Part shown: in pieces, positions 1 through 64,000 of the stretch
Layout of the letters: every line of letters starts with the position of its first letter
Numbering within the stretch: position 1 is the first letter of the stretch
Assembly (NCBI GenBank): GCA_963674595.2
Contig: CAXXFV010000026.1
Span: forward strand, 103,623-167,622
DNA from: a bacterium
Lineage (GTDB): Bacteria; Zhuqueibacterota; Zhuqueibacteria; Residuimicrobiales; Krinioviventaceae
DNA length: 64,000 nucleotides
Reading direction: 5' to 3'
Notes under the pieces: generated by a model
What the model was told of the DNA's origin: nothing
Seen by the model: only the letters and a program-made list of their open reading frames with translations
Database searches by the model: none
Translations under genes and position numbers: made by a program

Positions 1-1267
1 CAAAATCGTATTCTTTTTTCATGATTTTGTCTGTAACAGCCAGTTGGTTTTCTGAGCTGGCAACACCGGCAACATTGCTGCCTGAATCACCAATAATAAA
101 AAATTTCACATTTTCAGTTGTTGCTGGTTTGGTTGTATAAAAATGTTCGGGCTCTGTCGTGATATCGTTAAACACGACCCGATAAAAATATTTGGAGCCA
201 GGCTGCAAACCGGTTATTTTTACCAAATGCTCATTTACCAATTCCTCATCGCTTATCGTATTGCTACAGGTTTCATCCTCTCCCCAATAAAGTGTTGTAG
301 CTGTTTTTTGGAGGGTATTCCATTGAATAGAAATAGAATTCAAGGTCGGCAATACCACATGAGGATATCGGTCTACATACTCCCTGGGCTCTTCATCCTC
401 TGCTAAATAGTAGATGCCATATTCACCCGTGGGCGGATTTGTTTCACTGATAGTCGCTCCAAAATCAGAATTGTAATAACTTCTTACCGCCACATAATAA
501 TTACCGGAAGAAGGGAAGACGCCGGTCATTTGCGAAAAGGTACAATTAAGAGAACCGCTTGGCGTATCTACATTACCAAGATCATCATTTTCATCAACAA
601 TGTTTCCATCCGAATCAAACAGGGTGATATAGGTGTCCGTATCGCGGGGGTGTAAATCCAGAATCGGTGTGGCCCCTATTGTATAGAATTTGCCTTCCTC
701 TCCGGAAATTCTAAAATAATCAACATCATTCGCAGGATAAATGGCGCCATACACGGTATCATCTTCCGCAAGCGTGTTTGAGAATGCAGCATGGGCCAAT
801 GTATTGTCCGGTTCATGAACAAGCAGCCGAGTCTGCGACCTTCCACCGGCCAGTCTTACTTTATAGGCACCTGTTGTATTTTTAGTGTTGAATATTTTTG
901 CATAAAAAATTCCGCTCGTAGCGGGCACATACCCGGACAGGCGAAAGTTGTCATTTGCATTTCGTCCGGCTACATTTGATGTTAAAATATTATTCGAATT
1001 TCCCTGCACGAAAAGTTCGATATTCGGACTGACACCATCGGCATTTTCAATGCTGGTTATATAATACATACTTGAATCATTCATTTCTATAGAAAAATAA
1101 TCAATGTCAACTGTTGAGCTAAACTGAGCTGAAATTACGGAAGAGTCACCGAGAGCTAAAACATTTGCCTGACTTGTTGTGTTGTTTGGTTCAACTTCGT
1201 TGTATTGCCCGAATAATGACAGGGGCAAAATTAATACTAGAATTGTTGTAAATATTCTTTTTGCCAT
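1..1267 (-). CDS. Secreted purple-acid-phosphatase-like metallophosphoesterase with N-terminal PPC-type repeats (runs off the window start)
   Basis: Not in the ORF track; translated by hand from ATG at 1267. Signal peptide MAKRIFTTILVLILPLSLFG, two 'EP(N/D)N..DxDYF' PPC-like modules, FN3-like 'HLVKITGLQPGSKYFYRV', then the first metallophosphoesterase motif 'KFFIIGDSG'. No stop before base 1. Confidence 0.8.
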   Translation of the reverse strand, partial: MAKRIFTTILVLILPLSLFGQYNEVEPNNTTSQANVLALGDSSVISAQFSSTVDIDYFSIEMNDSSMYYITSIENADGVSPNIELFVQGNSNNILTSNVAGRNANDNFRLSGYVPATSGIFYAKIFNTKNTTGAYKVRLAGGRSQTRLLVHEPDNTLAHAAFSNTLAEDDTVYGAIYPANDVDYFRISGEEGKFYTIGATPILDLHPRDTDTYITLFDSDGNIVDENDDLGNVDTPSGSLNCTFSQMTGVFPSSGNYYVAVRSYYNSDFGATISETNPPTGEYGIYYLAEDEEPREYVDRYPHVVLPTLNSISIQWNTLQKTATTLYWGEDETCSNTISDEELVNEHLVKITGLQPGSKYFYRVVFNDITTEPEHFYTTKPATTENVKFFIIGDSGSNVAGVASSENQLAVTDKIMKKEYDF

Positions 1268-1491
1268 AATCGCGTACCTTTTTATTCTTGTTAAATTCGA
1301 CTGTTTTGAAATTCTGATTATTATCTGCAGTTGATAATTGTCGATCACCAAAAAACATATATTAATTCAAATTTCATTTACGCTTAAATTTAGACGGCCT
1401 CCAAGCCTGTTTGTTTTAAATGACTCCTTTCTCAATTAGATGTGTCAACGTTCCTGTTTGCTTGTAATTTTTTGTAGTTTGCTATGTGTCC

Positions 1492-3159
1492 TTATTTTAT
1501 ATAAAACAACTTTATTACGGACTGAAACTGCCCGGCTTTTAACCTGAGCATATACATACCGCCCGGCAAATGACGTGCCTCGAAATTAATCTTGTGCTGT
1601 CCCGCCGGGACTGTCTCATCCAGCAGGATCGCCACACTTTGCCCCCGGATGTTAAATACATCAACTCTTACATGTACTGTTTTCGGCAGAGTAAATTGTA
1701 TGGTGGTCGATGAATTAAAGGGATTGGGATAGGCATCGCTGAGTTTAAATCTGCCAGGCTGATCAGCAGAACTGTTTTCAGCTTCAACTTCGTTATAGTC
1801 ATCATCCAGAATCGAAAAAACCACATGGGCAATATCGGTATTGTCAATATACTCTCCATAAACCGGGTCTGTGGCTATTACACAGGAGGCAAAGCGGCTG
1901 CTTCCCAATCCTTTTGCATGGAATGGTATGAGCAGGTTCGAATGATCATTTGTATAATATCTGAAATCAGGCATTTTGCCGGGACCATTGTTCCTGATCG
2001 GATTCCAGGTATTTGGCGCGTGAGAACCGGGGCCCCACAGATAACCGCTTTCATGGTCACCTGTTACAATCAGCAGGGTTTCATCCCAATTACTGTTGGC
2101 CTCAACCCATGCGACCACCGACTCGAATGTTTTGTTAAAGTTATCCATTTCTTCAATCATCCGGCCCAGCACATTTTCTTCATTGGCCCAATCGACAGCC
2201 CCTCCCTCGATCATAAGAAAAAGACCATCCGGATCATTATCTAAAACATTCAATGCCGCTTTGGCCATCATTTCCAGCGTCGGTACATTCCTGTTAAACG
2301 CTATTTTGTAAGGCGGTTCGGTGCTGTTTACCGCCGGGTGAAACCATCTTTGCTCCTGAAGGGTTTTATAAACCTGGGCAACACCAATCACCCGTTTGGG
2401 TGTATCGCCCTGTGCCAGATTTTGAAATTCCTGTTTTTCCTGAATCAGGGTCCAGGGATCATCTATGTTATCTCCATCCGCGTCGCCGCCGATTGTCCCG
2501 GCAATTAATCCATTCCACACGGAACTATTACCGACGTATTGGTAATCAAAATTGCTCCATAGTTTAATTCCGTCATTGCTATATAGCGGGTGGCCGCAGC
2601 CCATTATAACATCTATGGCGCTCTGCGTAATCATCTCCTGAGCCATGTCTGCATAATTATACCGGCTTATGTTATGGGCCACAAACCCGGCCGGTGTGGC
2701 ATGCGAAATCTGTACACTTGTCACCACACCTGTTGCCATTCCACAGGATTCGGCGCGTTCGAGAATATGTTCCACCGGCTGATGAAAGGCGTTCAAGCCG
2801 ATGCCCCCGTCGTATGTTTTTATTCCGGTGGATATGGCCGTGGCCCCAGCCGCAGAATCGGTAAAATCATACAGGGGATAGTCGAAATCAGCCCAGGCCG
2901 CCCGGCTGTCATACCCGCCCCCGAGTGACCAGGTGCTCATGGCATATTTTACGTCCCAGTTCGTATAAACCGGAGCGGAACCGTTCCAATACGTTGTAGC
3001 GGCAATATGATTGAATCCCCAGCCATCGGCTATCATAATAATAATATTTTTCTTTCGGGCCTGTACAGTTGTTACAAAAATCAGTGCTATCATCACAATC
3101 GTATGGATCGGTCGCAGGTGGATGTTGCTTCTCTTCAATAGGCTAAACTCCCTTATCAA
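1492..3159 (-). CDS. Alkaline phosphatase with FlgD-Ig/T9SS-type C-terminal domain
   Basis: Motifs KNIIIMIADGWG, TDSAA (catalytic Ser), SHATPAGF, FLMIEGGAVD, VTGDHE; C-terminal 'AYPNPFNSSTTIQF..GMYMLRL'. Start codon uncertain. Confidence 0.9.
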   Translation of the reverse strand: MIREFSLLKRSNIHLRPIHTIVMIALIFVTTVQARKKNIIIMIADGWGFNHIAATTYWNGSAPVYTNWDVKYAMSTWSLGGGYDSRAAWADFDYPLYDFTDSAAGATAISTGIKTYDGGIGLNAFHQPVEHILERAESCGMATGVVTSVQISHATPAGFVAHNISRYNYADMAQEMITQSAIDVIMGCGHPLYSNDGIKLWSNFDYQYVGNSSVWNGLIAGTIGGDADGDNIDDPWTLIQEKQEFQNLAQGDTPKRVIGVAQVYKTLQEQRWFHPAVNSTEPPYKIAFNRNVPTLEMMAKAALNVLDNDPDGLFLMIEGGAVDWANEENVLGRMIEEMDNFNKTFESVVAWVEANSNWDETLLIVTGDHESGYLWGPGSHAPNTWNPIRNNGPGKMPDFRYYTNDHSNLLIPFHAKGLGSSRFASCVIATDPVYGEYIDNTDIAHVVFSILDDDYNEVEAENSSADQPGRFKLSDAYPNPFNSSTTIQFTLPKTVHVRVDVFNIRGQSVAILLDETVPAGQHKINFEARHLPGGMYMLRLKAGQFQSVIKLFYIK

Positions 3160-3431
3160 AAGACGGATTTAATTTCATGTCAAGGTTTTTATGAATATAA
3201 TTATTTTTGTCACTGAATATAATATTAAACGAGTTTAATAACGAACAAGAGGTTTAAAAAGTATTTTATATTAGATGAATAAACCAAAAGTCGGATTCAT
3301 TGTTTTTTAAGCCGGATAGTTACTTGCCGTATTTATGCTGCCGGCCGTGTGATGAGGGTAAAGGTTTAAAAAATGGCCAGACTTTTTATATATATTAATT
3401 ATTTTAACAATGTAAAATTGATAGTAAAAAT

Positions 3432-4007
3432 TTAAATGCTGTTTATAAGTCTTTCAACAGCCTCTATTAACAAGTTTTTTGGTGAATTTTTCAACAAATG
3501 AAGAGGAATTGCTGTTTGTATTGTATTAAATATATATCCCTGAACCAGGCAAAACCAGTTAAACATCAGCTCTTTTGCTGATTCCCTTTCCTTGGTCAGT
3601 TTGAAAAACAAGTCCTGAATCTGCTCAACATCCTTTATAATCTCATCATTTGTCATTGGGGTGTTATAGTTGACCATTAATTTATAGAGTGCATTATGTT
3701 CAAATGCAAAATCCCAATGATTTGCTGATAATTGTAATATAATTTTTTCAGGGTCAGGCTCTGTTTCCATTGCCAGTTTATAGGCTTTATGCAGCTCACG
3801 ATGCCCCGACATTGCCAATTCATTAAATAAATCTTGTTTGTTTTTAAAATATTCGTAAACTATTGGTGGGGTATAGTCAATTTTTTCGGCAATTTTACGG
3901 ATGGTAACGGCATTCCATCCTTCGGAAATCCCAATATTCAATGCGGTCTCCATTATTGCTTTCCGCATCTGTTCTTTTTCTTTTTGCCTTCGTTCAATAT
4001 GTCCCAT
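3432..4007 (-). CDS. TetR/AcrR family transcriptional regulator
   Basis: N-terminal HTH 'GWNAVTIRKIAEKIDYTPPIVYEYFKNKQDL'. Confidence 0.92.
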   Translation of the reverse strand: MGHIERRQKEKEQMRKAIMETALNIGISEGWNAVTIRKIAEKIDYTPPIVYEYFKNKQDLFNELAMSGHRELHKAYKLAMETEPDPEKIILQLSANHWDFAFEHNALYKLMVNYNTPMTNDEIIKDVEQIQDLFFKLTKERESAKELMFNWFCLVQGYIFNTIQTAIPLHLLKNSPKNLLIEAVERLINSI

Positions 4008-4074
4008 ATAACACCGTTATATTTTCTAACATTGTTAAGTAAAATATTATATCAATTTAAATTTAGATATGCAA
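4008..4074 (-). promoter_or_regulatory. Sigma70-type promoter of tetR with two downstream palindromic operators
   Basis: Minus strand TTGCAT (4074-4069), 17 bp, TATAAT (4051-4046). Palindromes TAACATTGTTA (4027-4037) and ATAACACCGTTAT (4008-4020) lie between the promoter and the ATG. Confidence 0.7.
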
Positions 4075-4135
4075 GTTTTTTTTAATTTAATTATGCAATG
4101 GTGGGGTGGAATTACCCTGCAACTGCAACGAATTA

Positions 4136-4948
4136 TCAAGCCGCCCTGTTTTTACCCAGGCTGACAACTGCCGCCATGGCCCACAGTAAAACAGCCCTTG
4201 AGAGAATAAATAATAACAGTCCTGTGCCTTTAACGATTGGGTCCAGAACCAACAGGGTTGCAACCAGACTTGTATGCATCAGTATAACTATTAACAAGCT
4301 TTCCGTGTGTTTGTAAACCCATACCATCAGCACTCTGTAGGGTGGAAGCCAGGAAAAAAGTTTGGCTAAAAGCAATAAAAAGGGCAGTAATGATGTAAAA
4401 CTGTTGACCTCCCAGAATAACGGAAAATGCCATGCACCCCAAACAAGTCCAATGATAACGCCTGTGTTGAAAACAGGATGACGCTGCATTAGTTTGGGAA
4501 CGGCAAATCCTGTCCAGCCGAGTTCTTCAAAAACAGCGACGATCAAACCGCCGATGGGAGCGAACAGCAACAGGTTTAGCTTTTCATTCGAAAGAAAAAC
4601 AGCGGGAAGGAATTTATGAGAGAACAGTGAAAGCACGGCAATAACGGCCGCTGTTAAAACCGGGGCCGTTAATAGCGCCACGGCATACCATTTCACGTTC
4701 ACGCGCCATTTGACCAATCGGGATAAAAGACTGCGATAACCGGCCAACCCGGAAAAAAAACCTGTTAAAAGAATGCCGGCAATGCTTGGTCCGAGAAGGA
4801 TGGCCATGCCCAGTGTCATTGCCTGTTCTTCCGTTACCGGAAAGCCATTGGGATCGGCCAGAATATAAATGACTCCCCATGAGATGACAAAAACCAGGCT
4901 GAAATAGGTCAGCAGTGGATACTTTTTGCAAGTTTTGGTTGATAACAT
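4136..4948 (-). CDS. CPBP family (CAAX/Abi) intramembrane metalloprotease
   Basis: 'FEELGWTG', 'GLVWGAWHFPL', 'ILMHTS' motifs and multiple TM segments; ATG at 4948 preferred. Confidence 0.9.
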   Translation of the reverse strand: MLSTKTCKKYPLLTYFSLVFVISWGVIYILADPNGFPVTEEQAMTLGMAILLGPSIAGILLTGFFSGLAGYRSLLSRLVKWRVNVKWYAVALLTAPVLTAAVIAVLSLFSHKFLPAVFLSNEKLNLLLFAPIGGLIVAVFEELGWTGFAVPKLMQRHPVFNTGVIIGLVWGAWHFPLFWEVNSFTSLLPFLLLLAKLFSWLPPYRVLMVWVYKHTESLLIVILMHTSLVATLLVLDPIVKGTGLLLFILSRAVLLWAMAAVVSLGKNRAA

Positions 4949-5013
4949 GGTGTACCCGGTATATTGTTTTTTAACAGAATTTGTGGAACAGTGCAGCAGT
5001 ACCATATTCCGGT

Positions 5014-5277
5014 TTATTTTTTTCGTGACGGCGGGTGGTCCATGTTCATGTAAACGCCGCCTTTTTCAAGTTCATCAAGCATTTGAGCAAGTCGTTTTTC
5101 TTTTGTCGGTTGAAGCTTGGCCCTGTTTATCCATCCGATATAATCATTTTGCTGATAGGCCGGACGCGCCTGATAGTCCGCCATCAGACCGCGTTCTTCC
5201 AAAGCCTGCCGGACAAAATCCGACATGGGATGTTTTGGCCGTTTTAAATTCGAATGTTCTTGTATGGGTTTGTTCAT
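5014..5277 (-). CDS. YdeI/OmpD-associated family protein
   Basis: 'ALEERGLMADYQARPAYQQNDYIGWINRAK..TKEKRLAQMLDEL' pattern; AAGGAG RBS. Confidence 0.85.
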   Translation of the reverse strand: MNKPIQEHSNLKRPKHPMSDFVRQALEERGLMADYQARPAYQQNDYIGWINRAKLQPTKEKRLAQMLDELEKGGVYMNMDHPPSRKK

Positions 5278-5319
5278 TTTTCTCCTTTAAGGGCCGGAGG
5301 CATCTCATTGTTGGAAAAA

Positions 5320-5994
5320 TTATCTGTTAATTTTTTTTGCCAGTTTTTTTATAAAAAACGGTTTTCCATGTGCCGGATATATTTGTTTGACGCCCAAATC
5401 GGTCAGTTTTTTCCAGCTCTTAAACAGTACATCCATATTTTCAGCGAAAACAGGGAGGTCAGCACCCAATGTCATGGGCAGGGCATTCATTGCCATATCG
5501 CCGACAAACGCATCACCAGAGTCCAGCACGACTGAAACTGAACCGGACGAATGGCCGGGCGTGAAAACGATGCTGCCGTTTATGCCAAACTCTTCTAATG
5601 ATATGTCTTCATCGCCGATTATAATATCGGCTTTACACGGCTCTAGAACAAATTTCCGGCTCCAGTTTTTTAAAAACGCGCCGAATATTTTGCCCCAGCG
5701 CGTTACACCGGGCGGCATGGACTGCTTTCCACTTTCCAAAAAACGTGCTTCGTTTTTATGCACAATAATCTTTGCGCCGGTTGTTTCTTTGATGGCTTTT
5801 ACGCAGCCGATGTGGTCCCAATGACAATGTGTTAAAACAACCCCCTTAATTTCCTTTGGATCAATCCCTGCCTTTTGCACTCCTTTGATCAAATCGTTAC
5901 ATGATCCGGGCATGCCGCCGTCGATTAATATTGTGCCTTTATCTTTTAAAAGGTAACAATTATCAACACCAACCTTTATTGTTTTAATTTCCAT
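5320..5994 (-). CDS. MBL-fold metallo-hydrolase
   Basis: THCHWDH (HxHxDH), TPGHS, VGD and PAHG motifs. Confidence 0.92.
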   Translation of the reverse strand: MEIKTIKVGVDNCYLLKDKGTILIDGGMPGSCNDLIKGVQKAGIDPKEIKGVVLTHCHWDHIGCVKAIKETTGAKIIVHKNEARFLESGKQSMPPGVTRWGKIFGAFLKNWSRKFVLEPCKADIIIGDEDISLEEFGINGSIVFTPGHSSGSVSVVLDSGDAFVGDMAMNALPMTLGADLPVFAENMDVLFKSWKKLTDLGVKQIYPAHGKPFFIKKLAKKINR

Positions 5995-6016
5995 CCTTTT
6001 GCTCTTTTTTTCAGGA

Positions 6017-6607
6017 TTATTTTTTGTATGTTCCTGTTAATTCGCCAAAAGCCAAAATATGATCTTTCATTGCCTTCATCAGATCTTTTTTTGCCGGCTG
6101 CAATAACTCAATATGAGGAACAGATAAAGCATAAATCCTGAAATAGTAGCGATGGGTGCCAAAAGGCGGGTTCGGACCGACATATTCAACGCCCTTAGTT
6201 ATGTTTGTGCCCAGACTCATATTGTTTTGCTTTAATTGTTCAGCGGTTTGTGCGCTTTCTAAAAATTTGATTTCCGGATTTATGTTAAAAATAACCCAAT
6301 GATCAACCGTCATTAATTTTATAAAAGGTGAGGGGGCATCATAATCAACAACGATTATCGCTAAAGATTGGGTCCCTTCCGGCAGATTGTCCCAATATAA
6401 GGAGGGAGAGGTGTTTTCGCCCAGTCCTGTATGCAGGGTCGGAATCGGGCCGTTTTGTTCAAAATCATCGGACCATAATTTAATTGACTGTGGGATATTT
6501 TTATGGTAATTCAATTCCTCTTTTTGGTCCGTATAAACAATGAAAATCCTGACAGCAATAATGAGGATTATTAACACCGGTATAAAAATTAATATTTTCT
6601 TGAGCAT
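6017..6607 (-). CDS. YbhB/YbcL family (PEBP/Raf kinase inhibitor-like) protein
   Basis: 'SPSLYW..PEGTQSLAIIVVDYDAP..HWVIFNI..YVGPNPPFGTHRYYFRIYAL'; N-terminal membrane anchor; ATG at 6607 preferred. Confidence 0.9.
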   Translation of the reverse strand: MLKKILIFIPVLIILIIAVRIFIVYTDQKEELNYHKNIPQSIKLWSDDFEQNGPIPTLHTGLGENTSPSLYWDNLPEGTQSLAIIVVDYDAPSPFIKLMTVDHWVIFNINPEIKFLESAQTAEQLKQNNMSLGTNITKGVEYVGPNPPFGTHRYYFRIYALSVPHIELLQPAKKDLMKAMKDHILAFGELTGTYKK

Positions 6608-6866
6608 AAAAGGTCCCTGGTAATAATATTTTTCAGGTGAAATATAAGGTTGTATCCGGTATTTAAAGTACCGCCAACCATGTTTATACAAAATAAATAA
6701 AATTTTTGAATTAATTAAGTATTATGTAAAAAACTTGATCCAAACCTGATGTATGCGGCTTTTTATTTAATCGTGCAATGGTTTGGTAAAACTGCACCAT
6801 ACGACTTTGTTGAGGCTATGTTTAAAAACGCCCCGGTGGAATCCCGGGGCGGCAAAGTGTATACGA

Positions 6867-8324
6867 TTAAAAAATCATTTTTATGGGTACCGCAATAATT
6901 AAAATACAAATGTCCAGCAGGACCAGGCTGAAAAATGCCCGCCATTTTGAAAATTCATTAGCCTGGCTAATAATCGGGATCGAGATGACGATGCCCCATA
7001 TAATGACAATTTGATAAATAAACACAACAAGAATGAGAAACAAAACAGCGATAACCGGGAAATTGTTAACAGCAAAGGAATGCCGGAACAGACCATCGCC
7101 AAAGATTATCAGAATTCCAATCCAGAGAATAATAAGGGATGCCGTGGGAATATGGGCTGTTGCGAGTGATGTCATATTGTTGCGCCAGGTGCCTTTTCCC
7201 TTGAAAAGACGGGCGATGCCCTGCAAACCCAGGCCAAGGACCGGTAAAAAAATGATACCGGATAAAAGTGCTAAAGTGATATATCTTAAAATAACGTTAC
7301 TTTCCGCATAGCGCCTGGAACCCATAGTCGCGGCAGATAAACCAATTATAACAAATGCACTGAAAATTGTAATGATCATGAAAAGGGGAATGCGGGAAAA
7401 CCGGCTGTTCATCAGGTTATAGGCCTGCCTCGGATTCGTCCAGATACAGGTAAACGGATTTTTGGAATCCGCTGGTTTGGCGGCGTGTTCCGCAGGACCG
7501 GGTTTTTCTCCCCGGTTATAGAGAATTATCAAAATTATCCCTGTAGTTAAAAAGAGGACCGTCCAGAACAGTAAACCATGGGTTTCAGTAAAGGGAACAG
7601 AACGATCCGCCACGACCTCTTCCGGGATTTCCTGCGGAACTATATCGGTTTCACGTTCGATCTGTTCCGGTGGCTCTTGCTGCATTTCAGTCTTCAAAGG
7701 TTGGATTTCGGTTATCTGGCTTTTGGGCAATGGTTGAGGTACGAGGTTTTCAATTACATCCGGTGTTTGTTCCGGTTCCGGTTGGACATCTACAACCGAT
7801 TCCTGCATAGTTACCCGTTCCATAACCGGTCTTTGTAAATGATCAAAGATGTGCTGAAGCATCAGGAATCCCACACACAGGACGACAATACCAATTATAT
7901 ATTTTGATTGATTCCTGGCTGAAAGTTTCACGCTAACCAGCAGTACTAGAAAAGAAAAGATCATCAGTAAAATTACAGGGTATAATTGGGTATAAATGGT
8001 TTGCATATTCACCCTGTTTAGTGTCAGCAGTTCAAACAGCCGGGTATTTAAAAGTAGGACCGCTATCATCATACTTGCTACAGCAAAAATTGCGAAGGGA
8101 ATTGTGACAAATTTATAAGCCCCTGACCGGCAGGTGGTATATTTGATGAAAAGAAATATGATTATAAAGATAACCAGCAGAGGCATGATCTGGAGTTGAC
8201 CGCCGCCTGACGCCTGCCCCGGCCTGGAGGCCACCATACAATGGATAGGGTCCAAACGAATTGAAAACAAGCTGAGAACCAGAAAAAACAGGAAACTCTT
8301 TGCAAATTGTGTTTTCATGATCAC
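6867..8324 (-). CDS. Multi-pass membrane protein with C-terminal Yip1-like domain
   Basis: N-terminal TM block, Pro/Glu-rich linker, then 'NPFTCIWTNPRQAY..ISQANEFSKWRAFFS' Yip1-like 5-TM region. Confidence 0.6.
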   Translation of the reverse strand: MIMKTQFAKSFLFFLVLSLFSIRLDPIHCMVASRPGQASGGGQLQIMPLLVIFIIIFLFIKYTTCRSGAYKFVTIPFAIFAVASMMIAVLLLNTRLFELLTLNRVNMQTIYTQLYPVILLMIFSFLVLLVSVKLSARNQSKYIIGIVVLCVGFLMLQHIFDHLQRPVMERVTMQESVVDVQPEPEQTPDVIENLVPQPLPKSQITEIQPLKTEMQQEPPEQIERETDIVPQEIPEEVVADRSVPFTETHGLLFWTVLFLTTGIILIILYNRGEKPGPAEHAAKPADSKNPFTCIWTNPRQAYNLMNSRFSRIPLFMIITIFSAFVIIGLSAATMGSRRYAESNVILRYITLALLSGIIFLPVLGLGLQGIARLFKGKGTWRNNMTSLATAHIPTASLIILWIGILIIFGDGLFRHSFAVNNFPVIAVLFLILVVFIYQIVIIWGIVISIPIISQANEFSKWRAFFSLVLLDICILIIAVPIKMIF

Positions 8325-8464
8325 ACCTCTTTTTTAATGTGAAACGAAAATGTTATCGGACATTCGACTAATCGTTGCAGGGTGCAGTAAAAGCACACCT
8401 TGTGGCTAAAAATGTTTTAAATTAAAAATATCCTGATTCGTTAACACAAAAATCGTTAAGGTAA

Positions 8465-8836
8465 TCAAGTGTCTTTTAAAAGCCACTCAACCGCCTGATC
8501 AAATGAATGAAATGTCTCTACTTGGTAACCGACATTGACGGCAACGGTCTCTGAAAATTTATGTGACGTGTCGCCCTTAGCAATGACAACAGCTACGCGA
8601 ATATCACGAGGGAACCCAATACTCGGAATGTCACTGTGAGCAAAATTGTATTCTTTCGTCGTACCCATGACATTGGGTGCATCGCGAAAATCGGAAATTA
8701 TCCGTTTAATGCCTGTTTTTTTATAAAGTTTTACATATTCTTGTGTCAGTTCTATAATGACCTTTCTGGTTAACGGCACGTTTACTTTACCCATAATATA
8801 GGTGTTATCATCTGATATTGTTATTTCGAAATCCAT
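8465..8836 (-). CDS. Hypothetical protein (SpoIIAA/STAS-like pattern)
   Basis: GGAG RBS; 'RIISDFRDA..RVAVV..FHSFDQAVEWL' resembles SpoIIAA-like small proteins. Confidence 0.55.
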   Translation of the reverse strand: MDFEITISDDNTYIMGKVNVPLTRKVIIELTQEYVKLYKKTGIKRIISDFRDAPNVMGTTKEYNFAHSDIPSIGFPRDIRVAVVIAKGDTSHKFSETVAVNVGYQVETFHSFDQAVEWLLKDT

Positions 8837-9040
8837 ACTTTTTCTCCGCTAATACAATATTGACCAGACTGTGGATTTGATTCATCTTTTTGTGCTGACA
8901 AGAATTTTAAGTTTTTTTTCATATGTAATTCCAAATCAAGGATTTATTTTTCATGTCGACTGTTTGCCGGGGCCTCAACAAGCGGTATGACAGTTAATTG
9001 AAATGTTTGTTCATGATTTAATAGTGACAATATTTTCTCA

Positions 9041-9739
9041 CTAGTTTTTCGCATGTTTTAGCCAGATAATATCGGCTTCCAGTTTGCAAATTCGGCTGAT
9101 AGCTGCTGCAAATTTTTCGCCCTTGAAAAGAAAAGGTTCCAGGGCGGTTGTTTGTATGTGAACCTTGCCGGGCTGGTCCATTTCCGGGTCCGAAAGCAGG
9201 GCCGCGATATGATGACCCACAGCGCCCGGTTCGTCCTCTGCAACGTATAATGTGTGGTTTACACCCGCACGTGACAATTTTTTACCGGGACGTGAGATCA
9301 TCCATTCAATCCACCCGCCATCGGGAAAAAACAGTGAGCCTCCCTGTTCCTGTAAATTGATCTTTGCCAGGGCAAGCGGTTTTAAACCAAATGATTCAAG
9401 ATGGTCCCTGACATCTTTGTTGTTCGATGCGGATGCCAGTGAGAACCAGGCTGAGGAAGGCAGCATCGTATCCGCACCTTTTACCAATGGACCGGTCTCT
9501 GAGGATCTCAAACTTGACCATAAATGAAGCTCCACGCTTCGGCCGGTTTCGTAACCATTAAAAGAATTTTTGCTGCAAACCTGTGCCAACAGCGCCACAT
9601 AACATCGTGATTTCTCATCCAGCGTGAGAGTGTGGTGTGAGGGGATATTTTGAATCCGTTTGGCCGGAAGACGTATCATAATTATGTTTTCAGTCCCCAC
9701 TTTACGGGATAATGTTACCGAATCAGATCGTTTACTCAT
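9041..9739 (-). CDS. Hypothetical protein
   Basis: 232-aa ORF with ATG directly downstream of promoter-element copy 1; no recognised motif. Confidence 0.6.
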   Translation of the reverse strand: MSKRSDSVTLSRKVGTENIIMIRLPAKRIQNIPSHHTLTLDEKSRCYVALLAQVCSKNSFNGYETGRSVELHLWSSLRSSETGPLVKGADTMLPSSAWFSLASASNNKDVRDHLESFGLKPLALAKINLQEQGGSLFFPDGGWIEWMISRPGKKLSRAGVNHTLYVAEDEPGAVGHHIAALLSDPEMDQPGKVHIQTTALEPFLFKGEKFAAAISRICKLEADIIWLKHAKN

Positions 9740-9769
9740 TGTTGGTCCATTTTTATGTAGAGAACATCA

Positions 9770-9880
9770 CCTAAAGGACATAAGAAATTTTCATACTTAA
9801 CCAAATTGTCCTAAAAAAAATCGTTTATGACTGATATTAGAATAATACAAATTCTGTTGTACCGGCGCAAGAGGGTTTTG
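9770..9880 (-). promoter_or_regulatory. Dispersed promoter-leader element, copy 1 (most degenerate leader)
   Basis: TTGCGC (9870-9865), 17 bp ending CAGAATTTG, TATTAT (9847-9842), then 'TATCAGTCATAAACGA..TTTAGGACAATTTGGT'; aligns by eye with the other five copies. Confidence 0.75.
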
Positions 9881-9948
9881 AATAAAAATTATCCTTTTTC
9901 CTGATTTGTTGTGGTGTGAAGCGTTGCCGGAACGTTTGTTTTTTATAT

Positions 9949-9981
9949 AAAAACCGCCCCGGCAGGATTCCCGGTGCGGTT
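9949..9981 (-). terminator. Putative intrinsic terminator downstream of the LRR gene
   Basis: Imperfect stem AACCGCCCCGG/CCGGTGCGGTT followed by a T-run on the minus strand; a similar hairpin occupies the same position near element copy 5. Confidence 0.55.
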
Positions 9982-10015
9982 GGAATAGTTTATTTTACAA
10001 GAGATGCAGCACATG

Positions 10016-10043
10016 GTAGAGGCACGATTCATGGCGCCTCTGC
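10016..10043. repeat. Degenerate GTAG-family REP-like palindrome
   Basis: GTAGAGGCACGATTCATGGCGCCTCTGC, next to the LRR gene stop; related to the copies at 26195, 32802, 42676 and 46766. Confidence 0.6.
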
Positions 10044-10045
10044 GA

Positions 10046-12001
10046 CTATCTTATTAACATCAGTTTTATTGTCTGTGTGCAAGTCCCGGCTTGAATGTGG
10101 CACATATAAACGCCGCTTGTCATTAAATTGCCGTTCTCATCTTTTCCATTCCATTGTACTTTATGTAGTCCTTCCTGATGGATTTTGTCTTCAAGCACCT
10201 TTATTTGCTGACCAAGCATATTGTAAATTGAAATTCTGACTTGCACGGATTTAGGCAACGCATAACTAATTGTAGTGGCCGGATTAAACGGGTTGGGATA
10301 GTTTTGTTCAAGCGAAAATTCTCTGATTATATTATCCTCTGTTTCAACGGACACAACCGGTTCACCGACAATAATCGTGTGTGGGTCCGACCAATCTGTT
10401 TCAACGGCGCTCTCGTTTTTTGCCATAACCCTGATATCAAAATACCCTTCTGTTGCATAGGCATGCGAAAACTCGAATGTAGAGGCATTTGCATTTAATT
10501 CAACATAATCAGATATTGTTCCGTCGCCCCAGTCAATTTTCATTTGCACTTGTTTCTGAGTGTTGTCTGTCGCTGTTGCCTGGACCGTTACCACCTGGCC
10601 GACCTCTGCCGAATCTGACGGTTCACACCAGCAAATTGCCGCTGCATTGGGGTCCGCACCGCAGGTCCCATCCCAGCGAATATCTTCACAATTCATGGAA
10701 GGGAGATTGTCTGCCAGTTCCTGCATTTTGGTTCCACTGATAATTCCCGGATTTTCGTTCAAATATAAAAGCTTTAATTTATCCAAATGATACAATCCTG
10801 GTAAATCTTCATGGTCAAGCAGATTACCGTCAATCCCCAGATTTTGCAAATTAACCAGGTTTTGTAAATGATTGACGTCTTTTAAATGAAGGTTGGCAGA
10901 CCAAAAACTTGTTAATTCTGTCAAATTGGCAACTGGTGATATATCCTGAATAGGATTATTAGTAAGGGCCAGAGTTTTTAAATTACTCAAATTTTGAACG
11001 GCCGTAATATCCCTGACTTTGTTATTATCTATTTGAAGACCAATGAGATGGGTTAAATTTTGTACGGGAGTAATATCTTTTATTTGATTGTTCCTTATTG
11101 TCAGGTATTCCAAATCTGTCATGTTTTGTGTGGCAGAAATATCGGTTATTTGATTTTCAGAAAGAATAAGCTGATATATTCCCGTCAGGTTTTGCAAGGG
11201 AGAAATATCGCTTATCTGGTTATATGACAATTTTATATTTTCCAGGCCGGGTATATTTTGCAGCGGCGTTATATCGCTTATCTGGTTTGATGATGCAAAA
11301 AGCAGCTTTAGTTGATTTAAATTTTGTAATGGAGATAAATCACTGATGGTAGTACGTTCAATATAAAGTGCTGTTAAACTGGATATATTTTGCACGATAG
11401 AAAGGTCACTTAGATCTATACCGTTAATCATCAGCGTTAGCAAGTTGGGTAGATTTTGTATGCCCGTAAAATCGGTGATTGGATTCCTGTCAAGGTAAAG
11501 ATATTGCAAATTTACAAGATTTTGCAGTGCGGTCAGGCTGGTGATTTGATTTTGTATCAGGCTGATATTAGACAGGTTGGTTAAATTTTGCAGCGGTGTT
11601 ATATCAACAATATTATTTTTATAAAGCTCCAGGCGGGTCAGGCTGGTCAATCCTTGCAAAGGAGTCAGGTCAACTATCAGATTATTGTTAAGGTAAAGTT
11701 TTGTCAGATTTACGGCATATTCCAGGCCCGTTAAATCTGATATGCTGTCATCTTCGGCTGTAAAAGATGTTAATGTTTCCATGTCCGTATCGTAAATATC
11801 GCCGCTCGGTTTTGCCAGCGTTTCCCGGACAGCCTGTTCCAGATGGGAATCATTAAAAACCACAACAATCCCATCATTCACTGAATTTTTTACGGCATGT
11901 TTGTTATAAGGATCTGAAAAACCATTTGCTGTTTGCGCGGATACCATAGTGATCAAAAATAAAGGAATTAAACAGGCGATTAATAGTCTTAATGCTTTCA
12001 T
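10046..12001 (-). CDS. Internalin-like leucine-rich-repeat protein with PKD-like and FlgD-Ig/T9SS-type C-terminal domains
   Basis: Signal peptide, cap 'FNDSHLEQAVRETL', many 22-aa LRRs (NQISDISPLQNLT), PKD 'IDWGDGT..FSHAY', CTD 'QNYPNPFNPATTISY'. Confidence 0.92.
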   Translation of the reverse strand: MKALRLLIACLIPLFLITMVSAQTANGFSDPYNKHAVKNSVNDGIVVVFNDSHLEQAVRETLAKPSGDIYDTDMETLTSFTAEDDSISDLTGLEYAVNLTKLYLNNNLIVDLTPLQGLTSLTRLELYKNNIVDITPLQNLTNLSNISLIQNQITSLTALQNLVNLQYLYLDRNPITDFTGIQNLPNLLTLMINGIDLSDLSIVQNISSLTALYIERTTISDLSPLQNLNQLKLLFASSNQISDITPLQNIPGLENIKLSYNQISDISPLQNLTGIYQLILSENQITDISATQNMTDLEYLTIRNNQIKDITPVQNLTHLIGLQIDNNKVRDITAVQNLSNLKTLALTNNPIQDISPVANLTELTSFWSANLHLKDVNHLQNLVNLQNLGIDGNLLDHEDLPGLYHLDKLKLLYLNENPGIISGTKMQELADNLPSMNCEDIRWDGTCGADPNAAAICWCEPSDSAEVGQVVTVQATATDNTQKQVQMKIDWGDGTISDYVELNANASTFEFSHAYATEGYFDIRVMAKNESAVETDWSDPHTIIVGEPVVSVETEDNIIREFSLEQNYPNPFNPATTISYALPKSVQVRISIYNMLGQQIKVLEDKIHQEGLHKVQWNGKDENGNLMTSGVYMCHIQAGTCTQTIKLMLIR

Positions 12002-12046
12002 TATTTAATCTCTCCTTATTTTATTACCAGACGATATAAATTTGCA

Positions 12047-12448
12047 TTAATCTCTAAATATTAAACCATCAAATGTAGAAAATTGAATTTTTTCATTTTG
12101 AGGTTCAAACCTGATACAAACGGTAAGAGTATCGTTGAGATAGAATGCGTATTTTTTCTGCAAATTATAATTAAATATTTCAATCTGCAGGGTATAGTTT
12201 CCTTGTGGATAGACTTTAGGGCCACTGCCCCATGCCGCGCTGATGGTATAATTTGTAGAGACACGTTTTTGAACAAGCAAGTCATTGTTTATCTCTATTC
12301 TTACGGAATCGTTTTTGAATGCCGATTCCAAATCAACAGCCAAAACAGCGTTTTTAATAATTTCAGGCTCTGTTGATTTTGTGCAGTTGAATATGAGAAC
12401 CGAAATTATGGCAAAAACCAGAATAAAAACCAGAAATTTTGATTTCAT
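12047..12448 (-). CDS. Hypothetical lipoprotein
   Basis: Hydrophobic N-terminus ending in 'IFNC' followed by TKSTEP. Confidence 0.65.
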   Translation of the reverse strand: MKSKFLVFILVFAIISVLIFNCTKSTEPEIIKNAVLAVDLESAFKNDSVRIEINNDLLVQKRVSTNYTISAAWGSGPKVYPQGNYTLQIEIFNYNLQKKYAFYLNDTLTVCIRFEPQNEKIQFSTFDGLIFRD

Positions 12449-12513
12449 AAAATTACCTGTATATAACGTTTTATTATTTCCAGGGTCCGGAATGAGGGAC
12501 CGGCCTGTGAATT

Positions 12514-12918
12514 TTAGCCCGGCTTTTCATCATTCAATGGTGTTTTTCTTGGTTTCATGAGTGCGAGTACACCATATATCAGGGCAAACAGTCCGAACAG
12601 TATGACCATAGACCACCCGCGTGAATTGGCGCCGGCGTATTGGCCGCGAACGGCCATAACACAACACAGCGCGTTCGTGATGAACAGGGACAGCGATATT
12701 TTCCACTGTAAATTGTGGTCGCTTGTATCTCTGAAAAGCCAAATGAGCAGACCCAGTCCCAGAAGCGTGGCTCCCCAGAACTGATAAACCACCAGTCCCA
12801 TAGGGGGTAAACTGACATCATAATGTGCTAAAAGCTGGTCCGGCATGACCATACAGGCAATTCCGGACACGGCGGCCAGTACGGCATTTATGGTTAATAA
12901 AACTTTAAACTTTATCAT
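12514..12918 (-). CDS. Small 4-TM membrane protein
   Basis: AGGAGA RBS before ATG 12918; four hydrophobic segments. Confidence 0.7.
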   Translation of the reverse strand: MIKFKVLLTINAVLAAVSGIACMVMPDQLLAHYDVSLPPMGLVVYQFWGATLLGLGLLIWLFRDTSDHNLQWKISLSLFITNALCCVMAVRGQYAGANSRGWSMVILFGLFALIYGVLALMKPRKTPLNDEKPG

Positions 12919-13019
12919 AACTCTCCTGAAATTCAAAATCTTCGGTTTTTGGAGTAGAGTCTTTAGGGGCTGTTTTATGGCACTATTTAATTTTTTCTAT
13001 TTATCTCTGAATGGTACGC

Positions 13020-13178
13020 GATATTACCGTACTCTTTGCTACCCGTTTTAATATCCTGATTGAAAATCCGCAGGACTGCCAGAACCTTGTATGCTCGACC
13101 AAATAATTTTTAAAAACAGTCCTTTACGGCTGATAATGAATTATACAAATTCTGTGATATTGGCGCAAGGGGTTTTTG
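13020..13178 (-). promoter_or_regulatory. Dispersed promoter-leader element, copy 2
   Basis: TTGCGC (13168-13163), 17 bp, TATAAT (13145-13140), then 'TTATCAGCCGTAAAGGACTGTTTTT..ATTTGGTCG..AAAACGGG..AGTAC'. Confidence 0.8.
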
Positions 13179-13519
13179 ATATAAATATTTAAATCCCCGA
13201 GGAGTTGTTTTTTGTTTGCAGTTGCTAGTGCAGCATCATTAAAATGGCTGGTCTACTGATTATCATTAAAAGAGTTCGATATTAAAAAACCAGACTACAC
13301 GTTTCAAATATCGCAAGTGCCGTTTGAATTAACAGGCCCTATTATTTGAAATAACAAACCTGCTTTTGGTATTTATTCTTTTTCGGACTCGACATCTTTT
13401 ATTTGTTAGAGGCATTTTCTACCCGACTGAAAGCCCAGTTGCAGGATGGACCATTTTGGCCCATCATTTAATTGATATAAAAATCTGTGGTGTTTGTCTG
13501 TACACATCTTTTCGTGTTA

Positions 13520-13555
13520 TTTTTTTGCCGGGTTCGCTTACTGAACCCGGCAAAA
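13520..13555 (-). terminator. Intrinsic terminator of the outer-membrane protein gene
   Basis: TTTTGCCGGGTTC-loop-GAACCCGGCAAAA immediately after the stop at 13558; could act on either strand. Confidence 0.75.
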
Positions 13556-13557
13556 GA

Positions 13558-14877
13558 TTAAATCCCGAACGAAAAATCAAAAGCATATTTTAAACCGGCA
13601 TAAGCAACCAGCGCAATACTGGTGTGATCGTAATTTTTATCGTTATATTCATGTTCCGTGGCCAGGTAACTAATTCTTGCGCCAGCATCAATCGAGATTG
13701 AATTTTTTCTGATGCCGAAACCGCCGGACACCCATTTAGAAAAAAGAGGATCGTCATCATCATCAGTCATGTCTTCTTTGCGCATTCCAGCACCCAAACG
13801 CAGCAACAGGCGGGAACCCATTTCCAACCCAACACGATAGGCGTATCCGTTTTCGATGTCAGAATAATCACCGTATTCATCTCCGTCAATTTCAATATTT
13901 TCCCAGGGCAAATTGTCAATCTGGCCTGAGATGAGTATGTTTTGGTTTGGTTGGTAGGCCAAACCCAAAGACCAGGTGGAAGGTACCTTGATTTTTGTAT
14001 CGTCCAACTCGTACTCGTAACGTTTTTCACCATTAAAAGTATTAGTGTATTCTGCATCTTTTACTTTTATTTGGTGACCAAACATGTATGAGAGCCCAAG
14101 TGATAGCTTTGGGGTTACTTTCATTATTCCACCCAACTGGAGGAATGAACCGCCGGAGATATCAGCTTCAAGCTCGTTTTCATAATTGTCTTTTTCAAAA
14201 CCCGAACTTCCTGTCCCCCCTGTATCTCCTGATCCAGAGGATCCGCCATCAGAAGTTGGAGTTTTAAGATAACCCTCTTCCAATGAACTAAACCCTTGCA
14301 AGAGTGGAATGTTGAGTGACGCACCGATTTGAAAACGATTATTTATTTCTGTTGCTGCTCCAAGGGATAAGGTAGAAATGATACCTTTTTGGGTTGTTGT
14401 TTCCTTTAATGTATTGCCTTCTTTATTTTCATATTCCTCAGTGGTTTTTATTTTGCCATCATGAACCGGTCGTAATCCGACCGCTGCAACCAGTGGGAGG
14501 TTTGAGTTGCTCATTTCAACCGGAAATGCAACGGTAAAATCACGGAATTTTCCAAAGAGGTCGAGGTTGTTGCTGTACGAGATATCATCGTATCGATCCT
14601 TGTAATAGTCAAATTCATACTCATTTTTGCCCGCCACGTTCATGCTGCCACTAATAATAAACTGAGCCCTTTTCAGGTTGATCAATCCGGCGGGATTTCC
14701 ATTCAACGCATCCACACCGGCATTTGTTGCCGTGTAAATACCGCCCATTGAGAATGCACGAGGCGTTCCAACTTGCGGGAAATCCATATCAATGTAGCTG
14801 AGAACAGTTTGTGAAAACAAAAGAGTGGTGCAAAATAAATTCAACAAAATGATGTTTAATATGAACTGTTTACGCAC
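13558..14877 (-). CDS. Outer-membrane beta-barrel protein, FadL/PorV-like
   Basis: Signal peptide; 'GTPRAFSMGG..DALNGNPAGL' N-terminal hatch motif of the FadL/OmpP1/PorV superfamily; amphipathic strands; aromatic C-terminus. GTG start with AAGGA RBS. Confidence 0.8.
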   Translation of the reverse strand: MRKQFILNIILLNLFCTTLLFSQTVLSYIDMDFPQVGTPRAFSMGGIYTATNAGVDALNGNPAGLINLKRAQFIISGSMNVAGKNEYEFDYYKDRYDDISYSNNLDLFGKFRDFTVAFPVEMSNSNLPLVAAVGLRPVHDGKIKTTEEYENKEGNTLKETTTQKGIISTLSLGAATEINNRFQIGASLNIPLLQGFSSLEEGYLKTPTSDGGSSGSGDTGGTGSSGFEKDNYENELEADISGGSFLQLGGIMKVTPKLSLGLSYMFGHQIKVKDAEYTNTFNGEKRYEYELDDTKIKVPSTWSLGLAYQPNQNILISGQIDNLPWENIEIDGDEYGDYSDIENGYAYRVGLEMGSRLLLRLGAGMRKEDMTDDDDDPLFSKWVSGGFGIRKNSISIDAGARISYLATEHEYNDKNYDHTSIALVAYAGLKYAFDFSFGI

Positions 14878-14997
14878 GAGTTTTTCCTTTCGGTTAGTTG
14901 AGTGTTTTTTTAGTTTATTTTAACAACAAACATTTTTTAACCTGCTTAAATCCATCAGCTTTGAAATGAATAAAATAAGTTCCGCTTGGATGGTTTT

Positions 14998-15110
14998 GTA
15001 GGTTGGGTCCATCTTTTTGGCCCCTACAATTACTCACCAAATTTATGTTCAACGATGCAATTCATAGTAATATTGTTTATCGCTGGGGCATAGATAATGC
15101 CCCAGCCTAC
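14998..15110. repeat. Inverted pair of GTAG-type REP palindromes (REPIN-like)
   Basis: GTAGGTTGGGTCCATCTTTTTGGCCCCTAC at 14998; GCTGGGGCATAGATAATGCCCCAGCCTAC ending 15110 reads GTAGGCTGGGGC.. on the reverse strand. Confidence 0.6.
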
Positions 15111-15132
15111 GACTATAATTTTTGTTTGCCAA

Positions 15133-16455
15133 TTATTTTTGGTAAATTAATTTTTTTACCTCTGAAAAGTCATTAGTTTGAATTTTATATATATAAACAC
15201 CACTCGCCAAATTCTTAGGTTGCCATGTTGCTTGATGCTCACCAGTTGTCTGTCGGCAATCGACCAATGTCTCAACAAATTGGCCGGCTATATTATAAAT
15301 TGATAGATTAACATACGTTGGTTTTTTGATATTATATTTGATAGTTGTGGATGGATTAAATGGGTTAGGGTAGTTATTAAAAAGTTGAAATGTCTGGGAA
15401 TAACAACCATCGTTTTGAATAAATGTCGTTGTGGGAAGCATTGGACCACCAAAAGCACCTATGTCATTCCTTGTACCGTCTTGGTCATTATATTCGGGTG
15501 CCGGATCACCTGCATCAATACACGGGGAACTCTCTTGCAGATGATAATCGCCATGTTCAAAAGGGTATGGTGTTACATCGTTAGTAAATAACGGATCTTT
15601 AGATATATCATTCTCACCTGTATCAGTGTTTTCGTAATTGTTTACATTACCATAATCGTCACTATTATCAAATACATTATTATATGATATGTCAAGGATT
15701 GATCCATTTACGCTTTCTATTCCACAACCATAAACACCTGGCCATGCTGCCCCCCATTTAAAATCATTATTTGATATAATATTATTTTTTATGGTGCAAG
15801 ATGAACTGTCTACTAATAATCCCCAACCTGAACCATAGATGGCTCCATTTTCCCCATCATTGTGACTAATAGTATTGTTGATTATTGAAACGTTTTCCGA
15901 AGAAAGTATTTTTACACCACAACCACCACCGCCATCTAAATAAGCACAATTATGGATAATTAAATTATTTTTAAGTATCACATTATTTGATTCCGAAATG
16001 GATACTCCAAAGCCGGTAGGATGTTCATAATCACTACCAAAATTATCACGAATGAAACAGTTCTCAATTGTTACATTCTCAGAATTATATGTATTTATGC
16101 CTACATTATAACGTTCAATTATAAAACCATGAATAACAACTGAATTTGCACTCATTATATGAATACCAACTCCACCTACTGTTTGACTATTTATCCATTC
16201 CTGGGAAATTAAAACGGTATAGTCAGAACTTATCGATACGATACTTATTGATTTGTCAATTTCCAGATTTTCTGAATATTCGCCCCCGGCAACTTCGATA
16301 ATATCCCCTTGTTCTGACGCATCAATGGCAAGTTGAATTCTTGAATAATCTTGTGGTACTTTAATAACATTTCCTGTTACAGTAGCAGTCTTGAACATTA
16401 TTATTAATGCTAAAACTAAAGTTAATTTGTAGTGTGATAAAAAATTTCTTTCCAA
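15133..16455 (-). CDS. Right-handed parallel beta-helix (NosD/pectin-lyase-like) protein with T9SS-type CTD
   Basis: 'VPQDYSRIQLAID..GDIIEVAGGEYSENL', repeated 'I.NN.I..N', 'DYHLQESSPCIDAGDP..DIGAFGG', CTD 'NNYPNPFNPSTTIKY'; TTG start with AGGAGG RBS. Confidence 0.88.
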   Translation of the reverse strand: MERNFLSHYKLTLVLALIIMFKTATVTGNVIKVPQDYSRIQLAIDASEQGDIIEVAGGEYSENLEIDKSISIVSISSDYTVLISQEWINSQTVGGVGIHIMSANSVVIHGFIIERYNVGINTYNSENVTIENCFIRDNFGSDYEHPTGFGVSISESNNVILKNNLIIHNCAYLDGGGGCGVKILSSENVSIINNTISHNDGENGAIYGSGWGLLVDSSSCTIKNNIISNNDFKWGAAWPGVYGCGIESVNGSILDISYNNVFDNSDDYGNVNNYENTDTGENDISKDPLFTNDVTPYPFEHGDYHLQESSPCIDAGDPAPEYNDQDGTRNDIGAFGGPMLPTTTFIQNDGCYSQTFQLFNNYPNPFNPSTTIKYNIKKPTYVNLSIYNIAGQFVETLVDCRQTTGEHQATWQPKNLASGVYIYKIQTNDFSEVKKLIYQK

Positions 16456-16542
16456 CTTTCGCCTCCTTTACATTGCACTAATTTTAATTAATAAAAATAT
16501 TGATATATTATACATTTTTTTTCCTAGATTGATACTAATAGC

Positions 16543-16672
16543 GGCTAACGGCTCGTTTCACCGGCCTTGCAAACATGCCCATCGTCCATTGGATGCCAGA
16601 GTTACATTTCGGCTAAAACTTGATATTTTACCGTTCTTTAGCTCAGCGGTCGCTTGAAACTCAAGCCTTAAG
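16543..16672 (-). other. Possible decayed integron attC site
   Basis: Minus strand CTTAAGGCTTGAGTTTCAAGCGACCGC ... GGCCGGTGAAACGAGCCGTTAGCC: an imperfect ~130-bp inverted repeat ending in a GTTAGCC core; the inverse core is degraded. Confidence 0.4.
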
Positions 16673-16815
16673 AGAAACCGAAACACAAATCAAGACATAT
16701 CGTTCCGGTGAAAGCAGGAATCCAGAAATTTTAGGGAACGCCTTTGCGACCTCTGCAGCTCTAAAACTAATTTTTTGCTCGCAATTGAAACACTCAAGGC
16801 GGTTAAAAAGTCAAT

Positions 16816-18948
16816 TTACTTGAGCAAGATCATTTTTTTGATCACATTCATACCACCTCCTTCCAGACGATAGAAATAAGTTCCTGAAGGTAAATTCGAA
16901 GCGTCAAACAAAACTTGATGTGTACCAGCTTGACAGTCATCGTCTAACAATACGGCAACCTTTTGTCCACTAATATTGTAAACCTTGAGGTTGTAATGAT
17001 CGTCTTTTGCCGCCCGGAATGTGATTGTCGTTTCCGGATTGAAGGGATTAGGATAATTTTGTTGTAATTTAAATTCGTTTAAAACGTTTGATGTTGTATT
17101 ATTAACCGCTGATTGGCCTTCAACAATTATATAGTTTTGTTTTATCATTATATCAGAGCCACCTATTCCATTTACAGTTAAAGTTACAGAATAAGTACCC
17201 GGAGTTGAATAAATATGAACCGGATTTTTCTCAGTACTTGTTGAATCATCTCCAAAATTCCACAATCTTTCAGAAACAGAAGCTTTGGAACTATCGAAAA
17301 ATTGCACGACCAGAGGAACGGTCCCTGTGGTTGAATCTGCCAAAAAATTAGCTGAGGGAGGAAGCGGTTCCGGAATGACTGTGGCGGCACAACTGGTGTT
17401 CCGGGAATCATGGCCATCGCAGGGCCACGGGGTATTTGCAAGACCGCCTGATTCGGTCTGATAAGTGTATATTACTTTATCATCATAACAATAAAGATAT
17501 ATACGCCCATCGTTTGACATCTTGATGGCATTCATTCTACCGGGCACGGGAATTGATTTTTGTAGTACGCCATTTGGTTGAATAGCATACAATACATTTT
17601 CATTGGTTGTGATGTAAATTGTACTATCTGCACCGACTAATGGGGCCAATCGAATCCAATCTTTTTCATTATTAACTAATTCTAAATCGTATGACCATAT
17701 TTCATTTCCATCAGTCTGATTTACAGCAGATAATTCTGATTTAGAATAATTTGACATGTTTTGTCCTGAAGCGATATAAATGCTACCACCTGGTCCAATA
17801 ATTTGATGATGTGGATCCAAAAAATTATTGTTCGTTTCGAAATCAATATTTCCATTTGAATTAAGTGAATACAGAGAACACCATTGCAAATAAGTACTTC
17901 CACTATGGTTGCCCAGATGAAACACATTATCATTTTCACCAATGATAATGGGACCGAGAACGGATTTATATTCAACTTCCTTGATCCATTTTAATGTACC
18001 GTCTGGTTTATAAACATTGATTTTACCATGCATGTTGTAATGACTAAAGAAATAAATATTGCCATTGCCGTCAATGCTTATTTTGGTGTCGACGTCTATA
18101 AATTCAACAGGCGTTTTCCAATTGAGTGTTCCATCCTGTTGAAAAGAGTAAAGAGAATCAGATCCGAGATAGGAGTGATCTATACCGACGATTACAGAGC
18201 CGTCCAGACCTATGGAAGGCGGTTGATAATTAAACTCATAATATTCATCGAATTTGTATTGCCAGTTTAATTCACCCTGGGGAGAAATTGAAAAAAGAAC
18301 AGCTTTGTCAGTTTTTCTAACAAAATAAACAAAACCGTCTGAATCAACTGCCATACGAGATATGTTAGAGTTTAGATCAGACAAGTCATAAATCCATTTG
18401 ACAGTACCCGTCCTATCTAGGGCAAATAATTTGTAATTTTTATAATAAGTGCTTGGAATTCCGATTGTTAAACAATAGATAACATTTCGTTCATCATCAA
18501 TAGCGATATCACGAATAGAAATTTTATTGTCATTATATTCATCGTAATCATTTAAATTAAAAAATGATATTGTTTCATACGATCCCACTATAATTTTATA
18601 TGTAGTAGTTGTTGTATACGTTTTTCTCAGTGTAACCCCTTTTGCCGTTCTGGTAACCTTGATGGCGGTTCCCAAAGGTGTATCTTGAGAAATAATAATT
18701 TCTATACCCAGTTTAACAGCCCCGTCAATCAGGCCGCTTGCGTCACTAAAAGCTGTAACTTTTGCATATTCAGGATGACTGTTTTCAATGGTAAATTCTA
18801 TACCCCCGATGAATGGACAATTGCCGCCACATGAAAGTGAGCCGTCAATTTGATAAATCGCATCGCCTGGTTGTACAGAAAAATTGAGTGAATATAAATG
18901 TGACGAAATAGCAAAGAAGAAAATAATAAATAGCGTGAGTTTTTTCAT
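16816..18948 (-). CDS. PQQ-like beta-propeller protein with PKD domain and T9SS-type CTD
   Basis: Repeats 'PDGTLKW', 'QDGTLNW', 'PQGELNW'; 'PWPCDGHDSRNT'; PKD 'PLVVQFFDSS..WNFGDDSTSTEKNPVHIY'; CTD 'QNYPNPFNPETTITF'. ATG 18948 gives a signal peptide. Confidence 0.88.
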   Translation of the reverse strand: MKKLTLFIIFFFAISSHLYSLNFSVQPGDAIYQIDGSLSCGGNCPFIGGIEFTIENSHPEYAKVTAFSDASGLIDGAVKLGIEIIISQDTPLGTAIKVTRTAKGVTLRKTYTTTTTYKIIVGSYETISFFNLNDYDEYNDNKISIRDIAIDDERNVIYCLTIGIPSTYYKNYKLFALDRTGTVKWIYDLSDLNSNISRMAVDSDGFVYFVRKTDKAVLFSISPQGELNWQYKFDEYYEFNYQPPSIGLDGSVIVGIDHSYLGSDSLYSFQQDGTLNWKTPVEFIDVDTKISIDGNGNIYFFSHYNMHGKINVYKPDGTLKWIKEVEYKSVLGPIIIGENDNVFHLGNHSGSTYLQWCSLYSLNSNGNIDFETNNNFLDPHHQIIGPGGSIYIASGQNMSNYSKSELSAVNQTDGNEIWSYDLELVNNEKDWIRLAPLVGADSTIYITTNENVLYAIQPNGVLQKSIPVPGRMNAIKMSNDGRIYLYCYDDKVIYTYQTESGGLANTPWPCDGHDSRNTSCAATVIPEPLPPSANFLADSTTGTVPLVVQFFDSSKASVSERLWNFGDDSTSTEKNPVHIYSTPGTYSVTLTVNGIGGSDIMIKQNYIIVEGQSAVNNTTSNVLNEFKLQQNYPNPFNPETTITFRAAKDDHYNLKVYNISGQKVAVLLDDDCQAGTHQVLFDASNLPSGTYFYRLEGGGMNVIKKMILLK

Positions 18949-19146
18949 TACCTGGCCTTTCTGTTTAACATAAATCGAAATATTAACTCTTGATACATGC
19001 TGCAAAATGAATATTAATGGCTAAACTCTATCGTAAGGGTGGGGAGACAAGTGCCCGCATTCTGATAATTATGTTTTGGAATTCCACCTCTAATGCGGTT
19101 TATGGCGGATCGATAAATCGATCCACTATAAACTTTTATCAACCAA

Positions 19147-20979
19147 TTATTTTAACAACAAACACTTGTGCGTTTTTTGATATTTATCCGCATAAAATTT
19201 GATAAAATATGTGCCGGTTGGATTATTTTTAGCATTCCAGATAATTCGGTGGTCACCGCCCGACATTTCCTGTTCTATGAGCTTTTCTACTAATCTTCCA
19301 TTTATGTCATATATTGAAATATCAACAAATGATTTTTTTGCCAGCGTAAATGGAATTGTTGTCGTGGGATTAAACGGATTTGGATAATTTTGTTGTAGCT
19401 GAAAAGCCTCAGGGACTGAATTATTTTCGCTGGATGAAACAGACGCCGGAGTTTCGACAATGACGATAAAATCTTTCGAATCAACGGTGTGTTTGCCGGT
19501 AATGTCTGTAAAAGCATATGTTACGCTGATATTTGAATAATGGCCAGGTGGTGTGTTTTCGGCGATGGCAATTTTGAGCACCCAACCAAAACTGTCCATT
19601 TCATAAACATTGGGACCGCCAATAAGAATAGGTTGAATAAATTCATCACCGCCGGTAACTGTGCTTCGGTCTGCTAACACCACGGAATTTGTGTTTGCGT
19701 TAGTACCATGAACTGTAACCGTATCACCCGGTGTTAAATAAACTTCTGTTCCACTGCCCGGAAGTTTGTAGAAAAAGGTAGTAGAATTAAACTCACTCCA
19801 GGTGTTGTCGCTGTTCATTGCATGGGCGTATATTGTGTGTTTTGTATTGTTTTTTAGATTTGGAATTATTAACGGATTGTAAAATTCTTCACTCATACTG
19901 TTAAATTCACCATCCGTTGCAGGTAGAGGATAACCGGTTCCGTCTTCGCCAATGCTGTCAACAAAACATTCCACAGATTTTATTGTTTGGTTCGACTCGG
20001 CTTTGCCAACAATTTCAACAACATTTCCATTAGTCGGCGATTCATTTACATAAAGTTGAGAAATGGAAAAATCATTTGTTGAAACATAAATGGAATCTAC
20101 AACAACATAGTCTTTCCCATCAAAAGCAGCAATTTTATAACAGTAGGTACTGCTTTCAGAAGGAGTATCAAATGATGTAAAATCGCGAACAGATTCAAGC
20201 AGCACATTGTCTTTAAATACATGAAAGGCTTCAATACCACCATTTATTGGTTTAATTTTTATATAGTCAAATTTGGCCTTTCCATTTTTTAAAGCATCAT
20301 ACATAACCAGGCCAACTTTCCCGCTGGAATGCTCTGCCCAAAATGGAACAGCATCTTTAATGTCATGATAATTTTGATAGACACCGTTGATGGTTACGGT
20401 TACGGCAGGGAGGGCCGATGCTTTTAGCTCAATTACATTCCATTGCCCCAAATTTTCATTTAATTCACTACTTGCAATCCATCCGGTCACGTTTTCAAGA
20501 CCTTGAGAGGAAAAGTTGTTAATTCTATAATCTCCGTAGCCGTGAATAAATTTATGAGTCGATTGCCAATTCCCGTCATCTCTTAGTGTAGTTGGATCTC
20601 CATTAAAAAATATTCCGACATTATCTTTATCACCTTGAGTTTTTGTCATTTTTGTTTCTATTATAATGTTGCTATAGTTTTGGTCGAAATATATTGAAGC
20701 ATTTTTGTGTGATCCTGAAGTGACTTCCAGGAAGCCGTTATTTACCTTCCAATTACCGGAGCGAGTTTTCCATTTGCTGTCAAGTGTTTCAAAATCGTCA
20801 TATATGTACTTGTCAAAATAGCCATTTTCCAAACTTGTACCCCAATTTAGAGTAACTTTTCCGGTTTGTTTATCGACTTGAGCATCCAGACTGTAAATTT
20901 CCTGGCTAAAACTTTTTATAGTGGAAATTAAAATGAACAAAAGTAAATAGGTTACTGTTCGGTGTATCAACCTTGTCAT
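19147..20979 (-). CDS. Secreted protein with DUF1080/ConA-like domain and T9SS-type CTD
   Basis: Signal peptide after GGAGG RBS; 'DDFE..WKTRSGNWKV..WNVIEL..SSGKVGL..FDYIKI' beta-sandwich; CTD 'QNYPNPFNPTTTIPF'. Confidence 0.8.
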   Translation of the reverse strand: MTRLIHRTVTYLLLFILISTIKSFSQEIYSLDAQVDKQTGKVTLNWGTSLENGYFDKYIYDDFETLDSKWKTRSGNWKVNNGFLEVTSGSHKNASIYFDQNYSNIIIETKMTKTQGDKDNVGIFFNGDPTTLRDDGNWQSTHKFIHGYGDYRINNFSSQGLENVTGWIASSELNENLGQWNVIELKASALPAVTVTINGVYQNYHDIKDAVPFWAEHSSGKVGLVMYDALKNGKAKFDYIKIKPINGGIEAFHVFKDNVLLESVRDFTSFDTPSESSTYCYKIAAFDGKDYVVVDSIYVSTNDFSISQLYVNESPTNGNVVEIVGKAESNQTIKSVECFVDSIGEDGTGYPLPATDGEFNSMSEEFYNPLIIPNLKNNTKHTIYAHAMNSDNTWSEFNSTTFFYKLPGSGTEVYLTPGDTVTVHGTNANTNSVVLADRSTVTGGDEFIQPILIGGPNVYEMDSFGWVLKIAIAENTPPGHYSNISVTYAFTDITGKHTVDSKDFIVIVETPASVSSSENNSVPEAFQLQQNYPNPFNPTTTIPFTLAKKSFVDISIYDINGRLVEKLIEQEMSGGDHRIIWNAKNNPTGTYFIKFYADKYQKTHKCLLLK

Positions 20980-21254
20980 CGTGACCTCCATTTCTGAATC
21001 ATGTCATGTGATCTCTATCAGCATAAACCAACGAACTGTGCCGTATGTTGATTTATTACTTTGTATTGTGTTGTCAGGATAAACGTACTGTTTCGACTTT
21101 TTCCCGCTCAGATTGTTTATAATGTTGTAATTTTAGTACGTTTTTTGCCGGTTTTAATAAAATTTTGGTAATGTGGCACAATGTGCCTGAATAAACAGAG
21201 TTTTTCGGATATTTTTCATCAACAGTACTACATCTGAGTATTTGGATGTTGTCA

Positions 21255-21420
21255 CTAACACAATTTTTTTTGTTCGTACTATTAGTACCCGTTTTTATAA
21301 AATGGTGGAAAATCAGCAAAAGACTGTCAGGGTTCCCGTGGTTGATCACATGATCATGGGAAGTAGTCTTTTATGGCTGACGTATGGATAATACTAATTC
21401 TGAGGTAAAGGTGCAAGTTA
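21255..21420 (-). promoter_or_regulatory. Dispersed promoter-leader element, copy 3 (diverged)
   Basis: TTGCAC (21416-21411), 17 bp, TATTAT (21393-21388), then 'TCAGCCATAAAAGACT..CACGGGAACCCTGA..CTTTTGCTGATTTTCC..AAAAACGGG..AGTAC..ATTGTGT', collinear with copy 6. Confidence 0.75.
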
Positions 21421-21496
21421 ATTTTATATAAAGTTTAGGGATTTCCCCCCTGGTTTAAAACCCCCGTTTATAGTGTTGTGAACGATACTTTTCTGT

Positions 21497-22084
21497 TTAA
21501 AAATAGCGGTAAACAATGTCCTGAACCTGGTGCAGCCACAGGGTACGCTGTTCATGGGTGCTGGTAACGATGATGCGGAACATTTTGCGGTAAAAATCCT
21601 CAACGCCGCACAGTTTAAAAATACAGTTTTTCCAGATGGTTTCCAGGGGATCGCCAAACTCGCGCTGTTCCCGTGACGCTTCGGTGTCGGATGTGTTGAA
21701 AACCAGGGCGGTCTTGGCCTTTAGCAGTCCATTGGGCACGCCTTCGCCGCTGTCGCCTTCCAGAAATTCATAGGCCACACCCGGACGAATAACACGGTCC
21801 ACCCAGCCCTTTAAAATCGCCGGTGGTTGTCCCCACCAGTTTGGGTGAATAATGATAATGCCGTCTGCCTGTGCGATTTCGTCACAATGGCGGGCAACCT
21901 CATCCGGCAGGACCGCGTCTTTGGGGAATTCCTGCGCCGGTATCAGCGGATCAAATTTTTCCTGATACAAATCGTGATAAAAGACCTGATGCCCCTTGTC
22001 CGTTAATACTCTGCGGGCCGCCTCGGCAATGGCATGATTTAAGCTGTCCGGATTCGGATGCGCCAGTATAATAGAAATGTTCAT
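21497..22084 (-). CDS. NAD(P)H-dependent oxidoreductase, flavodoxin-like fold (KefF/MdaB family)
   Basis: 'ILAHPNPDSLNHAI', 'HPNWWGQPPAILKGWVDRV'. Confidence 0.92.
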   Translation of the reverse strand: MNISIILAHPNPDSLNHAIAEAARRVLTDKGHQVFYHDLYQEKFDPLIPAQEFPKDAVLPDEVARHCDEIAQADGIIIIHPNWWGQPPAILKGWVDRVIRPGVAYEFLEGDSGEGVPNGLLKAKTALVFNTSDTEASREQREFGDPLETIWKNCIFKLCGVEDFYRKMFRIIVTSTHEQRTLWLHQVQDIVYRYF

Positions 22085-22194
22085 AGAATCTCCGATATGT
22101 GTATGTGCCGGCTGATCGTTTAATATATATTTTTTTACTGTTTTATAAAAGGGGAAAACGTTGGTGCGAGCAAAAAGTGTGGCTGCAACACGCG

Positions 22195-22959
22195 TCAGAC
22201 AATATTAAACTCTTTTTTAATCATATTTTGTGCCTGCTCCGGAGATAAAAAAGCAAATTTGCTGTAATTTTTATGGACAATGACAATTTCATTCAATGCT
22301 TTGTTTATTAAAGTCGCATTCTCCCATGACTTTAAAGCGCAGATTACCCGTTCCAGGCATCCTTTTTTATAGCTTATTTGTCCAATGATATGAATTATTG
22401 TATCTGTTACTTTTATTTCCGAATCGTTTTGATGTTCAGCCAAAATTGGTAATATATCGTCCGGATGAGTGCGTCCCCAAAGTTCTAATCCATGAAGCAA
22501 TTTTATGCGAACTTTTGGATTAGAGTGCGGCAACTTTTTTTTAACAAAAGCTATTGTTGGAACTGGATTTTTTTCTCCCAATTGTTTTAACGCGCCGGTA
22601 ACCGCATTCAAGACCGAATGATGGCTGTCGGAGAAGGCTTGTTCAAAAAGTTCCTGAATGACCTCAAATTCTGTTTTTCCAATTTCACCCAATGCATAAA
22701 CAACGGTTTGTCTCACTTTTTCATCTTTGCTGAGATATAAAGATTTAAGCATGGAGAGGATAATCTTTTTTTCATCTATATTGTTTTTATACAGTTTTCC
22801 GATTGCCAAATATACATTTTTCCGAATATATGTATCATCGTTTGATGCATAAGAATAAATATTTTTATAGTCTCTGCTTTTAAGGTCAGACTGGACAAGA
22901 TGTTCGATTTTTTCCTTTAAAAGTGTGCGCTCTTTATTTGTCAGATCATAGTAACTCAT
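22195..22959 (-). CDS. HEAT-repeat protein (DNA alkylation repair-like)
   Basis: HEAT-like units 'DTYIRKNVYLAIG', 'DEKVRQTVVYALGEIG', 'NPKVRIKLLHGL'; ATG 22959. Confidence 0.7.
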   Translation of the reverse strand: MSYYDLTNKERTLLKEKIEHLVQSDLKSRDYKNIYSYASNDDTYIRKNVYLAIGKLYKNNIDEKKIILSMLKSLYLSKDEKVRQTVVYALGEIGKTEFEVIQELFEQAFSDSHHSVLNAVTGALKQLGEKNPVPTIAFVKKKLPHSNPKVRIKLLHGLELWGRTHPDDILPILAEHQNDSEIKVTDTIIHIIGQISYKKGCLERVICALKSWENATLINKALNEIVIVHKNYSKFAFLSPEQAQNMIKKEFNIV

Positions 22960-22960
22960 T

Positions 22961-23449
22961 TTAATAATCCACAAGATGTCTTTGTTTTTTCCATTGAGTA
23001 AGGATAATGCGATAAAATCGGCACCCTACTGTTTTTTCAACATCACCCGAATCGTCTCTTTTTCCTGCGGGGGTGAGGGCTTTATAGCCCCGGATATAGT
23101 TCCAGCCATAGCCCCAGCGGTACCAGGTGGGGAAATAGGGACTGCCGCCGGCGCGGACAGCGTTATACATCATGTCCGCAAGATACTCGTCCCCGGTTTT
23201 TTCAATAATGCATTCCCTGAATTTTTGGTCGGTTTGCAGCCGTTCTTGTTTGGTGCCGCCGTGCCAGTAAACACTGTCGTGGGCTACACAACAATCGCAC
23301 CAGGACTTTTCATCTATAAGGGACCGGTCAGGAAAAAGACTGCATCCGTCGCTTTTAAATTGATTCAGTTTCGGGTGGGAGGAACAACCAAACCCAAAAA
23401 TAAACGGGATGATGAGTATTTTTAAGGAACGTCTGATATTTGTTTTCAT
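22961..23449 (-). CDS. Cys-rich lipoprotein with PLA2-like 'CC.AHD..Y' motif; probable +1 frameshift near the 3' end
   Basis: Lipobox FGFGC; 'SDGCS', 'WCDCCVAHDSVYWHGG', 'YRWGYGW'. Removing one G from the G5 run at 23069-23073 gives the ending ALTPQEKETIRVMLKKQ* (stop at 23026). Confidence 0.75.
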   Translation of the reverse strand: MKTNIRRSLKILIIPFIFGFGCSSHPKLNQFKSDGCSLFPDRSLIDEKSWCDCCVAHDSVYWHGGTKQERLQTDQKFRECIIEKTGDEYLADMMYNAVRAGGSPYFPTWYRWGYGWNYIRGYKALTPAGKRDDSGDVEKTVGCRFYRIILTQWKKQRHLVDY

Positions 23450-23530
23450 GGTTTGCTCGAATCAATTTGGCTGATTGGTGAAAATTATTATAAATTTAAC
23501 AGGTTTTGATTATTTAATGTAAAATAACAC

Positions 23531-23557
23531 GCGAGACGCGATTAATCGCGTCGTTAC
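23531..23557. repeat. Degenerate REP-like palindrome
   Basis: Core GACGCGATTAATCGCGTC, matching the core of the 26195 copy. Confidence 0.6.
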
Positions 23558-23687
23558 TCTGCTGCCAATTAAATATATGATAATAAAATCCGTCTATTAA
23601 TTCAAGTAACATATTTTTATACAAAATTTAACTTGCCAAAGGATTGTATTTTAAATATCTTTCAAGAGTTAACCAAAGAGGAAGGAC

Positions 23688-24569
23688 ATGGAACTGACGA
23701 AACTTTTTAACAATGTTTATCATTTTTTAAACCAAAAGCTTTTTACGCTGGGACAAACAGATGTAAACCTTATTTCCATTCTGTTCTTTGTGCTGCTGCT
23801 GGTGTTTGTTGTTGTGGCTTCCCGGTTCTTTGCCAGACGAGTTCTTACCCGGATCCTGTCCCGGTTTGCGCTGGACCCAGGTATGATATATAATTTTCGA
23901 CAAATAACAGAGTATACGCTGATTTTTATCGGAATTATAATTGCCTTTCAAATGATCGGCATCAACCTGAGCGGACTGGCGGTTATATTCGGTTTGTTGT
24001 CCGTTGGTATCGGTTTTGGTCTGCAAAATATAACCTCCAACTTTATGTCAGGGCTTATATTACTGTTTGAACGGCCCATCAAAATCGGTGACCGGATAAC
24101 CGTTGGCGATACCGAAGGTGATGTTATGGAGATCAACATGCGGTCCACAACCATCCGGTCGTTGAACAATATATCCATTATTGTGCCGAATTCCGAGTTT
24201 GTAAGTTCACGGGTCATTAACTGGACGCACGGTGACCCGAAAATCCGCATTGATATTGATGTGGGTGTTTCCTACGAATCCGATCTTGATCTTGTTTTGC
24301 AAACGCTGGAACAGGTGGCCGCCGAGAACAGTGAGGTGTTGTCTCACCCAAAACCGGAAGTACATTTGAGAGAATTCGGCGATTCTTCCTGGAACATGAA
24401 GCTGCGTGTATGGATTATGAATCCCAAGCGTTTTTATTATGTAAAATCTGACATCAACTGCGAGATCGTTCGCAAATTTCGCGAAAACAATATTGAAATT
24501 CCCTTTCCTCAGCGGGACCTGCACATACGTTCATCCGTGCCCATACCGCACAGGTCACAGGGCAATTAG
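23688..24569 (+). CDS. mscS: Small-conductance mechanosensitive channel
   Basis: 'GLLSVGIGFGLQNITSNFMSGLILLFERPIKIGDRI', 'IIVPNS', 'IEIPFPQRDLH'. Confidence 0.93.
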   Translation: MELTKLFNNVYHFLNQKLFTLGQTDVNLISILFFVLLLVFVVVASRFFARRVLTRILSRFALDPGMIYNFRQITEYTLIFIGIIIAFQMIGINLSGLAVIFGLLSVGIGFGLQNITSNFMSGLILLFERPIKIGDRITVGDTEGDVMEINMRSTTIRSLNNISIIVPNSEFVSSRVINWTHGDPKIRIDIDVGVSYESDLDLVLQTLEQVAAENSEVLSHPKPEVHLREFGDSSWNMKLRVWIMNPKRFYYVKSDINCEIVRKFRENNIEIPFPQRDLHIRSSVPIPHRSQGN

Positions 24570-24623
24570 CGTTATTTGGGGGACTGTAGCGCACGCATGG
24601 GATTTTATCTCCGATTCAAACAA

Positions 24624-24655
24624 GTGTCACCCTGAGCGGAGTCGAAGGGCGACAC
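24624..24655. repeat. REP-like palindrome of the 'GTCACCCTGAGCGGAGTCGAAGGG' type
   Basis: GTGTCACCCTGAGCGGAGTCGAAGGGCGACAC between convergent genes. Confidence 0.6.
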
Positions 24656-24684
24656 CTCTGCAAGCGAGACATTGTCCGCTGCTT

Positions 24685-25410
24685 TTATTCATAAAAATAC
24701 CGATAATAACTATCCGCCTCTCCGCCGGAAAGGGGCACTAAATCCCTGGGGTCTTCAAGAATCAAATTTTCGTTTCTATCACAAGTATATTCAATTTGTC
24801 TTATTAACTCAGACTTGCTATTATAATAATTTTTCCGGGTCAGTACAGCGCCGTCATAGATATATTTGATTGTTTTTACACTCTGATATGGCGGTGAATA
24901 TATCATTTGGTCTATTAAATTTTCTTTTGAATATTTATAGCTGATTGTTGTAAATAACTTGTCATCGTGGTATATCTTTTCTTCAATTAATTGACTGCCC
25001 GAGTATTCATACGTATATTTGTTTTTTTTATAAGAATAATCTGTTTTTTCTACAAGTTTGTTGTTTGCATATACAAAAATTATGGAATCCGTCAACGAAT
25101 AAGTATCTGATCCGGTATTTTCAAATAACAGAATTTTTGTCAATTCTCCATTTGAATAAATATATTTTTCGTAATTCATAACCCTTGAATTTTGACCATC
25201 TTTATTTGTAACGGTTTCCAACAGATCATCGGCATTATACTCATACCCGGTAATTTTGTATGGAGTCGTTGAATTTTGCGGATATGAGCGTTTTTCTAAA
25301 AGTTTGGCTCCCTTTTCATAAACAACACCCTCCGGGCCAGTTACGTTGTCCCTGCTGCACATGGATATTAGAAAAACACACATTATCAGTAAAAAGTTTC
25401 GATTATTCAT
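24685..25410 (-). CDS. Hypothetical Tyr-rich lipoprotein (YD-like repeats)
   Basis: GGGAG RBS, lipobox-like 'ISMC', repeated 'Y.Y..' strands. Confidence 0.7.
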   Translation of the reverse strand: MNNRNFLLIMCVFLISMCSRDNVTGPEGVVYEKGAKLLEKRSYPQNSTTPYKITGYEYNADDLLETVTNKDGQNSRVMNYEKYIYSNGELTKILLFENTGSDTYSLTDSIIFVYANNKLVEKTDYSYKKNKYTYEYSGSQLIEEKIYHDDKLFTTISYKYSKENLIDQMIYSPPYQSVKTIKYIYDGAVLTRKNYYNSKSELIRQIEYTCDRNENLILEDPRDLVPLSGGEADSYYRYFYE

Positions 25411-25470
25411 TGTTTATCTCCCTGTATGTAAACTATTTAGATTTAATCCTCTGCGGACGAGTTTTATCTT

Positions 25471-25806
25471 TTACTCATTTTTTAAAAAAGGCTGTTTTTC
25501 ACTTGTACTAAATTGTCCAGATATTGACAGTTGAATGAACAATAAAATCATGATAACAATGGCGAATAAAAATATTCCAAGAATAAGCCTATAGTAAATT
25601 GATTCAATGCTTGTTAACTGTCTTAAATATAAAATAATTAGTGGCGAAGCTAATCCTGATAATCCACCGATAATTCCGCCTAAAATTTTTCTTTTTTTTG
25701 TCCATTCATACAGTGTACCACAATTAGGGCAAACATATTTAGTCCAATGAAAACTAAAAATAAACCAGCTTAAAGAAAGTTTGTTACCACAGCTTTTACA
25801 TTTCAT
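25471..25806 (-). CDS. Zn-ribbon membrane protein
   Basis: CKSC..CPNC followed by two TM helices; very AT-rich. Confidence 0.7.
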   Translation of the reverse strand: MKCKSCGNKLSLSWFIFSFHWTKYVCPNCGTLYEWTKKRKILGGIIGGLSGLASPLIILYLRQLTSIESIYYRLILGIFLFAIVIMILLFIQLSISGQFSTSEKQPFLKNE

Positions 25807-26009
25807 TATGATCTATCTCTTAAAAAAAATATTAAAATCAATTGTGAATTATTATCAGGCATTACATAGTTATAATATATTCCTCTAGCCATATTTTTAG
25901 TAGCTAAATATCGAAACTTTTTGATCTGCTTTTATAGTACAGTTCTAATACATTATTGATATATAATATTAAAAAATTTCTTATAATTTTTCAGACAGAT
26001 AAAAGATCA

Positions 26010-26160
26010 CATACTTAAAAAATCCCGTAATTATGTAGTGAAAATCAGATAAAGAACATTCAGGAACTCCCGTGCGCGACCAAATTGTCCTGAAAAACAG
26101 TTCCTTATGGCTGATAGCGAATAATACAAATTCTGTGATTTTGGTGCAAGGGGTTTTTAA
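26010..26160 (-). promoter_or_regulatory. Dispersed promoter-leader element, copy 4
   Basis: TTGCAC (26149-26144), 17 bp, TATTAT (26126-26121), then 'TATCAGCCATAAGGAACTGTTTTTCAGGACAATTTGGTCGCGCACGGGAGTTCCTGA'. Confidence 0.85.
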
Positions 26161-26194
26161 AATATTTTTGAGCTTTTTATTCTCGCCCCACACG

Positions 26195-26222
26195 GTAGAG
26201 ACGCGATTAATCGCCTCTCTAC
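26195..26222. repeat. GTAG-family REP-like palindrome
   Basis: GTAGAGACGCGATTAATCGCCTCTCTAC beside the MFS stop codon. Confidence 0.75.
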
Positions 26223-26225
26223 AAA

Positions 26226-27644
26226 CTAATTAACCTTGTGCCAAATCTTTTCAATCTCTTCCAGACTTTTGCCTTTGGTTTCCGGTACAAATTTCCAGAA
26301 AAACAGCGTGGCGATAAAACAAATCGCGGCAAAGGTGAAAAATCCGGTGTTCATGCCAAAACTGCTGACATACCAGGGGAACATGTAGGCGCTGAAGGTA
26401 TTGGTGCCCCAGTTGCTGAGGGTGGCAATGGACATGGCGCGTCCTCTGACGCGGTTGGGGAAAATTTCAGGGGTGAGCACCCATATAACCGCGCAAATGG
26501 ACAGGGCCAGGCAGGCAACATCGGCGCCCAGCACAACCAGGATCAACAGTGCCGGGGGCTGCTCAAAGGAGAATAAAACGCCGGCGCTTGCCAGCATCAG
26601 CACAACAGCCGCCATACCGCCCAGCAGCAGGGGACGTCTGCCCAGTTTGTCGATAACAAACAGGGCAATGACGGTAAAGATCAGGTTAATGATTCCCAGC
26701 GCCACCTGGTACTGCAGCGCATTGGTCAGGGCGATGCCCGCTTTTTCCAGAATTGTCGGACCGTAATATACAACGATATTAATACCGGTCAGTTGTCCGA
26801 AAACCGACAATCCCACGCCCACCATCAGGGCCGTGCGCAGACCGGGTTTAAACAGTTCTTTGAGCGTGCCTTCTTCCTGGTTAACGGCCTGCTGAATGTC
26901 CCGGGTTTCCTTTCGGGCAATGGCGCTGCCGCTGATTTTTGTTAAAATGGACAGGCCCTGCTGATCGTTCCCCGACTTTATCAGCCAGCGCGGACTTTCG
27001 GGCACAAACAGCAGCATCAGGAAAAACAGTCCGGCCGGGACCATCTCCATACCGAACATGGCGCGCCACACCTGTTCCACAAAAATCAGGTGCAGTAATC
27101 CCGAACCTGTTTGGACTATCCGGGTTTCTGCATAACTCTGCAGGGACCAGTTTGAAAAATAGGCCAGTAAAATTCCAATAACAATGGATAACTGGTAAAG
27201 CGCCACCAGGCGTCCGCGCAGGTGCGGGGGCGCAAATTCGGATATGTACATGGGCGCCAGCACCGAGGCCATACCCACACCGATACCGCCGATCATACGC
27301 GCGGGTATGAGGATGCTGAATGTGGGAGGGACGGCAGAACCCAGCGCTGATATAAAAAACAGAATGGCTGAAATAACGAGAATGGGTTTGCGGCCGTAAC
27401 GGTCACCCAGTGAACCGGCGACCATGGCGCCTAAAATGCAGCCGATAAGCGCCGAACTTGTAAACCAGCCGACCTGTAGTTTGGTCAGGCTGTATAACTT
27501 TTCCACCATGCCGACAGTACCGGAAATGACCGCCGTATCGAATCCGAATAAAAATCCGCCCAATGAAGCCACAAGGCAAATTAACATCAGGTAAAGGGGG
27601 GAGCTGTTAGAGTCTGTGGGGATTGTGTTTTCTGTATGTGTCAT
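26226..27644 (-). CDS. Sugar porter family MFS transporter
   Basis: 'GGFLFGFDTAVISG', 'DRYGRK', 'PESPRWL', 'QLTGIN', 'DKLGRR', 'PETKGKSLEEI'. Confidence 0.95.
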   Translation of the reverse strand: MTHTENTIPTDSNSSPLYLMLICLVASLGGFLFGFDTAVISGTVGMVEKLYSLTKLQVGWFTSSALIGCILGAMVAGSLGDRYGRKPILVISAILFFISALGSAVPPTFSILIPARMIGGIGVGMASVLAPMYISEFAPPHLRGRLVALYQLSIVIGILLAYFSNWSLQSYAETRIVQTGSGLLHLIFVEQVWRAMFGMEMVPAGLFFLMLLFVPESPRWLIKSGNDQQGLSILTKISGSAIARKETRDIQQAVNQEEGTLKELFKPGLRTALMVGVGLSVFGQLTGINIVVYYGPTILEKAGIALTNALQYQVALGIINLIFTVIALFVIDKLGRRPLLLGGMAAVVLMLASAGVLFSFEQPPALLILVVLGADVACLALSICAVIWVLTPEIFPNRVRGRAMSIATLSNWGTNTFSAYMFPWYVSSFGMNTGFFTFAAICFIATLFFWKFVPETKGKSLEEIEKIWHKVN

Positions 27645-27698
27645 TGTCAAAAACCTCATTCGCTGATGATGTTTTGTAAGGGTCGGTTGGGTTTTTTA

Positions 27699-28196
27699 TT
27701 ATAACCGGGCGTTTGAAAATAAAAGATTGGCCAATATGCCTGCCAGGGGCGGGAAAATGAGTGTGGACACCAGTCGTATGACGGTGAACTTCCAGCCCAG
27801 AATGCCCAGTTCCATGGGAATGCGGCCGACAGCCCACAGGGACCAGCCGGTCATAAATGCCACCATGGTGCCGATGCCCGCACCGGCGTTTAAAAGTCCG
27901 GCAACAATCGGCAGACTAACATAGGGCCCGCCCGGTGTAAATGCCCCGGCTATTGCGCCGATAAAAATGCCGCGCATGCCCGATTCCGCACCAACCCATT
28001 GGGACAATGACTCTTTTGGAATGAGCACCTGCACCATTCCGGCGATGATAAAGGCAAAAATCAACATCGGCAAAATTTGCCAGGTCATGGTAAAAGCGGA
28101 CTGTAGGCCGGTGATGTGTTCCTGGTGTCCGCGCTGATAACCGATGATTAGTAAAACAACGGCAATAACGCCCATAATTATACTGGGAACGAGCAT
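27699..28196 (-). CDS. Permease (ArsP/DUF318-like short form)
   Basis: 'QWVGAESGMRG..GAFTPGGPYVSLPIVAGL'; AGGAGA RBS. Confidence 0.8.
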   Translation of the reverse strand: MLVPSIIMGVIAVVLLIIGYQRGHQEHITGLQSAFTMTWQILPMLIFAFIIAGMVQVLIPKESLSQWVGAESGMRGIFIGAIAGAFTPGGPYVSLPIVAGLLNAGAGIGTMVAFMTGWSLWAVGRIPMELGILGWKFTVIRLVSTLIFPPLAGILANLLFSNARL

Positions 28197-28598
28197 GGAT
28201 GATTTTCTCCTGTTTGGCACGTGTGGTCTTCTCCTTATATCGTATTAACGGTGAAATGTACAAAGAGATTTTGTGGATTTAAAGAAGTATTTTGAGAAAT
28301 AAACAGGTGTGTGGTGAGTTGAGGATTTGTGGGGCTGAAAGGGGGATGGCTATATTGCGGCTGGATGTAACATGCAGTCAGGTGAAATGTAACAAATGTT
28401 AGAAAAAAATTACAGGATAAGGACCATTACCGGCTGATAAAAAATATCGAGATTTTTACGGGCTATTTGAGGGTTTGACAGATGGGGACTGACTGGGGAT
28501 AAATATTTATAGGAGTCATTTGTACCACTTGAAAACAGCAAAATCGATTTACTGTTGACATGGAAAAAAGACCTGAATTTGTTAGGACCGCAGAAAAC

Positions 28599-28760
28599 CT
28601 AGTCAATGTCCACGTCATTGGGGTGTAAATGAACCACCTTGCCGTTTTCGGATATGACTATACGTTGGTTTCTGTCTTTTTTTGACTTTATCAACTTGTG
28701 GTAGGTCAATTCGAGTCCTTTAATGATTTTTTCTTTAATGTCGTTATTTTTTTTCTTCAT
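28599..28760 (-). CDS. 53-aa basic partner protein of the zeta-like ATPase
   Basis: Below the ORF-track cutoff; hand translation MKKKNNDIKEKIIKGLELTYHKLIKSKKDRNQRIVISENGKVVHLHPNDVDID; its start overlaps the end of the ATPase gene. Confidence 0.75.
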   Translation of the reverse strand: MKKKNNDIKEKIIKGLELTYHKLIKSKKDRNQRIVISENGKVVHLHPNDVDID

Positions 28761-29331
28761 TTAAAGCAACCATTTTTATAGAGTCAAATATATCCTGTTT
28801 TTTAATACTGATAATTTTATTTGTATATCCTTCTGCAATTAATTCAGAAGGCAGTTTTGAATTATCAAAAATCATCCAAAAATCACAAACCGGCATATAT
28901 AAACGAAAAAGATTTTTCAATCCTTTGAAATACCTTCTTATAATAATCGGTTCCGCAATATTATGTCCGCCTTCACGTACCCTGGTTTTAACCCGTTCAA
29001 TTGCCAGTTTCGTTGAATCGAGCCAGAAAAAAACCAAAGTAATATGATAGTTTGCCAGTTTTGCTTTCTGAATCATTTTAACATAAGTTTTTGACGCCAA
29101 GGTCGTTTCAAAAGCAAAATCCTGTCCTGTTGAGATCAGTTTCTCTATTTTTGTCAGCATGAGCCTGCCGGATTCAATCAATGGTTTTTCAGGATTCAGC
29201 GGCGATAAACCTCTGGCAATTTCATCTGCATTGACAAACTCGTGACAATCCAACATTTCCGGTAATACGGTAAAAGAAGCCGTTGTTTTGCCTGCTCCAT
29301 TACTTCCGGCGATAATATACAGGTTCGGCAT
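28744..29331 (-). CDS. Zeta-toxin family / AAA P-loop protein
   Basis: Walker A 'AGSNGAGKTT', 'FVNADEIARGL', 'FAFETTLA', 'RVREGGHNI'. Confidence 0.9.
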   Translation of the reverse strand: MPNLYIIAGSNGAGKTTASFTVLPEMLDCHEFVNADEIARGLSPLNPEKPLIESGRLMLTKIEKLISTGQDFAFETTLASKTYVKMIQKAKLANYHITLVFFWLDSTKLAIERVKTRVREGGHNIAEPIIIRRYFKGLKNLFRLYMPVCDFWMIFDNSKLPSELIAEGYTNKIISIKKQDIFDSIKMVALNEEKK

Positions 29332-29566
29332 TATTAATTTTCTTTAGTCATTTTGTTGGTATCAAAATCTTTTTATAAATTTTTATTATTACCGGATTAT
29401 ATAAATAACTTAGTTCGTTTTTTAATTATTTGCAAGTTAATTTATTAAATAAATCTTTATACTGATATCCTGCATATTTTAAAACTAAAAACAGTGGTCC
29501 GGACAGCCGATGTCTGTTTTTTACCTTTTTAAAACAATGTTATTTAAATTTAGAAGTATCCCGTTT

Positions 29567-30187
29567 TTAACAGCACGGATTAAAAGTAATATCTTCAGGA
29601 CCGATGATGCCGCCGGATATGACCGTGCGGATACCTTCATCGACCGACCATTCCGGATCAATAATTTCTGATTCTTTTAAAATAACCATTGTCCCTGATG
29701 TAGGATTTGGGGGTGTGGGAACAAATACTTTGTATAGTTTTTCACCGGAATTTTTGTCTTTTAAAGAACCTGTTATAAACCCGATTGTATAGATGTTTTT
29801 TGTCAGGTAATTTACCAGCACGGCTTTTTTAAATACCTGTTTTTCCGGTAATGATAACGTGGTGGAAATTTGTTTCCCAACCTGATAGGTTGTTCCGATA
29901 ATGGGTATTTTTTTCATGATACGTTCAAAAAAATTAAAAAACCACTTGCCAAACAGGTTTCTGGAAAACAAGCCGATCCCGTAAAGCAATAAAGTAATGA
30001 AAATTAATCCCAAACCCGGGACCCTGATGCCAATTAAATCGTCAATAAGGTTTAAAACATTTTGGTCGATTGCTACATAAAGAAACCGGAGCACAATAAA
30101 TACCAGGAAAAGCGGAACAACAGCCAATAACCCTGAAAAGATATTTTTTTTCAAGTGTTGCATAAAATGGTTCAACTTTTGCCTCAC
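29567..30187 (-). CDS. DUF502 domain membrane protein
   Basis: 'GLLAVVPL', 'IPIIGTTY', 'VFVPTPPNPTSG', 'VISGGI'. Start uncertain (GTG 30187 or ATG 30163). Confidence 0.9.
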   Translation of the reverse strand: MRQKLNHFMQHLKKNIFSGLLAVVPLFLVFIVLRFLYVAIDQNVLNLIDDLIGIRVPGLGLIFITLLLYGIGLFSRNLFGKWFFNFFERIMKKIPIIGTTYQVGKQISTTLSLPEKQVFKKAVLVNYLTKNIYTIGFITGSLKDKNSGEKLYKVFVPTPPNPTSGTMVILKESEIIDPEWSVDEGIRTVISGGIIGPEDITFNPCC

Positions 30188-30418
30188 ATTTTTTTGCTGA
30201 AAAACCAATTTATTTGGTAGAAAGATAATATTCAACCGGATATAATACTATGTACCATAAAAAGCAAGAATTTTTTCGTCTTTTAAAGAAAGTCTGGTTT
30301 AACAGGCTTTAATACACATGGGTAAAATGGATTAACCGGACTGTCAAGTTTGCTTTCAGTATCAACAGGATTTGTAAAAATATGCTTGTTTTTGCCGTCA
30401 TTACCGGCTGATAAAAAG

Positions 30419-30450
30419 AAACCTCAAAGGTTTGGGGACCTTTGAGGTTT
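30419..30450. repeat. Palindrome AAACCTCAAAGGT-N6-ACCTTTGAGGTTT
   Basis: Perfect 13-bp arms followed by a T-run; REP-like element or terminator. Confidence 0.55.
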
Positions 30451-30968
30451 TTTGGGGGGAATGAAATAATAATAATGCCGACCTATTATTATAAAACTGT
30501 TTGAATACAATTAAAACTCGGTTGTATAAAAAATATACAAGCCTTAATAGACTATTATTTCCCGCTCGAATACAATTGGGTGTAAATCGTTTATACCGCC
30601 GATTTTTATCGATCCCGCTTTGGTTTAATTATGGAGAGTCAATATTCCTGTAATAAAAAGATATCAACCTGTTGAAAAATACAGAAATATAACCGACCTC
30701 ACATAGTGCATTCCCAAAGATCAGGTATCAATCGAATGAAAATATATAAAGTTCAAAAGACATGTGCAAGCGATAATTTAAAAAAAATGAATTTTGTTCA
30801 GCATAAATCGTTCCCGGGTTCTTTCTTTGAGACGGATCAGCGCAAGGGCAGGGTTTGGGGAATAAAATTCCAAATACCATTTGTTCCGCAGAGGATTTCA
30901 AATCTAATGCGAGCTTGGGGTTTTACCGGGCCATAAACGCCCAGTCTACTGGCTATGTTAAACACTCA

Positions 30969-32213
30969 TTATTTAACCAAAATCATTTTTCCGGTTAATG
31001 TTTTTGTGTCGGTTTTTAATGCGTAAAAATATATCCCTGATGGTTGATTGACTGCATTCCAAATTGTTCTGTGTGTGCCGGGTTCCTGTTGTTTGTCAAT
31101 AATTGTTTCGATAAGCTGCCCGTTGATGTTATATATATCAATTGTCACGTGTTGTTGTTTTTCCAAGTTATATTCGATAACCGTTTGAGCATTGAACGGG
31201 TTTGGAAAGTTTTTGATGTTTGTTAATTTATAATCATTTGTAACAACTACCGGACCATACTCGGTTGTTGTACCATCATAGTCGATCTGGTTCAGTTTGT
31301 ATTCTATAGTCCCCGGGTTAATTTCATCTTTATAGGTATAATTATTTGTCTGTGTATCTGTTCCATTGCCTTTTATAAAAGCAATTTGTTGATTGTTTCG
31401 TAAAATATCAAATCCATAATTATTAGATTCTGTTCTGGTTTGCCATTCCAGCAAAATACAGTTATTTTCTTTTTTAGCTGTAAATGATGTGAGCTCAACA
31501 GGAACGACTTTACCTGTCAAATCAATGGAATAATGAGTATAGTATTTTACCGAATCATAAAGTACAGGCATTTCAATATAAGATGAAAAACTTGCCGTTT
31601 CATTTGGTGCTATCGTGTTGTTTGTCACGTCGGCGTAGGTATAGTCAATACAAATTATTTTATTGTTCCTGTAAAAAGCACAAAATATGGTTGGATATAA
31701 AATATTTGTCCCGGATTGGTTTTTTATAGTGCCGATCCATTCGAAAAGAGTATAGAATTCATGGAATGATGATTGTTCAAGTGTAAGTGCATTTGTATTT
31801 AATTCAACAATATCATCTTTATCGTATTCGGAATAATTCACTTTAAAGTCAACACTATCAAAATCAACTTTTTCCATAACGCTCTCTGCAAAAGCGAATG
31901 AATTTGGTATCATCCCTGTATCTTCACATGTGTTATAATCAATATAAGCGGTTTTAGACGCTATAAGCACATCATTTTTATAAAATAAAATGATAACATG
32001 GACGTAAAAATAATAATGAAAAGCATTGTTGTTTGTTAGTTTGTAGGTTACTGTCCAAAGGTTATCGCTATAAGTGCTTAGTATCAAATCATTGATGGTA
32101 AAAGTACTGTTAACCTGCACGTCATGAAATTCATGTTCAATTTCAATGTGTCCAGAACTCGCTGGATTTGTAAAGAGAAATAATACGATTGTAATAGCAT
32201 AATACTTTTTCAT
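30969..32213 (-). CDS. Secreted protein with two FxLYD-like Ig domains and T9SS-type CTD
   Basis: Signal peptide, internal duplication ('ILFYKNDVLI' / 'AFYRNNKII'), 'VPVELTSFTA..WQT.TE.NNYGF', CTD 'KNFPNPFNAQTVIEY'. Confidence 0.8.
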   Translation of the reverse strand: MKKYYAITIVLFLFTNPASSGHIEIEHEFHDVQVNSTFTINDLILSTYSDNLWTVTYKLTNNNAFHYYFYVHVIILFYKNDVLIASKTAYIDYNTCEDTGMIPNSFAFAESVMEKVDFDSVDFKVNYSEYDKDDIVELNTNALTLEQSSFHEFYTLFEWIGTIKNQSGTNILYPTIFCAFYRNNKIICIDYTYADVTNNTIAPNETASFSSYIEMPVLYDSVKYYTHYSIDLTGKVVPVELTSFTAKKENNCILLEWQTRTESNNYGFDILRNNQQIAFIKGNGTDTQTNNYTYKDEINPGTIEYKLNQIDYDGTTTEYGPVVVTNDYKLTNIKNFPNPFNAQTVIEYNLEKQQHVTIDIYNINGQLIETIIDKQQEPGTHRTIWNAVNQPSGIYFYALKTDTKTLTGKMILVK

Positions 32214-32479
32214 GACCACCCTCATAATTTTGTATGTCTTTTATATCTAGCACGTTAAATTTTATTTATGGGAAAACATTCTGATCGTCCAGAGGTTCTT
32301 GCACATGGACTGATTAATAAAAGGTCTCTTGGCCCTCCTATGTTAAACATTAATTGTTTATGGTTATAAGGTGTAAAATTTTTCTGCTCTCAAGAATAGG
32401 AATTACTGGGCTATTATTAATGGCATGGCAATACCGCACCTTACTTTCATGGACATTCCACACTATACATTATTAACCG

Positions 32480-32680
32480 TGAGCCAAAAGGAATATGATC
32501 TTGTGACGGATACAATCTTTCCTCGTGCCTGTTTTTAAATCCCATATATGAATAAAAATTGAAAACCAGCAAAAGGACCATCAGGAACTCCCGTGCGCGA
32601 CCAAATCGTCCTGAAATAATCCTAAATAACTGATATCAAATAATACAAACTTTGTATGTTTGAGGCAAGCGGTTTTTAAA
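32480..32680 (-). promoter_or_regulatory. Dispersed promoter-leader element, copy 5
   Basis: TTGCCT (32668-32663), 17 bp, TATTAT (32645-32640), then 'TTTCAGGACGATTTGGTCGCGCACGGGAGTTCCTGATGGTCCTTTTGCTGGTTTTC..GGGATT..AAGATTGT..ATATTC'; similarity to copy 6 extends roughly 190 bp. Confidence 0.85.
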
Positions 32681-32744
32681 AAATTTCCACCTTTTTTCCC
32701 GGCTTGTTTGGGTGGAACGTTGTCGGAAGGATGTGTTTTTATAT

Positions 32745-32777
32745 AAAAAACGCCCGGAGAAGAGCCTCCGGGCGATT
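32745..32777 (-). terminator. Intrinsic terminator of the ABC/PQQ operon
   Basis: CGCCCGGAG-loop-CTCCGGGCG followed by T6 on the minus strand. Confidence 0.7.
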
Positions 32778-32801
32778 AAAATTTATTTTTTGGATTTTTG
32801 G

Positions 32802-32829
32802 GTAGAGACGCAAAATTTTGCGTCTCTAC
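32802..32829. repeat. GTAG-family REP-like palindrome (perfect)
   Basis: GTAGAGACGCAAAATTTTGCGTCTCTAC. Confidence 0.8.
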
Positions 32830-32871
32830 TTTCTTACGTCCGAACCCCTGTGTGAACGTCTTATCTGAACA

Positions 32872-33669
32872 TTATTCCCTAACCACCAACACGCCGCACA
32901 ATAACGGTTGTGAATTCGGGGCTTTGGCAGAGGCTTGCAGTTCGATTACAATATTGTCTGACGCGGTGATGTTTTTAAACTCTTTGATCAGTTCCGTGTC
33001 CAAGGTTTTGCTTTCGGCCAGAATGTCAAAATCCGTTAAAACTCTTTTACCTTGAATGGAGACGTTAAAAATCCGGTCGCCGGGTTTGAGTCCCTCCAGT
33101 TCGGCAAACACCAGCCGCACGGTGTACCGGCTGTCATCTGTTTCGTCACTGCTCAGGGGGATTTCCACACGGTGCACACCAATCACTGCGGAGGCGGCAA
33201 CCCAGGGGTATTTTTCACCTGTTATATTAAACGTGTGTCTGCGGATTTTGGCCGTATTTTCCGGCTGAATGGTGACACCGATATTGGGATTTTCTTCGGC
33301 CATAATGGGGTATTCCAGCCATAACACATTGTCCTGATCAATCCGGTCACCGGGCGCACCAAGGTTAATGCCCATTTTTTCAATAGGGGAGCCGTCCCAT
33401 TCCAGTTCACTGGTGGTCCAATATTCCAGACCCGGCATATATGTCAGGGCCAGAGAGGTCTGGTTGTGATAGGAGCACTGGCACGTCCGTGTATAGTCGG
33501 GTGCATTGAGAACACCGTCGGCGGCAATGAGGTTTGACGTACACCCGGACTTGAACCCGCCAAAATGGCCCGTACCACCGTCACCGTTCATGTCGGCAAA
33601 ACCGGCTGTGCCGGACCGAAAGGTGAGCAAGTTTTCACTGCCAATTCTATAATTACAGCTTGTGGCCCG
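32872..33669 (-). CDS. C-terminal part (Cys-motif propeller end plus malectin-like domain) of the frameshifted PQQ-propeller protein
   Basis: Frame is open up to ~33669 (RATSCNYRIGSENLLTFRSG..), with no RBS/ATG of its own; malectin-like 'YTVRLVFAELE..GDRIFNVSIQG..LTDFDI'. Confidence 0.8.
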   Translation of the reverse strand, partial: RATSCNYRIGSENLLTFRSGTAGFADMNGDGGTGHFGGFKSGCTSNLIAADGVLNAPDYTRTCQCSYHNQTSLALTYMPGLEYWTTSELEWDGSPIEKMGINLGAPGDRIDQDNVLWLEYPIMAEENPNIGVTIQPENTAKIRRHTFNITGEKYPWVAASAVIGVHRVEIPLSSDETDDSRYTVRLVFAELEGLKPGDRIFNVSIQGKRVLTDFDILAESKTLDTELIKEFKNITASDNIVIELQASAKAPNSQPLLCGVLVVRE

Positions 33670-36562
33670 TTATAAAGGCCCAGTCCATGTTTTGGCCGGT
33701 GAGCGGGTGTTTGCGCTGCAATGGTTCACCGGTCAGCAGGCTAAAAGCCCTTGTTTCGGACAAAATTTTGTCGGTGTGCAAAAGCGGCGGATTATCATAT
33801 TCTATGTTTTTGTCCCACACCACACTGCCGTCCCCGGCATTGTGAACAATCATACGCGTGCCTTCTTCGCCGTAAAGCATATCGTTGGAAGGCCGGGTGG
33901 CCTGCAGCAACAGATTATAATCTTTGGAATAGCTCAGCCAACTGCCGAAAACCGGTTCTTGTAGTTGCCATTTTATCTCCCCGGTTTCAATGTCCAGCGC
34001 CATCAGCCTGTTTTTATCGTGAAAATCCATGCCCCGGCGTTCCAGCTTTTTTGCATAATAGGGGGGAAGTTTGTCCATGCAATAGAGCGTGTTGTCGTGC
34101 ACGGTGATGGCATTGTGAATAAATCCTACGTGGGACACCATGGTCCATTTTACCTGTCCGGTATGCCGGTCCATAACCACCAGCATTTTACTGGACGTTT
34201 TGTCATAGTTGCTGAAATCGCGGACTTTGCGTGCTTTGGACGGCGACAATCCGTTTGCCTGGGTCAGTTCGGACTGGCCCGGCAGGTAATCGGAAAAGGG
34301 AATAAACCCGGCCCCGGCAATAAGGTTGTTACCCTGAACGCCGATATAGCCCCACTCGGCGCGGCTGCCGGTGGGAAGCGGCGGCAGTTGCAGCAAGTTT
34401 TGCTCTTCGCCGGTTTCTACGTCCAGGGTCAGGCACACCATGCCCTGAACAATGTAAACAAGGTCGGACGTCACGATAAAATTGGTGCCCCGTGCATTAG
34501 CGCCGGGGATATGTTCCTGATTATAAGCCTGGTTCAACGGTATGTCGCTAAAGGTTTCGTTAAAAAACATACCAAAAGTACCAAGACTGGTAAACTCTTT
34601 TTTCCATAAAACCCGTCCGGTGTAAACGTCGCGGGCGTTCATACAGTTCATGCCCTCAATAAACAGCCGGCCGTCCACCACCTGTTCCGGCGGTCCGTGC
34701 CCGTGTCTGGGTAAAACATCCAGGTTTGATGAACCGCCAAACCACAGGATTCCCAACGGTAGCTGCACAAGGTCATCATCGGATTTTAAGGTATTTTCTA
34801 TGTCCCCGTATTGATGGGTCCAGTTGGCTGCTCCTTTTAACTTGCCATCCCTGGAAATGACCAGTCCGTCGGCAAGAAAAGAGGCCTTTGCCTGGGGCAA
34901 GTTGTGATTTGCTGATATTGTTTTATTGCGTGTGTTCATCCATATCTTACCGCCATAGGGGCGGACAGATTGATATATTTTTTCCAGAAAATTTGATTTG
35001 AGAATATTTTCAGTTTGTTTGGCGTCCGGGAACAGCACCAGCGATGCAAAATAGGGGGCAAGCTCTACAGTTTGCGGACTGCCCGGAAGCAGATGCACCC
35101 TTTTGCCGTAAAGCCGCACAAGGTCCAGATTTTTGCGCCATTTTTCCAAGTCATTGGTGTTTTGTATATAGGCAATGATGTGCAGGTCTGAAGCCGCTAC
35201 CAGTGTTTCCAAAAATCCGGTGTTGGGCGGATTAAAGACCAGGGCATAACCCTCATTAATCTCCAGTGTGGATATGATTGTTTTGGCGGTTTTATTGTTT
35301 GTATCCGGAACGGTTTTGGGTGTTGCTAAAATATTGTTATGGCCGTTTTTTAAGGATGAACCAAATGCATAAATATCACCGTCCACAGAAACGGCAAAAA
35401 GCTGATTGTTGGCAGCCACCAGGCGTTCTATGTTTTTTATGGGATACTGCCAGATAATATCCTGATTTTTAATATCGATGGCTGTCAGTTGCTTTTTCCC
35501 GGCTGCATACAATCTGTTTCCTGATTGTATCAGGTCACCGGATGCGTCCACATCCAGGGACCAGTACAAACTATCGGGTTTGGATTTTGAATAAGCGGTT
35601 ATATTTTTCCCGGAAAAAATGTAAAACGAGTCGCTGATTACCGGTTGAATGCCCATCTTCATTTTTATACTTTTTCCGGTCTTCAAGTCATACATGTTGT
35701 AACATTTTTCACGGTCGTGATTAAAAAAGATATTGCCATCAAAAAAAATAAAAGAACCACCTGATTTATGGTTTTGGGCCGGGTTATAATAGATAAATTC
35801 GCCGGTTTTTCTGTCATAACAGGCAGGCACAGAGCGGCCGCCGGGAATGAGCAGAAAATCTTTGGTTGCCGTGAGCAAACCCTGCGGCGCCACACCGGCA
35901 AAGGACATGTGGTTGTGCGGTTGTTTTACCCAATCGGCGCCGCTGCCGTCGTTCAGCCAGACAATTGCGCCGGTGTTTGGATCCAGGGCATAGATAAACG
36001 TGCCCATAAACGGCCAGATACTGGCGGTAAAATACAGGGTGTCATCATAAATAACAACGCCGCCACGGACCGGCCATGTGGAAATAAACCGTTTGTTGCC
36101 GATTATTTTTCTGTCCGATGGACCGCCGCGCAATTTCCAAAGGAGTGAGCCGTCGGATGAATTGAGGCAGTATAAATAGCCGTCGTCACTGGTTACATAC
36201 ACATTGTTTTTATAACAGGCGGCGGGCAAGCGAACCGGGCCGTCCGTATAAAAGGCCCATTTTTCTTTGCCGGTTTTACAGTCGATGCAGACAAGCTTGT
36301 CGGTGTCGTTAAATCCCAGATATAAATTGCCGTCTTTAACCACCGGTTCAAAAACACGGTCATAGGGCATCAGGTCCTGATTCAGCGGATCGTCCCAGAC
36401 GGTTTCACGCGGTGAATAACTGCGCTGCCATTGCAGTTCCAAATTGTCCGGCAACTGGTCCGAACCGGCGCCGGTCCTGTAGGCATTGTTTCGCCACATG
36501 GGCCAGTCAGCCGAATATACATTCATATAACAGATTAATATTATCAAAAGATTTTTTTTCAT
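33653..36562 (-). CDS. PQQ-binding-like beta-propeller protein with internal methyltransferase-like domain (N-terminal part)
   Basis: Signal peptide, 'ADWPMWRNNAYRTG', repeated 'D..TG...W', 'WTHQYGD..NT..SDD', 'ARDVYTGRVLW'. Confidence 0.85.
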   Translation of the reverse strand: MKKNLLIILICYMNVYSADWPMWRNNAYRTGAGSDQLPDNLELQWQRSYSPRETVWDDPLNQDLMPYDRVFEPVVKDGNLYLGFNDTDKLVCIDCKTGKEKWAFYTDGPVRLPAACYKNNVYVTSDDGYLYCLNSSDGSLLWKLRGGPSDRKIIGNKRFISTWPVRGGVVIYDDTLYFTASIWPFMGTFIYALDPNTGAIVWLNDGSGADWVKQPHNHMSFAGVAPQGLLTATKDFLLIPGGRSVPACYDRKTGEFIYYNPAQNHKSGGSFIFFDGNIFFNHDREKCYNMYDLKTGKSIKMKMGIQPVISDSFYIFSGKNITAYSKSKPDSLYWSLDVDASGDLIQSGNRLYAAGKKQLTAIDIKNQDIIWQYPIKNIERLVAANNQLFAVSVDGDIYAFGSSLKNGHNNILATPKTVPDTNNKTAKTIISTLEINEGYALVFNPPNTGFLETLVAASDLHIIAYIQNTNDLEKWRKNLDLVRLYGKRVHLLPGSPQTVELAPYFASLVLFPDAKQTENILKSNFLEKIYQSVRPYGGKIWMNTRNKTISANHNLPQAKASFLADGLVISRDGKLKGAANWTHQYGDIENTLKSDDDLVQLPLGILWFGGSSNLDVLPRHGHGPPEQVVDGRLFIEGMNCMNARDVYTGRVLWKKEFTSLGTFGMFFNETFSDIPLNQAYNQEHIPGANARGTNFIVTSDLVYIVQGMVCLTLDVETGEEQNLLQLPPLPTGSRAEWGYIGVQGNNLIAGAGFIPFSDYLPGQSELTQANGLSPSKARKVRDFSNYDKTSSKMLVVMDRHTGQVKWTMVSHVGFIHNAITVHDNTLYCMDKLPPYYAKKLERRGMDFHDKNRLMALDIETGEIKWQLQEPVFGSWLSYSKDYNLLLQATRPSNDMLYGEEGTRMIVHNAGDGSVVWDKNIEYDNPPLLHTDKILSETRAFSLLTGEPLQRKHPLTGQNMDWAFITGHKL

Positions 36563-37227
36563 TCAGTCGGGTCCTTTTGCAGAATACCGTTTTTTAACTG
36601 ATATCGTTCAAGCGCTCTTTGTGCGACATGGGTATCATGCGTTACCATAAGAACGCTTTTATTTTTTTTAACATACTCGTCCAGAAAATTCAGGACCAGT
36701 TCCTTGTTTTTACCATCCAGGTTGCCTGTAATTTCATCGGCCAGCAGCACATCGGGACTGAACAAAACAGCGCGCGCCAGGGCAGTGCGTTGTTTTTCGC
36801 CCACGCTCAGTTCAGATGGCAGATGGTCTTCCCGGTGGTCTATTTGTAAATATGCCATCAATTCCCGCGCATTTTGTTCCGCCGAGTTTTCCTGCCGGGC
36901 CAGGGTCGGCGCTAAAATGTTTTCTTTGACTGTTAAATAGGGAATAAGATGGAACTGCTGAAAAACAAATCCTGTTTTTTGTGACCGCCACTGACTGCGC
37001 TGCTGGTGCGTTAACGTGTAAACATCCTGATTGTCCTGCACAACCGCGCCCGTGTTCGGATGCAGCAGTCCGCCGGCTGTTAACAGCAGTGTGGTTTTAC
37101 CGCAGCCGCTTTCACCCTGGATCGATGTTAAAATACCGGATTTCAGCGTGAGGCTCAGGTCCTTCAAAACAGGAATGTTTTGTTTATTTTTATAATATGA
37201 TTTGGATATGTTTTTCAATTCGAGCAT
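36559..37227 (-). CDS. ABC transporter ATP-binding protein (LolD/MacB-type)
   Basis: Walker A GESGCGKTT, 'GFVFQQFHL', signature LSVGEKQR, 'LLADEITGNLD', 'VTHD'. Confidence 0.93.
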   Translation of the reverse strand: MLELKNISKSYYKNKQNIPVLKDLSLTLKSGILTSIQGESGCGKTTLLLTAGGLLHPNTGAVVQDNQDVYTLTHQQRSQWRSQKTGFVFQQFHLIPYLTVKENILAPTLARQENSAEQNARELMAYLQIDHREDHLPSELSVGEKQRTALARAVLFSPDVLLADEITGNLDGKNKELVLNFLDEYVKKNKSVLMVTHDTHVAQRALERYQLKNGILQKDPTE

Positions 37228-38490
37228 CTAGTCTTCCTTTGCCAGAACAATCGCCGGGTCCTGACGCGATGCGCTGAAAGCAGGCGGCCAGGTGCTGATC
37301 AATGTTACCAGAATAGCCGTTGCCCATGAACCGGCCAGCAATCCAAAGGTGATATATTTAAACTTGAAATAGGAAGCTGTTGTGCAAACCAGAATACCGG
37401 CAACCGTTCCGACGGCCGCACCGGTCATGCATATTAAAAACGCCTTTGCCAGAAACAGCAAAATAATCTGCGCCGGACGAACTCCCACCGCCATTAAAAT
37501 GCCGATTTCGTTTTTGCGTTCATTGGCGTTTTGTGTAAACAGGATATACAGCCACACCATGCATAACAGCAGCACAAAGGGTATAAAAAGCGCTGCGAAT
37601 TTTTTCTGAATTTCAAGCTGCTGCTGTTTATTTTTCCGGTCTGCAAACAGGGCGTCGGTTGCCTCTTTAGATGCACGTTGCCGTGCATGGGCGCGGGTGA
37701 TGACCTTTTCCTGTTTTTCGATGATTTGCACATCCGGCAAAATCGCATTGATTTCTTTTCGAAGACTGTCCAGCGAGTTGCCCGCACATAAACATTTCAG
37801 GGCCAAAATAGCATTGATACGTCCGGGCTGGTTCAGCAGTTTTTGCGCCTGCTGTAAATCGATCCACAGGGAAATATCGTCGCGGCTGCCGCGTTCCGGG
37901 TAGCATGTTTCGATGACAAATGATTGGCCCAGCACCTTGATCGTGTCGCCGGCCTTGAGATCAAGCATTGTATGGATATCATACCCGACAACAACCCGGC
38001 CTTTGGGCACGGCCTGCATCATGGGTTCTTTGGGCGCACGATACAGCAACGGTACTTCGCCGCGAATGCCCACCAGCAAAACATGGCGTTTGGCTTCCGG
38101 CCATAATATCTTTCTCTCCAGACTGGGCAGTAAATGGCGAATGGACATAGAGGAAGAGGCTGCCAGTTTTTCCACATACTCTTCGGGCATTGTTTTAGCA
38201 GCAAAATTATTTGTATAAAAATCCGTCAGATTTTGGTCCTGCGGAAGAATCAACAGATTGAATCCCAGTTCCTTCATAATCTTGCGATAATCGTCCTTGA
38301 GCACATCCGTCCTTTTTTGTGTATCCTGAATTTTATCTTCCAGCACAAGCCGGATGTGATTTTCGTGACTGGTCAATAGTAAAATAGACCCCAGGAAAAC
38401 AGCTACCGCAATGGTCACCGAGGCAACTCCCAGAATAAAGTTTCGTTTTCGTTGTTTGAGTTCTTTGATTAAAAGTGTGAACAGGGTCAT
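37228..38490 (-). CDS. ABC transporter permease (FtsX/MacB-like)
   Basis: One N-terminal TM, large periplasmic loop, 'NANERKNEIGILMAVG', three C-terminal TMs, 'PPAFSASRQDPAIVL'. Confidence 0.9.
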   Translation of the reverse strand: MTLFTLLIKELKQRKRNFILGVASVTIAVAVFLGSILLLTSHENHIRLVLEDKIQDTQKRTDVLKDDYRKIMKELGFNLLILPQDQNLTDFYTNNFAAKTMPEEYVEKLAASSSMSIRHLLPSLERKILWPEAKRHVLLVGIRGEVPLLYRAPKEPMMQAVPKGRVVVGYDIHTMLDLKAGDTIKVLGQSFVIETCYPERGSRDDISLWIDLQQAQKLLNQPGRINAILALKCLCAGNSLDSLRKEINAILPDVQIIEKQEKVITRAHARQRASKEATDALFADRKNKQQQLEIQKKFAALFIPFVLLLCMVWLYILFTQNANERKNEIGILMAVGVRPAQIILLFLAKAFLICMTGAAVGTVAGILVCTTASYFKFKYITFGLLAGSWATAILVTLISTWPPAFSASRQDPAIVLAKED

Positions 38491-38520
38491 TTTTTATACG
38501 AATATAAATTTATAAGACGA

Positions 38521-39672
38521 TTATTTACGTTTTTTAATAATTGAAATAATGATTAACAACACAAAAGCAAAAATAAAAACCAGGACCATGTTTTTCAGCA
38601 AATCGGATTTAAAAGATGTCGGTTGTTGGGGTATGTCCTGAGTTTCTGTTTTCGGGGGTGTTTGAACGCTGTCATGATCGGTTTGGACAATCTTTTGAGT
38701 TTCCGGGATTTGTTCAACCGGTTTGGCCGGGGCCGGTTTAGCCAGCGAATCTATAAACGTTTCCACAACAGCGCTGGGCGTTGTCAGCTCCGGCAGCGAT
38801 TCCTGTGTTACGGAACGCTGGTCCTGAATACGGCTCCAGTCCGCAGATATTAAAAGGTCCATGCCCTGATGCAGTTCTTTCACTTCACAGGAACACCAGG
38901 TCACCAGCGATTGGCAGGCCCTGTGAATGTTTTTTGAATGAATACCGTTCCCGACCAGCGCATACAACGAGCGTCCCTGACCGAATACGGGAAAGACCAT
39001 AGGCTCCGGATAGTAAACAAGGTCCGACTCGGAATTTATTAAAATTTCGGCCAGTACCTTTTCCTGTTTTGAAAGCGCCAAAGTGGAAAATTTTACCTCA
39101 AGGTCATCACCTCTGCCGGTAATCTCCTGGCCCGTGGAATCGTAACCTGTTTTCGGGATTTCCAGTACCTGTGAAAGGCTGTCCAGTTCGTTTTGCAGCA
39201 ATTCAAATTTGGTCTTGTTTACATCCTCATCCGGGCCGGGCAGGAACAAAAACACGGCCGTGTGCCCTCTCAACAGCCGGTCTGCTAATTCTTTTCTCAC
39301 CGGTGAAAATAAAAGTGAATCGATATGCTGCGGATCAAGTGATGTATGATAAACAGGCCTGTTCATGCCGGTTTGCTGCGGCAGTAACAGGTACACGCCG
39401 GTTTTTTCAAAATCCCGGGCGCTTTGGCTGAGGGGTGCGATCTCCGGTTCGAACAGGGTAATATTGGCAAAATTTGAAACCGCTGTTTCATTGATATATT
39501 TTATGGTGTTGCTTTTTTCCAGCGAATCTGCTATGACTACAATTCGATAGGGATCCGGCTGCCAGCGTTCCAAAGCATAACGGAATATGGGCACATTACA
39601 GGCATGTGCCTGAAATGCTGCGATGATGATATAAATAACCAGAAAAAATTGTAAGGGCTTTTTTGCAAACAT
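38521..39672 (-). CDS. Exported hypothetical protein with C-terminal membrane anchor ('ACNVPIFRYALERW' type)
   Basis: Signal peptide, 'AHACNVPIFRYALERW', 'FPVFGQGR', 'WCSCEVKELHQGMDLL', Pro/Thr linker, C-terminal TM plus basic tail. Confidence 0.75.
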   Translation of the reverse strand: MFAKKPLQFFLVIYIIIAAFQAHACNVPIFRYALERWQPDPYRIVVIADSLEKSNTIKYINETAVSNFANITLFEPEIAPLSQSARDFEKTGVYLLLPQQTGMNRPVYHTSLDPQHIDSLLFSPVRKELADRLLRGHTAVFLFLPGPDEDVNKTKFELLQNELDSLSQVLEIPKTGYDSTGQEITGRGDDLEVKFSTLALSKQEKVLAEILINSESDLVYYPEPMVFPVFGQGRSLYALVGNGIHSKNIHRACQSLVTWCSCEVKELHQGMDLLISADWSRIQDQRSVTQESLPELTTPSAVVETFIDSLAKPAPAKPVEQIPETQKIVQTDHDSVQTPPKTETQDIPQQPTSFKSDLLKNMVLVFIFAFVLLIIISIIKKRK

Positions 39673-39839
39673 GTTAATTTATATTAAAATATCAGAATTT
39701 ATTTTTAATATTCAGATTTTTAAGATAGTCTATTTCCGTATAAAAAACAAAAACTTTTGAATGGAAGGACGTTGATTTACAATAAATTACAATTTTATTT
39801 TCAGGAGGACGGGTGATAAATGTGCAGGGGAAATTGGGT

Positions 39840-39868
39840 AAAAAACGGGAGATGCCGGCATCTCCCGT
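39840..39868 (-). terminator. Terminator closing the symporter / small gene / repeat-array transcript
   Basis: Perfect 24-bp palindrome ACGGGAGATGCCGGCATCTCCCGT (39845-39868) followed by a T-run on the minus strand. Confidence 0.7.
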
Positions 39869-39877
39869 AATATTTTT

Positions 39878-40793
39878 TATTTGTTTCGTTTCGTAAAGCA
39901 GTAAACGCTGCCGATTAAAAGGGCAAATCCTGCAATTAAATCGAGAGTCAGGTCCCGACGGGACGGATCATGTTTTTTTTTGGTTCCATATATCAAAAAA
40001 TGCCGTTTATCATGAGGGTGAATTCTGCTATTAAACAAGAGTCAGGTCCCGACGGGACGGATCATAATCTTTTTTTTTCGTATCATATTTCAAAAAATAC
40101 CGCTTATCACAAGGGTGGATTCTACTAATAAAACGAGTATCAGGTCCCGTAGGGACTATTTATTTCGTTTTGTAAAGCAGAAAACGCCGCCTATCATAAG
40201 GGCAAATCCTGCAATTAAATCGAGAGTCAGGTCCCGACGGGACGGATCATATTCTATTTATTTTGTACTATATATCGAAAAATACCGTTTATCACAAGGG
40301 TGAAATCTGCTAATAAAACGAGTATCAGGTCCCGTAGGGACATTACTTGTTTCGTTTTGTAAAGCAGAAAACGCCGCCTATCATAAGGGCAAATCCTGCA
40401 ATTAAATCGAGAGTCAGGTCCCGACGGGACGGATCATGTTTTTTTTGGTTCCATATATCAAAAAACACCGTTTATCACAAGGGTGAATTCTGCTAATAAA
40501 ACGAGTATCAGGTCCCGTTGGGACTATTTGTTTCGTTTTGTAAAGCAGAAAACGCCGCCTATCATAAGGGCAAATCCTGCAATTAAATCGAGAGTCAGGT
40601 CCCGACGGGACGGATCATGTTTATTTTTGGTTCCATATATCAAAAAACACCGTTTATCACAAGGGTGAATTCTGCTAATAAAACGAGTATCAGGTCCCGG
40701 CGGGACTATTTGTTTCGTTTTGTAAAGCAGAAAACGCCGCCTATCATAAGGGCAAATCCTGCAATTAAATCGAGAGTCAGGTCCCGACGGGAC
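39878..40793. repeat. Higher-order tandem repeat array, 10 units of 87-98 bp, each ending in GTCCC-N3-GGGAC
   Basis: Palindromes start at 39952, 40046, 40144, 40231, 40329, 40418, 40512, 40599, 40694 and 40781. A units (87-89 bp) and B units (94-98 bp) mostly alternate and are homologous to each other. Confidence 0.95.
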
Positions 40794-40894
40794 AGCTCTG
40801 TAAACAAGGGGGTCAGCGCTGTAAAAAAGCCGATTCCCATAAAAAAGAAACTTGCCGGCAACCATATTTTAAGTTCGTATTTTGATTCTTCCAT
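40706..40894 (-). CDS. Small 2-TM membrane protein downstream of the symporter
   Basis: AAAGGA RBS, 62 aa with two hydrophobic helices and a basic tail, 30 bp after the symporter stop; its 3' half is repeat unit A. Confidence 0.7.
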   Translation of the reverse strand: MEESKYELKIWLPASFFFMGIGFFTALTPLFTELSRRDLTLDLIAGFALMIGGVFCFTKRNK

Positions 40895-40924
40895 ATCATG
40901 TTCCTTTGTAACAATTAATAAGGA

Positions 40925-42496
40925 TTAAAGAAGTATAGCTAAAAACGCATAAACCACAACAACGGCTGATACCAGAAAAACGCCCAGTATTTTGGGATTG
41001 TTGAGTCCTCTGCCGGTGATCTGCATATCTTCGTGTTCCACTTCCGGTTCGACAAAATTTTGTGCAAGACTAATGGCAACCGTAACAACCGTTGTTACCA
41101 GAAAAGAGACAAACGCGCGAAAATACAGAGTGTCTTTGGCAAAATCGGCCAGGTAACCTGCCATATCGGCTGTAAATAAAACAGAACCGACCACCAAGCC
41201 GATAATAACGCCCCACAATGCACCGCGCGGACTGCTGCGTCGCCACAGCGCGCCGAGAATCGTCACCGAACCAAAGGGCGGCATAATGGTCGCCAGAATA
41301 CCAACAGCCAAAAGGAACATGCCGTTTTTCGCAAAGGTAAAGATAAAAGCCGTGCCGATGGCCGCAACCGTAAAAATGATACCGGAAAGCCGCGACACCT
41401 TGATCAGTTTTTCCTGACTGGCGTTTTTATTGATCATGCGGCTGTAAATGTCTGTGGTAAACATGGTGCAGAACGCATTGATCTGTGAATCCGCACTGGA
41501 AAAGTTACCCGCCAGCAATCCGACAATGGTAATACCATAAAGTCCGTGGGGAAGATAATTTTTAATAAGCATGGGCATGGCAAAATCGTTGTTCGGCAGA
41601 CTGGGGAAATATTTAATCGCTGCCATGGCCGGTATATAAACGATAAAAGGCACGATCAGCGTGTGCCAGAAACCGGTGCCGATATAGGTTATGGCTGCTT
41701 CGCTGGTGTTGCGTGTGGAAAGCGGGCGCTGAATGATCTGCGCTTCACTGCTCCAGTAACTCATGGCTAAAAACAACATGCCGAAAATAGTAAAACCCAG
41801 CGGTCCGAAAGGAGTGTCCGGGTTCCAGATAGCGACTTTATCCGCCGGTAAACTATTGATCAGGTTAATGGGCCCGCCAACGTCCATCCACACAACGCCG
41901 GCCAAAAAGATAAAGGGAAAAAACATCAGCACAAGCTGAACAACATCCGTGGCAACAACCGCCCCGAATCCGCCTAGAATGGTATAGGTTGCGGCAACAA
42001 CCGTAAGAAATACGATTGAAAAATACAAGTCCCAGCCGACCAGCGTATGCATGACAATAGCGCCGGCGTAAATATAAAGACCCAGGTTAAAAAGCATCCA
42101 TATAAATGCCCAGATAATGCTGTAAAGGTTGCCGACCGGATCGCTGTAACGTTTTCGCAGCCATTCACCCAGCGTAAATACGTTCCTGCCCCGAAGTTTT
42201 CTCATCAGAATAAAGGCCAGAAAGAGAATAACCAGACTGTTAATTAATGAGGAGTGAATCATTACGATTCCCATGGCGTAAATAGCACCGGCGCCGCCGA
42301 TAAAGTCGTTGGCGTTCATATTCGTTGCTACGGTGGAAATACAGCCGATAAATCCCGGCACTTTGCGTCCGGCCAGAAAAGAGTCTGATAATTTTGCTTT
42401 CCCCTTGTCCTTAAGCATAACGCCCCAGATGGTAACACCGGCCATAAAAAATATGACCATGACCCATTCGTTTAGTAATAGTTTACCCGGCTCCAT
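40925..42496 (-). CDS. Sodium:solute symporter (SSS/SLC5) family protein
   Basis: 'SFLAGRK', 'YTILGGFGAVVATDVVQ', 'GLLAGNFSSADSQIN..FTTDIY'; AAGGAG RBS before ATG 42496. Confidence 0.93.
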   Translation of the reverse strand: MEPGKLLLNEWVMVIFFMAGVTIWGVMLKDKGKAKLSDSFLAGRKVPGFIGCISTVATNMNANDFIGGAGAIYAMGIVMIHSSLINSLVILFLAFILMRKLRGRNVFTLGEWLRKRYSDPVGNLYSIIWAFIWMLFNLGLYIYAGAIVMHTLVGWDLYFSIVFLTVVAATYTILGGFGAVVATDVVQLVLMFFPFIFLAGVVWMDVGGPINLINSLPADKVAIWNPDTPFGPLGFTIFGMLFLAMSYWSSEAQIIQRPLSTRNTSEAAITYIGTGFWHTLIVPFIVYIPAMAAIKYFPSLPNNDFAMPMLIKNYLPHGLYGITIVGLLAGNFSSADSQINAFCTMFTTDIYSRMINKNASQEKLIKVSRLSGIIFTVAAIGTAFIFTFAKNGMFLLAVGILATIMPPFGSVTILGALWRRSSPRGALWGVIIGLVVGSVLFTADMAGYLADFAKDTLYFRAFVSFLVTTVVTVAISLAQNFVEPEVEHEDMQITGRGLNNPKILGVFLVSAVVVVYAFLAILL

Positions 42497-42675
42497 TAAA
42501 TTCTCCTTTCTAAACAGGTGAGTGAGTATAGGTGGGGTCAGTTTTCGTGATATTTTTAACAATAAAGTTAATAATATTTCCCAAAAAAACAACAAACGAA
42601 TTTATGGAGGAGGATTATTTGTAAAGGGCAGAGAAGGAAAGGATTAGTTTGATAGTTTGGTTCGTTGGTTATTTC

Positions 42676-42703
42676 GTAGAGACGCAAGATTTTGCGTCTC
42701 TAC
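42676..42703. repeat. GTAG-family REP-like palindrome
   Basis: GTAGAGACGCAAGATTTTGCGTCTCTAC, about 50 bp upstream of element copy 6. Confidence 0.8.
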
Positions 42704-42744
42704 CATGTGGGCCAGGGAGATGAAATAAAAGTCTAAAAAATTTA

Positions 42745-42945
42745 TAAAAACCTCTTGCGCTGTTATTGCAGAATTTGTATTATTCGTTATCAGCTATAAA
42801 GGACTGTTTTTCAGGAAAATTTGGTCGCGCACGGGAGTTCCTGATTGTTCTTTTTGCTGGTTTTCCAATTTATTATTAAAAACGGGATTCAAAAGTACAA
42901 ACGGGGAAAGATTGTGTCGGTTGTATGGTTATATTCTTGTTGCCC
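42745..42945 (+). promoter_or_regulatory. Dispersed promoter-leader element, copy 6 (plus strand, upstream of the restriction endonuclease)
   Basis: TTGCGC (42755-42760), 17 bp, TATTAT (42778-42783), then 'TATCAGCTATAAAGGACTGTTTTTCAGGAAAATTTGGTCGCGCACGGGAGTTCCTGA'. Confidence 0.85.
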
Positions 42946-43020
42946 TTGTAACAAATAAAGAATTGAAGATGAAAGTTATGTTAAGCTTATAAAAATTGTT
43001 AATTGCTTTAGGAGAATTAA

Positions 43021-43920
43021 ATGCCATCATTAGCTGAAGATTTGCAAACACAAAAATTTGAAATTGAAAGCTTTCGAATAGTTACTGAACGTGTATTAAA
43101 TTATATGCAGGAAATGATTGATGAAAAAATTGAATGCGGTGATTATTTTGTCTGTTCTTCGACAACTGCGGGAACGCGAAAGGCTATAAGGCCCTATAAA
43201 AAAAATCTGTTTATTAATAAATCCGATCAGTTTAACGATTTATATAATGAATTCATCAAAATTCTGAATAAAATTAAAAATGATAAACATGATTTTACCA
43301 AATCAGATTTTACAGTACTAGATAAGGTTATTTATACAACACAACAATCTATCGGAATTGGTCTTGATTTTTTAGTTGAACCTAATTCTGCCAGGAAACA
43401 TGTCGGAAACAGATTTGAGGAGTTAATTCGCACACTGTTATCAGAAATGAATATTCCCATTAAAAAGGTTGTTCTAAGTATACCGTATGAAACAGAGGAA
43501 GGTGAAAAATTTTATAAATGTGAAACTGATGTTATTATTTCTCCCTATGATTCTGTCCGTTCTGACCCAAAGAATATTGATCCGCATGAAATAGTGATTT
43601 CTCTAAAAACAACAACAAAAGATAGAATGCCCAAAATTTTTATTGATAAGATCCTGATGGAGAGATTCTTAGAACATCCGGTAAGGATGGTTGGTATCTC
43701 ACAGAATGACATTCAACGTAAAGAGGATAAAGGCGAAATTAAAATAAGCTATACTTTTGTATCAAATTTATTCATGGTCTATACAAAATTTCTAGCAGAA
43801 TTAGAAGGGTATTATTATTTAGATATTCCCAAAAGAGCTTTAGAATCACCATTTAATAGGCATATATTCCCATTCTCTAAATTCATTTTATCAGATATTT
43901 GGAACTTATTGCGTACGTAA
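43021..43920 (+). CDS. Putative Type II restriction endonuclease (PD-(D/E)XK fold)
   Basis: 'SARKHVGNRFEELI', 'ETDVII', 'VISLKTTTKDR' match a PD-(D/E)XK-like arrangement; convergent with and overlapping a DNA methyltransferase; AT-rich; AGGAG RBS. Confidence 0.75.
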   Translation: MPSLAEDLQTQKFEIESFRIVTERVLNYMQEMIDEKIECGDYFVCSSTTAGTRKAIRPYKKNLFINKSDQFNDLYNEFIKILNKIKNDKHDFTKSDFTVLDKVIYTTQQSIGIGLDFLVEPNSARKHVGNRFEELIRTLLSEMNIPIKKVVLSIPYETEEGEKFYKCETDVIISPYDSVRSDPKNIDPHEIVISLKTTTKDRMPKIFIDKILMERFLEHPVRMVGISQNDIQRKEDKGEIKISYTFVSNLFMVYTKFLAELEGYYYLDIPKRALESPFNRHIFPFSKFILSDIWNLLRT

Positions 43921-44973
43921 CTTTTTTCTGCGTGCAACAGCTTCATATTCATCTTTTGCTGATGCAATTCTGGAAATATTGTCTCTGTCAGATAACCGCT
44001 CTTTGATAATCTCGCAATAATCAAGATTAATTTCTGTTCCAAGCCAATTTCTATTGTATGCCTCTGATACTGCATAGGTCGTGCCTGATCCTCCGAATGG
44101 GTCTACAACAACACTCCCTTCGTAGGATGAAGCTAATACACATTTTCTAACCAATTCGATAGGTTTTTGTGTTTCATGTGGCGTCTTTTCCCACGCAGCG
44201 TTTGCTATTGTTGGGATTTCAAAAACGTCTTTTGGTTTTGCACCGTTAGGATGGGGTTCCCATATATATTTTTTACCATTTCCATTGTTATATTGCGAAG
44301 TTTCTGCCTGTGGTCTTTGGGGGTATTTAAGTGTATGTGCATTATAGGGGATTCTTACATCATCGATATTAAAAATAAACTTTTTACTTTTTCTGAAATG
44401 TAAAAGGCTTTCATGAGAACGCCCCCAATCATTTCCAAGATTTGCTTTATTACGGTAAAACCAGACCAACCACTTACAGCCCTTAAATAAATAGTTTGCT
44501 GCCCATTTGATGTCTGCTAATATTTCTGAAAAACCACAAATATATAAAGTTCCATGAGGTTTCAATACTCTATGGGCTTCCCTAATCCATTGCATGCACC
44601 ATTCTACATATTGTTTTTGAGATTGGAAAGAATCCCATTCCGCTTTTTTTATATTGTAAGGAGGATCTGCAAATATTAAATCTACAGAATCATCATCAAT
44701 AGATCTAAGAAATCTAAGTACATCAACATTATATAGTTTACCAAAATCAGTGCTAAAAATGGGTTGCCCTAATTTTACGTTTTTTCTTTCAGGTGTATAT
44801 TGGAGTTGTAATTCTTTTACAAAACTATTAACTTTATCAAGTGGATATACCCGATAATTATTAATAGGATTCCTCGATGATGGAAATTTCCCTGTTTTGT
44901 CCCAACGGCGAAGTGTTTCCTTGTTAACACCAATAATTTCTGCGGCATCGCTTATTGAGATAAATGAATTCAT
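43906..44973 (-). CDS. Site-specific N4/N6 DNA methyltransferase (beta class) with N-terminal MerR/Xis-like HTH
   Basis: HTH 'ISISDAAEIIGVNKETLRRWD..NNYRVY'; catalytic DPPY before 'HETQKP' and SAM-binding 'DPFGGSGTT'. Confidence 0.93.
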   Translation of the reverse strand: MNSFISISDAAEIIGVNKETLRRWDKTGKFPSSRNPINNYRVYPLDKVNSFVKELQLQYTPERKNVKLGQPIFSTDFGKLYNVDVLRFLRSIDDDSVDLIFADPPYNIKKAEWDSFQSQKQYVEWCMQWIREAHRVLKPHGTLYICGFSEILADIKWAANYLFKGCKWLVWFYRNKANLGNDWGRSHESLLHFRKSKKFIFNIDDVRIPYNAHTLKYPQRPQAETSQYNNGNGKKYIWEPHPNGAKPKDVFEIPTIANAAWEKTPHETQKPIELVRKCVLASSYEGSVVVDPFGGSGTTYAVSEAYNRNWLGTEINLDYCEIIKERLSDRDNISRIASAKDEYEAVARRKKLRTQ

Positions 44974-44980
44974 AGTAATC

Positions 44981-45059
44981 CTCTTTACAAGTCACTTAAA
45001 GATTAAACAACGTTATACAAGCTTATACAAATAATATAAAAAATTAATAAAGAATGCAA
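44981..45059 (-). promoter_or_regulatory. Methyltransferase promoter with 10-bp-phased direct repeats
   Basis: TTGCAT (45059-45054), 17 bp, TATTAT (45036-45031); plus-strand decamers GATTAAACAA / CGTTATACAA / GCTTATACAA (45001-45030) and CTCTTTACAA (44981-44990). Confidence 0.6.
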
Positions 45060-45268
45060 GAAATAATTTCAAGCTCAAGTATTACAAACGCATAAACGTA
45101 AACAATGTCTCACATCAAAGGGACTTAGCATTTTACGATCTATTTTTTTTATTCGTCCTGGGGTATGAATTCTTGTCTATTAAAAATATTTTTATATATT
45201 AAAATTTTAAATCGTTTATCGTTTAACAGTACGAATCCAACCTGAAACGCAGCGAGAAGGGATTATTT

Positions 45269-46684
45269 ATGAAAAATGCAATGATCGTGTTGATCAGTGC
45301 AGTTATGCTGGTTGCGGCATGCCGTGGTATAAAACCACAATCAATGTATCAACCTGATTTACTGATATCCACATCAGGCTCCTCTGCACATGCTGATAAT
45401 GTTATTCAGCCGCTCTATCAAACACTGTTACGATTTAAAAGAAATATCGGTCCCATTCCTGTTAACCAGACCGCTGATTTTTTTAAACAGTTCTCTCTTC
45501 AAAAAGGTGAGTCCGAACCCATGCTTTTTGCGGCAAATATGAACAATATAACGGGAGATAACAAGATGAACACGTTTTTCGACGAACACGACATCGTGAT
45601 TGGAGAAAAGTCTGAAACAGCCTTTATGAACAAATATGATATATATCAGGACGGCACAACACCGATGTATCGCGATGTGGACGGAAAACTTTGGGCAATG
45701 AGCGGACATTCGCATATGGGGCATATCGGTATGTTCTACGGTACACGTCTTGATGATTTAAAAGAGTTATACCCCATTTCCACAAATTTTTGCGTAGGAC
45801 ATGCCGATTATGCGTTTTCAGGTATACGTTATCCGGAAGGGATTAAACCTCGCGGCAGTATCTGGCCTTTTGGTTTATATATTAGTCCCAATACACACCG
45901 GTTTTTTTGCTTTTTTCATAATGAAACAGGCTGGAACGCAAAAGGAACCGGGTATATCGTTAAAGGCAAAGGCGACGGCGAACCGGATTTTCGTCATATT
46001 GGTCTTATGCATTCGGATGACGAAGGAAAAAACTGGACCTTCGACAGATGGGTGATTACGTCCGAAGAGGTTTGTTTCAGCGAATTGTATAATCCGGACG
46101 GGGAAAATGTTTTGGGACAAAAACAAGGACTGACGTGCCTTGGTGCCGGGGACTTTTCATTGTATGTTGAACCCGATGGGGAGTATATGTATCTTTTTTA
46201 CAACCTTTGCCGGGTCGAGTCTGAATCGTCAGTATGGAATAGTTGCGATACCTATGTGGCCCGGACCCGTAAACGTACGGACGGTGTGATGGGTGATTTT
46301 GTCAAGTATTTTAACGGCGAATTTTGCGAAGCCGGTAACCTCGGGAAAGAAACACCTATTGTATATAACGCCTGGCATCCGCGTGTCGTTTATTCTAAAA
46401 AATACGGACTGTATATAATGTCGTGTTCGCACATGACACCGGGTAAGAAAAAGCATGTTATCGACGACGTTATAGAAGTGCTGACCAGTGAGGACATGCT
46501 GCATTGGAGCGATCCCATACGAATCATGTACGAAGGTAAAGAGTTCGGTAACCACTATCAGGCTATTGTGCCGAACGATGATAAAAATCAGCCCAATATT
46601 TTGGAAGGTGATGAATTTTATATTTTGACCAACCACAACGGTACGGATGTTATGCGTTACGCTGCAAAGATCGTCAAAAAATAG
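45269..46684 (+). CDS. Chimeric lipoprotein: PrsA-derived N-terminus fused to a beta-propeller glycoside-hydrolase-like domain
   Basis: Residues ~1-95 align with the N-terminus of 47897..48922; internal GGGAG-N8-ATG at 45566; Asp-box 'SDDEGKNW', 'FFHNE', 'GAGDFS', 'TSEDMLHWSDP' suggest a GH43/32-like propeller. Confidence 0.75.
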   Translation: MKNAMIVLISAVMLVAACRGIKPQSMYQPDLLISTSGSSAHADNVIQPLYQTLLRFKRNIGPIPVNQTADFFKQFSLQKGESEPMLFAANMNNITGDNKMNTFFDEHDIVIGEKSETAFMNKYDIYQDGTTPMYRDVDGKLWAMSGHSHMGHIGMFYGTRLDDLKELYPISTNFCVGHADYAFSGIRYPEGIKPRGSIWPFGLYISPNTHRFFCFFHNETGWNAKGTGYIVKGKGDGEPDFRHIGLMHSDDEGKNWTFDRWVITSEEVCFSELYNPDGENVLGQKQGLTCLGAGDFSLYVEPDGEYMYLFYNLCRVESESSVWNSCDTYVARTRKRTDGVMGDFVKYFNGEFCEAGNLGKETPIVYNAWHPRVVYSKKYGLYIMSCSHMTPGKKKHVIDDVIEVLTSEDMLHWSDPIRIMYEGKEFGNHYQAIVPNDDKNQPNILEGDEFYILTNHNGTDVMRYAAKIVKK

Positions 46685-46765
46685 GGATTTAGCTTGTTGT
46701 ATTGATACAGGCAAAAATAGTTAATACCAGGTGCATGGAATTTTTTAAATTGTAAATGACAGTTC

Positions 46766-46793
46766 GTAGCGACGCAAGATTTTGCGTCGCTAC
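46766..46793. repeat. GTAG-family REP-like palindrome with compensatory changes
   Basis: GTAGCGACGCAAGATTTTGCGTCGCTAC: paired A>C / T>G substitutions relative to the 42676 copy keep the stem intact. Confidence 0.8.
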
Positions 46794-46930
46794 TTAGAAT
46801 TACAAGGAACAAATGTTAAATTGCCGGGTTCATAATGTTGTATACAGTCCCTGGTTATTCTCCTTGATTTTTGTGCAAATCTGTTATAAATTGAGGGTCT
46901 AAACTACCTTAAAATTAATGGAGTAAATAA

Positions 46931-47764
46931 ATGTCCGTTTCCAAAATTACCGATTTTAACAAACTCTGTATCCATACCATTACAACCAAACAATGGGACA
47001 TTGAAACAATTATAAACAAATATTCCGCAGCCGGTATTAAAGGCGTTTCAATTTGGCGGCAATGGCTGGAGGGAAGAAACCCCCAAAAAATTAAAAACAT
47101 GATGGCTGATAATGACCTGACCGCTGTTTCCCTGGTCCGTGGCGGATTTTTTCCTGCCCCGGATAAAGCCGGGCGACAGGCGGCAATTGATGAAAATAAA
47201 AAATGTGTTGACGAAGCGGCTGCTGTCGGCGCGCCCATGATTGTGCTCGTGTGCGGCGCTGTTCCGGGAATGTCTTTGACCGAAGCACGACAGCAGATTA
47301 AAGACGGCATTCAGGCGGTTTTGCCCTATGCAAAAGAAGCCGGTGTAAAACTGGCCATTGAGCCGCTGCACCCCATGTATGCCGGCGACCGTTCGGCTGT
47401 TAATACCATGAAACAGGCAAATGACATGTGTGATGCCATTGATGACACTCATATTGGTGTGGCCGTTGATGTTTATCATGTCTGGTGGGATTCCGAGTTG
47501 CAGCAGGAAATCAAACGCTGCGGCGAGTCCGGCAATCTTTTTGCGTTTCATATTTGCGACTGGCGCACCCCCACAGTGGACATGCTGAACGACCGTGGTT
47601 TAATGGGCGAAGGCTGCATCAACATTCCGGAAATTCGCGGCTGGGTGGAAGAGACCGGTTTTAACGGATTTAACGAAGTAGAAATATTTTCAAACCGGTG
47701 GTGGCAGGCAGACCCGGATGAGTTTTTAAAAGCCATTCAGGACGCCTATTTACAGCATTCATAA
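46931..47764 (+). CDS. Sugar phosphate isomerase/epimerase (xylose isomerase-like TIM barrel)
   Basis: 'LAIEPLHPMYA', 'VDVYHVWWD', 'FHICDW', 'DRGLMGEG', 'EVEIF'. Confidence 0.92.
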   Translation: MSVSKITDFNKLCIHTITTKQWDIETIINKYSAAGIKGVSIWRQWLEGRNPQKIKNMMADNDLTAVSLVRGGFFPAPDKAGRQAAIDENKKCVDEAAAVGAPMIVLVCGAVPGMSLTEARQQIKDGIQAVLPYAKEAGVKLAIEPLHPMYAGDRSAVNTMKQANDMCDAIDDTHIGVAVDVYHVWWDSELQQEIKRCGESGNLFAFHICDWRTPTVDMLNDRGLMGEGCINIPEIRGWVEETGFNGFNEVEIFSNRWWQADPDEFLKAIQDAYLQHS

Positions 47765-47896
47765 AGGCATATATAACTAATATCATAAAAAATATATTAG
47801 GTGTTTGTAAAATAAATTCATATATTACCCAGTTTTAAATCGTTTATCGTTCAACAGAGCGAATTAAACCTGAAATACAAAGAGAAAGGATCTCTT

Positions 47897-48922
47897 ATGA
47901 AAAATGCAATGATCGCGTTGATCAGTGCAGTCATGCTGATAGCGGCATGCAGTGATAAAAAACCACAGCCAAAGTATCAACCAGGAACACCGGAATATGC
48001 ATTTTTTGAAAAGGTCGCTGAAAAAGTTCCTGTACTCAATCCAAATGAAAATAATGTACTGGTCTCGACCTCAGAGTTTTCTGTGTATATCAGTGATGTC
48101 GCGCAGCCTCTGTATCAAACATTTAGACGATTTGAACAAAATATCGAAACCATTCCTGTAAACAATGTGACAGATTTTTTAAAACAATTTTCCACCCAAA
48201 AAGCAGAACGTGAATTGATGCTTCTTGCAGCAAATAAGAGCAACATAACCGTTCCTCAAGATTCTTTGACCAAACGTCTGGTAGAAATTTATACCCGTTT
48301 TGGCGGTGAGGATAAATTTGTTGAATATTTGGCAAAACAAGGTTTGGACCTCGAATTTGTTAAAAAAGATGTTAAAGAATCATCTATTATTCAAAAATAT
48401 CTTCAAGATGTTGTTTTTAATGTTGACGACAATATCTCTGATGAAGAATTAAAAGAAGCCTATGATAAAGACAAAACCGCATCGGTTCGCCATATCCTTT
48501 TCAAGACCCAGGGCAAATCAGACACTGAAAAAGAAGAAATTCGTCAAAAAGCTGAAAAAGTTTTAGCAGAAGCAAAAGATGGGAAAGACTTTGCCGGATT
48601 GGCTAAAGAGTATTCTGAAGATCCCGGCTCAAAAGACAATGGCGGTCTTTATGAAGATTTTGAAAGAGGAAGAATGGTTAAACCTTTTAACGATGCTTCT
48701 TTTTCTTTGCCGATTGGCGCTATCAGTGATTTGGTTGAAACTCAGTTTGGTTTTCACATTATAAAAATTATTGATCGTAAAAAAGAAACAAGACCTTTTG
48801 ACGAAGTTAAGGACGAATTGAAAAACAGTGTATCTGCTTTGAAAAAATCTGATGCCTATACCAACGCTGTGGAGTCGTTAAAAGAAGAGTATAAATATAC
48901 TGAACATTTTGAAAATCTCTAG
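47897..48922 (+). CDS. PpiC-type peptidyl-prolyl isomerase lipoprotein (PrsA/SurA-like)
   Basis: Lipobox IAAC; 'VRHILF', 'DFAGLAKEYSEDPGSKDNGG', 'MVKPFNDASFSL..ISDLVETQFGFHII'. Confidence 0.93.
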   Translation: MKNAMIALISAVMLIAACSDKKPQPKYQPGTPEYAFFEKVAEKVPVLNPNENNVLVSTSEFSVYISDVAQPLYQTFRRFEQNIETIPVNNVTDFLKQFSTQKAERELMLLAANKSNITVPQDSLTKRLVEIYTRFGGEDKFVEYLAKQGLDLEFVKKDVKESSIIQKYLQDVVFNVDDNISDEELKEAYDKDKTASVRHILFKTQGKSDTEKEEIRQKAEKVLAEAKDGKDFAGLAKEYSEDPGSKDNGGLYEDFERGRMVKPFNDASFSLPIGAISDLVETQFGFHIIKIIDRKKETRPFDEVKDELKNSVSALKKSDAYTNAVESLKEEYKYTEHFENL

Positions 48923-48927
48923 ATTTT

Positions 48928-48956
48928 AAGCCGGAATTTTTTCCGGCTTTTTTTTT
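48928..48956 (+). terminator. Intrinsic terminator
   Basis: AAGCCGGAA-TTTT-TTCCGGCTT followed by a T-run right after the PPIase stop. Confidence 0.85.
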
Positions 48957-49185
48957 ATAACCTGGTGGCCTGGTGCAAGTATAAAACATCTTGCACCAGG
49001 CCGAAATTTTTTATATCTTATATTACCTTCATTCGGAAGTGGGTTTCTGGAATACGGTTCCGAATTTCTCTCAAGACTATTTTCGTAAAACCCCACAAAC
49101 AGACTCGTCCTTCAGTGATTACCACATATTAAGTTTATGTCATGTTTTTTTTAATCAAATGTCAATTTTTAGAAAGGAGACAACG

Positions 49186-50649
49186 ATGCGAATTAACAGA
49201 CAAAATTACTTTTTACTTCCGGTCCTTGTTATATTGCTGGCCGGCCTGTTGGTATGCGCCAAAAAGGACCAAAAAATTCCCATTACAACCTCTTCAAAGG
49301 AAGCAAAGCAAGCCTATTTACAGGGAAGGGACCTGGCTGAAAAACTTCGCAATCAGGATGCGCGGCCTTATTTCCTGGCTGCTATGGATAAAGATCCAGA
49401 CTTTGCTCTTGCTCACCTCGGAATTTTACAGGCAGCTATCAGTGCAAAAGAGTTTTTCAATCATTTAAACAAAGCTGTAGCCTTGGCTGACAAGGTGTCG
49501 GAAGGTGAACGATTGATGATTGAAACGTTTAAAGCCGGTGTTGACGGGTTCCCTGTTTTGGCAAAAGAAAAAGGCAAAAAACTGGTGCAGCTTTACCCCC
49601 GCGATGAACGGGCACATAACCTGCTCGGTGGATTATATTTTGGAACCCAAGAGTGGGAGGAGGCGATTGCAGAATATCAAAAAGCTATTGCCATAAATCC
49701 GGAGTTCAGTTCGCCCTATAATCAGCTTGGCTATGCTTATCGTTTTTTAGGACAATATGATCAGGCCAAACAGACGTTCAAGAAATACATTGAACTTATC
49801 CCGGATGATCCGAATCCCTACGACTCTTATGCCGAATTGCTGTTAAAAATGGGTGAATATGATTCTTCTATTGAGCAATACCGAAAAGCACTAGATGTTG
49901 ACTCACAATTTGTCGCTTCCCACATCGGAATTGCAACCAATCTTAATTATATGGAAAAACATGATCAGGCCCTGGAAGAACTTGACGTTCTCTATAACAT
50001 GGCCCGCAATGACGGCGAACGCGGTGCTGCCTTGTTTGCCATGGCGGTTTCCTATGTTGATGCCGGAGATATGGAGATGGCCATTGCCACATTGAAAAAA
50101 CAATTGGACCTGGATAAAAAAAATAACGATGTTTTTTCCATATCTGTTGATCTGGATAATGAAGCGGATGTTTTGATGGAATGGGGCGCTGTCGACAAGG
50201 CTGAAGAGCTTTACAACGACTCTTATAACCTTGTTATGAATTCGAAACTTTCCGAACAGGTTAAAGAGAATAAAAAAATCGGTAATTTGTTTGACCAGGC
50301 AAATATTCTGGCAAAGAGAAAAGAATTTGCAGCCGCAGAAGCCAAAGCAGACGAGTATTTAAAAGCGGTAACAGAGCGAAATAATAAAAATTTAATTCGG
50401 GTTGCTCATCAATTATATGGTATAATTGCCCTTGATAAGAAGGATTATGATATGGCTTTGCAGGAACTGGAAAAGTCAAATTTACTGAACCCGTACAATT
50501 TGTATCGAATGGGGCTGGCTTTTAAACACAGTGACAATGTTGAAAACGCCAAAGAGTATTTTAAAAAGGCCGCCAACTTTAATGCTTTAAATAGTTTAAA
50601 TCAGGCTTTTATCCGTCAGAAAGCAAATAAAATGCTGGAAGGAATGTAA
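49186..50649 (+). CDS. Exported tetratricopeptide-repeat protein
   Basis: AAGGAG RBS before ATG 49186; signal peptide; TPRs 'AHNLLGGLY..AIAEYQKAIAINP..PYNQLGYAY'. Confidence 0.88.
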   Translation: MRINRQNYFLLPVLVILLAGLLVCAKKDQKIPITTSSKEAKQAYLQGRDLAEKLRNQDARPYFLAAMDKDPDFALAHLGILQAAISAKEFFNHLNKAVALADKVSEGERLMIETFKAGVDGFPVLAKEKGKKLVQLYPRDERAHNLLGGLYFGTQEWEEAIAEYQKAIAINPEFSSPYNQLGYAYRFLGQYDQAKQTFKKYIELIPDDPNPYDSYAELLLKMGEYDSSIEQYRKALDVDSQFVASHIGIATNLNYMEKHDQALEELDVLYNMARNDGERGAALFAMAVSYVDAGDMEMAIATLKKQLDLDKKNNDVFSISVDLDNEADVLMEWGAVDKAEELYNDSYNLVMNSKLSEQVKENKKIGNLFDQANILAKRKEFAAAEAKADEYLKAVTERNNKNLIRVAHQLYGIIALDKKDYDMALQELEKSNLLNPYNLYRMGLAFKHSDNVENAKEYFKKAANFNALNSLNQAFIRQKANKMLEGM

Positions 50650-50705
50650 ATTTTTAACGGGGGTATTTTTTTACAGGGGGGATTTTTTTAAATTCTGGTT
50701 TTATA

Positions 50706-51596
50706 TTACTTTGGGTTGTTTTTTTGTTTATTTTGTAAAATTTCTGCATATTCTTCTGGAAAATGTTCCTGCATACAATCCGGACAAATGCCGTGACTAA
50801 AATGCGCATCGGAATGTTGTTTGACATATACATCAAGCTGTTCCCAGTAACCGTCGTCGTCACGGATTTTTTTACAAAAAGAACAAATCGGCAATATTCC
50901 CCTCAGGGTTTTTACTTCCGCCAACGTGTGTTCGAGTTTGGATACGGTTTCCTGCAAATTTTTGACAATCGGATTGGTTATTTTGAAAAACAAGCCTACA
51001 CCCAGTATTATGGCTATAATCGCAATAACAGAACTTGCAATCATTGCTTTAATAAACGGCGTTCTTATTTCCGAGAGATCAATTTTTGCAACAATGCCCA
51101 GGTTTAATACCTTAACCGGTTCATATGCTGCCAGCACTTTTTCACCCCGATAATCCATGCCGATAATGGTTCCGGATTTACCGGAAAGCGCCAGCCGCAT
51201 GGGTTCTGCCAAATCAGAGTCCCAGGGAACAGGTTTTGGTTCGTTAAGATCATAATGACGGTGACTGAGCAGAAAAACGATATGGTCACCTTTTTTTGAT
51301 GAAAGTGTAAATTCTCCGGTTTCGCCGAATCCTTTATATTTTGAATGGGCTTCTTTAATCTGGTCAAGTGTTGCCTGTCTCGACCCCAGCGGGTAATCGT
51401 TGCTGTACATTTTATCAAATCGTGCAACCGCCTCAATCAGCCGCGCCTGGCTTATGGCCACTTCACTTAACCGGGCCCTTTCTTCTTCAATTGCCGTTAT
51501 GTAAAGCGTTCGGATTGTGAAAGCTTCAACAGCTATAACGATTAACGACATTATTAAAATCAGTAATAAAATTCTTTTTTTTGGATTTGGGGCCAT
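50706..51596 (-). CDS. Membrane sensor: Cache-like domain plus C-terminal Cys/His 'LPICS.CKKIRDD.GYW..FSHGICP.C' domain
   Basis: TM - 'ALSGKSGTIIGMDYRGEKVLAAYEPV' - TM - short coiled coil - CxxC..H..CxxC domain; no kinase or cyclase domain. Confidence 0.8.
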   Translation of the reverse strand: MAPNPKKRILLLILIMSLIVIAVEAFTIRTLYITAIEEERARLSEVAISQARLIEAVARFDKMYSNDYPLGSRQATLDQIKEAHSKYKGFGETGEFTLSSKKGDHIVFLLSHRHYDLNEPKPVPWDSDLAEPMRLALSGKSGTIIGMDYRGEKVLAAYEPVKVLNLGIVAKIDLSEIRTPFIKAMIASSVIAIIAIILGVGLFFKITNPIVKNLQETVSKLEHTLAEVKTLRGILPICSFCKKIRDDDGYWEQLDVYVKQHSDAHFSHGICPDCMQEHFPEEYAEILQNKQKNNPK

Positions 51597-51889
51597 AACT
51601 TGCTTTACCATTATTAAATATGAACGATTTTATTTAATATTTGTAAAGGTTATACGTTTTAATATAAGATATAGTTGCCATGAAAACTGTATTTTTTTTA
51701 TAAAAATTCCGGTTTTGTCACATTTTTATAAAAATACAGCCGTGCACATTTTTATCATAAGCTATAATATAATTTACGTGTTATGGTAATAGTTTATTTT
51801 AAAATTTATTGAACCATTTAAAGCAGGGCCCTAAAAATTGTTTTTGTCCCGCTTTGCATGGTCTTGGCAGTACGCGGTAGAAAGCTTTT

Positions 51890-52768
51890 TCACATCAAAA
51901 TCTGGTTTGGGATGGAGTGGTTTTCATCCTGTGCCAGGTATTTTTCCAGTACCGGTGTTACGTGAAACGTTTGTTGAAGCTGTTTGTACTCTTGTTCAAG
52001 CTGCTGCCGGTTGTGTATCTGCCATTTTTGCGCTCTTACCAGGATATTTTTTTCCGTATATCGAGAGGACACAAATTCCAGAATGTCAACCTTGTAACCC
52101 TGCATTTCCAAAAGCAGAGCGCGGAGCGTGTCGCCGATTATATAGATCAGCTTTTCTTTAAACACCCTGTGTCGTGTTATGCCGGTGTAGGGGTGGCGTC
52201 TTAGCTGCTTTCGGATTGTATGTTGACAGCAGGAGACGGAAAAAATATGTTTTGCCTTGTTTTTAAGGCCCAACAGCAGGGTTTTGTCTGTGGCTGTATC
52301 ACAGGCATGAAGGCTGTAAACAACATCAACCGGTCCGTTGTGGACATAGTCGGCAATGTCACAGGCATGAAAATGCATGTCATGAAAACCCAGTGATTCG
52401 GCAATGTTACTGTTTTTCTGCATCAGGTTTTTGTTAATATCCAGACAGTGGATTTTGATGGGTCTGTTATCAATGTTTTTGTAATAATAATAAATTAAAA
52501 AACTAAGATAACAGTTACCGGCCCCGCTTTCAATAAGCACCAGTTTTCGCTTTTTGGAATAAGAGCGGATCTGTGCGTGTATTGTTTCCAGGTAGGCAAG
52601 AATTTGTCCGATTTTTGCGGATTTATCATTAATTGCCTGCTGCGGATCGGCTTTAAGTTTAAATGTTTCAAAAAAATTATATAACGTTTTTTGTTCATCA
52701 TGTTGAATAAGCATGGGATTCTCCATATCATACAATAGAAGGCAAGCTGTGTCAACAATGATGGACAT
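51890..52768 (-). CDS. SAM-dependent methyltransferase (Methyltransf_32-like)
   Basis: 'IESGAGNCYLSF', 'SLHACDTATD', 'SCCQH', 'YTEKNIL'; true start may be the downstream ATG (MENPM). Confidence 0.88.
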   Translation of the reverse strand: MSIIVDTACLLLYDMENPMLIQHDEQKTLYNFFETFKLKADPQQAINDKSAKIGQILAYLETIHAQIRSYSKKRKLVLIESGAGNCYLSFLIYYYYKNIDNRPIKIHCLDINKNLMQKNSNIAESLGFHDMHFHACDIADYVHNGPVDVVYSLHACDTATDKTLLLGLKNKAKHIFSVSCCQHTIRKQLRRHPYTGITRHRVFKEKLIYIIGDTLRALLLEMQGYKVDILEFVSSRYTEKNILVRAQKWQIHNRQQLEQEYKQLQQTFHVTPVLEKYLAQDENHSIPNQILM

Positions 52769-53159
52769 GTTGATTAAGAATTAATACAATAAAAATATAA
52801 TGTTATAAAGGATTTTTGAGATAGGATGAATGCACCCTCTCTGTAGATCGTCCTGTACAAATAGACACACCTCACCTTTGGATTAAAAAGTGAGTTATTT
52901 GAAAATATGTTACAGGTTTTTCTACAGCTCCAGTCTGACATTTAGGTCTTAGCCAAACCGGACAGGCGCCTCCATGTATAAAGAAGAACGTTGAATTGTT
53001 TGTTAATTTTACCAAGTAATATACTATTTTTAAAATATTATAACAAGTTAATTTATTATAAAAATTTGGTTTTACCTGGCGATTAGATTTTTTATATTAT
53101 ATTATTCAGCCGGTTTGTGTTGTCGGAATTTATTAAATGTTAGGATTTTTATACCCCTG

Positions 53160-54299
53160 ATGCCTGTGAACGACAAAAACAAAAAATTAAAAATATTAAT
53201 GATTGGTCCGGCGCTCCCGCAATTGGGAGGCATGGAGGCCAGTGTTTCTGCTTTGTTAGAGTCCGGCCTTAGAGACAAGTTTGATCTTGTTCATCACAAT
53301 ATTTCCAAATTCAAATCTAAAAATAAAAACACCCGAATCGCAACCGGATATGCTGCCGCATATAAAAGACCAATTTCAGTTTCGGCTAAAAGTTATCTGT
53401 TTTCGCTGTGGTTTTATGTGCTGTATCTTTTTCGGTTGTGTTTTTGCCGTATTGATATTGTTCATATCCATACAAGCTCCTATACGTCCTATTGGGAAAA
53501 GCTTGTGTATATATATGTGGCCCGTTTTTTACGAAAAAAGGTCATTTTACACATTCACGGTGGCATGTTTTATTCTTTTTATGAAAAAAGCCGTCCATTG
53601 TTTAAACGGCTGATAAAACATTCCATGTCGGTTTGTCAGGGTGTTATTGTTCTTTCTGAACAGTGGAAGTTGTTTTTTCAAACAATCATACCGAATGATA
53701 AATTACATGTTTTGCCGAATGGAGTCCATGCAAATGATATACCTGAGTTGCTTAAATTTCCCATACCAACGGGATTGTTTATGGGGCAAATTATTGAAAG
53801 CAAAGGTGTATATGATCTTTTGGACGCGGCTGAGCTTTTAAAGGACCGGGTAAGGACTTTTCAATTGCTTTTAGCAGGCGCCGGTCCTTTGGAACAAACG
53901 GATCAGGAAATAAAAAATAGAAATTTGGAAAATTATGTGAAATTACTTGGCCCGCAAACGGGTTACGCTAAAAACGAATTATTCGGCACCAGTCATTTTT
54001 ATGTTTTGCCGTCTCATGCAGAAGGTTTGCCGATATCAATTATAGAGGCCTATTCTGCCGGGCTGCCGGTAATTGCTACGGATGTCGGTGGTATTCCGGA
54101 TTTGTTAAAGGACAACGTAAACGGATTACTGATACCGGCACATAACCCGGAACGGCTGGCACAGGCGATTCAGGAGTTGATTGAAAATCCCGAACTTTGT
54201 AAAGAAATATCGAAAAATAACCGTGAAATCGCTTTGGAAAAGTATGATATTAATGTCATTGCAACGTCTTTGGCGGAAATTTACATGGAACTAAAGTAA
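53160..54299 (+). CDS. Glycosyltransferase family 4
   Basis: 'PQLGGM', 'LHIHGG', 'VLPNGV', 'KGVYDLL', 'LPSHAEGLPISIIEA..ATDVGGIPD'. Confidence 0.92.
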   Translation: MPVNDKNKKLKILMIGPALPQLGGMEASVSALLESGLRDKFDLVHHNISKFKSKNKNTRIATGYAAAYKRPISVSAKSYLFSLWFYVLYLFRLCFCRIDIVHIHTSSYTSYWEKLVYIYVARFLRKKVILHIHGGMFYSFYEKSRPLFKRLIKHSMSVCQGVIVLSEQWKLFFQTIIPNDKLHVLPNGVHANDIPELLKFPIPTGLFMGQIIESKGVYDLLDAAELLKDRVRTFQLLLAGAGPLEQTDQEIKNRNLENYVKLLGPQTGYAKNELFGTSHFYVLPSHAEGLPISIIEAYSAGLPVIATDVGGIPDLLKDNVNGLLIPAHNPERLAQAIQELIENPELCKEISKNNREIALEKYDINVIATSLAEIYMELK

Positions 54300-54309
54300 C
54301 TGGAGTGTT

Positions 54310-54705
54310 TTTTGAACACAAAGAGCACAAAGGTTTTTAAAAGTTTTGCGCACTCGGTGCCTCTGCGTTTGAGGTTAAATTATTAGGTGAGATGATTTTT
54401 TTTTAACGCAAAGGTCGCAGAGACCGCAGAGGACCGCAGAGATATAGAAAGTATGATCGTACAAGGGTTCCTGCCCTTGTACGGATTAAAAGAAGGGCTT
54501 TGCCCTTTAAGGCCGGATCAATTGTTTTTTAACACAAAGAGCACAATGGACGTTTCGCTTGTGCTGTGGAGGTATATAAGGTTTTTGCAGTCATTATGAA
54601 CTTGTTTACAAGTAGCGGCAAAGGTCACAAAGGTTTTTAAAACCTCTGCGTTTGAGATTGTTTGTTTAGTGAAATATATATCTTTAAACGCAATGGCGAG
54701 TAGAG
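54310..54705. repeat. Cluster of degenerate 'AACGCAAAG..GCAGAG / CTCTGCGTT' inverted mini-repeats and short palindromes
   Basis: AACACAAAGAGCACAA twice, CACAAAGGTTTTTAAAA twice, CCTCTGCGTTTGAG twice, GACCGCAGAG tandem, and palindrome CGTACAAGGG-N6-CCCTTGTACG (54458-54483). Confidence 0.7.
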
Positions 54706-54922
54706 AGGTGAATAACAGAAAACAACGTATTTCAAAAGTAATTTTAAAAAATAAAATAACCGCTTGAAAGTAATGATAAAAATCGCTAAATTGTCTGGAT
54801 TAATTTGATAACAATGTTAAAAATGATAAACTATCCCCAATGCAACGCCTTGCTCAAGTATTGGGGATTTTCACAATAATCAGGATACGTATATTTTTTT
54901 AGAAATAAAGGTATAACAAAGA

Positions 54923-55996
54923 ATGGAACAACGAAAAATTAAAGCCCGTTTAGAACTTGAAGATGGTTCTGTTTTTCAGGGATATTCATTTGGTGCTCAA
55001 AGAACCATTGCCGGTGAAGTTGTTTTTAATACCAGCATGGTCGGGTACCCGGAAAGCCTGACAGATCCATCATATCATGGTCAAATTCTCGTCCTGACCT
55101 ACCCATTTATCGGCAACTATGGTGTACCTGAATCAAAAATTATCGATGGTCTTGAAATGTGGTATGAGTCAAATCGTATCCAGATTCAGGGCTTGATTGT
55201 ATCGGAATATTCTTATGATTACAGCCACTGGAACGCAAAAAAGAGTTTGTCCCAATGGCTAATCGAACACCATGTGCCGGCCCTTTATGGTATCGATACC
55301 CGAATGCTGACAAAAATTCTTCGTGACGAAGGAAGCATGCTGGGACGAATGCTGTTTTTTAATCAGGAAATTCCATTTACTGATCCCAATAAATCAAACC
55401 TGGTCGCCAAGGTTAGTGTCGCTACACCGGTTGAATATGGCAACGGCGACAAAAAGGTCATCCTTGTTGACTGCGGCGCCAAGGACAATATTATAAGAAG
55501 TCTGATTCAAAGAAATATAACGGTCAAACGCGTACCCTGGAATTATGACTTTACCAACGAAGACTATGACGGTGTTATGATCTCCAACGGTCCCGGCGAC
55601 CCAAAAATGTGTACGGAAACAATCAACATAATACGAAAACTATTTCAAGATGATAAACCGGTATTCGGCATCTGCATGGGAAACCAGATTTTGTCCCTGG
55701 CTGCCGGAGCGGATACTTATAAATTAAAATTTGGTCACAGAAGTCAAAATCAACCATGCGTGGAAGTGGGAACAAAAAGATGTTATATCACTTCTCAAAA
55801 TCACGGTTTTGCGGTTGACGGACGCACATTACAAGATGGTTGGGAACCCTGGTTTGTAAATGCCAATGACGGAACAAATGAAGGCATCCGCCACGTATCC
55901 AAACCCTTTATGAGTGTTCAGTTTCATCCTGAGGCATCCCCGGGACCGGTAGATACAGCCATACTTTTTGATGATTTTCAAAGGATTTTAGCATGA
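54923..55996 (+). CDS. carA: Carbamoyl-phosphate synthase small subunit
   Basis: 'GEVVFNTSMVGYPESLTDPSY', 'SNGPGDP', 'GICMGNQ', 'SQNHGF', 'VQFHPEA'. Confidence 0.97.
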   Translation: MEQRKIKARLELEDGSVFQGYSFGAQRTIAGEVVFNTSMVGYPESLTDPSYHGQILVLTYPFIGNYGVPESKIIDGLEMWYESNRIQIQGLIVSEYSYDYSHWNAKKSLSQWLIEHHVPALYGIDTRMLTKILRDEGSMLGRMLFFNQEIPFTDPNKSNLVAKVSVATPVEYGNGDKKVILVDCGAKDNIIRSLIQRNITVKRVPWNYDFTNEDYDGVMISNGPGDPKMCTETINIIRKLFQDDKPVFGICMGNQILSLAAGADTYKLKFGHRSQNQPCVEVGTKRCYITSQNHGFAVDGRTLQDGWEPWFVNANDGTNEGIRHVSKPFMSVQFHPEASPGPVDTAILFDDFQRILA

Positions 55997-58900
55997 TAAA
56001 TTTACCAAAAAAAATAATAATTCTCGGTAGTTCTGCTTTAAAAATTGGTGAGGCTGGTGAATTTGATTATTCAGGAAGTCAGGCCATTAAAGCATTAAAA
56101 GAAGAAGGCGTTCGCACCATACTGGTAAATCCAAATATTGCCACCATACAAACATCGGATTATCTGGCAGATGAAGTTTACTTTTTACCGGTAACGCCCT
56201 ATTTTGTAGAGCAGGTTATAAAAAAAGAAAAACCGGACGGCATTATGCTCGGTTTTGGCGGACAAACCGCACTTAACTGCGGTATTGAACTGGAAAAAAG
56301 CGGTGTTTTAAAACGTTATGGTGTTAATGTTTTCGGAACGTCTGTTGAAACGATTATAAACACGGAAGACAGAGACCTTTTTACAAACAAGCTTAAAGAA
56401 ATTGACGTTAAAGTTCCGCTGAGTAAAGCGGTCGAATCGGTTGAAGAAGCGGTCAAGGTTGCTCAGGATATAGGTTACCCGGTTATGATCCGGATTGCCT
56501 ATGCATTGGGCGGACTTGGTTCCGGAATTTGCCGAACCGAAGAAGACGTCCGTGATCTTGCCAAAAAAGCGTTTTCCTATACAAACCAAATTCTGGTTGA
56601 AGAGTATTTACTCGGCTGGAAAGAGATCGAATATGAAATTGTTCGCGACCAGTTTAACAACTGTTTGTCCGTATGTAATATGGAAAATTTCGATCCCATG
56701 GGGATCCATACCGGCGAAAGTATTGTTGTTGCTCCCAGCCAGACCCTGACAAACAGAGAATATCACAAACTGCGTGAAATTGCCATCCGCACGGTTCGGC
56801 ATTTGGGAATTATCGGCGAGTGTAACATTCAATACGCCCTTGATTCCAAATCCGAAGATTACCGGGTCATTGAAATAAATGCACGGTTATCACGAAGTTC
56901 TGCGCTGGCATCCAAAGCCACCGGTTATCCGCTGGCGGCTGTTGCGGCAAAACTGGCCCTTGGCTACAGTTTAACGGATTTGCCCAATTCCATTACAAAA
57001 ATAACAAAGTCCAGTTTTGAACCGGCCCTGGATTATATTGTTGTTAAACTCCCGCGCTGGGACCTTAAAAAGTTTAAACAGGTTTCCAAAAAACTCGGTT
57101 CCGGCATGAAGTCTGTCGGCGAAATTATGGCCATCGGGCGAAAGTTTGAAGAGGCGCTGCAAAAAGGCCTTAGAATGCTGGAAATCGGCGCAAACGGACT
57201 TGTCTGCAATAACGGATTCAAGGTTGATGACATTGAAACAGAACTGGCCGAACCAACCGATCTTCGGGTGTTTGCCATTCCTGACGCTATTAAAAACGGA
57301 ATGACCATTGACCAGATTCACGATGCTTCCCATATTGATAAATGGTTTTTATACAAAATTCAAAATATCGTCAATATTGAGCAGCAGCTTAATAAAGTCG
57401 GTGAGCAGCGTTGTCCCCACGACCTGTTACTGGAAGCCAAAATGCACGGATTCTCTGATGATCAGGTTGCTTACGCCCTGCAAAAACCGTCTGAAGAAAT
57501 TCGTCAGTTGAGAAAAAATTACGGCATTTCACCCTGCGTAAAACAGATTGATACCCTGGCAGCCGAATACCCGGCACAGACAAATTATCTTTATCTGACC
57601 TATAACGGATCGGAAGACGACGTTACCTTCCTGGACCGTAACTCGGTTATGGTATTGGGAAGCGGGGCTTACCGCATCGGTAGTTCCGTAGAGTTTGACT
57701 GGTGCTGCGTCAATTCGGTGCGGGCTTTGAAAAAACTGAATTATCAGACCATTATGGTCAATTATAATCCGGAAACCGTCAGTACGGATTATGACGAATG
57801 TGATAAATTATATTTTGATGAAATAACATACGAAACAGTGTTGGACATTTGTGAAAAAGAAAAACCCCTTGGTGTTATTATTTCCATGGGCGGACAAATT
57901 CCAAACAACCTGGCTTTAAAACTTCACAATGCCGGTATTAAAATTTTGGGAACGTCGCCCCTTAGCATTGACAATGCCGAAGACAGACACAAATTTTCAA
58001 AATTGCTGGATGATCTGAAAATTGATCAGCCGGAATGGAGAGAATTGACATCCTTGGACACTGCCAAAGAATTTGCAGATAATGTCGGCTATCCGGTCCT
58101 TGTACGCCCGTCCTATGTTTTAAGCGGTGCGGCCATGAGCGTTGCCTCAAATGATTTGGAACTGGAAAAATTTCTCAATAAAGCATCAAATATTTCTTCC
58201 GATCATCCGGTAGTTATCAGCAAGTTTATTGAAAACGCCAAAGAAATAGAGTTTGACGCAGTTGCTCAAAAGGGTGATCTGCTGGTGTTTGCCATTTCCG
58301 AACATGTGGAAAACGCGGGTGTGCATTCCGGTGATGCAACCATGGTGTTGCCGCCGCAGCGCACATTTTTGGAAACAACCCGCCGCGTTAAAAAAATTGC
58401 CCGTAAAATTGCCCAGGCGCTTAAAATTGACGGACCGTTTAACATCCAGTTCGTTGCCAAGGACAATGACGTCAAGGTTATCGAATGTAACCTGCGGGCT
58501 TCAAGAAGTTTTCCCTTTGTTTCAAAGATATTCCGGGTTAATTTTATCGACATTGCCACCCGGGTTTTTATGGGCCACCATGTCCCCAAAATCGACAAAT
58601 CCGCATTTGATCTGGAATATGTCGGTATCAAAGCCCCGCAGTTTTCCTTTACACGGCTTATCGGCGCTGATCCCACACTTGGTGTGGAAATGGCTTCAAC
58701 CGGTGAAGTGGCCTGTTTGGGCGATGATTTTGATGAGGCCTTTTTAAAGTCTCTGCTTTCGGTTGGCTATCGTTTACCCATTAAAAATGTGTTGCTCTCC
58801 ACAGGTCCCATTGAGACCAAGGCCGCCTTTTTGGCCAGCACGCGGATTATGCAAAACATGGGAATCAAGTTTTATGCAACCGGCGGAACAGCCCGTTTTA

Positions 58901-59184
58901 TGGAACAAAACGGCATACCTGTTAAAAAACTGCACTGGCCGCTTTCCGGTCAAACTCCGAATGTTGTGGATTATATTTCGGACAGAAAAATCGACCTGGT
59001 TATAAATATTCCCAAAAATTATCAGGAAGAAGAGCTGACAAACGATTATATTATCCGGCGTAAAGCGGTTGATTATGCTATTCCGCTGTTTACCAATTTA
59101 CAGCTTGCGCGCCGGTTTGTAGAAGCAATATCACGAAAAAATATTAAAGATCTGCAAATTAAAAGCTGGAGTGAGTATGAATAG
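55993..59184 (+). CDS. carB: Carbamoyl-phosphate synthase large subunit
   Basis: 'EFDYSGSQA', 'GIHTGES', 'EFDWC', 'RPSYVLSG', 'GVHSGDA', C-terminal MGS domain; ATGA overlap with carA. Confidence 0.97.
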   Translation: MINLPKKIIILGSSALKIGEAGEFDYSGSQAIKALKEEGVRTILVNPNIATIQTSDYLADEVYFLPVTPYFVEQVIKKEKPDGIMLGFGGQTALNCGIELEKSGVLKRYGVNVFGTSVETIINTEDRDLFTNKLKEIDVKVPLSKAVESVEEAVKVAQDIGYPVMIRIAYALGGLGSGICRTEEDVRDLAKKAFSYTNQILVEEYLLGWKEIEYEIVRDQFNNCLSVCNMENFDPMGIHTGESIVVAPSQTLTNREYHKLREIAIRTVRHLGIIGECNIQYALDSKSEDYRVIEINARLSRSSALASKATGYPLAAVAAKLALGYSLTDLPNSITKITKSSFEPALDYIVVKLPRWDLKKFKQVSKKLGSGMKSVGEIMAIGRKFEEALQKGLRMLEIGANGLVCNNGFKVDDIETELAEPTDLRVFAIPDAIKNGMTIDQIHDASHIDKWFLYKIQNIVNIEQQLNKVGEQRCPHDLLLEAKMHGFSDDQVAYALQKPSEEIRQLRKNYGISPCVKQIDTLAAEYPAQTNYLYLTYNGSEDDVTFLDRNSVMVLGSGAYRIGSSVEFDWCCVNSVRALKKLNYQTIMVNYNPETVSTDYDECDKLYFDEITYETVLDICEKEKPLGVIISMGGQIPNNLALKLHNAGIKILGTSPLSIDNAEDRHKFSKLLDDLKIDQPEWRELTSLDTAKEFADNVGYPVLVRPSYVLSGAAMSVASNDLELEKFLNKASNISSDHPVVISKFIENAKEIEFDAVAQKGDLLVFAISEHVENAGVHSGDATMVLPPQRTFLETTRRVKKIARKIAQALKIDGPFNIQFVAKDNDVKVIECNLRASRSFPFVSKIFRVNFIDIATRVFMGHHVPKIDKSAFDLEYVGIKAPQFSFTRLIGADPTLGVEMASTGEVACLGDDFDEAFLKSLLSVGYRLPIKNVLLSTGPIETKAAFLASTRIMQNMGIKFYATGGTARFMEQNGIPVKKLHWPLSGQTPNVVDYISDRKIDLVINIPKNYQEEELTNDYIIRRKAVDYAIPLFTNLQLARRFVEAISRKNIKDLQIKSWSEYE

Positions 59185-59235
59185 ACATACTCACTCTTGA
59201 TGTTATTTTTATCCTGTTAAATTGGATAAGTCAAA

Positions 59236-60294
59236 ATGTCGCTTGTTCGTGAAAAGTCCTATTCAATGCTCAAAGAACCTTATCTGTTAAAACAGGGAAC
59301 ATTCAAGCGGCTGTTCACAGCCGCCGGATTGATTTTTCTGTTATTAATAGTAGGCACCTTGGGGTATATGGTTATTGAAAAATGGGACGTTTTAAATTCT
59401 TTTTATATGACCGTTATAACCATTGCAACGGTCGGATTTCGTGAAGTCGGCGATATGGGGACCCGTGGTAAATTATTTACTTCAGCTTTAATTTTTTTAG
59501 GTATAGGTATTGGTGGATACGCCATCGGTACCATTGCCGCCTTTCTTATTGAAGGGCAAATGTTGGATTTGGTAAAGGGAAGAAAAATGGCCAAGGCAAT
59601 TACAAATTTACGCAACCATATCATTGTTTGCGGATATGGTAAAATCGGTAAAGAAGTTTGTCACCGGTTGGCTGAGGCAGGCAAAGATTTTATTGTTATT
59701 GATAAAGCCATGGAAAACATTGAAGATGCGCTTGCCTATGGCTACCTGGCGGCAGTCGGCGAAGCAACGGATGACGATATTTTGATTAAAAGCGGCATCC
59801 AAAATGCCGAAGGGCTTGTCAGCGCAATTTCCGATGATTCCGCCAATGTTTATCTGGTCCTTACGGCCCGTGCTTTAAACGAAAAACTGCGAATCATTGC
59901 CCGAGGTGTCGGCGAAACATCACAAAAGAAAATGCTTCGTGCCGGTGCAGACAGGGTTGTATCTCCTTATGAAATCGGCGCCCGCCGTATGGCTGCGCTG
60001 TCTATTAAACCGGATATGGTGGACTTTATCGAGGCATTAACGCCATCGCACAGCTACGGCTTGCTCATTGAAAAACTGACATTGAACAAAGACAGCAACC
60101 TGGTTGGAAAACGTCTGGACGAGTCTTTTATTAAAAGGGATACCAACGGCGCCATGGTTTTGGGTATTGAAAAAGTAGGGCACAAAATGCTTCTTAACCC
60201 GCACGGCAGCACTATTTTGCAGGAAAATGATATGCTGCTGTCAATCGGCACCGAAGAGCAGCTTAATGCCCTTAAAAAGCTTGTAACCAAATAA
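59236..60294 (+). CDS. Potassium channel protein (2-TM pore plus TrkA-N/C RCK domains)
   Basis: 'FYMTVITIATVGFREV' pore helix/filter, 'IVCGYGKIG', 'RAGADRVVSPY'. Confidence 0.92.
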   Translation: MSLVREKSYSMLKEPYLLKQGTFKRLFTAAGLIFLLLIVGTLGYMVIEKWDVLNSFYMTVITIATVGFREVGDMGTRGKLFTSALIFLGIGIGGYAIGTIAAFLIEGQMLDLVKGRKMAKAITNLRNHIIVCGYGKIGKEVCHRLAEAGKDFIVIDKAMENIEDALAYGYLAAVGEATDDDILIKSGIQNAEGLVSAISDDSANVYLVLTARALNEKLRIIARGVGETSQKKMLRAGADRVVSPYEIGARRMAALSIKPDMVDFIEALTPSHSYGLLIEKLTLNKDSNLVGKRLDESFIKRDTNGAMVLGIEKVGHKMLLNPHGSTILQENDMLLSIGTEEQLNALKKLVTK

Positions 60295-60390
60295 ATTTAT
60301 TTGATATAGTTAAAAATCCTTTTTATATTTTTATGGACAAGTATAAAATAAATCCTTATATTTCCCGATATGAGAAAGACTGACGCAACT

Positions 60391-61071
60391 ATGAAAAAAA
60401 CAATATTATACTTTTTCCTGATGTTCGGATTTGCCGTTTCAATCGCTACGGCTGCGCCAAAAACACTGGCTGTTTTATATTTTGAAAACAACAGTCTGGA
60501 CAAAGCAGCGGAAATGCAGCCCCTGTCCAAGGGCCTGGCTGATATGTTTATTACCGAGTTTTCCAAAATAGAACAGTTCCGCGTTGTCGAACGAAGCCGT
60601 ATTGAGCAGCTTATTGAGGAAATGAAGCTGGGGCAATCCGGATTAATTAAGCCGGAATCGGCCCAGCAGGTTGGGAATATGCTGGGTGCGCAAAACCTGG
60701 TGTTCGGTTCGTTTATGCGCGGCTTTGACGGAAAAATGCGGATTGATATTCGTATTGTTGAAGTAGAAACAGGCCTGACCCTTAAAGCTGAACAGGAAAC
60801 AGGCAATCCCAAGGATTTGTATAAAGTAGTTAATAAGTTGGTTGCAAAAGTCATAAAAAATTTGGATATTAGAATATCCAAAGCCGAGGCCAAAAAACTG
60901 GCCCAGGTAGAAAACACATCTTTTGACGCGTCTCTGTTATATGCAAAAGGTCTGGAATATGAAGATAACGGAGATTTTAAAAACGCTAAAAAGATGTATG
61001 AAAAAGCATTAAAAAAGAACAAAAACTATACGAGTGCACAGGCAAGATTAAAAGCTCTTGCCAAATATTAA
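60391..61071 (+). CDS. Exported CsgG/TolB-N-like domain protein with C-terminal TPR
   Basis: Signal peptide; 'LAVLYFEN..GLADMFIT..VVERSRIEQLIEE..AQQVGNMLGAQ..RIDIRIVEVETG'; TPR at the end. Confidence 0.82.
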   Translation: MKKTILYFFLMFGFAVSIATAAPKTLAVLYFENNSLDKAAEMQPLSKGLADMFITEFSKIEQFRVVERSRIEQLIEEMKLGQSGLIKPESAQQVGNMLGAQNLVFGSFMRGFDGKMRIDIRIVEVETGLTLKAEQETGNPKDLYKVVNKLVAKVIKNLDIRISKAEAKKLAQVENTSFDASLLYAKGLEYEDNGDFKNAKKMYEKALKKNKNYTSAQARLKALAKY

Positions 61072-61128
61072 TATTTGCCCTTTTTTAATTCGTCAAGCAT
61101 CCTTTGTTTTTGCATCTGTGAGGCAGAT

Positions 61129-62517
61129 ATGTTGAAAAAAAATATTTACTTGTTGCTATGCATCCTCGGCTTGATGCTGATGATGCTGTTCACGGGGTGC
61201 GCAACTTCCTACTATTCACAAGGTCATTCTGCTTTAGAAGAGCAGGAATATGATACCGCCATTAAAAATCTCAAATTAGCAATTGCCGACGATTTTTACA
61301 ATGTTGAGGCCATACGTGATATGGGAATTGCCGTGTATCATAAAGGCAATAAAAATCTCGCGCAAAAGTTTTTGCGGCTGGCGCAAACGCGCCTGACGGA
61401 CGATCCGGTGATTTTTTACTATCGCGGTATGATTTACGAAGAGCAGGGACAGATTGATAATGCTATCAAAATGTACAGCAGTTACGCCGATGTCAGCCCG
61501 CTAAATTCACTTCGTAAAGAAATTGAAAGCCGTTTACTCGTGCTTTTACGCGAACAAATGAAAGCCAGTGTCAAACAAATGGTTGATATGGAACAGGCGC
61601 TGGATACCCAGTTGCTGCCGGACGATGCCCTGGCGGTCCTGTATTTTACCAACACAACCGGCGAAGAACAACTGGCACTCATCCAAAAAGGTCTTGTTGA
61701 TATGATTATTACGGACCTTTCTCAGGTAGAATCCCTGACCCTTGTTGAACGGGCCAGGCTGCAGGAGCTTATGGATGAGATTGGTTTGGGCATGACCGGT
61801 ATGGTCGATGAGTCTACAGCCGCCAGAATGGGGAAACTACTTGGTGCTTCCCAGGTGGTGCACGGAACGATACTCGGGCTGGGCGATAATATGCTGCGCA
61901 TTGATGCCGGTTTGACAAATATAAAACTGGATGACAATCAAACGGCGGAAAAAGTAACCGGGTCCATGAAAGATTTTTTCCACCTTGAAAAAGATATTGT
62001 CTTTGAAATTATTGATATGATGAAAATTCCACTGACCTTTGAAGAACGTCAGGCTATTGAAAAAATACCGACATCAAATCTGCTTGCATTTATGTCCTAT
62101 TGTCGCGGACTGGATTATGAGGACAAGGGCCTGTGGACCGATGCACAATTTGAATATCAAAATGCCGTTAATATTGACCCTGCGTTTAACGCCGCACAAA
62201 CCGGTGTTGACCGTTCGCAAGCTTTTTCCAGTTTTACTGCCGTACCTCCGGAACCGACACTGGCAGAAGTGACACAAAAAGCGACCAAAACGAAAAAAGC
62301 ACAGAGCAAGGTTACAAAGAAAAAGGCGGCAAAAAAACTGGCGTCCAGCTCCGAATCTCCCTTGGGGAGCCGGCTGGACCGTACCGCACAAACGGTCAGT
62401 GCAGGATTTATCCCCAGTGTGGATTCCAGAAAACCCACCACCGAAGAGGCCGCACCGACTTTTGGCGCGTCTCCTGACCTTCAAATAAATATTCGTGTCC
62501 CATTGCCTTTAAAATGA
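61129..62517 (+). CDS. Lipoprotein with TPRs and CsgG/TolB-N-like domain
   Basis: Lipobox LFTGC, TPRs, 'LAVLYFTN..GLVDMIITDL..LVERARLQELMDE..ARMGKLLGA', further TPR and a Lys-rich tail. Confidence 0.82.
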   Translation: MLKKNIYLLLCILGLMLMMLFTGCATSYYSQGHSALEEQEYDTAIKNLKLAIADDFYNVEAIRDMGIAVYHKGNKNLAQKFLRLAQTRLTDDPVIFYYRGMIYEEQGQIDNAIKMYSSYADVSPLNSLRKEIESRLLVLLREQMKASVKQMVDMEQALDTQLLPDDALAVLYFTNTTGEEQLALIQKGLVDMIITDLSQVESLTLVERARLQELMDEIGLGMTGMVDESTAARMGKLLGASQVVHGTILGLGDNMLRIDAGLTNIKLDDNQTAEKVTGSMKDFFHLEKDIVFEIIDMMKIPLTFEERQAIEKIPTSNLLAFMSYCRGLDYEDKGLWTDAQFEYQNAVNIDPAFNAAQTGVDRSQAFSSFTAVPPEPTLAEVTQKATKTKKAQSKVTKKKAAKKLASSSESPLGSRLDRTAQTVSAGFIPSVDSRKPTTEEAAPTFGASPDLQINIRVPLPLK

Positions 62518-62536
62518 TCTATTTGTCAAGCAACAC

Positions 62537-63670
62537 ATGAGGCCCATCATGAAAAGAGTATGCATCTTTAACATAAATAAAATAATATTTTATATATTGT
62601 TGGTTTCGGTACAAACGTGTCTGGGGCAGTCTGTATTAACAAGCATAAATGAAAGATTTCAAAACAGAACCATTATCGGCTATCAATACTGGCAGGCAGA
62701 TGATGATAAAGTCCAGCAACTGGCTGTTCCTTTGACCTTTTCCTATTTATATAATGAAAAATTAAAATTTGAAATCAGCGGCGCTTCCGCATTCAGTAAC
62801 AGCAAAACCGGTGCTTCGGCTGCTTTTAACGGTTTGGCAGATACCCGGTTCAGCGGCTCATACATGTTTGGCGAAGAAAAGTTTTTATTTTCCTTCGGCG
62901 CCAACCTGCCCAGCGGCAAAAACGCCCTTAACGCTGAAGAATTTTCAGTCGCCAATATCCTTGCCCTGCATGTGCTCAATTTTCAGGTGCCGATTTTGGG
63001 TCAGGGACTGGACCTGAGCACCGGCCTTGTGATGGCGCAGCCCTTTGCCGGTTGGGTATTGGGACTGGGCGCCGGGTATTTAAGACGGGGCGCTTATGAA
63101 CCGTTTAAAGATTTGGACTTTTCTTATGACCCCGGCGATGAAATTACCATTTCCATCGGTGCGGACAAGGACATTGGCCGTCGTAACAAGTTTATGTTTG
63201 ATTTTGGTTATACACTATACGGAAGTGATAAAACAGATACTCTTGAGGTTTTTAAAGCAGGCAACCGATTTTCCATCAGGGCGCTGGGTTATATTGAAGG
63301 TGAATTTTTCAATATCGTCCTCAGTTTGCAGGACAGGATCCAGTCGAAAAACAAAATCGGCACCGGGAACCTGGCGCCGGAAGCTCAAAACAGCAACGGC
63401 AATGAACTGGAATTTTTGGCCCTGGGAAATTACCAGATTGGCCGGGAGACCTATTTGAAAGGGATTTTTGAAGTTAAACTCTATTCTGATAATGCCTATA
63501 AAATCGGCGGTGCGCAAGTTGCCGGCATAGGCAGCGGATTTCGTCATTCTCTCACAGATCATGTTGATCTGGATACGGACATACGTTTTTACGTCGGTAC
63601 GCTCAATATCGGAAAGGATGTTACTTTAAAGGGCCTGCAATTCAATACAGGACTAAAGATTGCATTATAA
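62537..63670 (+). CDS. Putative outer-membrane beta-barrel protein
   Basis: Signal peptide; 'GLADTRF', 'GANLPSGK', 'YDPGDE', alternating strands, ends 'FNTGLKIAL'. Confidence 0.7.
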   Translation: MRPIMKRVCIFNINKIIFYILLVSVQTCLGQSVLTSINERFQNRTIIGYQYWQADDDKVQQLAVPLTFSYLYNEKLKFEISGASAFSNSKTGASAAFNGLADTRFSGSYMFGEEKFLFSFGANLPSGKNALNAEEFSVANILALHVLNFQVPILGQGLDLSTGLVMAQPFAGWVLGLGAGYLRRGAYEPFKDLDFSYDPGDEITISIGADKDIGRRNKFMFDFGYTLYGSDKTDTLEVFKAGNRFSIRALGYIEGEFFNIVLSLQDRIQSKNKIGTGNLAPEAQNSNGNELEFLALGNYQIGRETYLKGIFEVKLYSDNAYKIGGAQVAGIGSGFRHSLTDHVDLDTDIRFYVGTLNIGKDVTLKGLQFNTGLKIAL

Positions 63671-63691
63671 TCTTTTGAGAGGAATGTTTAC

Positions 63692-64000
63692 ATGAAAAAG
63701 TATTTATATATATTGTTTGTGTTGTTTTTGGGTTGTGCGGATTTTTCATCCAGCCCGGAACAACTGCCCACCATAAATTTGGACCTTCACTTTAATCCCG
63801 GGCAGCCAGTGCCCAAAAGTTCTCAAAATTCATCGAATGATGTTTTAAACAAAACACAGGGCAGCGCTATTGCAACTGTTTTGCTGTTAAACTGCAACGG
63901 TTCGGACAGTACCACAGCATTTGATTATTCTGTGTATGCCAATCACGCTTATTTACATAATGTTAAACGGTTTTATCAGGAATCCGACCAAAAAAGGGGC
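63692..64000 (+). CDS. Hypothetical lipoprotein (truncated at the window end)
   Basis: GAGG RBS, MKKYLYILFVLFLGC lipobox, open to base 64000. Confidence 0.75.
   Translation, partial: MKKYLYILFVLFLGCADFSSSPEQLPTINLDLHFNPGQPVPKSSQNSSNDVLNKTQGSAIATVLLLNCNGSDSTTAFDYSVYANHAYLHNVKRFYQESDQKRG

Follow-up and report, generated by a model that had tools for sequence, protein, structure and literature searches.

Why does one non-coding element recur six times within 64 kb of a bacterial genome, each time pointing into genes that are unrelated to one another, and what does it do there? The window analysed here (the whole stretch of 64,000 nucleotides) carries the copies where the preliminary description had placed them, with -35 hexamers at minus-strand positions 9870, 13168, 21416, 26149 and 32668 and at plus-strand position 42755, and nhmmer found no copy in the window beyond these six. 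From the alignment of the six, it is clear that every copy (6/6) keeps TTGC(G/A/C)(C/T), a 17-bp spacer and TAT(T/A)AT, as had also been stated. The length of ~110-200 bp given earlier is too short, since conservation extends from ~35 nt before the -35 hexamer to ~190 nt beyond the predicted transcription start. When searched with a 40-nt degenerate pattern, four of the six copies were matched at ⩽1 mismatch, as against none of 100 shuffles.

The copies retain the leader to different degrees. Copies 5 and 6 keep the full leader. Copy 5 (32466-32688, minus strand; -35 32668-32663, -10 32645-32640, predicted start ~32634) scores 170.9 bits with nhmmer and 146.8 bits with a covariance model, has a fold z-score of -3.15, and is followed by an ORF (32225-30969) encoding a T9SS-tailed protein. 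Copy 6 (42730-42954, plus strand; -35 42755-42760, -10 42778-42783) scores 178 and 145.3 bits with the same two models and has a fold z-score of -2.01; its predicted start (42789-42790) falls on the first base of the hairpin arm ATCAGC. The next ORF of this copy (43021-43920) is convergent with a DNA methylase gene (44973-43906), and that neighbour is the sole basis for the restriction enzyme assigned to the ORF earlier, which we keep as a putative one. Copy 4 (25996-26175, minus strand; -35 26149-26144, -10 26126-26121, predicted start ~26115; 132.7 bits with nhmmer) precedes an ORF of 111 aa (25806-25471), and the Zn-ribbon protein described there does match a zinc-finger family, but below the family cut-off. 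Copy 3 (21219-21437, minus strand; -35 21416-21411, -10 21393-21388, predicted start ~21382; 102.4 bits) heads a unit of three genes for T9SS-tailed proteins (20991-19147, 19005-16816 and 16455-15133). The C-terminal sorting domain was matched in both of the T9SS CTD cargo proteins that had been noticed downstream of the element. In copy 2 (13012-13189, minus strand; -35 13168-13163, -10 13145-13140, predicted start ~13134; 96.7 bits) the leader is weakly retained beyond domain 1, and the next ORF (12936-12514, 140 aa) matched no family. Copy 1 (9712-9889, minus strand; -35 9870-9865, -10 9847-9842, predicted start ~9836; 94.6 bits with nhmmer and 47 bits with the covariance model) has kept domain 1 alone, its ORF (9739-9041) starting within the model-aligned domain 2.

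Scanning the 6.6-Mb genome with profile models, a check proposed in the preliminary description, turned these six copies into a family of 89. The six-copy nhmmer model gave 90 genome matches at E ⩽ 1e-3, a 74-copy model gave 128, of which 89 score at least 60 bits, and the covariance model R1 gave 89; the family as used below comprises the 89 copies at ⩾60 bits, carried by 19 of the 37 contigs. The unit of 250-300 bp consists of an A/T-rich upstream tract, the CTTGC -35 region, a 17-bp spacer, the TATTAT -10 hexamer and a conserved leader of ~190 nt, which makes up the first two thirds of a predicted 5' UTR of ~310 nt. Most weak matches are promoter-only (28/39), and a leader without its own promoter almost never occurs. 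An upstream palindrome, considered as a further part of the element, was rejected, as it has only 15 sites in the genome and lies within 300 nt upstream of 5 of the 89 elements.

Pairwise identity among 56 copies has a maximum of 83% and a median of 59%, and nothing in these values points to copying in the recent past; the active propagation that had been suggested is therefore not supported. Similarity between copies mostly ends with the element: 1032 of 1052 similar pairs have the element alone in common, 16 share the upstream flank as well, 4 the downstream flank, and none both. The copies also form co-oriented arrays (8/8 on contig C13 and 18/21 on contig C29), and 14 of 56 copies have their best-matching partner no more than 20 kb away, where 1.45 would be expected.

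The orientation of the family relative to genes is strongly biased. Of the 89 copies, 79 have an ORF of ⩾80 aa on the same strand that begins 150-700 nt downstream (mirror control 25/89, randomly chosen positions 41%), so that the orientation toward unrelated accessory genes reported for the window holds for the family. The ORF start lies at a median of 378 nt from model position 1 (interquartile range 327-451 nt), and the conserved part stops 70-200 nt before the start codon. The 89 downstream proteins fall into 74 clusters, and 73 of the first ORFs match 117 Pfam families. These cargo classes are unrelated, comprising defence genes, toxins, T9SS cargo and prophage cargo, with HEC-05, DrmD, ThsB, LmuA and type I restriction-modification among the defence families. 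The absence of a transposase, of terminal inverted repeats and of any common ORF was confirmed.

Judged by its sequence, the element promoter is the organism's ordinary sigma-70-type housekeeping promoter, with a predicted start, and not a special one. The tRNA and rRNA upstream regions of the same genome carry cTTGAC or cTTGCA, 17 nt, TAtAaT and A-rich tracts, and since the element promoter has this same form, no special sigma factor is needed and the candidate role of such a factor was ruled out. The genome encodes two primary-like sigma paralogs and one FliA-like sigma factor, and nothing links them to the element. Across the copies the hexamers are conserved while the spacer bases vary, and the -10 hexamer TATTAT is TG-flanked. 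A generic promoter scanner built on the E. coli consensus misses the element promoter because its -35 region has only 3/6 consensus matches.

According to the structural model, folding of the leader RNA starts at or near its first base with a hairpin of three tiers (P1-P3), whose apical loop of ~20 nt is conserved. This hairpin is predicted to be followed by a conserved linker and then by a second hairpin, P4, in which a purine-rich, RBS-like tract would pair with UUCCU, before the modelled leader terminates in a G/U-rich single-stranded tail. The TCAGGA..TCCTGA hairpin pointed out earlier in copies 4-6 is real, and forms the inner tier of the longer hairpin. This same hairpin is the MFE structure in most of the 20 copies folded, with modest z-scores (7/20 at ⩽-1.79 and 6/20 at ⩾0). 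A scan for mutual information gave no additional helices, its top pairs resembling a subfamily signal, and ensemble folds showed no consistent partner for long-range pairing of the tail. A G-quadruplex in the tail was likewise rejected, with four G3 runs in 2/88 tails and three runs in 6/88.

The covariation check proposed earlier gave an answer that depends on the alignment. In alignment A5 (75 distinct rows), which was fitted to the structure by the model, 85% of the cells are paired, compared with 24-49% in slid controls; double changes occur in 19 of 27 pairs (13.2 ± 2.1 in shuffled alignments) and in 87 cells (47.7 ± 7.4), and none of 500 shuffles reached either value. The structure-blind MAFFT alignment A2 gave 9 covarying pairs against 6.6 ± 1.4, a number reached by 46 of 500 shuffles and hence not above them, so that the strong compensatory signal derives from A5 and not from A2. 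RNAalifold gave only -2.39 kcal/mol. The G-U cells outnumber the A-C cells (148 to 76, or 1.95:1), but this excess is only mild, since base composition alone predicts a ratio of ~1.45:1. Hairpin P4 is followed by a U-rich stretch that is non-canonical as a terminator; canonical terminators were found in the leader or UTR of 4/88 copies, and scanning two copies individually returned no terminator call.

Taken together, the above results bear out the promoter plus shared leader of the preliminary description, and we hold, with slightly more confidence than doubt, that the copies constitute a lineage-specific family, in which ~90 self-contained modules for expression each combine a housekeeping promoter with a cis-acting 5' leader and each act as a fixed port for cargo. 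The housekeeping promoter would give constitutive initiation, and the leader would then provide one common post-initiation checkpoint for all module mRNAs. As to how it might do so, our own tentative choice is a single lineage-specific trans-acting factor that, on reading the conserved loops, controls elongation or read-through into the cargo; we put this possibility forward with some reserve. A search of the genome returned no candidate for this factor. The sole extra NusG paralog, considered as an RfaH-like candidate, lies in a polysaccharide locus, flanked by a chain-length kinase gene on one side and sugar genes on the other, and was discarded; an antisense partner of the P3 apical loop was also discarded (no site outside the elements at ⩽2 mismatches), as was antitermination of the rRNA boxA type, the genome's own rRNA boxA being absent from the leader. 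It is rather unlikely that the leader is a plain 5'-terminal stabiliser, and still less likely that it is a ligand-sensing or other attenuator, a model that is weakened by the presence of a canonical terminator in just the 4/88 copies.

The port itself can be seen where related loci are compared. Three prophage-like elements have a ~90% backbone and the module in common and differ in the 4-6 kb of cargo past the leader; their homology ends 213-240 nt into the module and returns 4-6 kb further on, at the next promoter copy. Run X10 has a contig in which ~3.3 kb of other DNA takes the place of the copy-3 cargo (14998-21293, minus strand), here the three T9SS-tailed genes together with the distal leader, with the right-hand breakpoint ~88 nt past the predicted start, and one X5 contig has a similar joint (15053 to 21288). 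The loci compared are two sets of three prophage-like copies and a single strain contig, and window parts left uncovered by the strain runs carry no weight in the comparison. Since the module persists whereas what lies 3' of it is exchanged, we take it to serve accessory cargo as a fixed port for expression, both in islands and in prophage-like elements. The landing pad envisaged earlier thus gains support at the three prophage-like elements and at the copy-3 locus, where the cargo has been replaced in another strain. In 8 copies, conserved phage-like genes (for the terminase large subunit or a 196-aa protein) precede the module, and variable cargo, including defence-like genes, comes after it; the remaining ~80 copies are not beside the phage genes tested.

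Some of these observations could also be expected of DNA that moves or recombines. The discrete copies with sharp edges, which as a rule share the element alone, their dispersal over 19 contigs with clustering in islands, and their confinement to one genus would suit a non-autonomous mobile repeat of the MITE or Correia type with an outward promoter, spread selfishly by transposition and affecting its neighbours only as a by-product. We consider this origin unlikely. Terminal inverted repeats are missing (over 88 copies the longest inverted end match averages 5.8 nt, compared with 4.6 nt when shuffled), as is a target duplication (longest direct match 6.4 nt on average, shuffled 4.8 nt), no transposase is linked to the copies, and the identity values given above speak against a recent burst. 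The strong orientation toward genes, the position-specific conservation that keeps the hexamers and lets the spacer vary, and the compensatory changes in the stems are also not those of such a repeat. Exchange of cargo at the module might instead mean that the 250-bp repeat, possibly together with its G-rich tail, is a DNA-level device providing homology or a site for cassette exchange, with expression being secondary. The prophage-like cargo is indeed bounded by the leader 3' edge and the next promoter copy, the strain breakpoint lies inside the copy-3 leader, and the co-oriented arrays and close best partners fit as well. However, these boundaries come from the handful of loci compared, ~59% identity makes a poor substrate for homologous recombination, the four-run G-quadruplex motif is confined to the two tails mentioned, no recombinase is linked to the copies, and what is conserved are promoter hexamers and RNA stems; we therefore regard a recombination device, too, as unlikely to account for the family.

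Two other possibilities concern the transcript. Because the conserved part ends 70-200 nt ahead of the start codon and a U-rich stretch follows P4, each copy might be a small RNA gene in its own right, ~150-190 nt long, with separate transcription of the genes downstream. This is improbable in view of the 79/89 copies that are co-oriented with the next ORF at a narrow distance, the scarcity of canonical terminators (4/88) and the lack of a conserved second promoter in the variable part; we also know of no precedent for ~90 paralogous small RNA genes, which counts against such a reading. The leader could alternatively encode a peptide, starting at the conserved GAGGAAGAGA-TTG in domain 2, whose translation controls the downstream genes. 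The median length over which the TTG frame remains open is 28.5 codons, compared with 14.5 and 17.5 codons in the other frames, and 71% of 52 copies reach 20 codons. On the other hand, there is no third-position excess and no codon periodicity (diversity 0.34/0.25/0.27), 6 of the 52 copies meet a stop codon in the first 5 codons, the motif is absent from ~20 further copies, and the purine tract is paired in P4, all of which makes a leader peptide very improbable.

The expression modules that we prefer have partial counterparts in known systems. An integron combines a Pc promoter, an attI site and attC cassettes into a platform that expresses promoterless cassettes; the co-oriented arrays of unrelated accessory genes, expressed from the platform and not from the cargo, are similar here, but each unit is equipped with a promoter and a leader of its own, no attC-like conserved 3' site was found in the upstream flanks, and no link to an integrase was seen. 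A phage moron is a promoter-gene-terminator unit between conserved phage genes, and it is the gene, not any shared leader, that defines it. The 8 copies between conserved phage-like genes and variable cargo resemble morons and prophage cargo hot spots, whereas the same promoter-leader also heads ~80 units outside prophage-like elements. Cis-acting elongation leaders include lambda PR'-6S/Q, HK022 put, EAR, and RfaH with ops/JUMPStart. In these, as in the module, a strong promoter leads into a conserved, structured leader that precedes horizontally acquired or late genes; the module differs in having no sequence or Rfam match to them and no canonical terminator at the leader end, where an intrinsic terminator of the kind found in lambda 6S/Q and the riboswitch platform was looked for and detected in 4/88 copies only, and, unlike in the RfaH system, the extra NusG paralog is local to the polysaccharide locus.

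Correia elements and ERIC are short repeats, dispersed between genes, that can act as a source of promoters and can fold once transcribed. The present element is unlike them in lacking terminal inverted repeats and target duplication, in its strict orientation toward genes and in the old, diverged state of its copies. Both are named among promoter-bearing miniature repeats in the work on putative mobile promoters (Nijveen, Matus-Garcia and van Passel 2012, PMC3575422), which are homologous non-coding DNA upstream of non-homologous genes in one genome, with no known mobile element and, in some families, with RNA motifs. Their families are mostly pairs with ~92% identity that lie at -150 to -50 before the start codon, as identified by the criterion of ⩾80% identity over ⩾50 nt (PMC3575422). 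Similar upstream DNA ahead of non-paralogous genes (the 74 clusters among 89 proteins) is common to both, but the family described here has 89 members, a median identity of 59%, a position of about -380 to -130 and a structured leader of 190 nt. Its conserved part thus lies mostly beyond -130, as follows from the median ORF start 378 nt past model position 1. Against the identity threshold, some element pairs do reach 82-85% over 130-184 nt, while the median pair stays at 59%. The Borrelia upstream homology box, described as a shared region that precedes different lipoprotein genes on prophage-like plasmids, is comparable, but it is unrelated in sequence and comes from a different phylum.

Within the genomes searched, the family appears to be restricted to the genus. 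The covariance model found no copy in 18 other genomes of the family, 42 others of the order and 150 sampled from the phylum (the larger runs scored 19-66 candidates per genome), and no copy was recovered by blastn from 40 relatives, from phages or from plasmids. The exact pattern had no match in genome_contigs or viral_contigs, and its one match in metagenome_contigs is leaderless and due to chance. As none of the relatives searched has the family, conservation between species cannot be called upon to back a function. The Rfam 15 covariance models had no match in the 64-kb window, and 20 copies searched at E ⩽ 5 gave two weak, unrelated matches, both outside the element; the cmscan comparison proposed earlier therefore places the element outside Rfam. 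The literature searched on Calditrichota repeats and promoters and on antitermination leaders with acquired genes held nothing relevant, and no such promoter-leader family was met in it.

How newly acquired genes come to be expressed and co-regulated is an open question, and one genome apparently answers it with a single reusable promoter-leader, behind which stand ~90 unrelated accessory units, including anti-phage defence genes and prophage cargo. More speculatively, the ~90 ports, spread over islands and multi-copy prophage-like elements, could amount to an undescribed, integrase-free form of gene capture, in which defence, toxin and secreted cargo is exchanged at the module junction and one factor could switch the whole set. 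If the leader is indeed a common checkpoint, this would be a large regulon built by reuse of a module and not by transcription-factor sites, and it would provide a new structured RNA class with ~90 natural variants. If cargo is swapped at the module edge, the module may also serve as a marker for variable cargo sites in this lineage.

The six copies of the module in the window lie where the preliminary description had placed them and can be aligned across both promoter and leader, and all six indeed carry the reported TTGC(G/A/C)(C/T) −35 box, 17-bp spacer and TAT(T/A)AT −10 box. A degenerate 40-nt pattern allowing one mismatch at most matched 4/6 copies versus 0/100 shuffles. The cargo is also as described, except that the 'restriction enzyme' is putative, being called only from an adjoining methylase gene, and the 4-TM protein is putative as well. 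An nhmmer model made from the six copies gave 90 matches in the window's genome (G000; 6.6 Mb, 37 contigs, the window being C26:103623-167622), and a model rebuilt from 74 copies gave 128, of which 89 reached ≥60 bits; among the 39 weaker ones, 28 comprised the promoter part only. R1, a covariance model restricted to the leader (166 positions, 27 pairs), likewise found 89 matches in this genome. These profile searches revealed no seventh copy in the window. This large, lineage-specific promoter-plus-leader family is real.

An A/T-rich tract opens the conserved region some 35 nt before the −35 box; it is followed by the CTTGC −35, the spacer, the TATTAT −10 and then about 190 nt of predicted transcribed sequence before conservation decays. 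As had been noted, the spacer bases are variable, and this holds across the family, the AATTTG preceding the −10 excepted. The conserved ATCAG opens exactly at the predicted start, 6–7 nt past the −10. Upstream regions of the tRNA genes and the rRNA operon in the same genome show cTTGAC or cTTGCA, 17 nt and TAtAaT, frequently with a TG directly 5′ of the −10 and an A-rich tract; judged by its bases, the module promoter is likewise of an ordinary housekeeping type, with nothing exotic about it. A generic promoter scanner does not call the element, since its −35 agrees with the E. coli consensus at only 3/6 positions.

In single-sequence folds, a three-tier hairpin recurs in most of 20 copies, with predicted pairing of AUCAGc with gCUGAU (P1), GGAC with GUCC and variants (P2) and UCAGGA with UCCUGA (P3); a second predicted hairpin (P4) joins AGGAA..GAUU with AAUC..UUCCU, and the G/U-rich tail has no consistent pairing partner. 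Fold z-scores of these copies range from −3.15 to +0.65, being ≤−1.79 in 7/20 and ≥0 in 6/20. In a structure-blind MAFFT alignment, 86% of the cells pair, compared with 28–47% when the partners are slid; covariation on this alignment did not go beyond that of shuffles (9 pairs versus 6.6±1.4, 46/500), and RNAalifold support is weak. In a model-fitted alignment (82 matches, 75 distinct rows), which leans toward the structure, double changes occur at 19/27 pairs versus 13.2±2.1 in shuffles and in 87 cells versus 47.7±7.4, and the covariation score is 0.204 versus 0.162 (0/500 in each case). The G-U cells (148, versus 76 A-C cells, where composition predicts about 1.45:1) exceed what composition predicts, lending mild support to selection on the sense-strand RNA. 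A leader peptide read from the conserved GAGGAAGAGA-TTG, whose frame has a median open length of 28.5 codons (the two alternative frames, 14.5 and 17.5), was rejected, since substitutions are not concentrated at third positions (0.34/0.25/0.27) and the frame stops within five codons in 6/52 copies.

Linkage of the module to unrelated cargo is directional: a same-strand ORF of ≥80 aa starts 150–700 nt downstream of 79/89 copies, versus 25/89 for the mirror image and 41% for random places. The median offset of the ORF start, 378 nt, gives a predicted 5′ UTR of about 310 nt. By blastp, the proteins encoded after the 89 copies form 74 clusters, the biggest with 12 members. Of the 74 best copies, one has no ORF; the first ORFs of the other 73 match 117 Pfam families, headed by the T9SS sorting domain in at least 7/73, a lower bound since several ORFs are cut at the locus end. 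Defence families, tallied by family and not by protein, include HEC-05, DrmD, PDC-S13, ThsB, BrxH, type I restriction-modification and LmuA. In the window, eight 66-nt direct repeats (10980-11620) encode the leucine-rich repeats in a T9SS-tailed protein (10046-12001, minus strand).

Among 1052 similar copy pairs compared with 2-kb flanks, 1032 share the element alone, 16 also the upstream flank, 4 also the downstream flank and none both, and end repeats, inverted or direct, are no longer than in shuffles. As far as these sequences tell, the module is a discrete unit without transposon marks. Eight copies sit in four or five related prophage-like elements encoding a terminase large subunit, RecT/YqaJ or Mgm101/SSB, a DnaC-like loader and a ParB-like nuclease. 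In three of these, on contigs C10, C3 and C9, about 90% homology runs through backbone and module and ends 213–240 nt after model position 1. It returns at a promoter-only copy 4–6 kb farther along, and the cargo in between differs. Identity in 11 pairs drops stepwise across the module, from 0.82 upstream to 0.80 in the promoter, 0.78 and 0.70 in the successive leader domains 1 and 2 and 0.61 (background) downstream. Cargo replacement on the 3′ side is also seen in the window, where a contig from sequencing run X10 joins 14997 to 21294 via about 3.3 kb of other DNA, which replaces the three T9SS genes headed by copy 3 (21219..21437, minus strand) from about +88 of the leader onward; one X5 contig has a similar joint. 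We read this behaviour as that of a probable expression port. The evidence for such exchange comprises few cases, and the strain contigs come from metagenome-like runs.

The prophage-like or satellite-like elements themselves (C10:52.4-62.8 kb; C3:117.3-128.3 kb, 27.8-40.4 kb and 78-82 kb; C9:123.5-127.3 kb and 140.4-142 kb; C5:26.9-30.7 kb) number four or five, are about 90% alike, have two module types (RecT/YqaJ and Mgm101/SSB) and have in common a pair of paralogous proteins, each about 195 aa long, that belong to no family.

Copies occur in 19/37 contigs, 45% of them within C29, C26 and C13, whose combined length is 7.6% of the genome. Locally, copies are co-oriented (e.g. C13 8/8, C16 6/6, C29 18/21), and 39/70 inter-copy spacings are <10 kb. 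The nearest relative lies <20 kb away for 14/56 copies versus 1.45 expected. Identity between copies has a median of 59% and a maximum of 83%, and the copies are, by all sequence appearances, old. Searched with the exact pattern, species-representative genomes, viral contigs and JGI metagenomes yielded a single chance match, and blastn found none among 40 relatives, phage records or plasmid records. The covariance model, run on a genome collection with no congener of this organism, matched nothing in the family (18 other genomes), the order (42) or a sample from the phylum (150); the larger runs scored 19–66 candidates per genome, so weak relatives could escape them. The primary sigma factor is closest to those of MAGs labelled Calditrichaeota (77%) and KSB1 (75%), a rough placement only. 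The sigma genes comprise two primary-like (286 and 289 aa) and one FliA-like (256 aa), at C14:136446, C15:25997 and C23:676966, in a genome rich in T9SS cargo.

Several other repeats were observed. The palindrome GTAGAGACGC..GCGTCTCTAC (window 10010-10045, 32801-32829, 42674-42703 and 46765-46793) has 15 sites in the whole genome, lies ≤300 nt upstream of 5/89 modules and may be a terminator of preceding genes; GTCACCCTGAGCG..GTCGAAGGGTG-type palindromes and CACAAAG-rich runs also occur just upstream of many modules (e.g. C29, C13, C26:9.9 kb). A tandem array (39792-40814), flanked by an unannotated ORF and a sodium:solute symporter gene, has five copies of about 180 nt and is built from ten units, alternating and some 92 nt long, each with a GGTCCCGACGGGAC-type hairpin; read on the minus strand, it gives short hydrophobic peptides about 29 aa in length. 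Two copies of a 181-nt direct repeat, 80% alike, lie 2.6 kb apart at 45174-45354 and 47802-47982. The 2.1 kb at 28296-30400, with two ORFs (195 and 222 aa) without family matches and no module copy at its bounds, are missing in contigs from runs X4, X5 and X10, which have 35 nt instead.

The nearest concept is promoter reuse by putative mobile promoters (PMC3575422), whose core idea the family shares, while differing in size, divergence, position and the structured leader. The family tested negative as a MITE, an Rfam family, an integron of promoterless cassettes, a terminator-based attenuator and a leader peptide, and its likeness to phage morons is limited to the prophage-borne copies.

Conservation is among the highest in the P3 apical loop and in the linker, which argues for specific recognition and not merely a stabilizing stem. 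The leader might be a 5′-terminal stabilizer, as P1 begins at the predicted first base; this ranks second, and we consider it rather improbable. An attenuator is less probable still, and is weakened by the scarcity of canonical terminators (4/88). Also tested and dropped were boxA, a NusG paralog, a G-quadruplex and an antisense partner. The second NusG-family gene (174 aa; C7:125341-125865, L202:1459-1983) has a chain-length tyrosine-kinase-like gene on one side and sugar oxidoreductase-like genes on the other, and probably serves a polysaccharide operon as its local regulator. Our favoured reading of the leader, held tentatively, is that a lineage-specific factor recognizing the conserved loops sets elongation or read-through. 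The promoter would fire constitutively, and the leader would act as a common post-initiation checkpoint.

Follow-up and report, generated by a model that had tools for sequence, protein, structure and literature searches.

The window analysed here, a stretch of 64,000 nucleotides, carries on its minus strand a pair of genes followed by a long array of short repeats. The first gene of the pair (40925..42496) encodes a sodium:solute symporter (SSS) recognized by PF00474 (Pfam, E = 1.3e-53) and TIGR00813 (NCBIfam, 225 bits against a cut-off of 184). The ORF as listed begins with TTG at position 42595; the similarity to its orthologue (see below) starts only at Met34, i.e. at position 42496. The second gene (40706..40894, minus strand) starts 30 nt after the symporter stop codon and encodes a protein of 62 aa with two predicted membrane helices. 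Its 3' end is the source of the repeat. Ten head-to-tail units (39877-40793, minus strand), the first of them inside this gene, continue behind it, and each of them opens with the palindrome GTCCC-N3-GGGAC. The array is closed by an intrinsic terminator (39839..39868, minus strand) with a 10-bp stem including 6 G-C pairs, a 4-nt loop and a T run.

The gene pair and its relatives

A word-based search with the 62-aa protein revealed a single relative (P0001, 98% identity), and an exhaustive HMMER search revealed 12 relatives (cluster representatives) at E <= 0.001, with lengths of 62-84 aa. All 12 are full-length and cover both helices. Nine alignment columns are invariant in this family (including P13, G22, T28, P29, L34, D42, G46 and G53), and the helix encoded by the first repeat unit carries the invariant D42, G46 and G53, whereas the SRRD residues of the loop encoded by the palindrome are not conserved. 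As the 12 relatives are full-length with both helices, the array must be derived from the 3' end of the gene and not the reverse. The possibility that the ORF merely reads into an older repeat is ruled out by the same homologues and their invariant helix residues. The 62-aa gene is thus, judged from its relatives, a real gene that predates the array and gave rise to the repeat.

No NCBIfam family matched the 62-aa protein at E <= 0.01; its best Pfam hit was only DUF4131 (E = 0.18, 11.9 bits against a cut-off of 31.6), and an Atlas lead to DUF6903 scored 0.88, below the bar of 0.9. Small membrane partners of SSS transporters are known from the DUF4212, DUF485, DUF997 and DUF3311 families. The 62-aa protein is like them in its size range (60-80 aa), in its two membrane helices and in being encoded beside a sodium:solute symporter gene. 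Unlike them, it is fitted by no Pfam or NCBIfam model and its gene lies downstream of the symporter gene; it is a putative symporter partner.

A genome scan found three related loci (L001-L003), in which the small protein is 53-55% identical to the 62-aa protein. In L002, the symporter orthologue is 65% identical over 522 aa, counted from Met34; a homologue of the small gene (72 aa) begins 11 nt behind it, and an unrelated 335-aa ORF overlaps the end of this homologue. L001 has the same layout as far as the locus reaches. In L003, 1,205 bp are missing relative to L002, so that only the last 120 symporter codons are left; the small gene is intact. In all three cases, the small gene is located directly behind the symporter gene or its remnant. 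With regard to the homologue check proposed with the original prediction, the relatives include the segment corresponding to the repeat unit, and a homologue follows the symporter gene or its remnant in each of these loci. None of the three loci contains GTCCC-N3-GGGAC palindromes (0 copies) or a tandem repeat at the corresponding site. Since L001-L003 are close to each other, the gene pairing is represented by two lineages and the array by one; among the genomes compared, the array is seen in this lineage only.

Anatomy of the array and divergence of its units

In the 64-kb window, 11 copies of GTCCCNNNGGGAC are present where 0.04 would be expected, and none of 100 shuffles reached 11. Ten of these copies are located at 39952-40793; the eleventh (1599-1611) is coding and belongs to the sorting-domain part of an unrelated phosphatase ORF. 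Tandem Repeats Finder called a period of 182 with 4.3 copies (92% matches) and, in a second call, a period of 87 with 5.7 copies (71% matches). If the array is cut at the palindromes and read on the gene strand, the units are, from the gene on, 87, 95, 87, 94, 89, 98, 87, 98, 94 and ~88 nt long and follow each other in the order A-B-A-B-A-B-A-B-hybrid-A'. An A unit (87-89 nt) and the B unit (94-98 nt) behind it form a repeating dimer of 182 nt. The palindrome itself is 13 nt long (stem 5 bp, loop 3 nt). No stem is broken in any of the ten copies, and the loops read on the plus strand are GAC (six times), GTA (twice), GTT and GGC (once each). The predicted ten-unit array made from the gene's 3' end is confirmed, with its order, stems, loops and terminator, except for two minor corrections concerning the in-frame TGA and the gradient of divergence.

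Unit 1 (type A, 87 nt, 40707..40793; this and all other units on the minus strand) is coding and comprises codons 35-62 and the TA of the stop codon. It opens with GTCCCGTCGGGAC in the loop-coding part of the gene, where TCC CGT CGG GAC is read as SRRD; the G of the TAG stop codon is at the same time the first base of the next palindrome. Unit 3 (type A, 87 nt, 40525..40611) shows 100% identity with unit 1. Unit 5 (type A, 89 nt, 40342..40430) differs only in a silent change at Lys62, in TAG being replaced by TAA and in 2 extra nt past the stop, and unit 7 (type A, 87 nt, 40157..40243) has a single, silent change at Asn61. Unit 10 (type A', 39877..39964) is 92% identical to unit 1 and keeps an intact frame to TAA, with three residue changes (M50L, G53S, F55Y) and three silent ones. 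Of type B, unit 2 (95 nt, 40612..40706; loop GCC) continues in frame after TAG and has TGA at codon 22, unit 4 (94 nt, 40431..40524; loop AAC) is 96% identical to unit 2, unit 6 (98 nt, 40244..40341) has a 10-nt tail, and unit 8 (98 nt, 40059..40156) is 88% identical to unit 6. Unit 9 (94 nt, 39965..40058) is an A/B mosaic and carries a 1-nt deletion. Units 2, 4 and 8 have the in-frame TGA that had been ascribed to the B type; the fourth B unit, unit 6, has CGA at this site and TAG where A stops, leaving an open frame of 28 codons. Use of TAG as a sense codon was considered as well and is unlikely, TAG closing 9 of the 43 long ORFs.

The A units (1, 3, 5, 7 and 10) are 91-100% alike and the B units (2, 4, 6 and 8) 85-96%, whereas A and B are 58-67% identical to each other; overall, the two types differ by about 33%. 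B is homologous to A along the full length. The 25 differences between A and unit 6 are split 7, 9 and 9 over codon positions 1, 2 and 3, and the base found in B is A or T at 21 of these 25 sites (17 of 23 in unit 2). The B units have also lost the invariant D42 (replaced by V) and G46 (replaced by E). Judged by these differences, B is an old, neutrally decayed and AT-biased copy of A.

All unit pairs except units 1 and 3 differ from each other, which speaks against the array being an assembly artefact, either absent from the genome or wrong in copy number. The source does look like a draft assembly, the 62-aa protein is known from 2 contigs, and units 1+2 are 96-100% like units 3+4, so that a dimer could have been added or lost. 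However, nearly every unit carries private changes, those of the B units require real reads, and the longest exact internal repeat is 95 nt, below the usual read length and top k-mers; ordinary reads can therefore bridge every junction. We regard such an artefact as very improbable, the number of near-identical dimers being the weakest point of the assembled layout.

The two unit types do not vary to the same extent. Among units 1, 3, 5 and 7 only 2 of 87 columns are variable, compared to 17 of 87 among units 2, 4, 6 and 8 (Fisher p = 0.0004). Taken dimer by dimer, this contrast holds with p < 0.011 in four of the six dimer pairs; for instance, units 3 and 4 differ from units 7 and 8 at 1 of 87 positions in the A part and at 14 of 98 in the B part (p = 0.0008). 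Duplication of whole dimers followed by neutral drift cannot explain this difference. Furthermore, all 5 diagnostic columns of unit 9 up to column 29 are in the A state; of those past this column, 23 are in the B state and 2 in the A state. This mosaic points to gene conversion. Short-tract gene conversion with the selected coding copy appears to be the simplest account of the similarity of the A units. The predicted rise of divergence with distance from the gene holds only roughly, as the differences from unit 1 number 0 in unit 3, 3 in unit 5, 1 in unit 7 and 7 in unit 10.

The changes in units 5 and 7 are all silent or stop-to-stop (three of three, p = 0.015; small numbers). Over all A copies, silent changes make up 6 of 10 (p = 0.018); with the TAG to TAA change counted once, the figure is 5 of 9 (p = 0.045), again with small numbers. 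Silent changes in non-coding copies suggest that one-way conversion is not the full explanation, and selection may also act on the A copies themselves. They could be expected if the downstream A copies served as a recombination reservoir, i.e. as unexpressed cassettes holding spare or alternative versions of the C-terminal helix; these copies keep an open frame with the stop codon at the right place, unit 10 would bring three residue changes, and silent alternative C-terminal cassettes are known behind fhaB and mafB (PMC1797815). Yet no diversity is stored here, because unit 3 is identical to the coding copy and units 5 and 7 encode the same peptide; unit 10 lacks the family-invariant G53, and a putative small inner-membrane transporter partner has no evident reason to vary. 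We give a reservoir very little credence.

The B units differ from each other at 12-15 of 98 positions. This divergence implies that the array is long-lived, although its direct repeats favour deletion, and such persistence hints at some selection for it.

Transcription, hairpins and folding

The terminator past unit 10 is the sole strong one after the stop codon of the 62-aa gene. Its stem-loop (39845-39868) also appears as a hairpin in the RNA fold. Because no other strong terminator precedes it, the array is probably transcribed as a 3' UTR of ~860 nt, and the placement in a 3' UTR envisaged in the original prediction is thus likely. Rho could end transcription early in an untranslated stretch of 837 nt.

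Repeated type I toxin-antitoxin loci are known (Ibs/Sib, Ldr/Rdl), and the array might by analogy consist of tandem modules of a hydrophobic peptide and an antisense RNA. Every A unit specifies a single membrane helix and a basic tail; pairs of sigma-70-like hexamers are present in each B tail, directed into the next A unit, and similar pairs on the opposite strand in four A units, and weak terminator-like hairpins with T-rich sites are found on the plus strand at four A/B junctions. However, all promoter matches score only 9 of 12, they recur because the units recur, and the sigma-70 consensus may not be that of the host. A hydrophobic ORF with its own start codon in each repeat, the hallmark of such loci, is absent from the array: an ORF with a start codon reaches only three of the four downstream A-type copies (none in unit 7), and these ORFs differ from each other (113 aa, beginning inside the gene in another frame; 41 aa, with GTG; 53 aa, with TTG). 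None of the eight ORFs of the array was found in the protein collection. The array being a set of type I modules is hardly credible.

The palindromes were then considered as structures. Among the four B units, none of the 10 stem columns varies, compared to 19 of the 85 other columns (Fisher p = 0.09), and the whole block of columns 1-32 shows no variation save at two of the three loop positions (p = 0.006). This pattern is suggestive of that expected of a functional hairpin. Selection on the hairpins, which the original prediction had assumed, can on these two tests be called suggestive only: the stems stay intact, but the stem contrast itself remains at p = 0.09.

A single hairpin is weak (-5.8 kcal/mol as RNA, -2.9 kcal/mol as DNA). 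Two adjacent palindromes can form a 12-bp duplex that contains one mismatch, and in single-stranded DNA this duplex reaches -14.4 kcal/mol against -2.9 kcal/mol for one hairpin. In all six folded segments with two palindromes, the palindromes paired with each other. The RNA of the whole array folds with z = -8.8 (20 shuffles) and single units with z = -2.1 to -4.5; the pairing of neighbouring palindromes explains these low z-scores. An alignment fold of five B-type units had a covariation term of +0.32 and thus gave no support for a conserved structure inside the units. Only 1 of its 35 predicted pairs was changed on both sides, and that pair lies outside the palindromes. As the stem bases never change, there is no compensatory evidence for the palindromes themselves. 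Rfam had no match in the array region at E <= 1, nor in the whole window at gathering scores.

These observations bear on the question of whether selection maintains the array as a BIME/REP-like device in the 3' UTR, in which the palindromes or their 12-bp duplexes stabilize the message, attenuate read-through or bind a protein, the units being kept by selection and not by conversion alone. Such a device would fit the ten intact stems, the loop positions (two of three) varying in an otherwise invariant 32-nt block, the stem columns (p = 0.09), an array old enough for its B units to have diverged and an RNA that folds far better than its shuffles; furthermore, a REP array of E. coli has been reported in a preprint as terminator and stabilizer (10.64898/2026.03.23.713779). 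On the other hand, conservation of structure is not separable from conservation of sequence if no compensatory change is seen, the conserved block extends well past the stem, and a low fold energy is expected from any array of self-complementary 13-mers. A hairpin of just -5.8 kcal/mol makes a REP-like block of exonucleases uncertain, no Rfam family matches, and L001-L003 have the same gene pair but manage without an array. A selected device appears rather unlikely to us.

Origin of the array and comparison with known systems

The account towards which we lean, and which we hold to be probable though far from certain, is that the segment coding for the last helix of the small gene was amplified in tandem, in this lineage only, by slippage and recombination in what is now a 3' UTR. 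The palindrome and the 4-8 identical bases following it form direct repeats of 17-21 nt at distances of 87-98 nt, and pairing of neighbouring palindromes in single-stranded DNA would bring the unit ends together. Together, direct repeats and pairing would favour replication slippage and unequal recombination, through which units may be gained or lost. Short-tract conversion from the selected coding copy would then keep the A units alike and could have made the mosaic unit 9. Since the palindrome marks the exact start of the repeated segment, the predicted amplification at this site is a fair inference. The effect of the array, if any, would most likely be that of a REP/BIME-type structured RNA slowing 3'-to-5' decay of the message of the symporter and the small gene. 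In a long 3' UTR, the array might plausibly act as a barrier to decay; in our view, however, it is in the main a tolerated consequence of sequence instability and not a built device.

A bolder version would be that of a BIME-like 3' UTR element newly born from coding sequence: the SRRD palindrome would have seeded the copies of the last helix, and the A copies and ten stems would be kept by selection as RNA or DNA modules, acting as decay barriers or as decoys for a factor that binds the same hairpin in the coding region. We consider this improbable. If our main account is right, the array would provide a dated and readable example of a short in-gene palindrome seeding a long non-coding repeat array, show gene conversion tying silent copies to a selected coding copy, and represent a bacterial 3' UTR that grew by ~840 nt without a mobile element; this would bear on the origin of arrays of the REP, BIME and NIME type. 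On the present evidence from sequence, the array stays an anatomical curiosity of one lineage. A full-text literature search showed nothing comparable in bacteria among the matches listed; comparable cases may still exist in print.

No copy of the units was found in the 64-kb window outside the array, nor in L001-L003, and the plasmid and phage collections, searched with the array by blastn, yielded no match. A Y1 (RAYT) transposase, a reverse transcriptase, an integrase and Cas proteins were absent from the 43 of 49 window ORFs of at least 150 aa that were scanned with Pfam; of the other six ORFs, five overlap longer ORFs and one (37228-38490) was scanned against NCBIfam only. The 'REP-like' character of the palindrome, understood as membership in a dispersed family with a cognate RAYT, is not supported: the window contains no other unit copy, the extra palindrome is coding, and no transposase was found among the scanned ORFs, though a RAYT may be encoded beyond the window.

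Two further classes of repeats were considered. A CRISPR array is rejected, as the spacers would be two repeated families and no cas gene was present among the scanned ORFs. In diversity-generating retroelements, template and variable repeats differ at template adenines and a reverse transcriptase is encoded nearby. Here, the base found in B is A at only 10 of 23 (unit 2) and 11 of 25 (unit 6) differing sites, and no reverse transcriptase was found; this class was rejected as well.

Apart from the array, the window holds an unrelated dispersed palindrome, GTAGAGACGCAA-N4-TTGCGTCTCTAC, with 4 copies at <= 3 mismatches against 0 expected. One of these copies is located upstream of the symporter gene.

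The process closest to the proposed origin is slipped-strand tandem duplication between short direct repeats, which is stimulated by hairpins; gain or loss of whole units and mosaics are expected, and the products are usually short-lived. The array shares with it the direct repeats of 17-21 nt that include the palindrome and recur 87-98 nt apart, as well as the mosaic unit. Unlike typical slippage products, it is old enough for its unit types to differ by about 33%.

Among named elements, BIMEs consist of short G+C-rich palindromes in tandem, separated by other short motifs. REPs occur in hundreds of dispersed extragenic copies and are tied to the RAYT transposase, the REP palindrome being imperfect and about 20-40 nt long. 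As in BIME/REP arrays, palindromes in tandem with short motifs between them are found here behind a gene and before the transcript end. The dispersed copies by which REP/REPIN-RAYT systems are recognized are reduced in this case to one palindrome outside the array in 64 kb, and this one is inside an ORF. The array differs from REPs in occupying one locus with no other unit copy in 64 kb and no RAYT among the scanned window ORFs, in its 5-bp stem within a 13-nt palindrome compared to the longer imperfect REP stem, and in that its first copy lies inside the coding sequence and its spacers are copies of coding sequence. A possible functional parallel is REP325 in the yjdM-yjdN 3' UTR of E. coli, which is reported in the preprint to be a transcript stabilizer and attenuator/terminator (10.64898/2026.03.23.713779).

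In Neisseria, intergenic mosaic elements (NIMEs) consist of RS units flanked by the 20-bp dRS3 repeat ATTCCC-N8-GGGAAT; their arrays of ~50-150-bp units are located near genes, vary in unit number between strains and have been proposed to be recombination substrates (PMC1797815). In both cases, short inverted repeats with a CCC...GGG core punctuate an array of units beside a gene. The palindromes, however, differ in sequence and length (GTCCC-N3-GGGAC versus dRS3), and NIMEs occupy many loci with >100 RS families, whereas the present array occupies a single locus, belongs to an unrelated phylum and has just two unit types, both of which stem from the gene beside it. The silent fhaB and mafB cassettes are located directly downstream of the expressed copy, with which they share short repeats (PMC1797815); unlike them, the copies in the array encode the same peptide or broken versions of it and no alternatives. 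Although the features by which BIMEs and NIMEs are told would place the array in neither class, in its layout it resembles both.

A direct repeat in the 62-aa gene and a shortened symporter gene

Inside the gene for the 62-aa membrane protein, an imperfect direct repeat of 21 nt (40789-40829) immediately precedes the first copy of the array's palindrome, GTCCC-N3-GGGAC. Its two copies, which encode FFTALTP and LFTELSR, are identical at 16 of 21 bases, and the second extends into the palindrome. Either the repeat again points to local slippage, or the 62-aa protein has long contained it as an internal repeat. In L003 (positions 9206-9997), a related locus from a draft genome that has the symporter and small genes without the array, the symporter gene is 1,205 bp shorter than in L002, another locus of this kind. 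Only its last 120 codons are left, and the small gene behind them is still intact; the missing stretch may truly have been deleted, or the assembly may be wrong here.

Other genes and repeats of the window

The symporter operon is adjoined by a convergent, overlapping gene pair, 43021-43920 (+) and 43906-44973 (-). In the product of one gene, an N6/N4 DNA methylase is joined to a MerR-type helix-turn-helix (E = 1.7e-51); for the other product, a 299-aa protein, the family search gave no significant match. The two are possibly a restriction-modification pair. Two stretches of 181 nt each (45174-45354 and 47802-47982) are 80% alike, and each spans the upstream region and the start of a plus-strand gene. 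Six ORFs of the window (1492-3159, 10046-12001, 15133-16455, 16816-19005, 19147-20991 and 30969-32225) end in a type IX secretion C-terminal sorting domain (Por_Secre_tail), in keeping with the labels that the related loci carry, KSB1 and 'Cytophagia'. A minus-strand ORF of 195 aa (28744-29331) has a Zeta-toxin-type kinase domain (E = 2e-11). Near it lies an ORF of 173 aa on the same strand (27699-28220) that matches the ArsP_1 permease; as the match is limited to positions 11-138 of the 294-position model, this ORF may be truncated or split.

Dispersed intergenic repeats and a second palindrome

An intergenic repeat of ~125 nt is dispersed in five copies over the window, four on the plus strand (9766-9892, 13064-13190, 26045-26175 and 32566-32692) and the fifth on the minus strand (42737-42867). 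ACCAAAT, CTGATA and GCAAG are among its invariant cores. It had no match in Rfam, and the fold of its consensus (-5.4 kcal/mol) is not convincing. Two or three of the copies adjoin a 28-nt palindrome, GTAGAGACGCAA-N4-TTGCGTCTCTAC, which has a 12-bp stem and is itself dispersed. With up to 3 mismatches allowed, this palindrome occurs four times in the window (26195-26222, 32802-32829, 42676-42703 and 46766-46793; 0 expected), in each case between genes; one copy precedes the start of the symporter gene by ~180 nt. It is unrelated in sequence to the array's palindrome and resembles a REP-type family more closely than that palindrome does.

Follow-up and report, generated by a model that had tools for sequence, protein, structure and literature searches.

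A chimeric gene joining the 5′ end of a PPIase lipoprotein gene to a probably carbohydrate-active beta-propeller enzyme

Introduction

In Salmonella, Anderson and Roth reportedly observed in the 1970s that the join points of tandem duplications can fuse genes to foreign promoters while the parent genes stay intact. Those fusions came from laboratory selection and represent transcriptional capture, whereas in the gene described here, ORF A, an export signal was captured. To our knowledge, old and fixed natural join-point chimeras, with the parent still adjacent and the junction still readable, seem to be described less often.

For Staphylococcus aureus, nusG'-'sigH and rplK'-'sigH have been shown experimentally to be chimeras of short-junction tandem duplications, in which the 5′ end of the donor is found as direct repeats flanking the recipient, as at the ORF A locus (PMC3486894). 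Those chimeras are characterised as unstable, reversible and laboratory-selected, with the upstream intact copy kept and expression alone changed (PMC3486894). The ORF A fusion, in contrast, is old, occurs in several samples, lacks an upstream copy and has added a signal for export and lipidation.

In the Elp lipoproteins of Borrelia burgdorferi, the upstream DNA is reportedly common to the genes as well, and the mature parts are said to be otherwise unrelated (Akins et al. 1999). These proteins carry OspE/F-like leader peptides and resemble ORF A in that a lipoprotein leader is common to proteins that fall into different subfamilies by their mature parts (PMC12242104). The Elp proteins are multi-copy surface-protein paralogues of plasmids or prophages, whereas at ORF A the capture occurred once, with a housekeeping chaperone of the chromosome as the source and a mostly leaderless enzyme family as the recipient.

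The event at ORF A is of a known kind, and the locus is a good natural example of it. Here we describe this locus in a 64,000-nucleotide stretch of bacterial DNA (the window). Sequence comparison makes it probable that ORF A, as a fixed chimeric gene, routes an acquired enzyme into the lipoprotein pathway. The locus shows, nearly base by base, how a presumably horizontally acquired, cytoplasmic-type enzyme can obtain its promoter-proximal region, start site and lipoprotein signal from a housekeeping gene in a single step. It illustrates a route by which bacteria may assemble a new exported protein from existing parts.

The PPIase 5′ end is present in two copies

ORF A (45269..46684, plus strand) encodes 471 aa. 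Its downstream neighbour on the same strand (47897..48922) encodes a parvulin-type peptidyl-prolyl isomerase (PPIase) lipoprotein of 341 aa (Rotamase_3, E 7.3e-35). The Pfam families Rotamase, Rotamase_2 and Rotamase_3 scored above their cut-offs, and the SurA_N_3 match was weak (18.6 bits, under the cut-off of 27.2). Because the NCBIfam equivalogs for PrsA and SurA matched solely below their cut-offs, we call this protein PrsA/SurA-like rather than an equivalog.

The 5′ part of ORF A (copy A) is a diverged duplicate of the 5′ end of this PPIase gene (copy B). Aligned by MAFFT, positions 45205-45552 and 47833-48249 share ~79% column identity with a single 69-nt in-frame gap in copy A, and BLASTP of the two N-terminal modules gave 60/118 identities (E 5e-32) with a gap of 23 residues. 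The 64 nt preceding the two ATGs are identical at 51 positions. An ungapped direct repeat of 181 nt (45174-45354 and 47802-47982, 80% identity, spacing 2628) places the beginning of the homology ~95 nt upstream of the ATG. This duplication is far beyond chance. The initial annotation had recognised 45190-45552 as a diverged copy of 47820-48250; the alignments and both reading frames agree with this, except that the repeat starts slightly further left, at 45174 and 47802. In the genome to which the window belongs, the module occurs twice and the enzyme body once.

Copy A comprises upstream DNA (45174..45268, +), forming a 5′ UTR with the Shine-Dalgarno (SD) sequence GAAGGGA and a probable promoter, the captured lipoprotein signal peptide MKNAMIVLISAVMLVAAC (45269..45322, +; codons 1-18, with the lipobox V-A-A-C and Cys18), and the remaining captured N-module (45323..45552, +; codons 19-95), which corresponds to PPIase residues 19-118. 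On the parental side, the counterparts are the PPIase 5′ UTR and probable promoter (47802..47896, +) and residues 1-118 (47897-48250). The 69-nt gap sits after codon 29 (after 45355). Since the 23 residues in question, like the lipobox leader, are present in 11/11 PPIase orthologues examined, the in-frame difference of ~23 codons noted initially can be located as a deletion in copy A.

A full-length PPIase orthologue was found in 41/41 related genomes, some of which possess a second, diverged paralogue (37% identity). The enzyme, on the other hand, was found in 0/18 genomes of the same family and in 4/42 other genomes of the order, all of one genus (58% identity). From these distributions, the direction of copying was from the PPIase to the enzyme, with the PPIase gene as parent and the enzyme gene as recipient. 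Copy A is also nearest to the PPIase of its own genome (60/99 identical positions, compared with ≤28/99 for orthologues). ORF A itself is not a PPIase because it shares residues 1-95 only and lacks a PpiC-type rotamase domain (no Pfam match at E ≤ 0.01). What it has in common with PrsA/SurA-type PPIases is the leader and the beginning of their chaperone-like N-terminal region, a piece that is truncated and internally deleted in ORF A.

The homology to the PPIase ends at 45552, just 5′ of gGGAGAtaacaagATG with the ATG at 45566, in line with the earlier observation that it stops right before a GGGAG ribosome-binding site and this ATG. The junction or spacer (45553..45565, +) is the enzyme's native SD region, GGGAGATAACAAG, which is read through in frame as G-D-N-K. 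As to microhomology at the join, the hexamer CAAGAT occurs 9 nt (copy A) or 7 nt (copy B) beyond the end of the homology, out of register, and the original join is blurred by divergence.

The enzyme belongs to a mostly leaderless beta-propeller family

Between the native start M100 and the stop codon (45566..46684, +), the enzyme body is predicted to form a five-bladed beta-propeller of the glycoside-hydrolase type. At E ≤ 0.01, it could be assigned neither to a Pfam nor to an NCBIfam family. The AlphaFold2 model, with pLDDT values mostly >90, aligned in VIA-align with propellers of GH183, GH43, GH117, GH137, GH159 and GH32 at Z 21.5-16 over 240-298 residues. The best match was 8hhv (Z 21.5, rmsd 3.5 Å over 279 residues), and members of GH43 and GH117 reached Z 19-20. 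Foldseek returned E values of about 1e-8 with TM scores of just 0.3-0.55. The enzyme thus has its fold in common with the GH43, GH117, GH183 EndoMA1, GH137, GH159 and GH32/68 propellers, at a sequence identity of 10-15% only.

In an alignment of 49 sequences of the enzyme family, D128, D136, E219 and D295 are invariant. The fusion partners seen in distant relatives are carbohydrate-binding modules of the F5/8-type-C and ricin-B kinds and pieces of SASA esterase and GH127. The family is probably carbohydrate-active, and the substrate of the ORF A enzyme would be a carbohydrate. We flag this five-bladed propeller family as a subject for functional study; annotators should be aware that residues 1-99 of ORF A are uninformative on its function.

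We found 460 homologues of the enzyme. Among the matches listed for query residues 100-471, 115 of the 119 non-self proteins are 356-398 aa long. A Met equivalent to M100 is the start in 8/10 homologue sequences examined and at nearly all of 34 metagenomic loci, and leaders of >25 aa were seen in no more than 4 of the other 48 aligned sequences. Leaderless homologues have GGAG-type SDs 4-9 nt 5′ of their ATG. The named homologues among the matches listed are from Clostridia (62-70% identity, above the 58% within the order), whereas the host is a diderm, which, together with the patchy distribution in the order, suggests that the host lineage acquired the enzyme horizontally. Both expectations of the initial annotation, that the closest homologues start near M100 and that they come from other taxa, were borne out by these data, and its signal-less, beta-propeller hydrolase-like ORF corresponds to the leaderless family and the fold match. 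It had also proposed that its idea would fall if homologues across distant taxa all carried the same N-terminus; the PPIase module was absent from all homologues among the matches listed and from the 34 metagenomic loci. Its wording of a gene birth by 5′-end capture holds for the capture, but gene birth is an overstatement because ORF A is a chimeric fusion of two pre-existing genes.

The captured module is under relaxed but non-neutral evolution

The two copies are separated by a dS of about 0.8-1.0, for which reason we call the fusion old, and a dN of 0.295. For the shared segment, a calculation that the initial annotation had proposed gave a dN/dS of 0.31 (95% bootstrap interval 0.18-0.52). 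As dN reached half of dS in just 177 of 5000 bootstraps, copy A is unlikely to be neutral, even when all replacements are assigned to it. Among 39 polarisable replacements, 21 fell on copy A and 6 on the parent, with 12 ties, and the helix motif AE[KR].LL, conserved among the orthologues, is disrupted to GESEPML in copy A. The module beyond the lipobox is consequently under relaxed constraint; by these comparisons, it has evolved faster than its parent, yet not neutrally. Codons 19-95 were modeled by AlphaFold at pLDDT 42-64 and probably form a flexible tether.

The frame and the lipobox had been noted to survive many substitutions, and ORF A is indeed open and its lipobox intact. In simulations, the open frame was retained in 27% of copies at 38 random substitutions and in 9.6% at 76, so that frame survival by itself is weak evidence for constraint.

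The same fusion was found in contigs of 4/4 other studies compared, 1-6% diverged. The population counts are from the variants listed, mainly those shared between runs. All 11 indels listed are intergenic: ORF A, at 1416 nt, has none of them, whereas the upstream spacer, at 295 nt, has six (Fisher p 2.5e-5). Among the variants listed, shared ones are denser in the spacer (18/280) than in the module (7/297) or the enzyme body (7/319; p 0.02). The variants listed for the module are 3 nonsynonymous and 4 synonymous ones.

The leader is a predicted lipoprotein signal

Lipoprotein signals of the PROSITE pattern have a positively charged n-region, followed by a hydrophobic h-region and then by a lipobox whose terminal Cys falls at position 15-35. 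The segment MKNAMIVLISAVMLVAAC fits this pattern, as do the parent PPIase and 11/11 of its orthologues, and it differs from the parental signal peptide at 4/54 nt and in 2 conservative residues. The genome encodes Lgt (PF01790, E 7.6e-55) and LspA (PF01252, E 3.7e-39), both above cut-offs, as well as Omp85 proteins. ORF A is therefore a putative lipoprotein precursor, predicted to be a substrate of signal peptidase II and to be lipidated at Cys18.

Leaders occur elsewhere in the enzyme family. Members G033/G039 and L060 have unrelated lipobox leaders, and P0002/P0003 have a different, hydrophobic leader that falls outside the lipobox pattern. The enzyme tree requires the leader state to change three times, and the family has acquired unrelated leaders at least twice besides the one of ORF A. 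This recurrence suggests that export of the enzyme is useful and makes the family a small natural experiment in convergent relocalisation. Since ORF A is sister to P0002/P0003 (support 98/80), its ancestor may already have been exported. Both these relatives, whose leaders are fully integrated, have lost the Met at the native start (...GRFFDKH in P0002 and ...GKFFDKH in P0003), a hint for the reading with two starts discussed below.

Proposed origin of the fusion

The locus is arranged as P5'::E - T - intact P, in which the PPIase 5′ end (P5') forms direct repeats, E is the enzyme gene and T a xylose-isomerase-like TIM-barrel gene between the repeat copies (46931..47764, +; Pfam AP_endonuc_2, E 2.7e-41). 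We propose that a PPIase segment made up of ~95 nt of 5′-flanking DNA and the first 118 codons, which include the start codon and the signal peptide, was duplicated 2.6 kb upstream and joined in frame to a leaderless five-bladed propeller gene that the lineage had acquired horizontally, immediately 5′ of the enzyme's own SD and ATG. This may have happened by a short-junction tandem duplication of [E-T-P5'] and then loss of the redundant upstream E-T copy. The later deletion is needed in this model because there is only one copy of the enzyme body in the genome; no second, intact upstream copy of the enzyme gene and no trace of a lost E-T copy were found there. Campbell-type integration could have led to the same geometry. 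As in chimeras from short-junction tandem duplications, the downstream neighbour served as donor of upstream DNA, SD, ATG and first codons, which stand in frame with the enzyme, and it was itself kept intact.

PPIase-derived signals would then direct transcription and translation of the enzyme, Sec would export it, Lgt and LspA would bring about its lipidation at Cys18, and a chaperone-domain remnant of ~80 residues, now a linker, would tether it to a membrane of the cell envelope. The upstream DNA of copy A is the sole DNA able to drive ORF A between it and a divergently transcribed methylase gene. A sigma-70-like match lies at 45173-45200; because such matches are no commoner than in shuffles, the promoter is a putative one.

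Alternative explanations

Because the window comes from a 37-contig draft, an assembly chimera or a collapsed repeat was considered. It is so improbable that we rejected it: the two copies are only ~79% identical, and contigs of four other studies run from the upstream DNA through module and junction into the enzyme body, bridging the junction with 13-68 differences each. It is unlikely that, instead of arising at a duplication join point, copy A began as part of a complete second PPIase gene in tandem, with the enzyme gene later inserted in place of the 3′ two-thirds. The same final arrangement would be expected, and the second paralogues (37% identity) show that PPIase duplication happens in the order. 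However, copy A matches copy B at 60/99 positions and the second paralogues at ≤26/99, no rotamase remnant was found after ORF A, and the enzyme gene would have to have been inserted in frame and precisely at its SD. We give similarly little credence to a common ancestor of ORF A and P0002/P0003 that was already secreted and whose leader was swapped for the PPIase-derived one. Their sister relationship, the N-terminal hydrophobic leaders of P0002 and P0003 and the short GKG.GEPDFRH loop variant common to all three would agree with this. Yet their leaders lack homology (best E 0.38-0.5), those of P0002/P0003 do not fit the lipobox pattern, and ORF A has kept both a GGAG-type SD and a Met exactly where leaderless members of the family start, a site at which P0002/P0003 lack the Met, making a leaderless ancestor the simplest account.

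We regard it as very unlikely that expression alone was captured, that is, that only a promoter and a leader RNA were supplied, with a cytoplasmic enzyme from 45566 as the functional product and the upstream frame incidental. Such a product would explain why the native SD and ATG are fully kept at the normal start of a family that is mostly leaderless, and why in four other samples they are kept or the SD is even strengthened (45553 G>A, giving AGGAG), and it would agree with the relaxed, low-confidence module past the signal peptide and with the chance survival of an open frame in 10-27% of simulations. But the SD of the upstream ATG is nearly identical to that of the parent and nothing stops a ribosome before M100, so any transcript including this ATG would yield the fusion protein. 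Moreover, the lipobox is intact, the dN/dS of the module and its ratio of 3 nonsynonymous to 4 synonymous variants among those listed speak against an incidental frame, and its variant density equals that of the enzyme body, with no indels listed compared with six in the neighbouring spacer.

A reading in which both translation starts are under selection, one yielding the envelope-tethered lipoprotein and the other a cytoplasmic form from M100, is possible though doubtful. It would be consistent with the native SD and ATG having been retained exactly at the family start over the divergence since the duplication, and with the sole variant in this SD/ATG among those listed across the four other samples being one that strengthens the SD (GGGAG to AGGAG). 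If this reading is true, the acquired enzyme would act on its substrate in the cytoplasm as well as outside the cell.

Neighbouring elements

A hairpin with a 12-bp stem (-21.1 kcal/mol) lies 3′ of ORF A at 46763..46793 (+). It is one copy of a REP-like palindrome that is also found at 42673-42703, at 32802-32829 and on one other contig. The hairpin failed the T-run rule of the terminator scan and is a possible transcription stop.

The TIM-barrel gene between the repeats was not linked to the enzyme or the PPIase in other genomes, and there was no synteny with other genera from which the ancestral order could be rebuilt. It is present in 25/40 other related genomes at 53-69% identity and, judged by sequence, is native to the lineage.

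The 5′ end of ORF A is a diverged copy of a PPIase gene 5′ end

ORF A (45269..46684; 471 aa) lies on the same strand as a 341-aa ORF (47897..48922) 2.6 kb away. PpiC-type rotamase domains (Rotamase_3, E 7.3e-35), an N-terminal region weakly resembling SurA_N and matches to the PrsA and SurA models, both below cut-off, led us to classify the latter as a PrsA/SurA-like PPIase. The initial annotation had described the start of ORF A as a diverged copy of the upstream DNA, lipoprotein signal and N-terminus of this gene, and the alignments agree with it. In MAFFT, the two 5′ ends with their upstream DNA share ~79% column identity with a single in-frame gap of 69 nt in copy A, the ~23-codon deletion of the annotation, and BLASTP aligns copy A to the PPIase with 60/118 identities (E 5e-32). 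The 64 nt preceding both ATGs are the same at 51 positions, and an ungapped repeat of 181 nt (80%; 45174-45354 versus 47802-47982) has its left edge ~95 nt upstream of the ATG. PPIase homology ends at 45552 and is followed at once by gGGAGAtaacaagATG, whose ATG (45566) is Met100 of ORF A; this is the RBS and start before which homology had been said to stop. We refer to residues 1–99 as the module and to residues 100–471 as the enzyme body. Throughout the genome (6.6 Mb, 37 contigs searched), the module occurs in only two copies and the enzyme body in one. A scan of genome contigs with the PPIase returned distant rotamase matches only.

The module was copied within this lineage

A PPIase orthologue, aligned over essentially its whole length at 40–50% identity, was present in 41/41 genomes searched in the family and order. 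Both the lipobox leader and the 23-residue stretch absent from copy A occur in all 11 orthologues extracted, so it was copy A that lost sequence. The module is identical to the PPIase of its own genome at 60/99 positions. Its identities with the orthologues, and with a second PPIase paralogue that some relatives have, do not exceed 28/99; the module was therefore copied within this lineage, from this PPIase. When the 39 columns that differ between the copies were polarised by the orthologues, 21 supported the PPIase state and 6 the copy A state, with 12 ties; copy A has thus changed about three times as fast. The signal-peptide codons (45269-45322 versus 47897-47950) differ at only 4/54 nt, with a dS of 0.20 against about 1.0 in codons 19–95, and codon 15 in four other samples is the parental codon. 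This low divergence suggests local gene conversion between the copies or synonymous-site constraint near the start.

Most homologues of the enzyme body begin at the Met100 equivalent

The enzyme body matched no Pfam or NCBIfam family and has 460 homologues at E ≤ 0.001. Among the non-self homologues listed, 115/119 are 356–398 aa long, and a Met aligned to M100 starts eight of the ten inspected (MxxFFxxHxIxIGE...); the named ones listed are Clostridia MAG proteins. The closest homologues had been expected to start near this residue and to come from other taxa, as those listed mostly do. The module was covered by none of the 150 listed matches from a search of 1.84 billion representatives, bar one spurious repetitive protein, and by none of 34 metagenomic loci with the enzyme, in which almost all copies begin at the M100 equivalent. 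An N-terminus common to all homologues, which would have spoken against capture, is thus not seen among these matches and loci. Searched against a set of 5.8 billion proteins, residues 1–99 returned only the cluster of ORF A itself (three members), a search of limited sensitivity for so short a module, as it also missed the PPIase of the window. Apparent N-modules in loci L064, L053, L047, L066 and L070, where tblastn matches seemed to precede residue 100, are explained by non-coding frames upstream being read through. The contigs of P0002 and P0003, the closest homologous proteins, were not retrieved in the metagenome scan. One metagenomic contig (L042, 1154-3520) carries two tandem leaderless enzyme genes with frames of 382 and 405 aa, 59% and 56% identical to ORF A.

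Leaderless homologues have a GGAG-type Shine-Dalgarno sequence 4–9 nt before the ATG (e.g. aaggagattctcATG, taggagatggttATG), and ORF A has gggagataacaagATG at the equivalent place. This places the join no more than one or two bases from the native translation-initiation region of the enzyme, which in ORF A is translated in frame as G-D-N-K-M. Two isoforms may arise from the two starts of ORF A, as initially proposed.

In an AlphaFold2 model (49-sequence alignment), pLDDT is mostly above 90 for residues 100–471 and 42–64 for residues 1–99. D128, D136, E219 and D295 do not vary in that alignment. The enzyme body is predicted to fold as a five-bladed β-propeller, in line with the propeller hydrolase-like ORF first annotated. 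VIA-align matched it to the GH183 endo-arabinanase EndoMA1 (Z 21.5, rmsd 3.5 Å, 279 residues) and to GH43 exo-galactanases, GH117, GH137 and GH159 (Z 19–20), all at just 10–15% identity; Foldseek agreed with the propeller fold, though with low TM-scores. Distant relatives are fused to F5/8-type-C or ricin-B carbohydrate-binding modules, a SASA esterase, a GH127 fragment or a 3-keto-disaccharide hydrolase domain. Given these fusions and the propeller matches, the predicted enzyme is likely carbohydrate-active.

The enzyme is patchily distributed

Searches found the enzyme in none of 18 same-family genomes and in 4/42 other genomes of the order. These four belong to a single genus within a sister family; identity is 58%, and one of the copies is broken. 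The body of ORF A is 62–70% identical to Clostridia-labelled proteins, and in a maximum-likelihood tree the same-order copies fall outside a well-supported clade of ORF A and leaderless forms. Patchiness, identities and tree together support a probable horizontal acquisition of the enzyme. Between the two repeats lies a TIM-barrel gene (46931..47764; AP_endonuc_2), which occurs in 25/40 other genomes at 53–69% identity and, in contrast to the enzyme, is native. In the other-genus regions and other enzyme loci compared, it showed no linkage to the enzyme or the PPIase, and window neighbours accompany the enzyme in 0/37 other loci. Orthologue regions of 20 kb in other genera, six for the PPIase and five for the TIM-barrel gene, have no neighbour in common with the window, save a 53–56-residue match of one downstream ORF.

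A decayed enzyme homologue lies in the same-order genome G040 (contig C1, about 106500-106900; L029/L031/L082); what is left are fragments in open frames of 143 and 73 aa, which align with residues 110–182 and 401–465. In sister-family genomes, a lipoprotein-type homologue is flanked by two genes (L027, 73-1182 on the minus strand and 2620-3741; likewise L028). By eye from the translations, one flanking protein is secreted with Asp-box-like repeats (SxDxGxTW) and the other is a 373-aa secreted protein with parallel β-helix-like repeats, a hint of a small extracellular glycan-degrading cluster.

Leader, upstream DNA and export

Codons 1–18 of ORF A (MKNAMIVLISAVMLVAAC) obey the PROSITE lipobox rule, with two conservative residue differences from the parent. 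The frame is also intact; both had been noted to survive the substitutions. The host genome encodes Lgt and LspA and has twelve Omp85-family matches, which marks the host as a diderm with a lipoprotein pathway. Past Cys18, what the module retains of the PPIase N-terminal chaperone-like region is truncated and has an internal deletion, and AE[KR].LL, a motif kept in orthologues, now reads GESEPML; we read this part as a predicted flexible tether.

Upstream lies a divergently transcribed DNA methylase gene (43906..44973, minus strand; N6/N4 methylase with an N-terminal MerR-type HTH), so the promoter of ORF A must sit in the 295-nt spacer, whose proximal ~95 nt come from the PPIase gene. There is a sigma-70-like match at 45173-45200, but shuffled sequences yield matches of this type no less often; the promoter and terminator scans, whose counts did not exceed the shuffle means, lend no weight either way. 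Promoter capture from the PPIase gene is plausible.

Unrelated lipobox leaders occur on the enzyme in genomes G033 and G039, in metagenomic locus L060 and, judged by frame length, in genome G041, and P0002/P0003 have a different, hydrophobic leader. None of these leaders shows homology to the PPIase module (best E 0.38–0.5, hydrophobic cores only). A careful tree needs three changes in leader presence, from which we conclude that selection has favoured export of the enzyme more than once. P0002/P0003 are the sister group of ORF A (support 98/80), and their own leader would suit an ancestor of ORF A that was already led and then exchanged its leader for the PPIase-derived one. We consider such a swap improbable, because ORF A alone has kept a Met and a Shine-Dalgarno sequence at the native start, most simply derived from a leaderless ancestor.

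The fusion persists and appears constrained

Part of the stretch is present in at least 13 sequencing runs from 8 studies, with no RNA run among those listed. Contigs of four runs from four different studies were placed on 44900-49000, and in each run one contig spans the methylase end, upstream DNA, module and junction into the enzyme body (to 45907, 47395, 45916 and 46316), with 50, 68, 61 and 13 differences from the window. This rules out an assembly artefact; the chimera is real and persists in strains differing by 1–6%.

All 11 listed indels are intergenic. Six fall within the spacer (295 nt), and ORF A is free of them over its 1416 nt (Fisher p 2.5e-5; p 0.015 when the spacer is compared with just the 297 nt of the module). 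For listed variants common to several runs, the counts are 18 in the spacer (280 nt), 7 in the module (297 nt; p 0.02 for density against the spacer) and 7 in the adjoining 319 nt of the body, so the module is as quiet as the enzyme; these counts come from listed rows, which appear to be complete only where the deepest contig has the variant too. The seven listed module variants comprise three nonsynonymous (V15I, I63M, A69T), two of which (V15I and A69T) return to the parental state, and four synonymous ones; under neutrality the ratio would be about 3.6:1 (binomial p 0.045). The dN/dS proposed as a check on the duplicated segment is 0.31 (dN 0.24, dS 0.77; bootstrap 95% interval 0.18–0.52). 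Since dN reaches dS/2 in only 177/5000 bootstraps, neutral drift of copy A is unlikely, even with all replacements charged to that copy and a clock assumed. Frame survival alone is weak evidence and does not reject neutrality, as 27% of simulated frames stayed open with 38 random substitutions and 9.6% with 76.

A chimeric gene of a known kind

Capture of the PPIase 5′ end by the enzyme is supported by the repeat, the orthologues in 41/41 genomes and the module-less homologues, and the initial reading as "gene birth by 5′-end capture" stands. ORF A is best described as a chimeric gene that would relocalise a probably acquired enzyme, rather than as a gene born from nothing. The present order (PPIase 5′ part fused to the enzyme gene, TIM-barrel gene, PPIase gene) amounts to direct repeats of the donor 5′ end around the enzyme and TIM-barrel genes. 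Tandem duplication of the segment from the enzyme gene through the PPIase 5′ part would yield this order at its join point, and Campbell-type integration would give it equally. A later deletion of the upstream intact enzyme copy would have to be assumed, because the genome has none; the low-GC restriction-modification pair on that side may mark it.

The event is of a known kind; this instance is unusually legible, with population data behind it. In S. aureus, sigH is joined in frame to the downstream nusG (at codon 50) or to rplK (at codon 42) by short-junction tandem duplications of 1.2–1.9 kb, and the chimeras are driven by the promoter, RBS and start codon of the downstream gene while the parental genes stay intact (PMC3486894). 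There too, the donor is a downstream gene whose 5′ end is joined in frame to the recipient and which is itself kept; the ORF A locus differs in lacking an upstream intact enzyme copy. Borrelia Elp proteins are lipoproteins with an "OspE/F-like leader peptide", the closest known natural case of one lipoprotein leader common to proteins of different subfamilies (PMC12242104).

Other elements in the window

Directly upstream of ORF A, the low-GC pair (43021-44973; GC 0.333 versus 0.407 for the window) consists of the methylase gene and an overlapping, convergent 299-aa ORF (43021..43920) of no family, probably a restriction enzyme; the pair is likely a mobile restriction-modification insertion. 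A 31-nt REP-like palindrome (12-bp stem, -21.1 kcal/mol) is found at 42673-42703, 46763-46793 and 32802-32829 and once on genome contig C19. The arms of these copies differ by compensatory changes, and 31-mers at high depth in one run point to a repeated element. Two copies enclose a 4.09-kb block of the restriction-modification genes and ORF A. Their flanks show no similarity past the 31-nt core, so these hairpins are not long flanking repeats of an island.

Further upstream, the genes at 33653-38490 may form an envelope-related transporter cluster. They encode an ABC ATPase whose best match is LolD, although its 187 bits fall short of the 307.75 cut-off, an FtsX-type permease that matches LolC/E weakly, and a PQQ/BamB-like propeller protein of 969 aa. 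On the minus strand, 50706-51611 encodes a 301-aa membrane protein of no family with a Cys-rich C-terminal motif (…CSFCKKIRDDDGYWEQ…HGICPDC…), and two related genomes have this motif again, at 59–62% identity over 53–56 residues, with the TIM-barrel orthologue 6–7 kb away.
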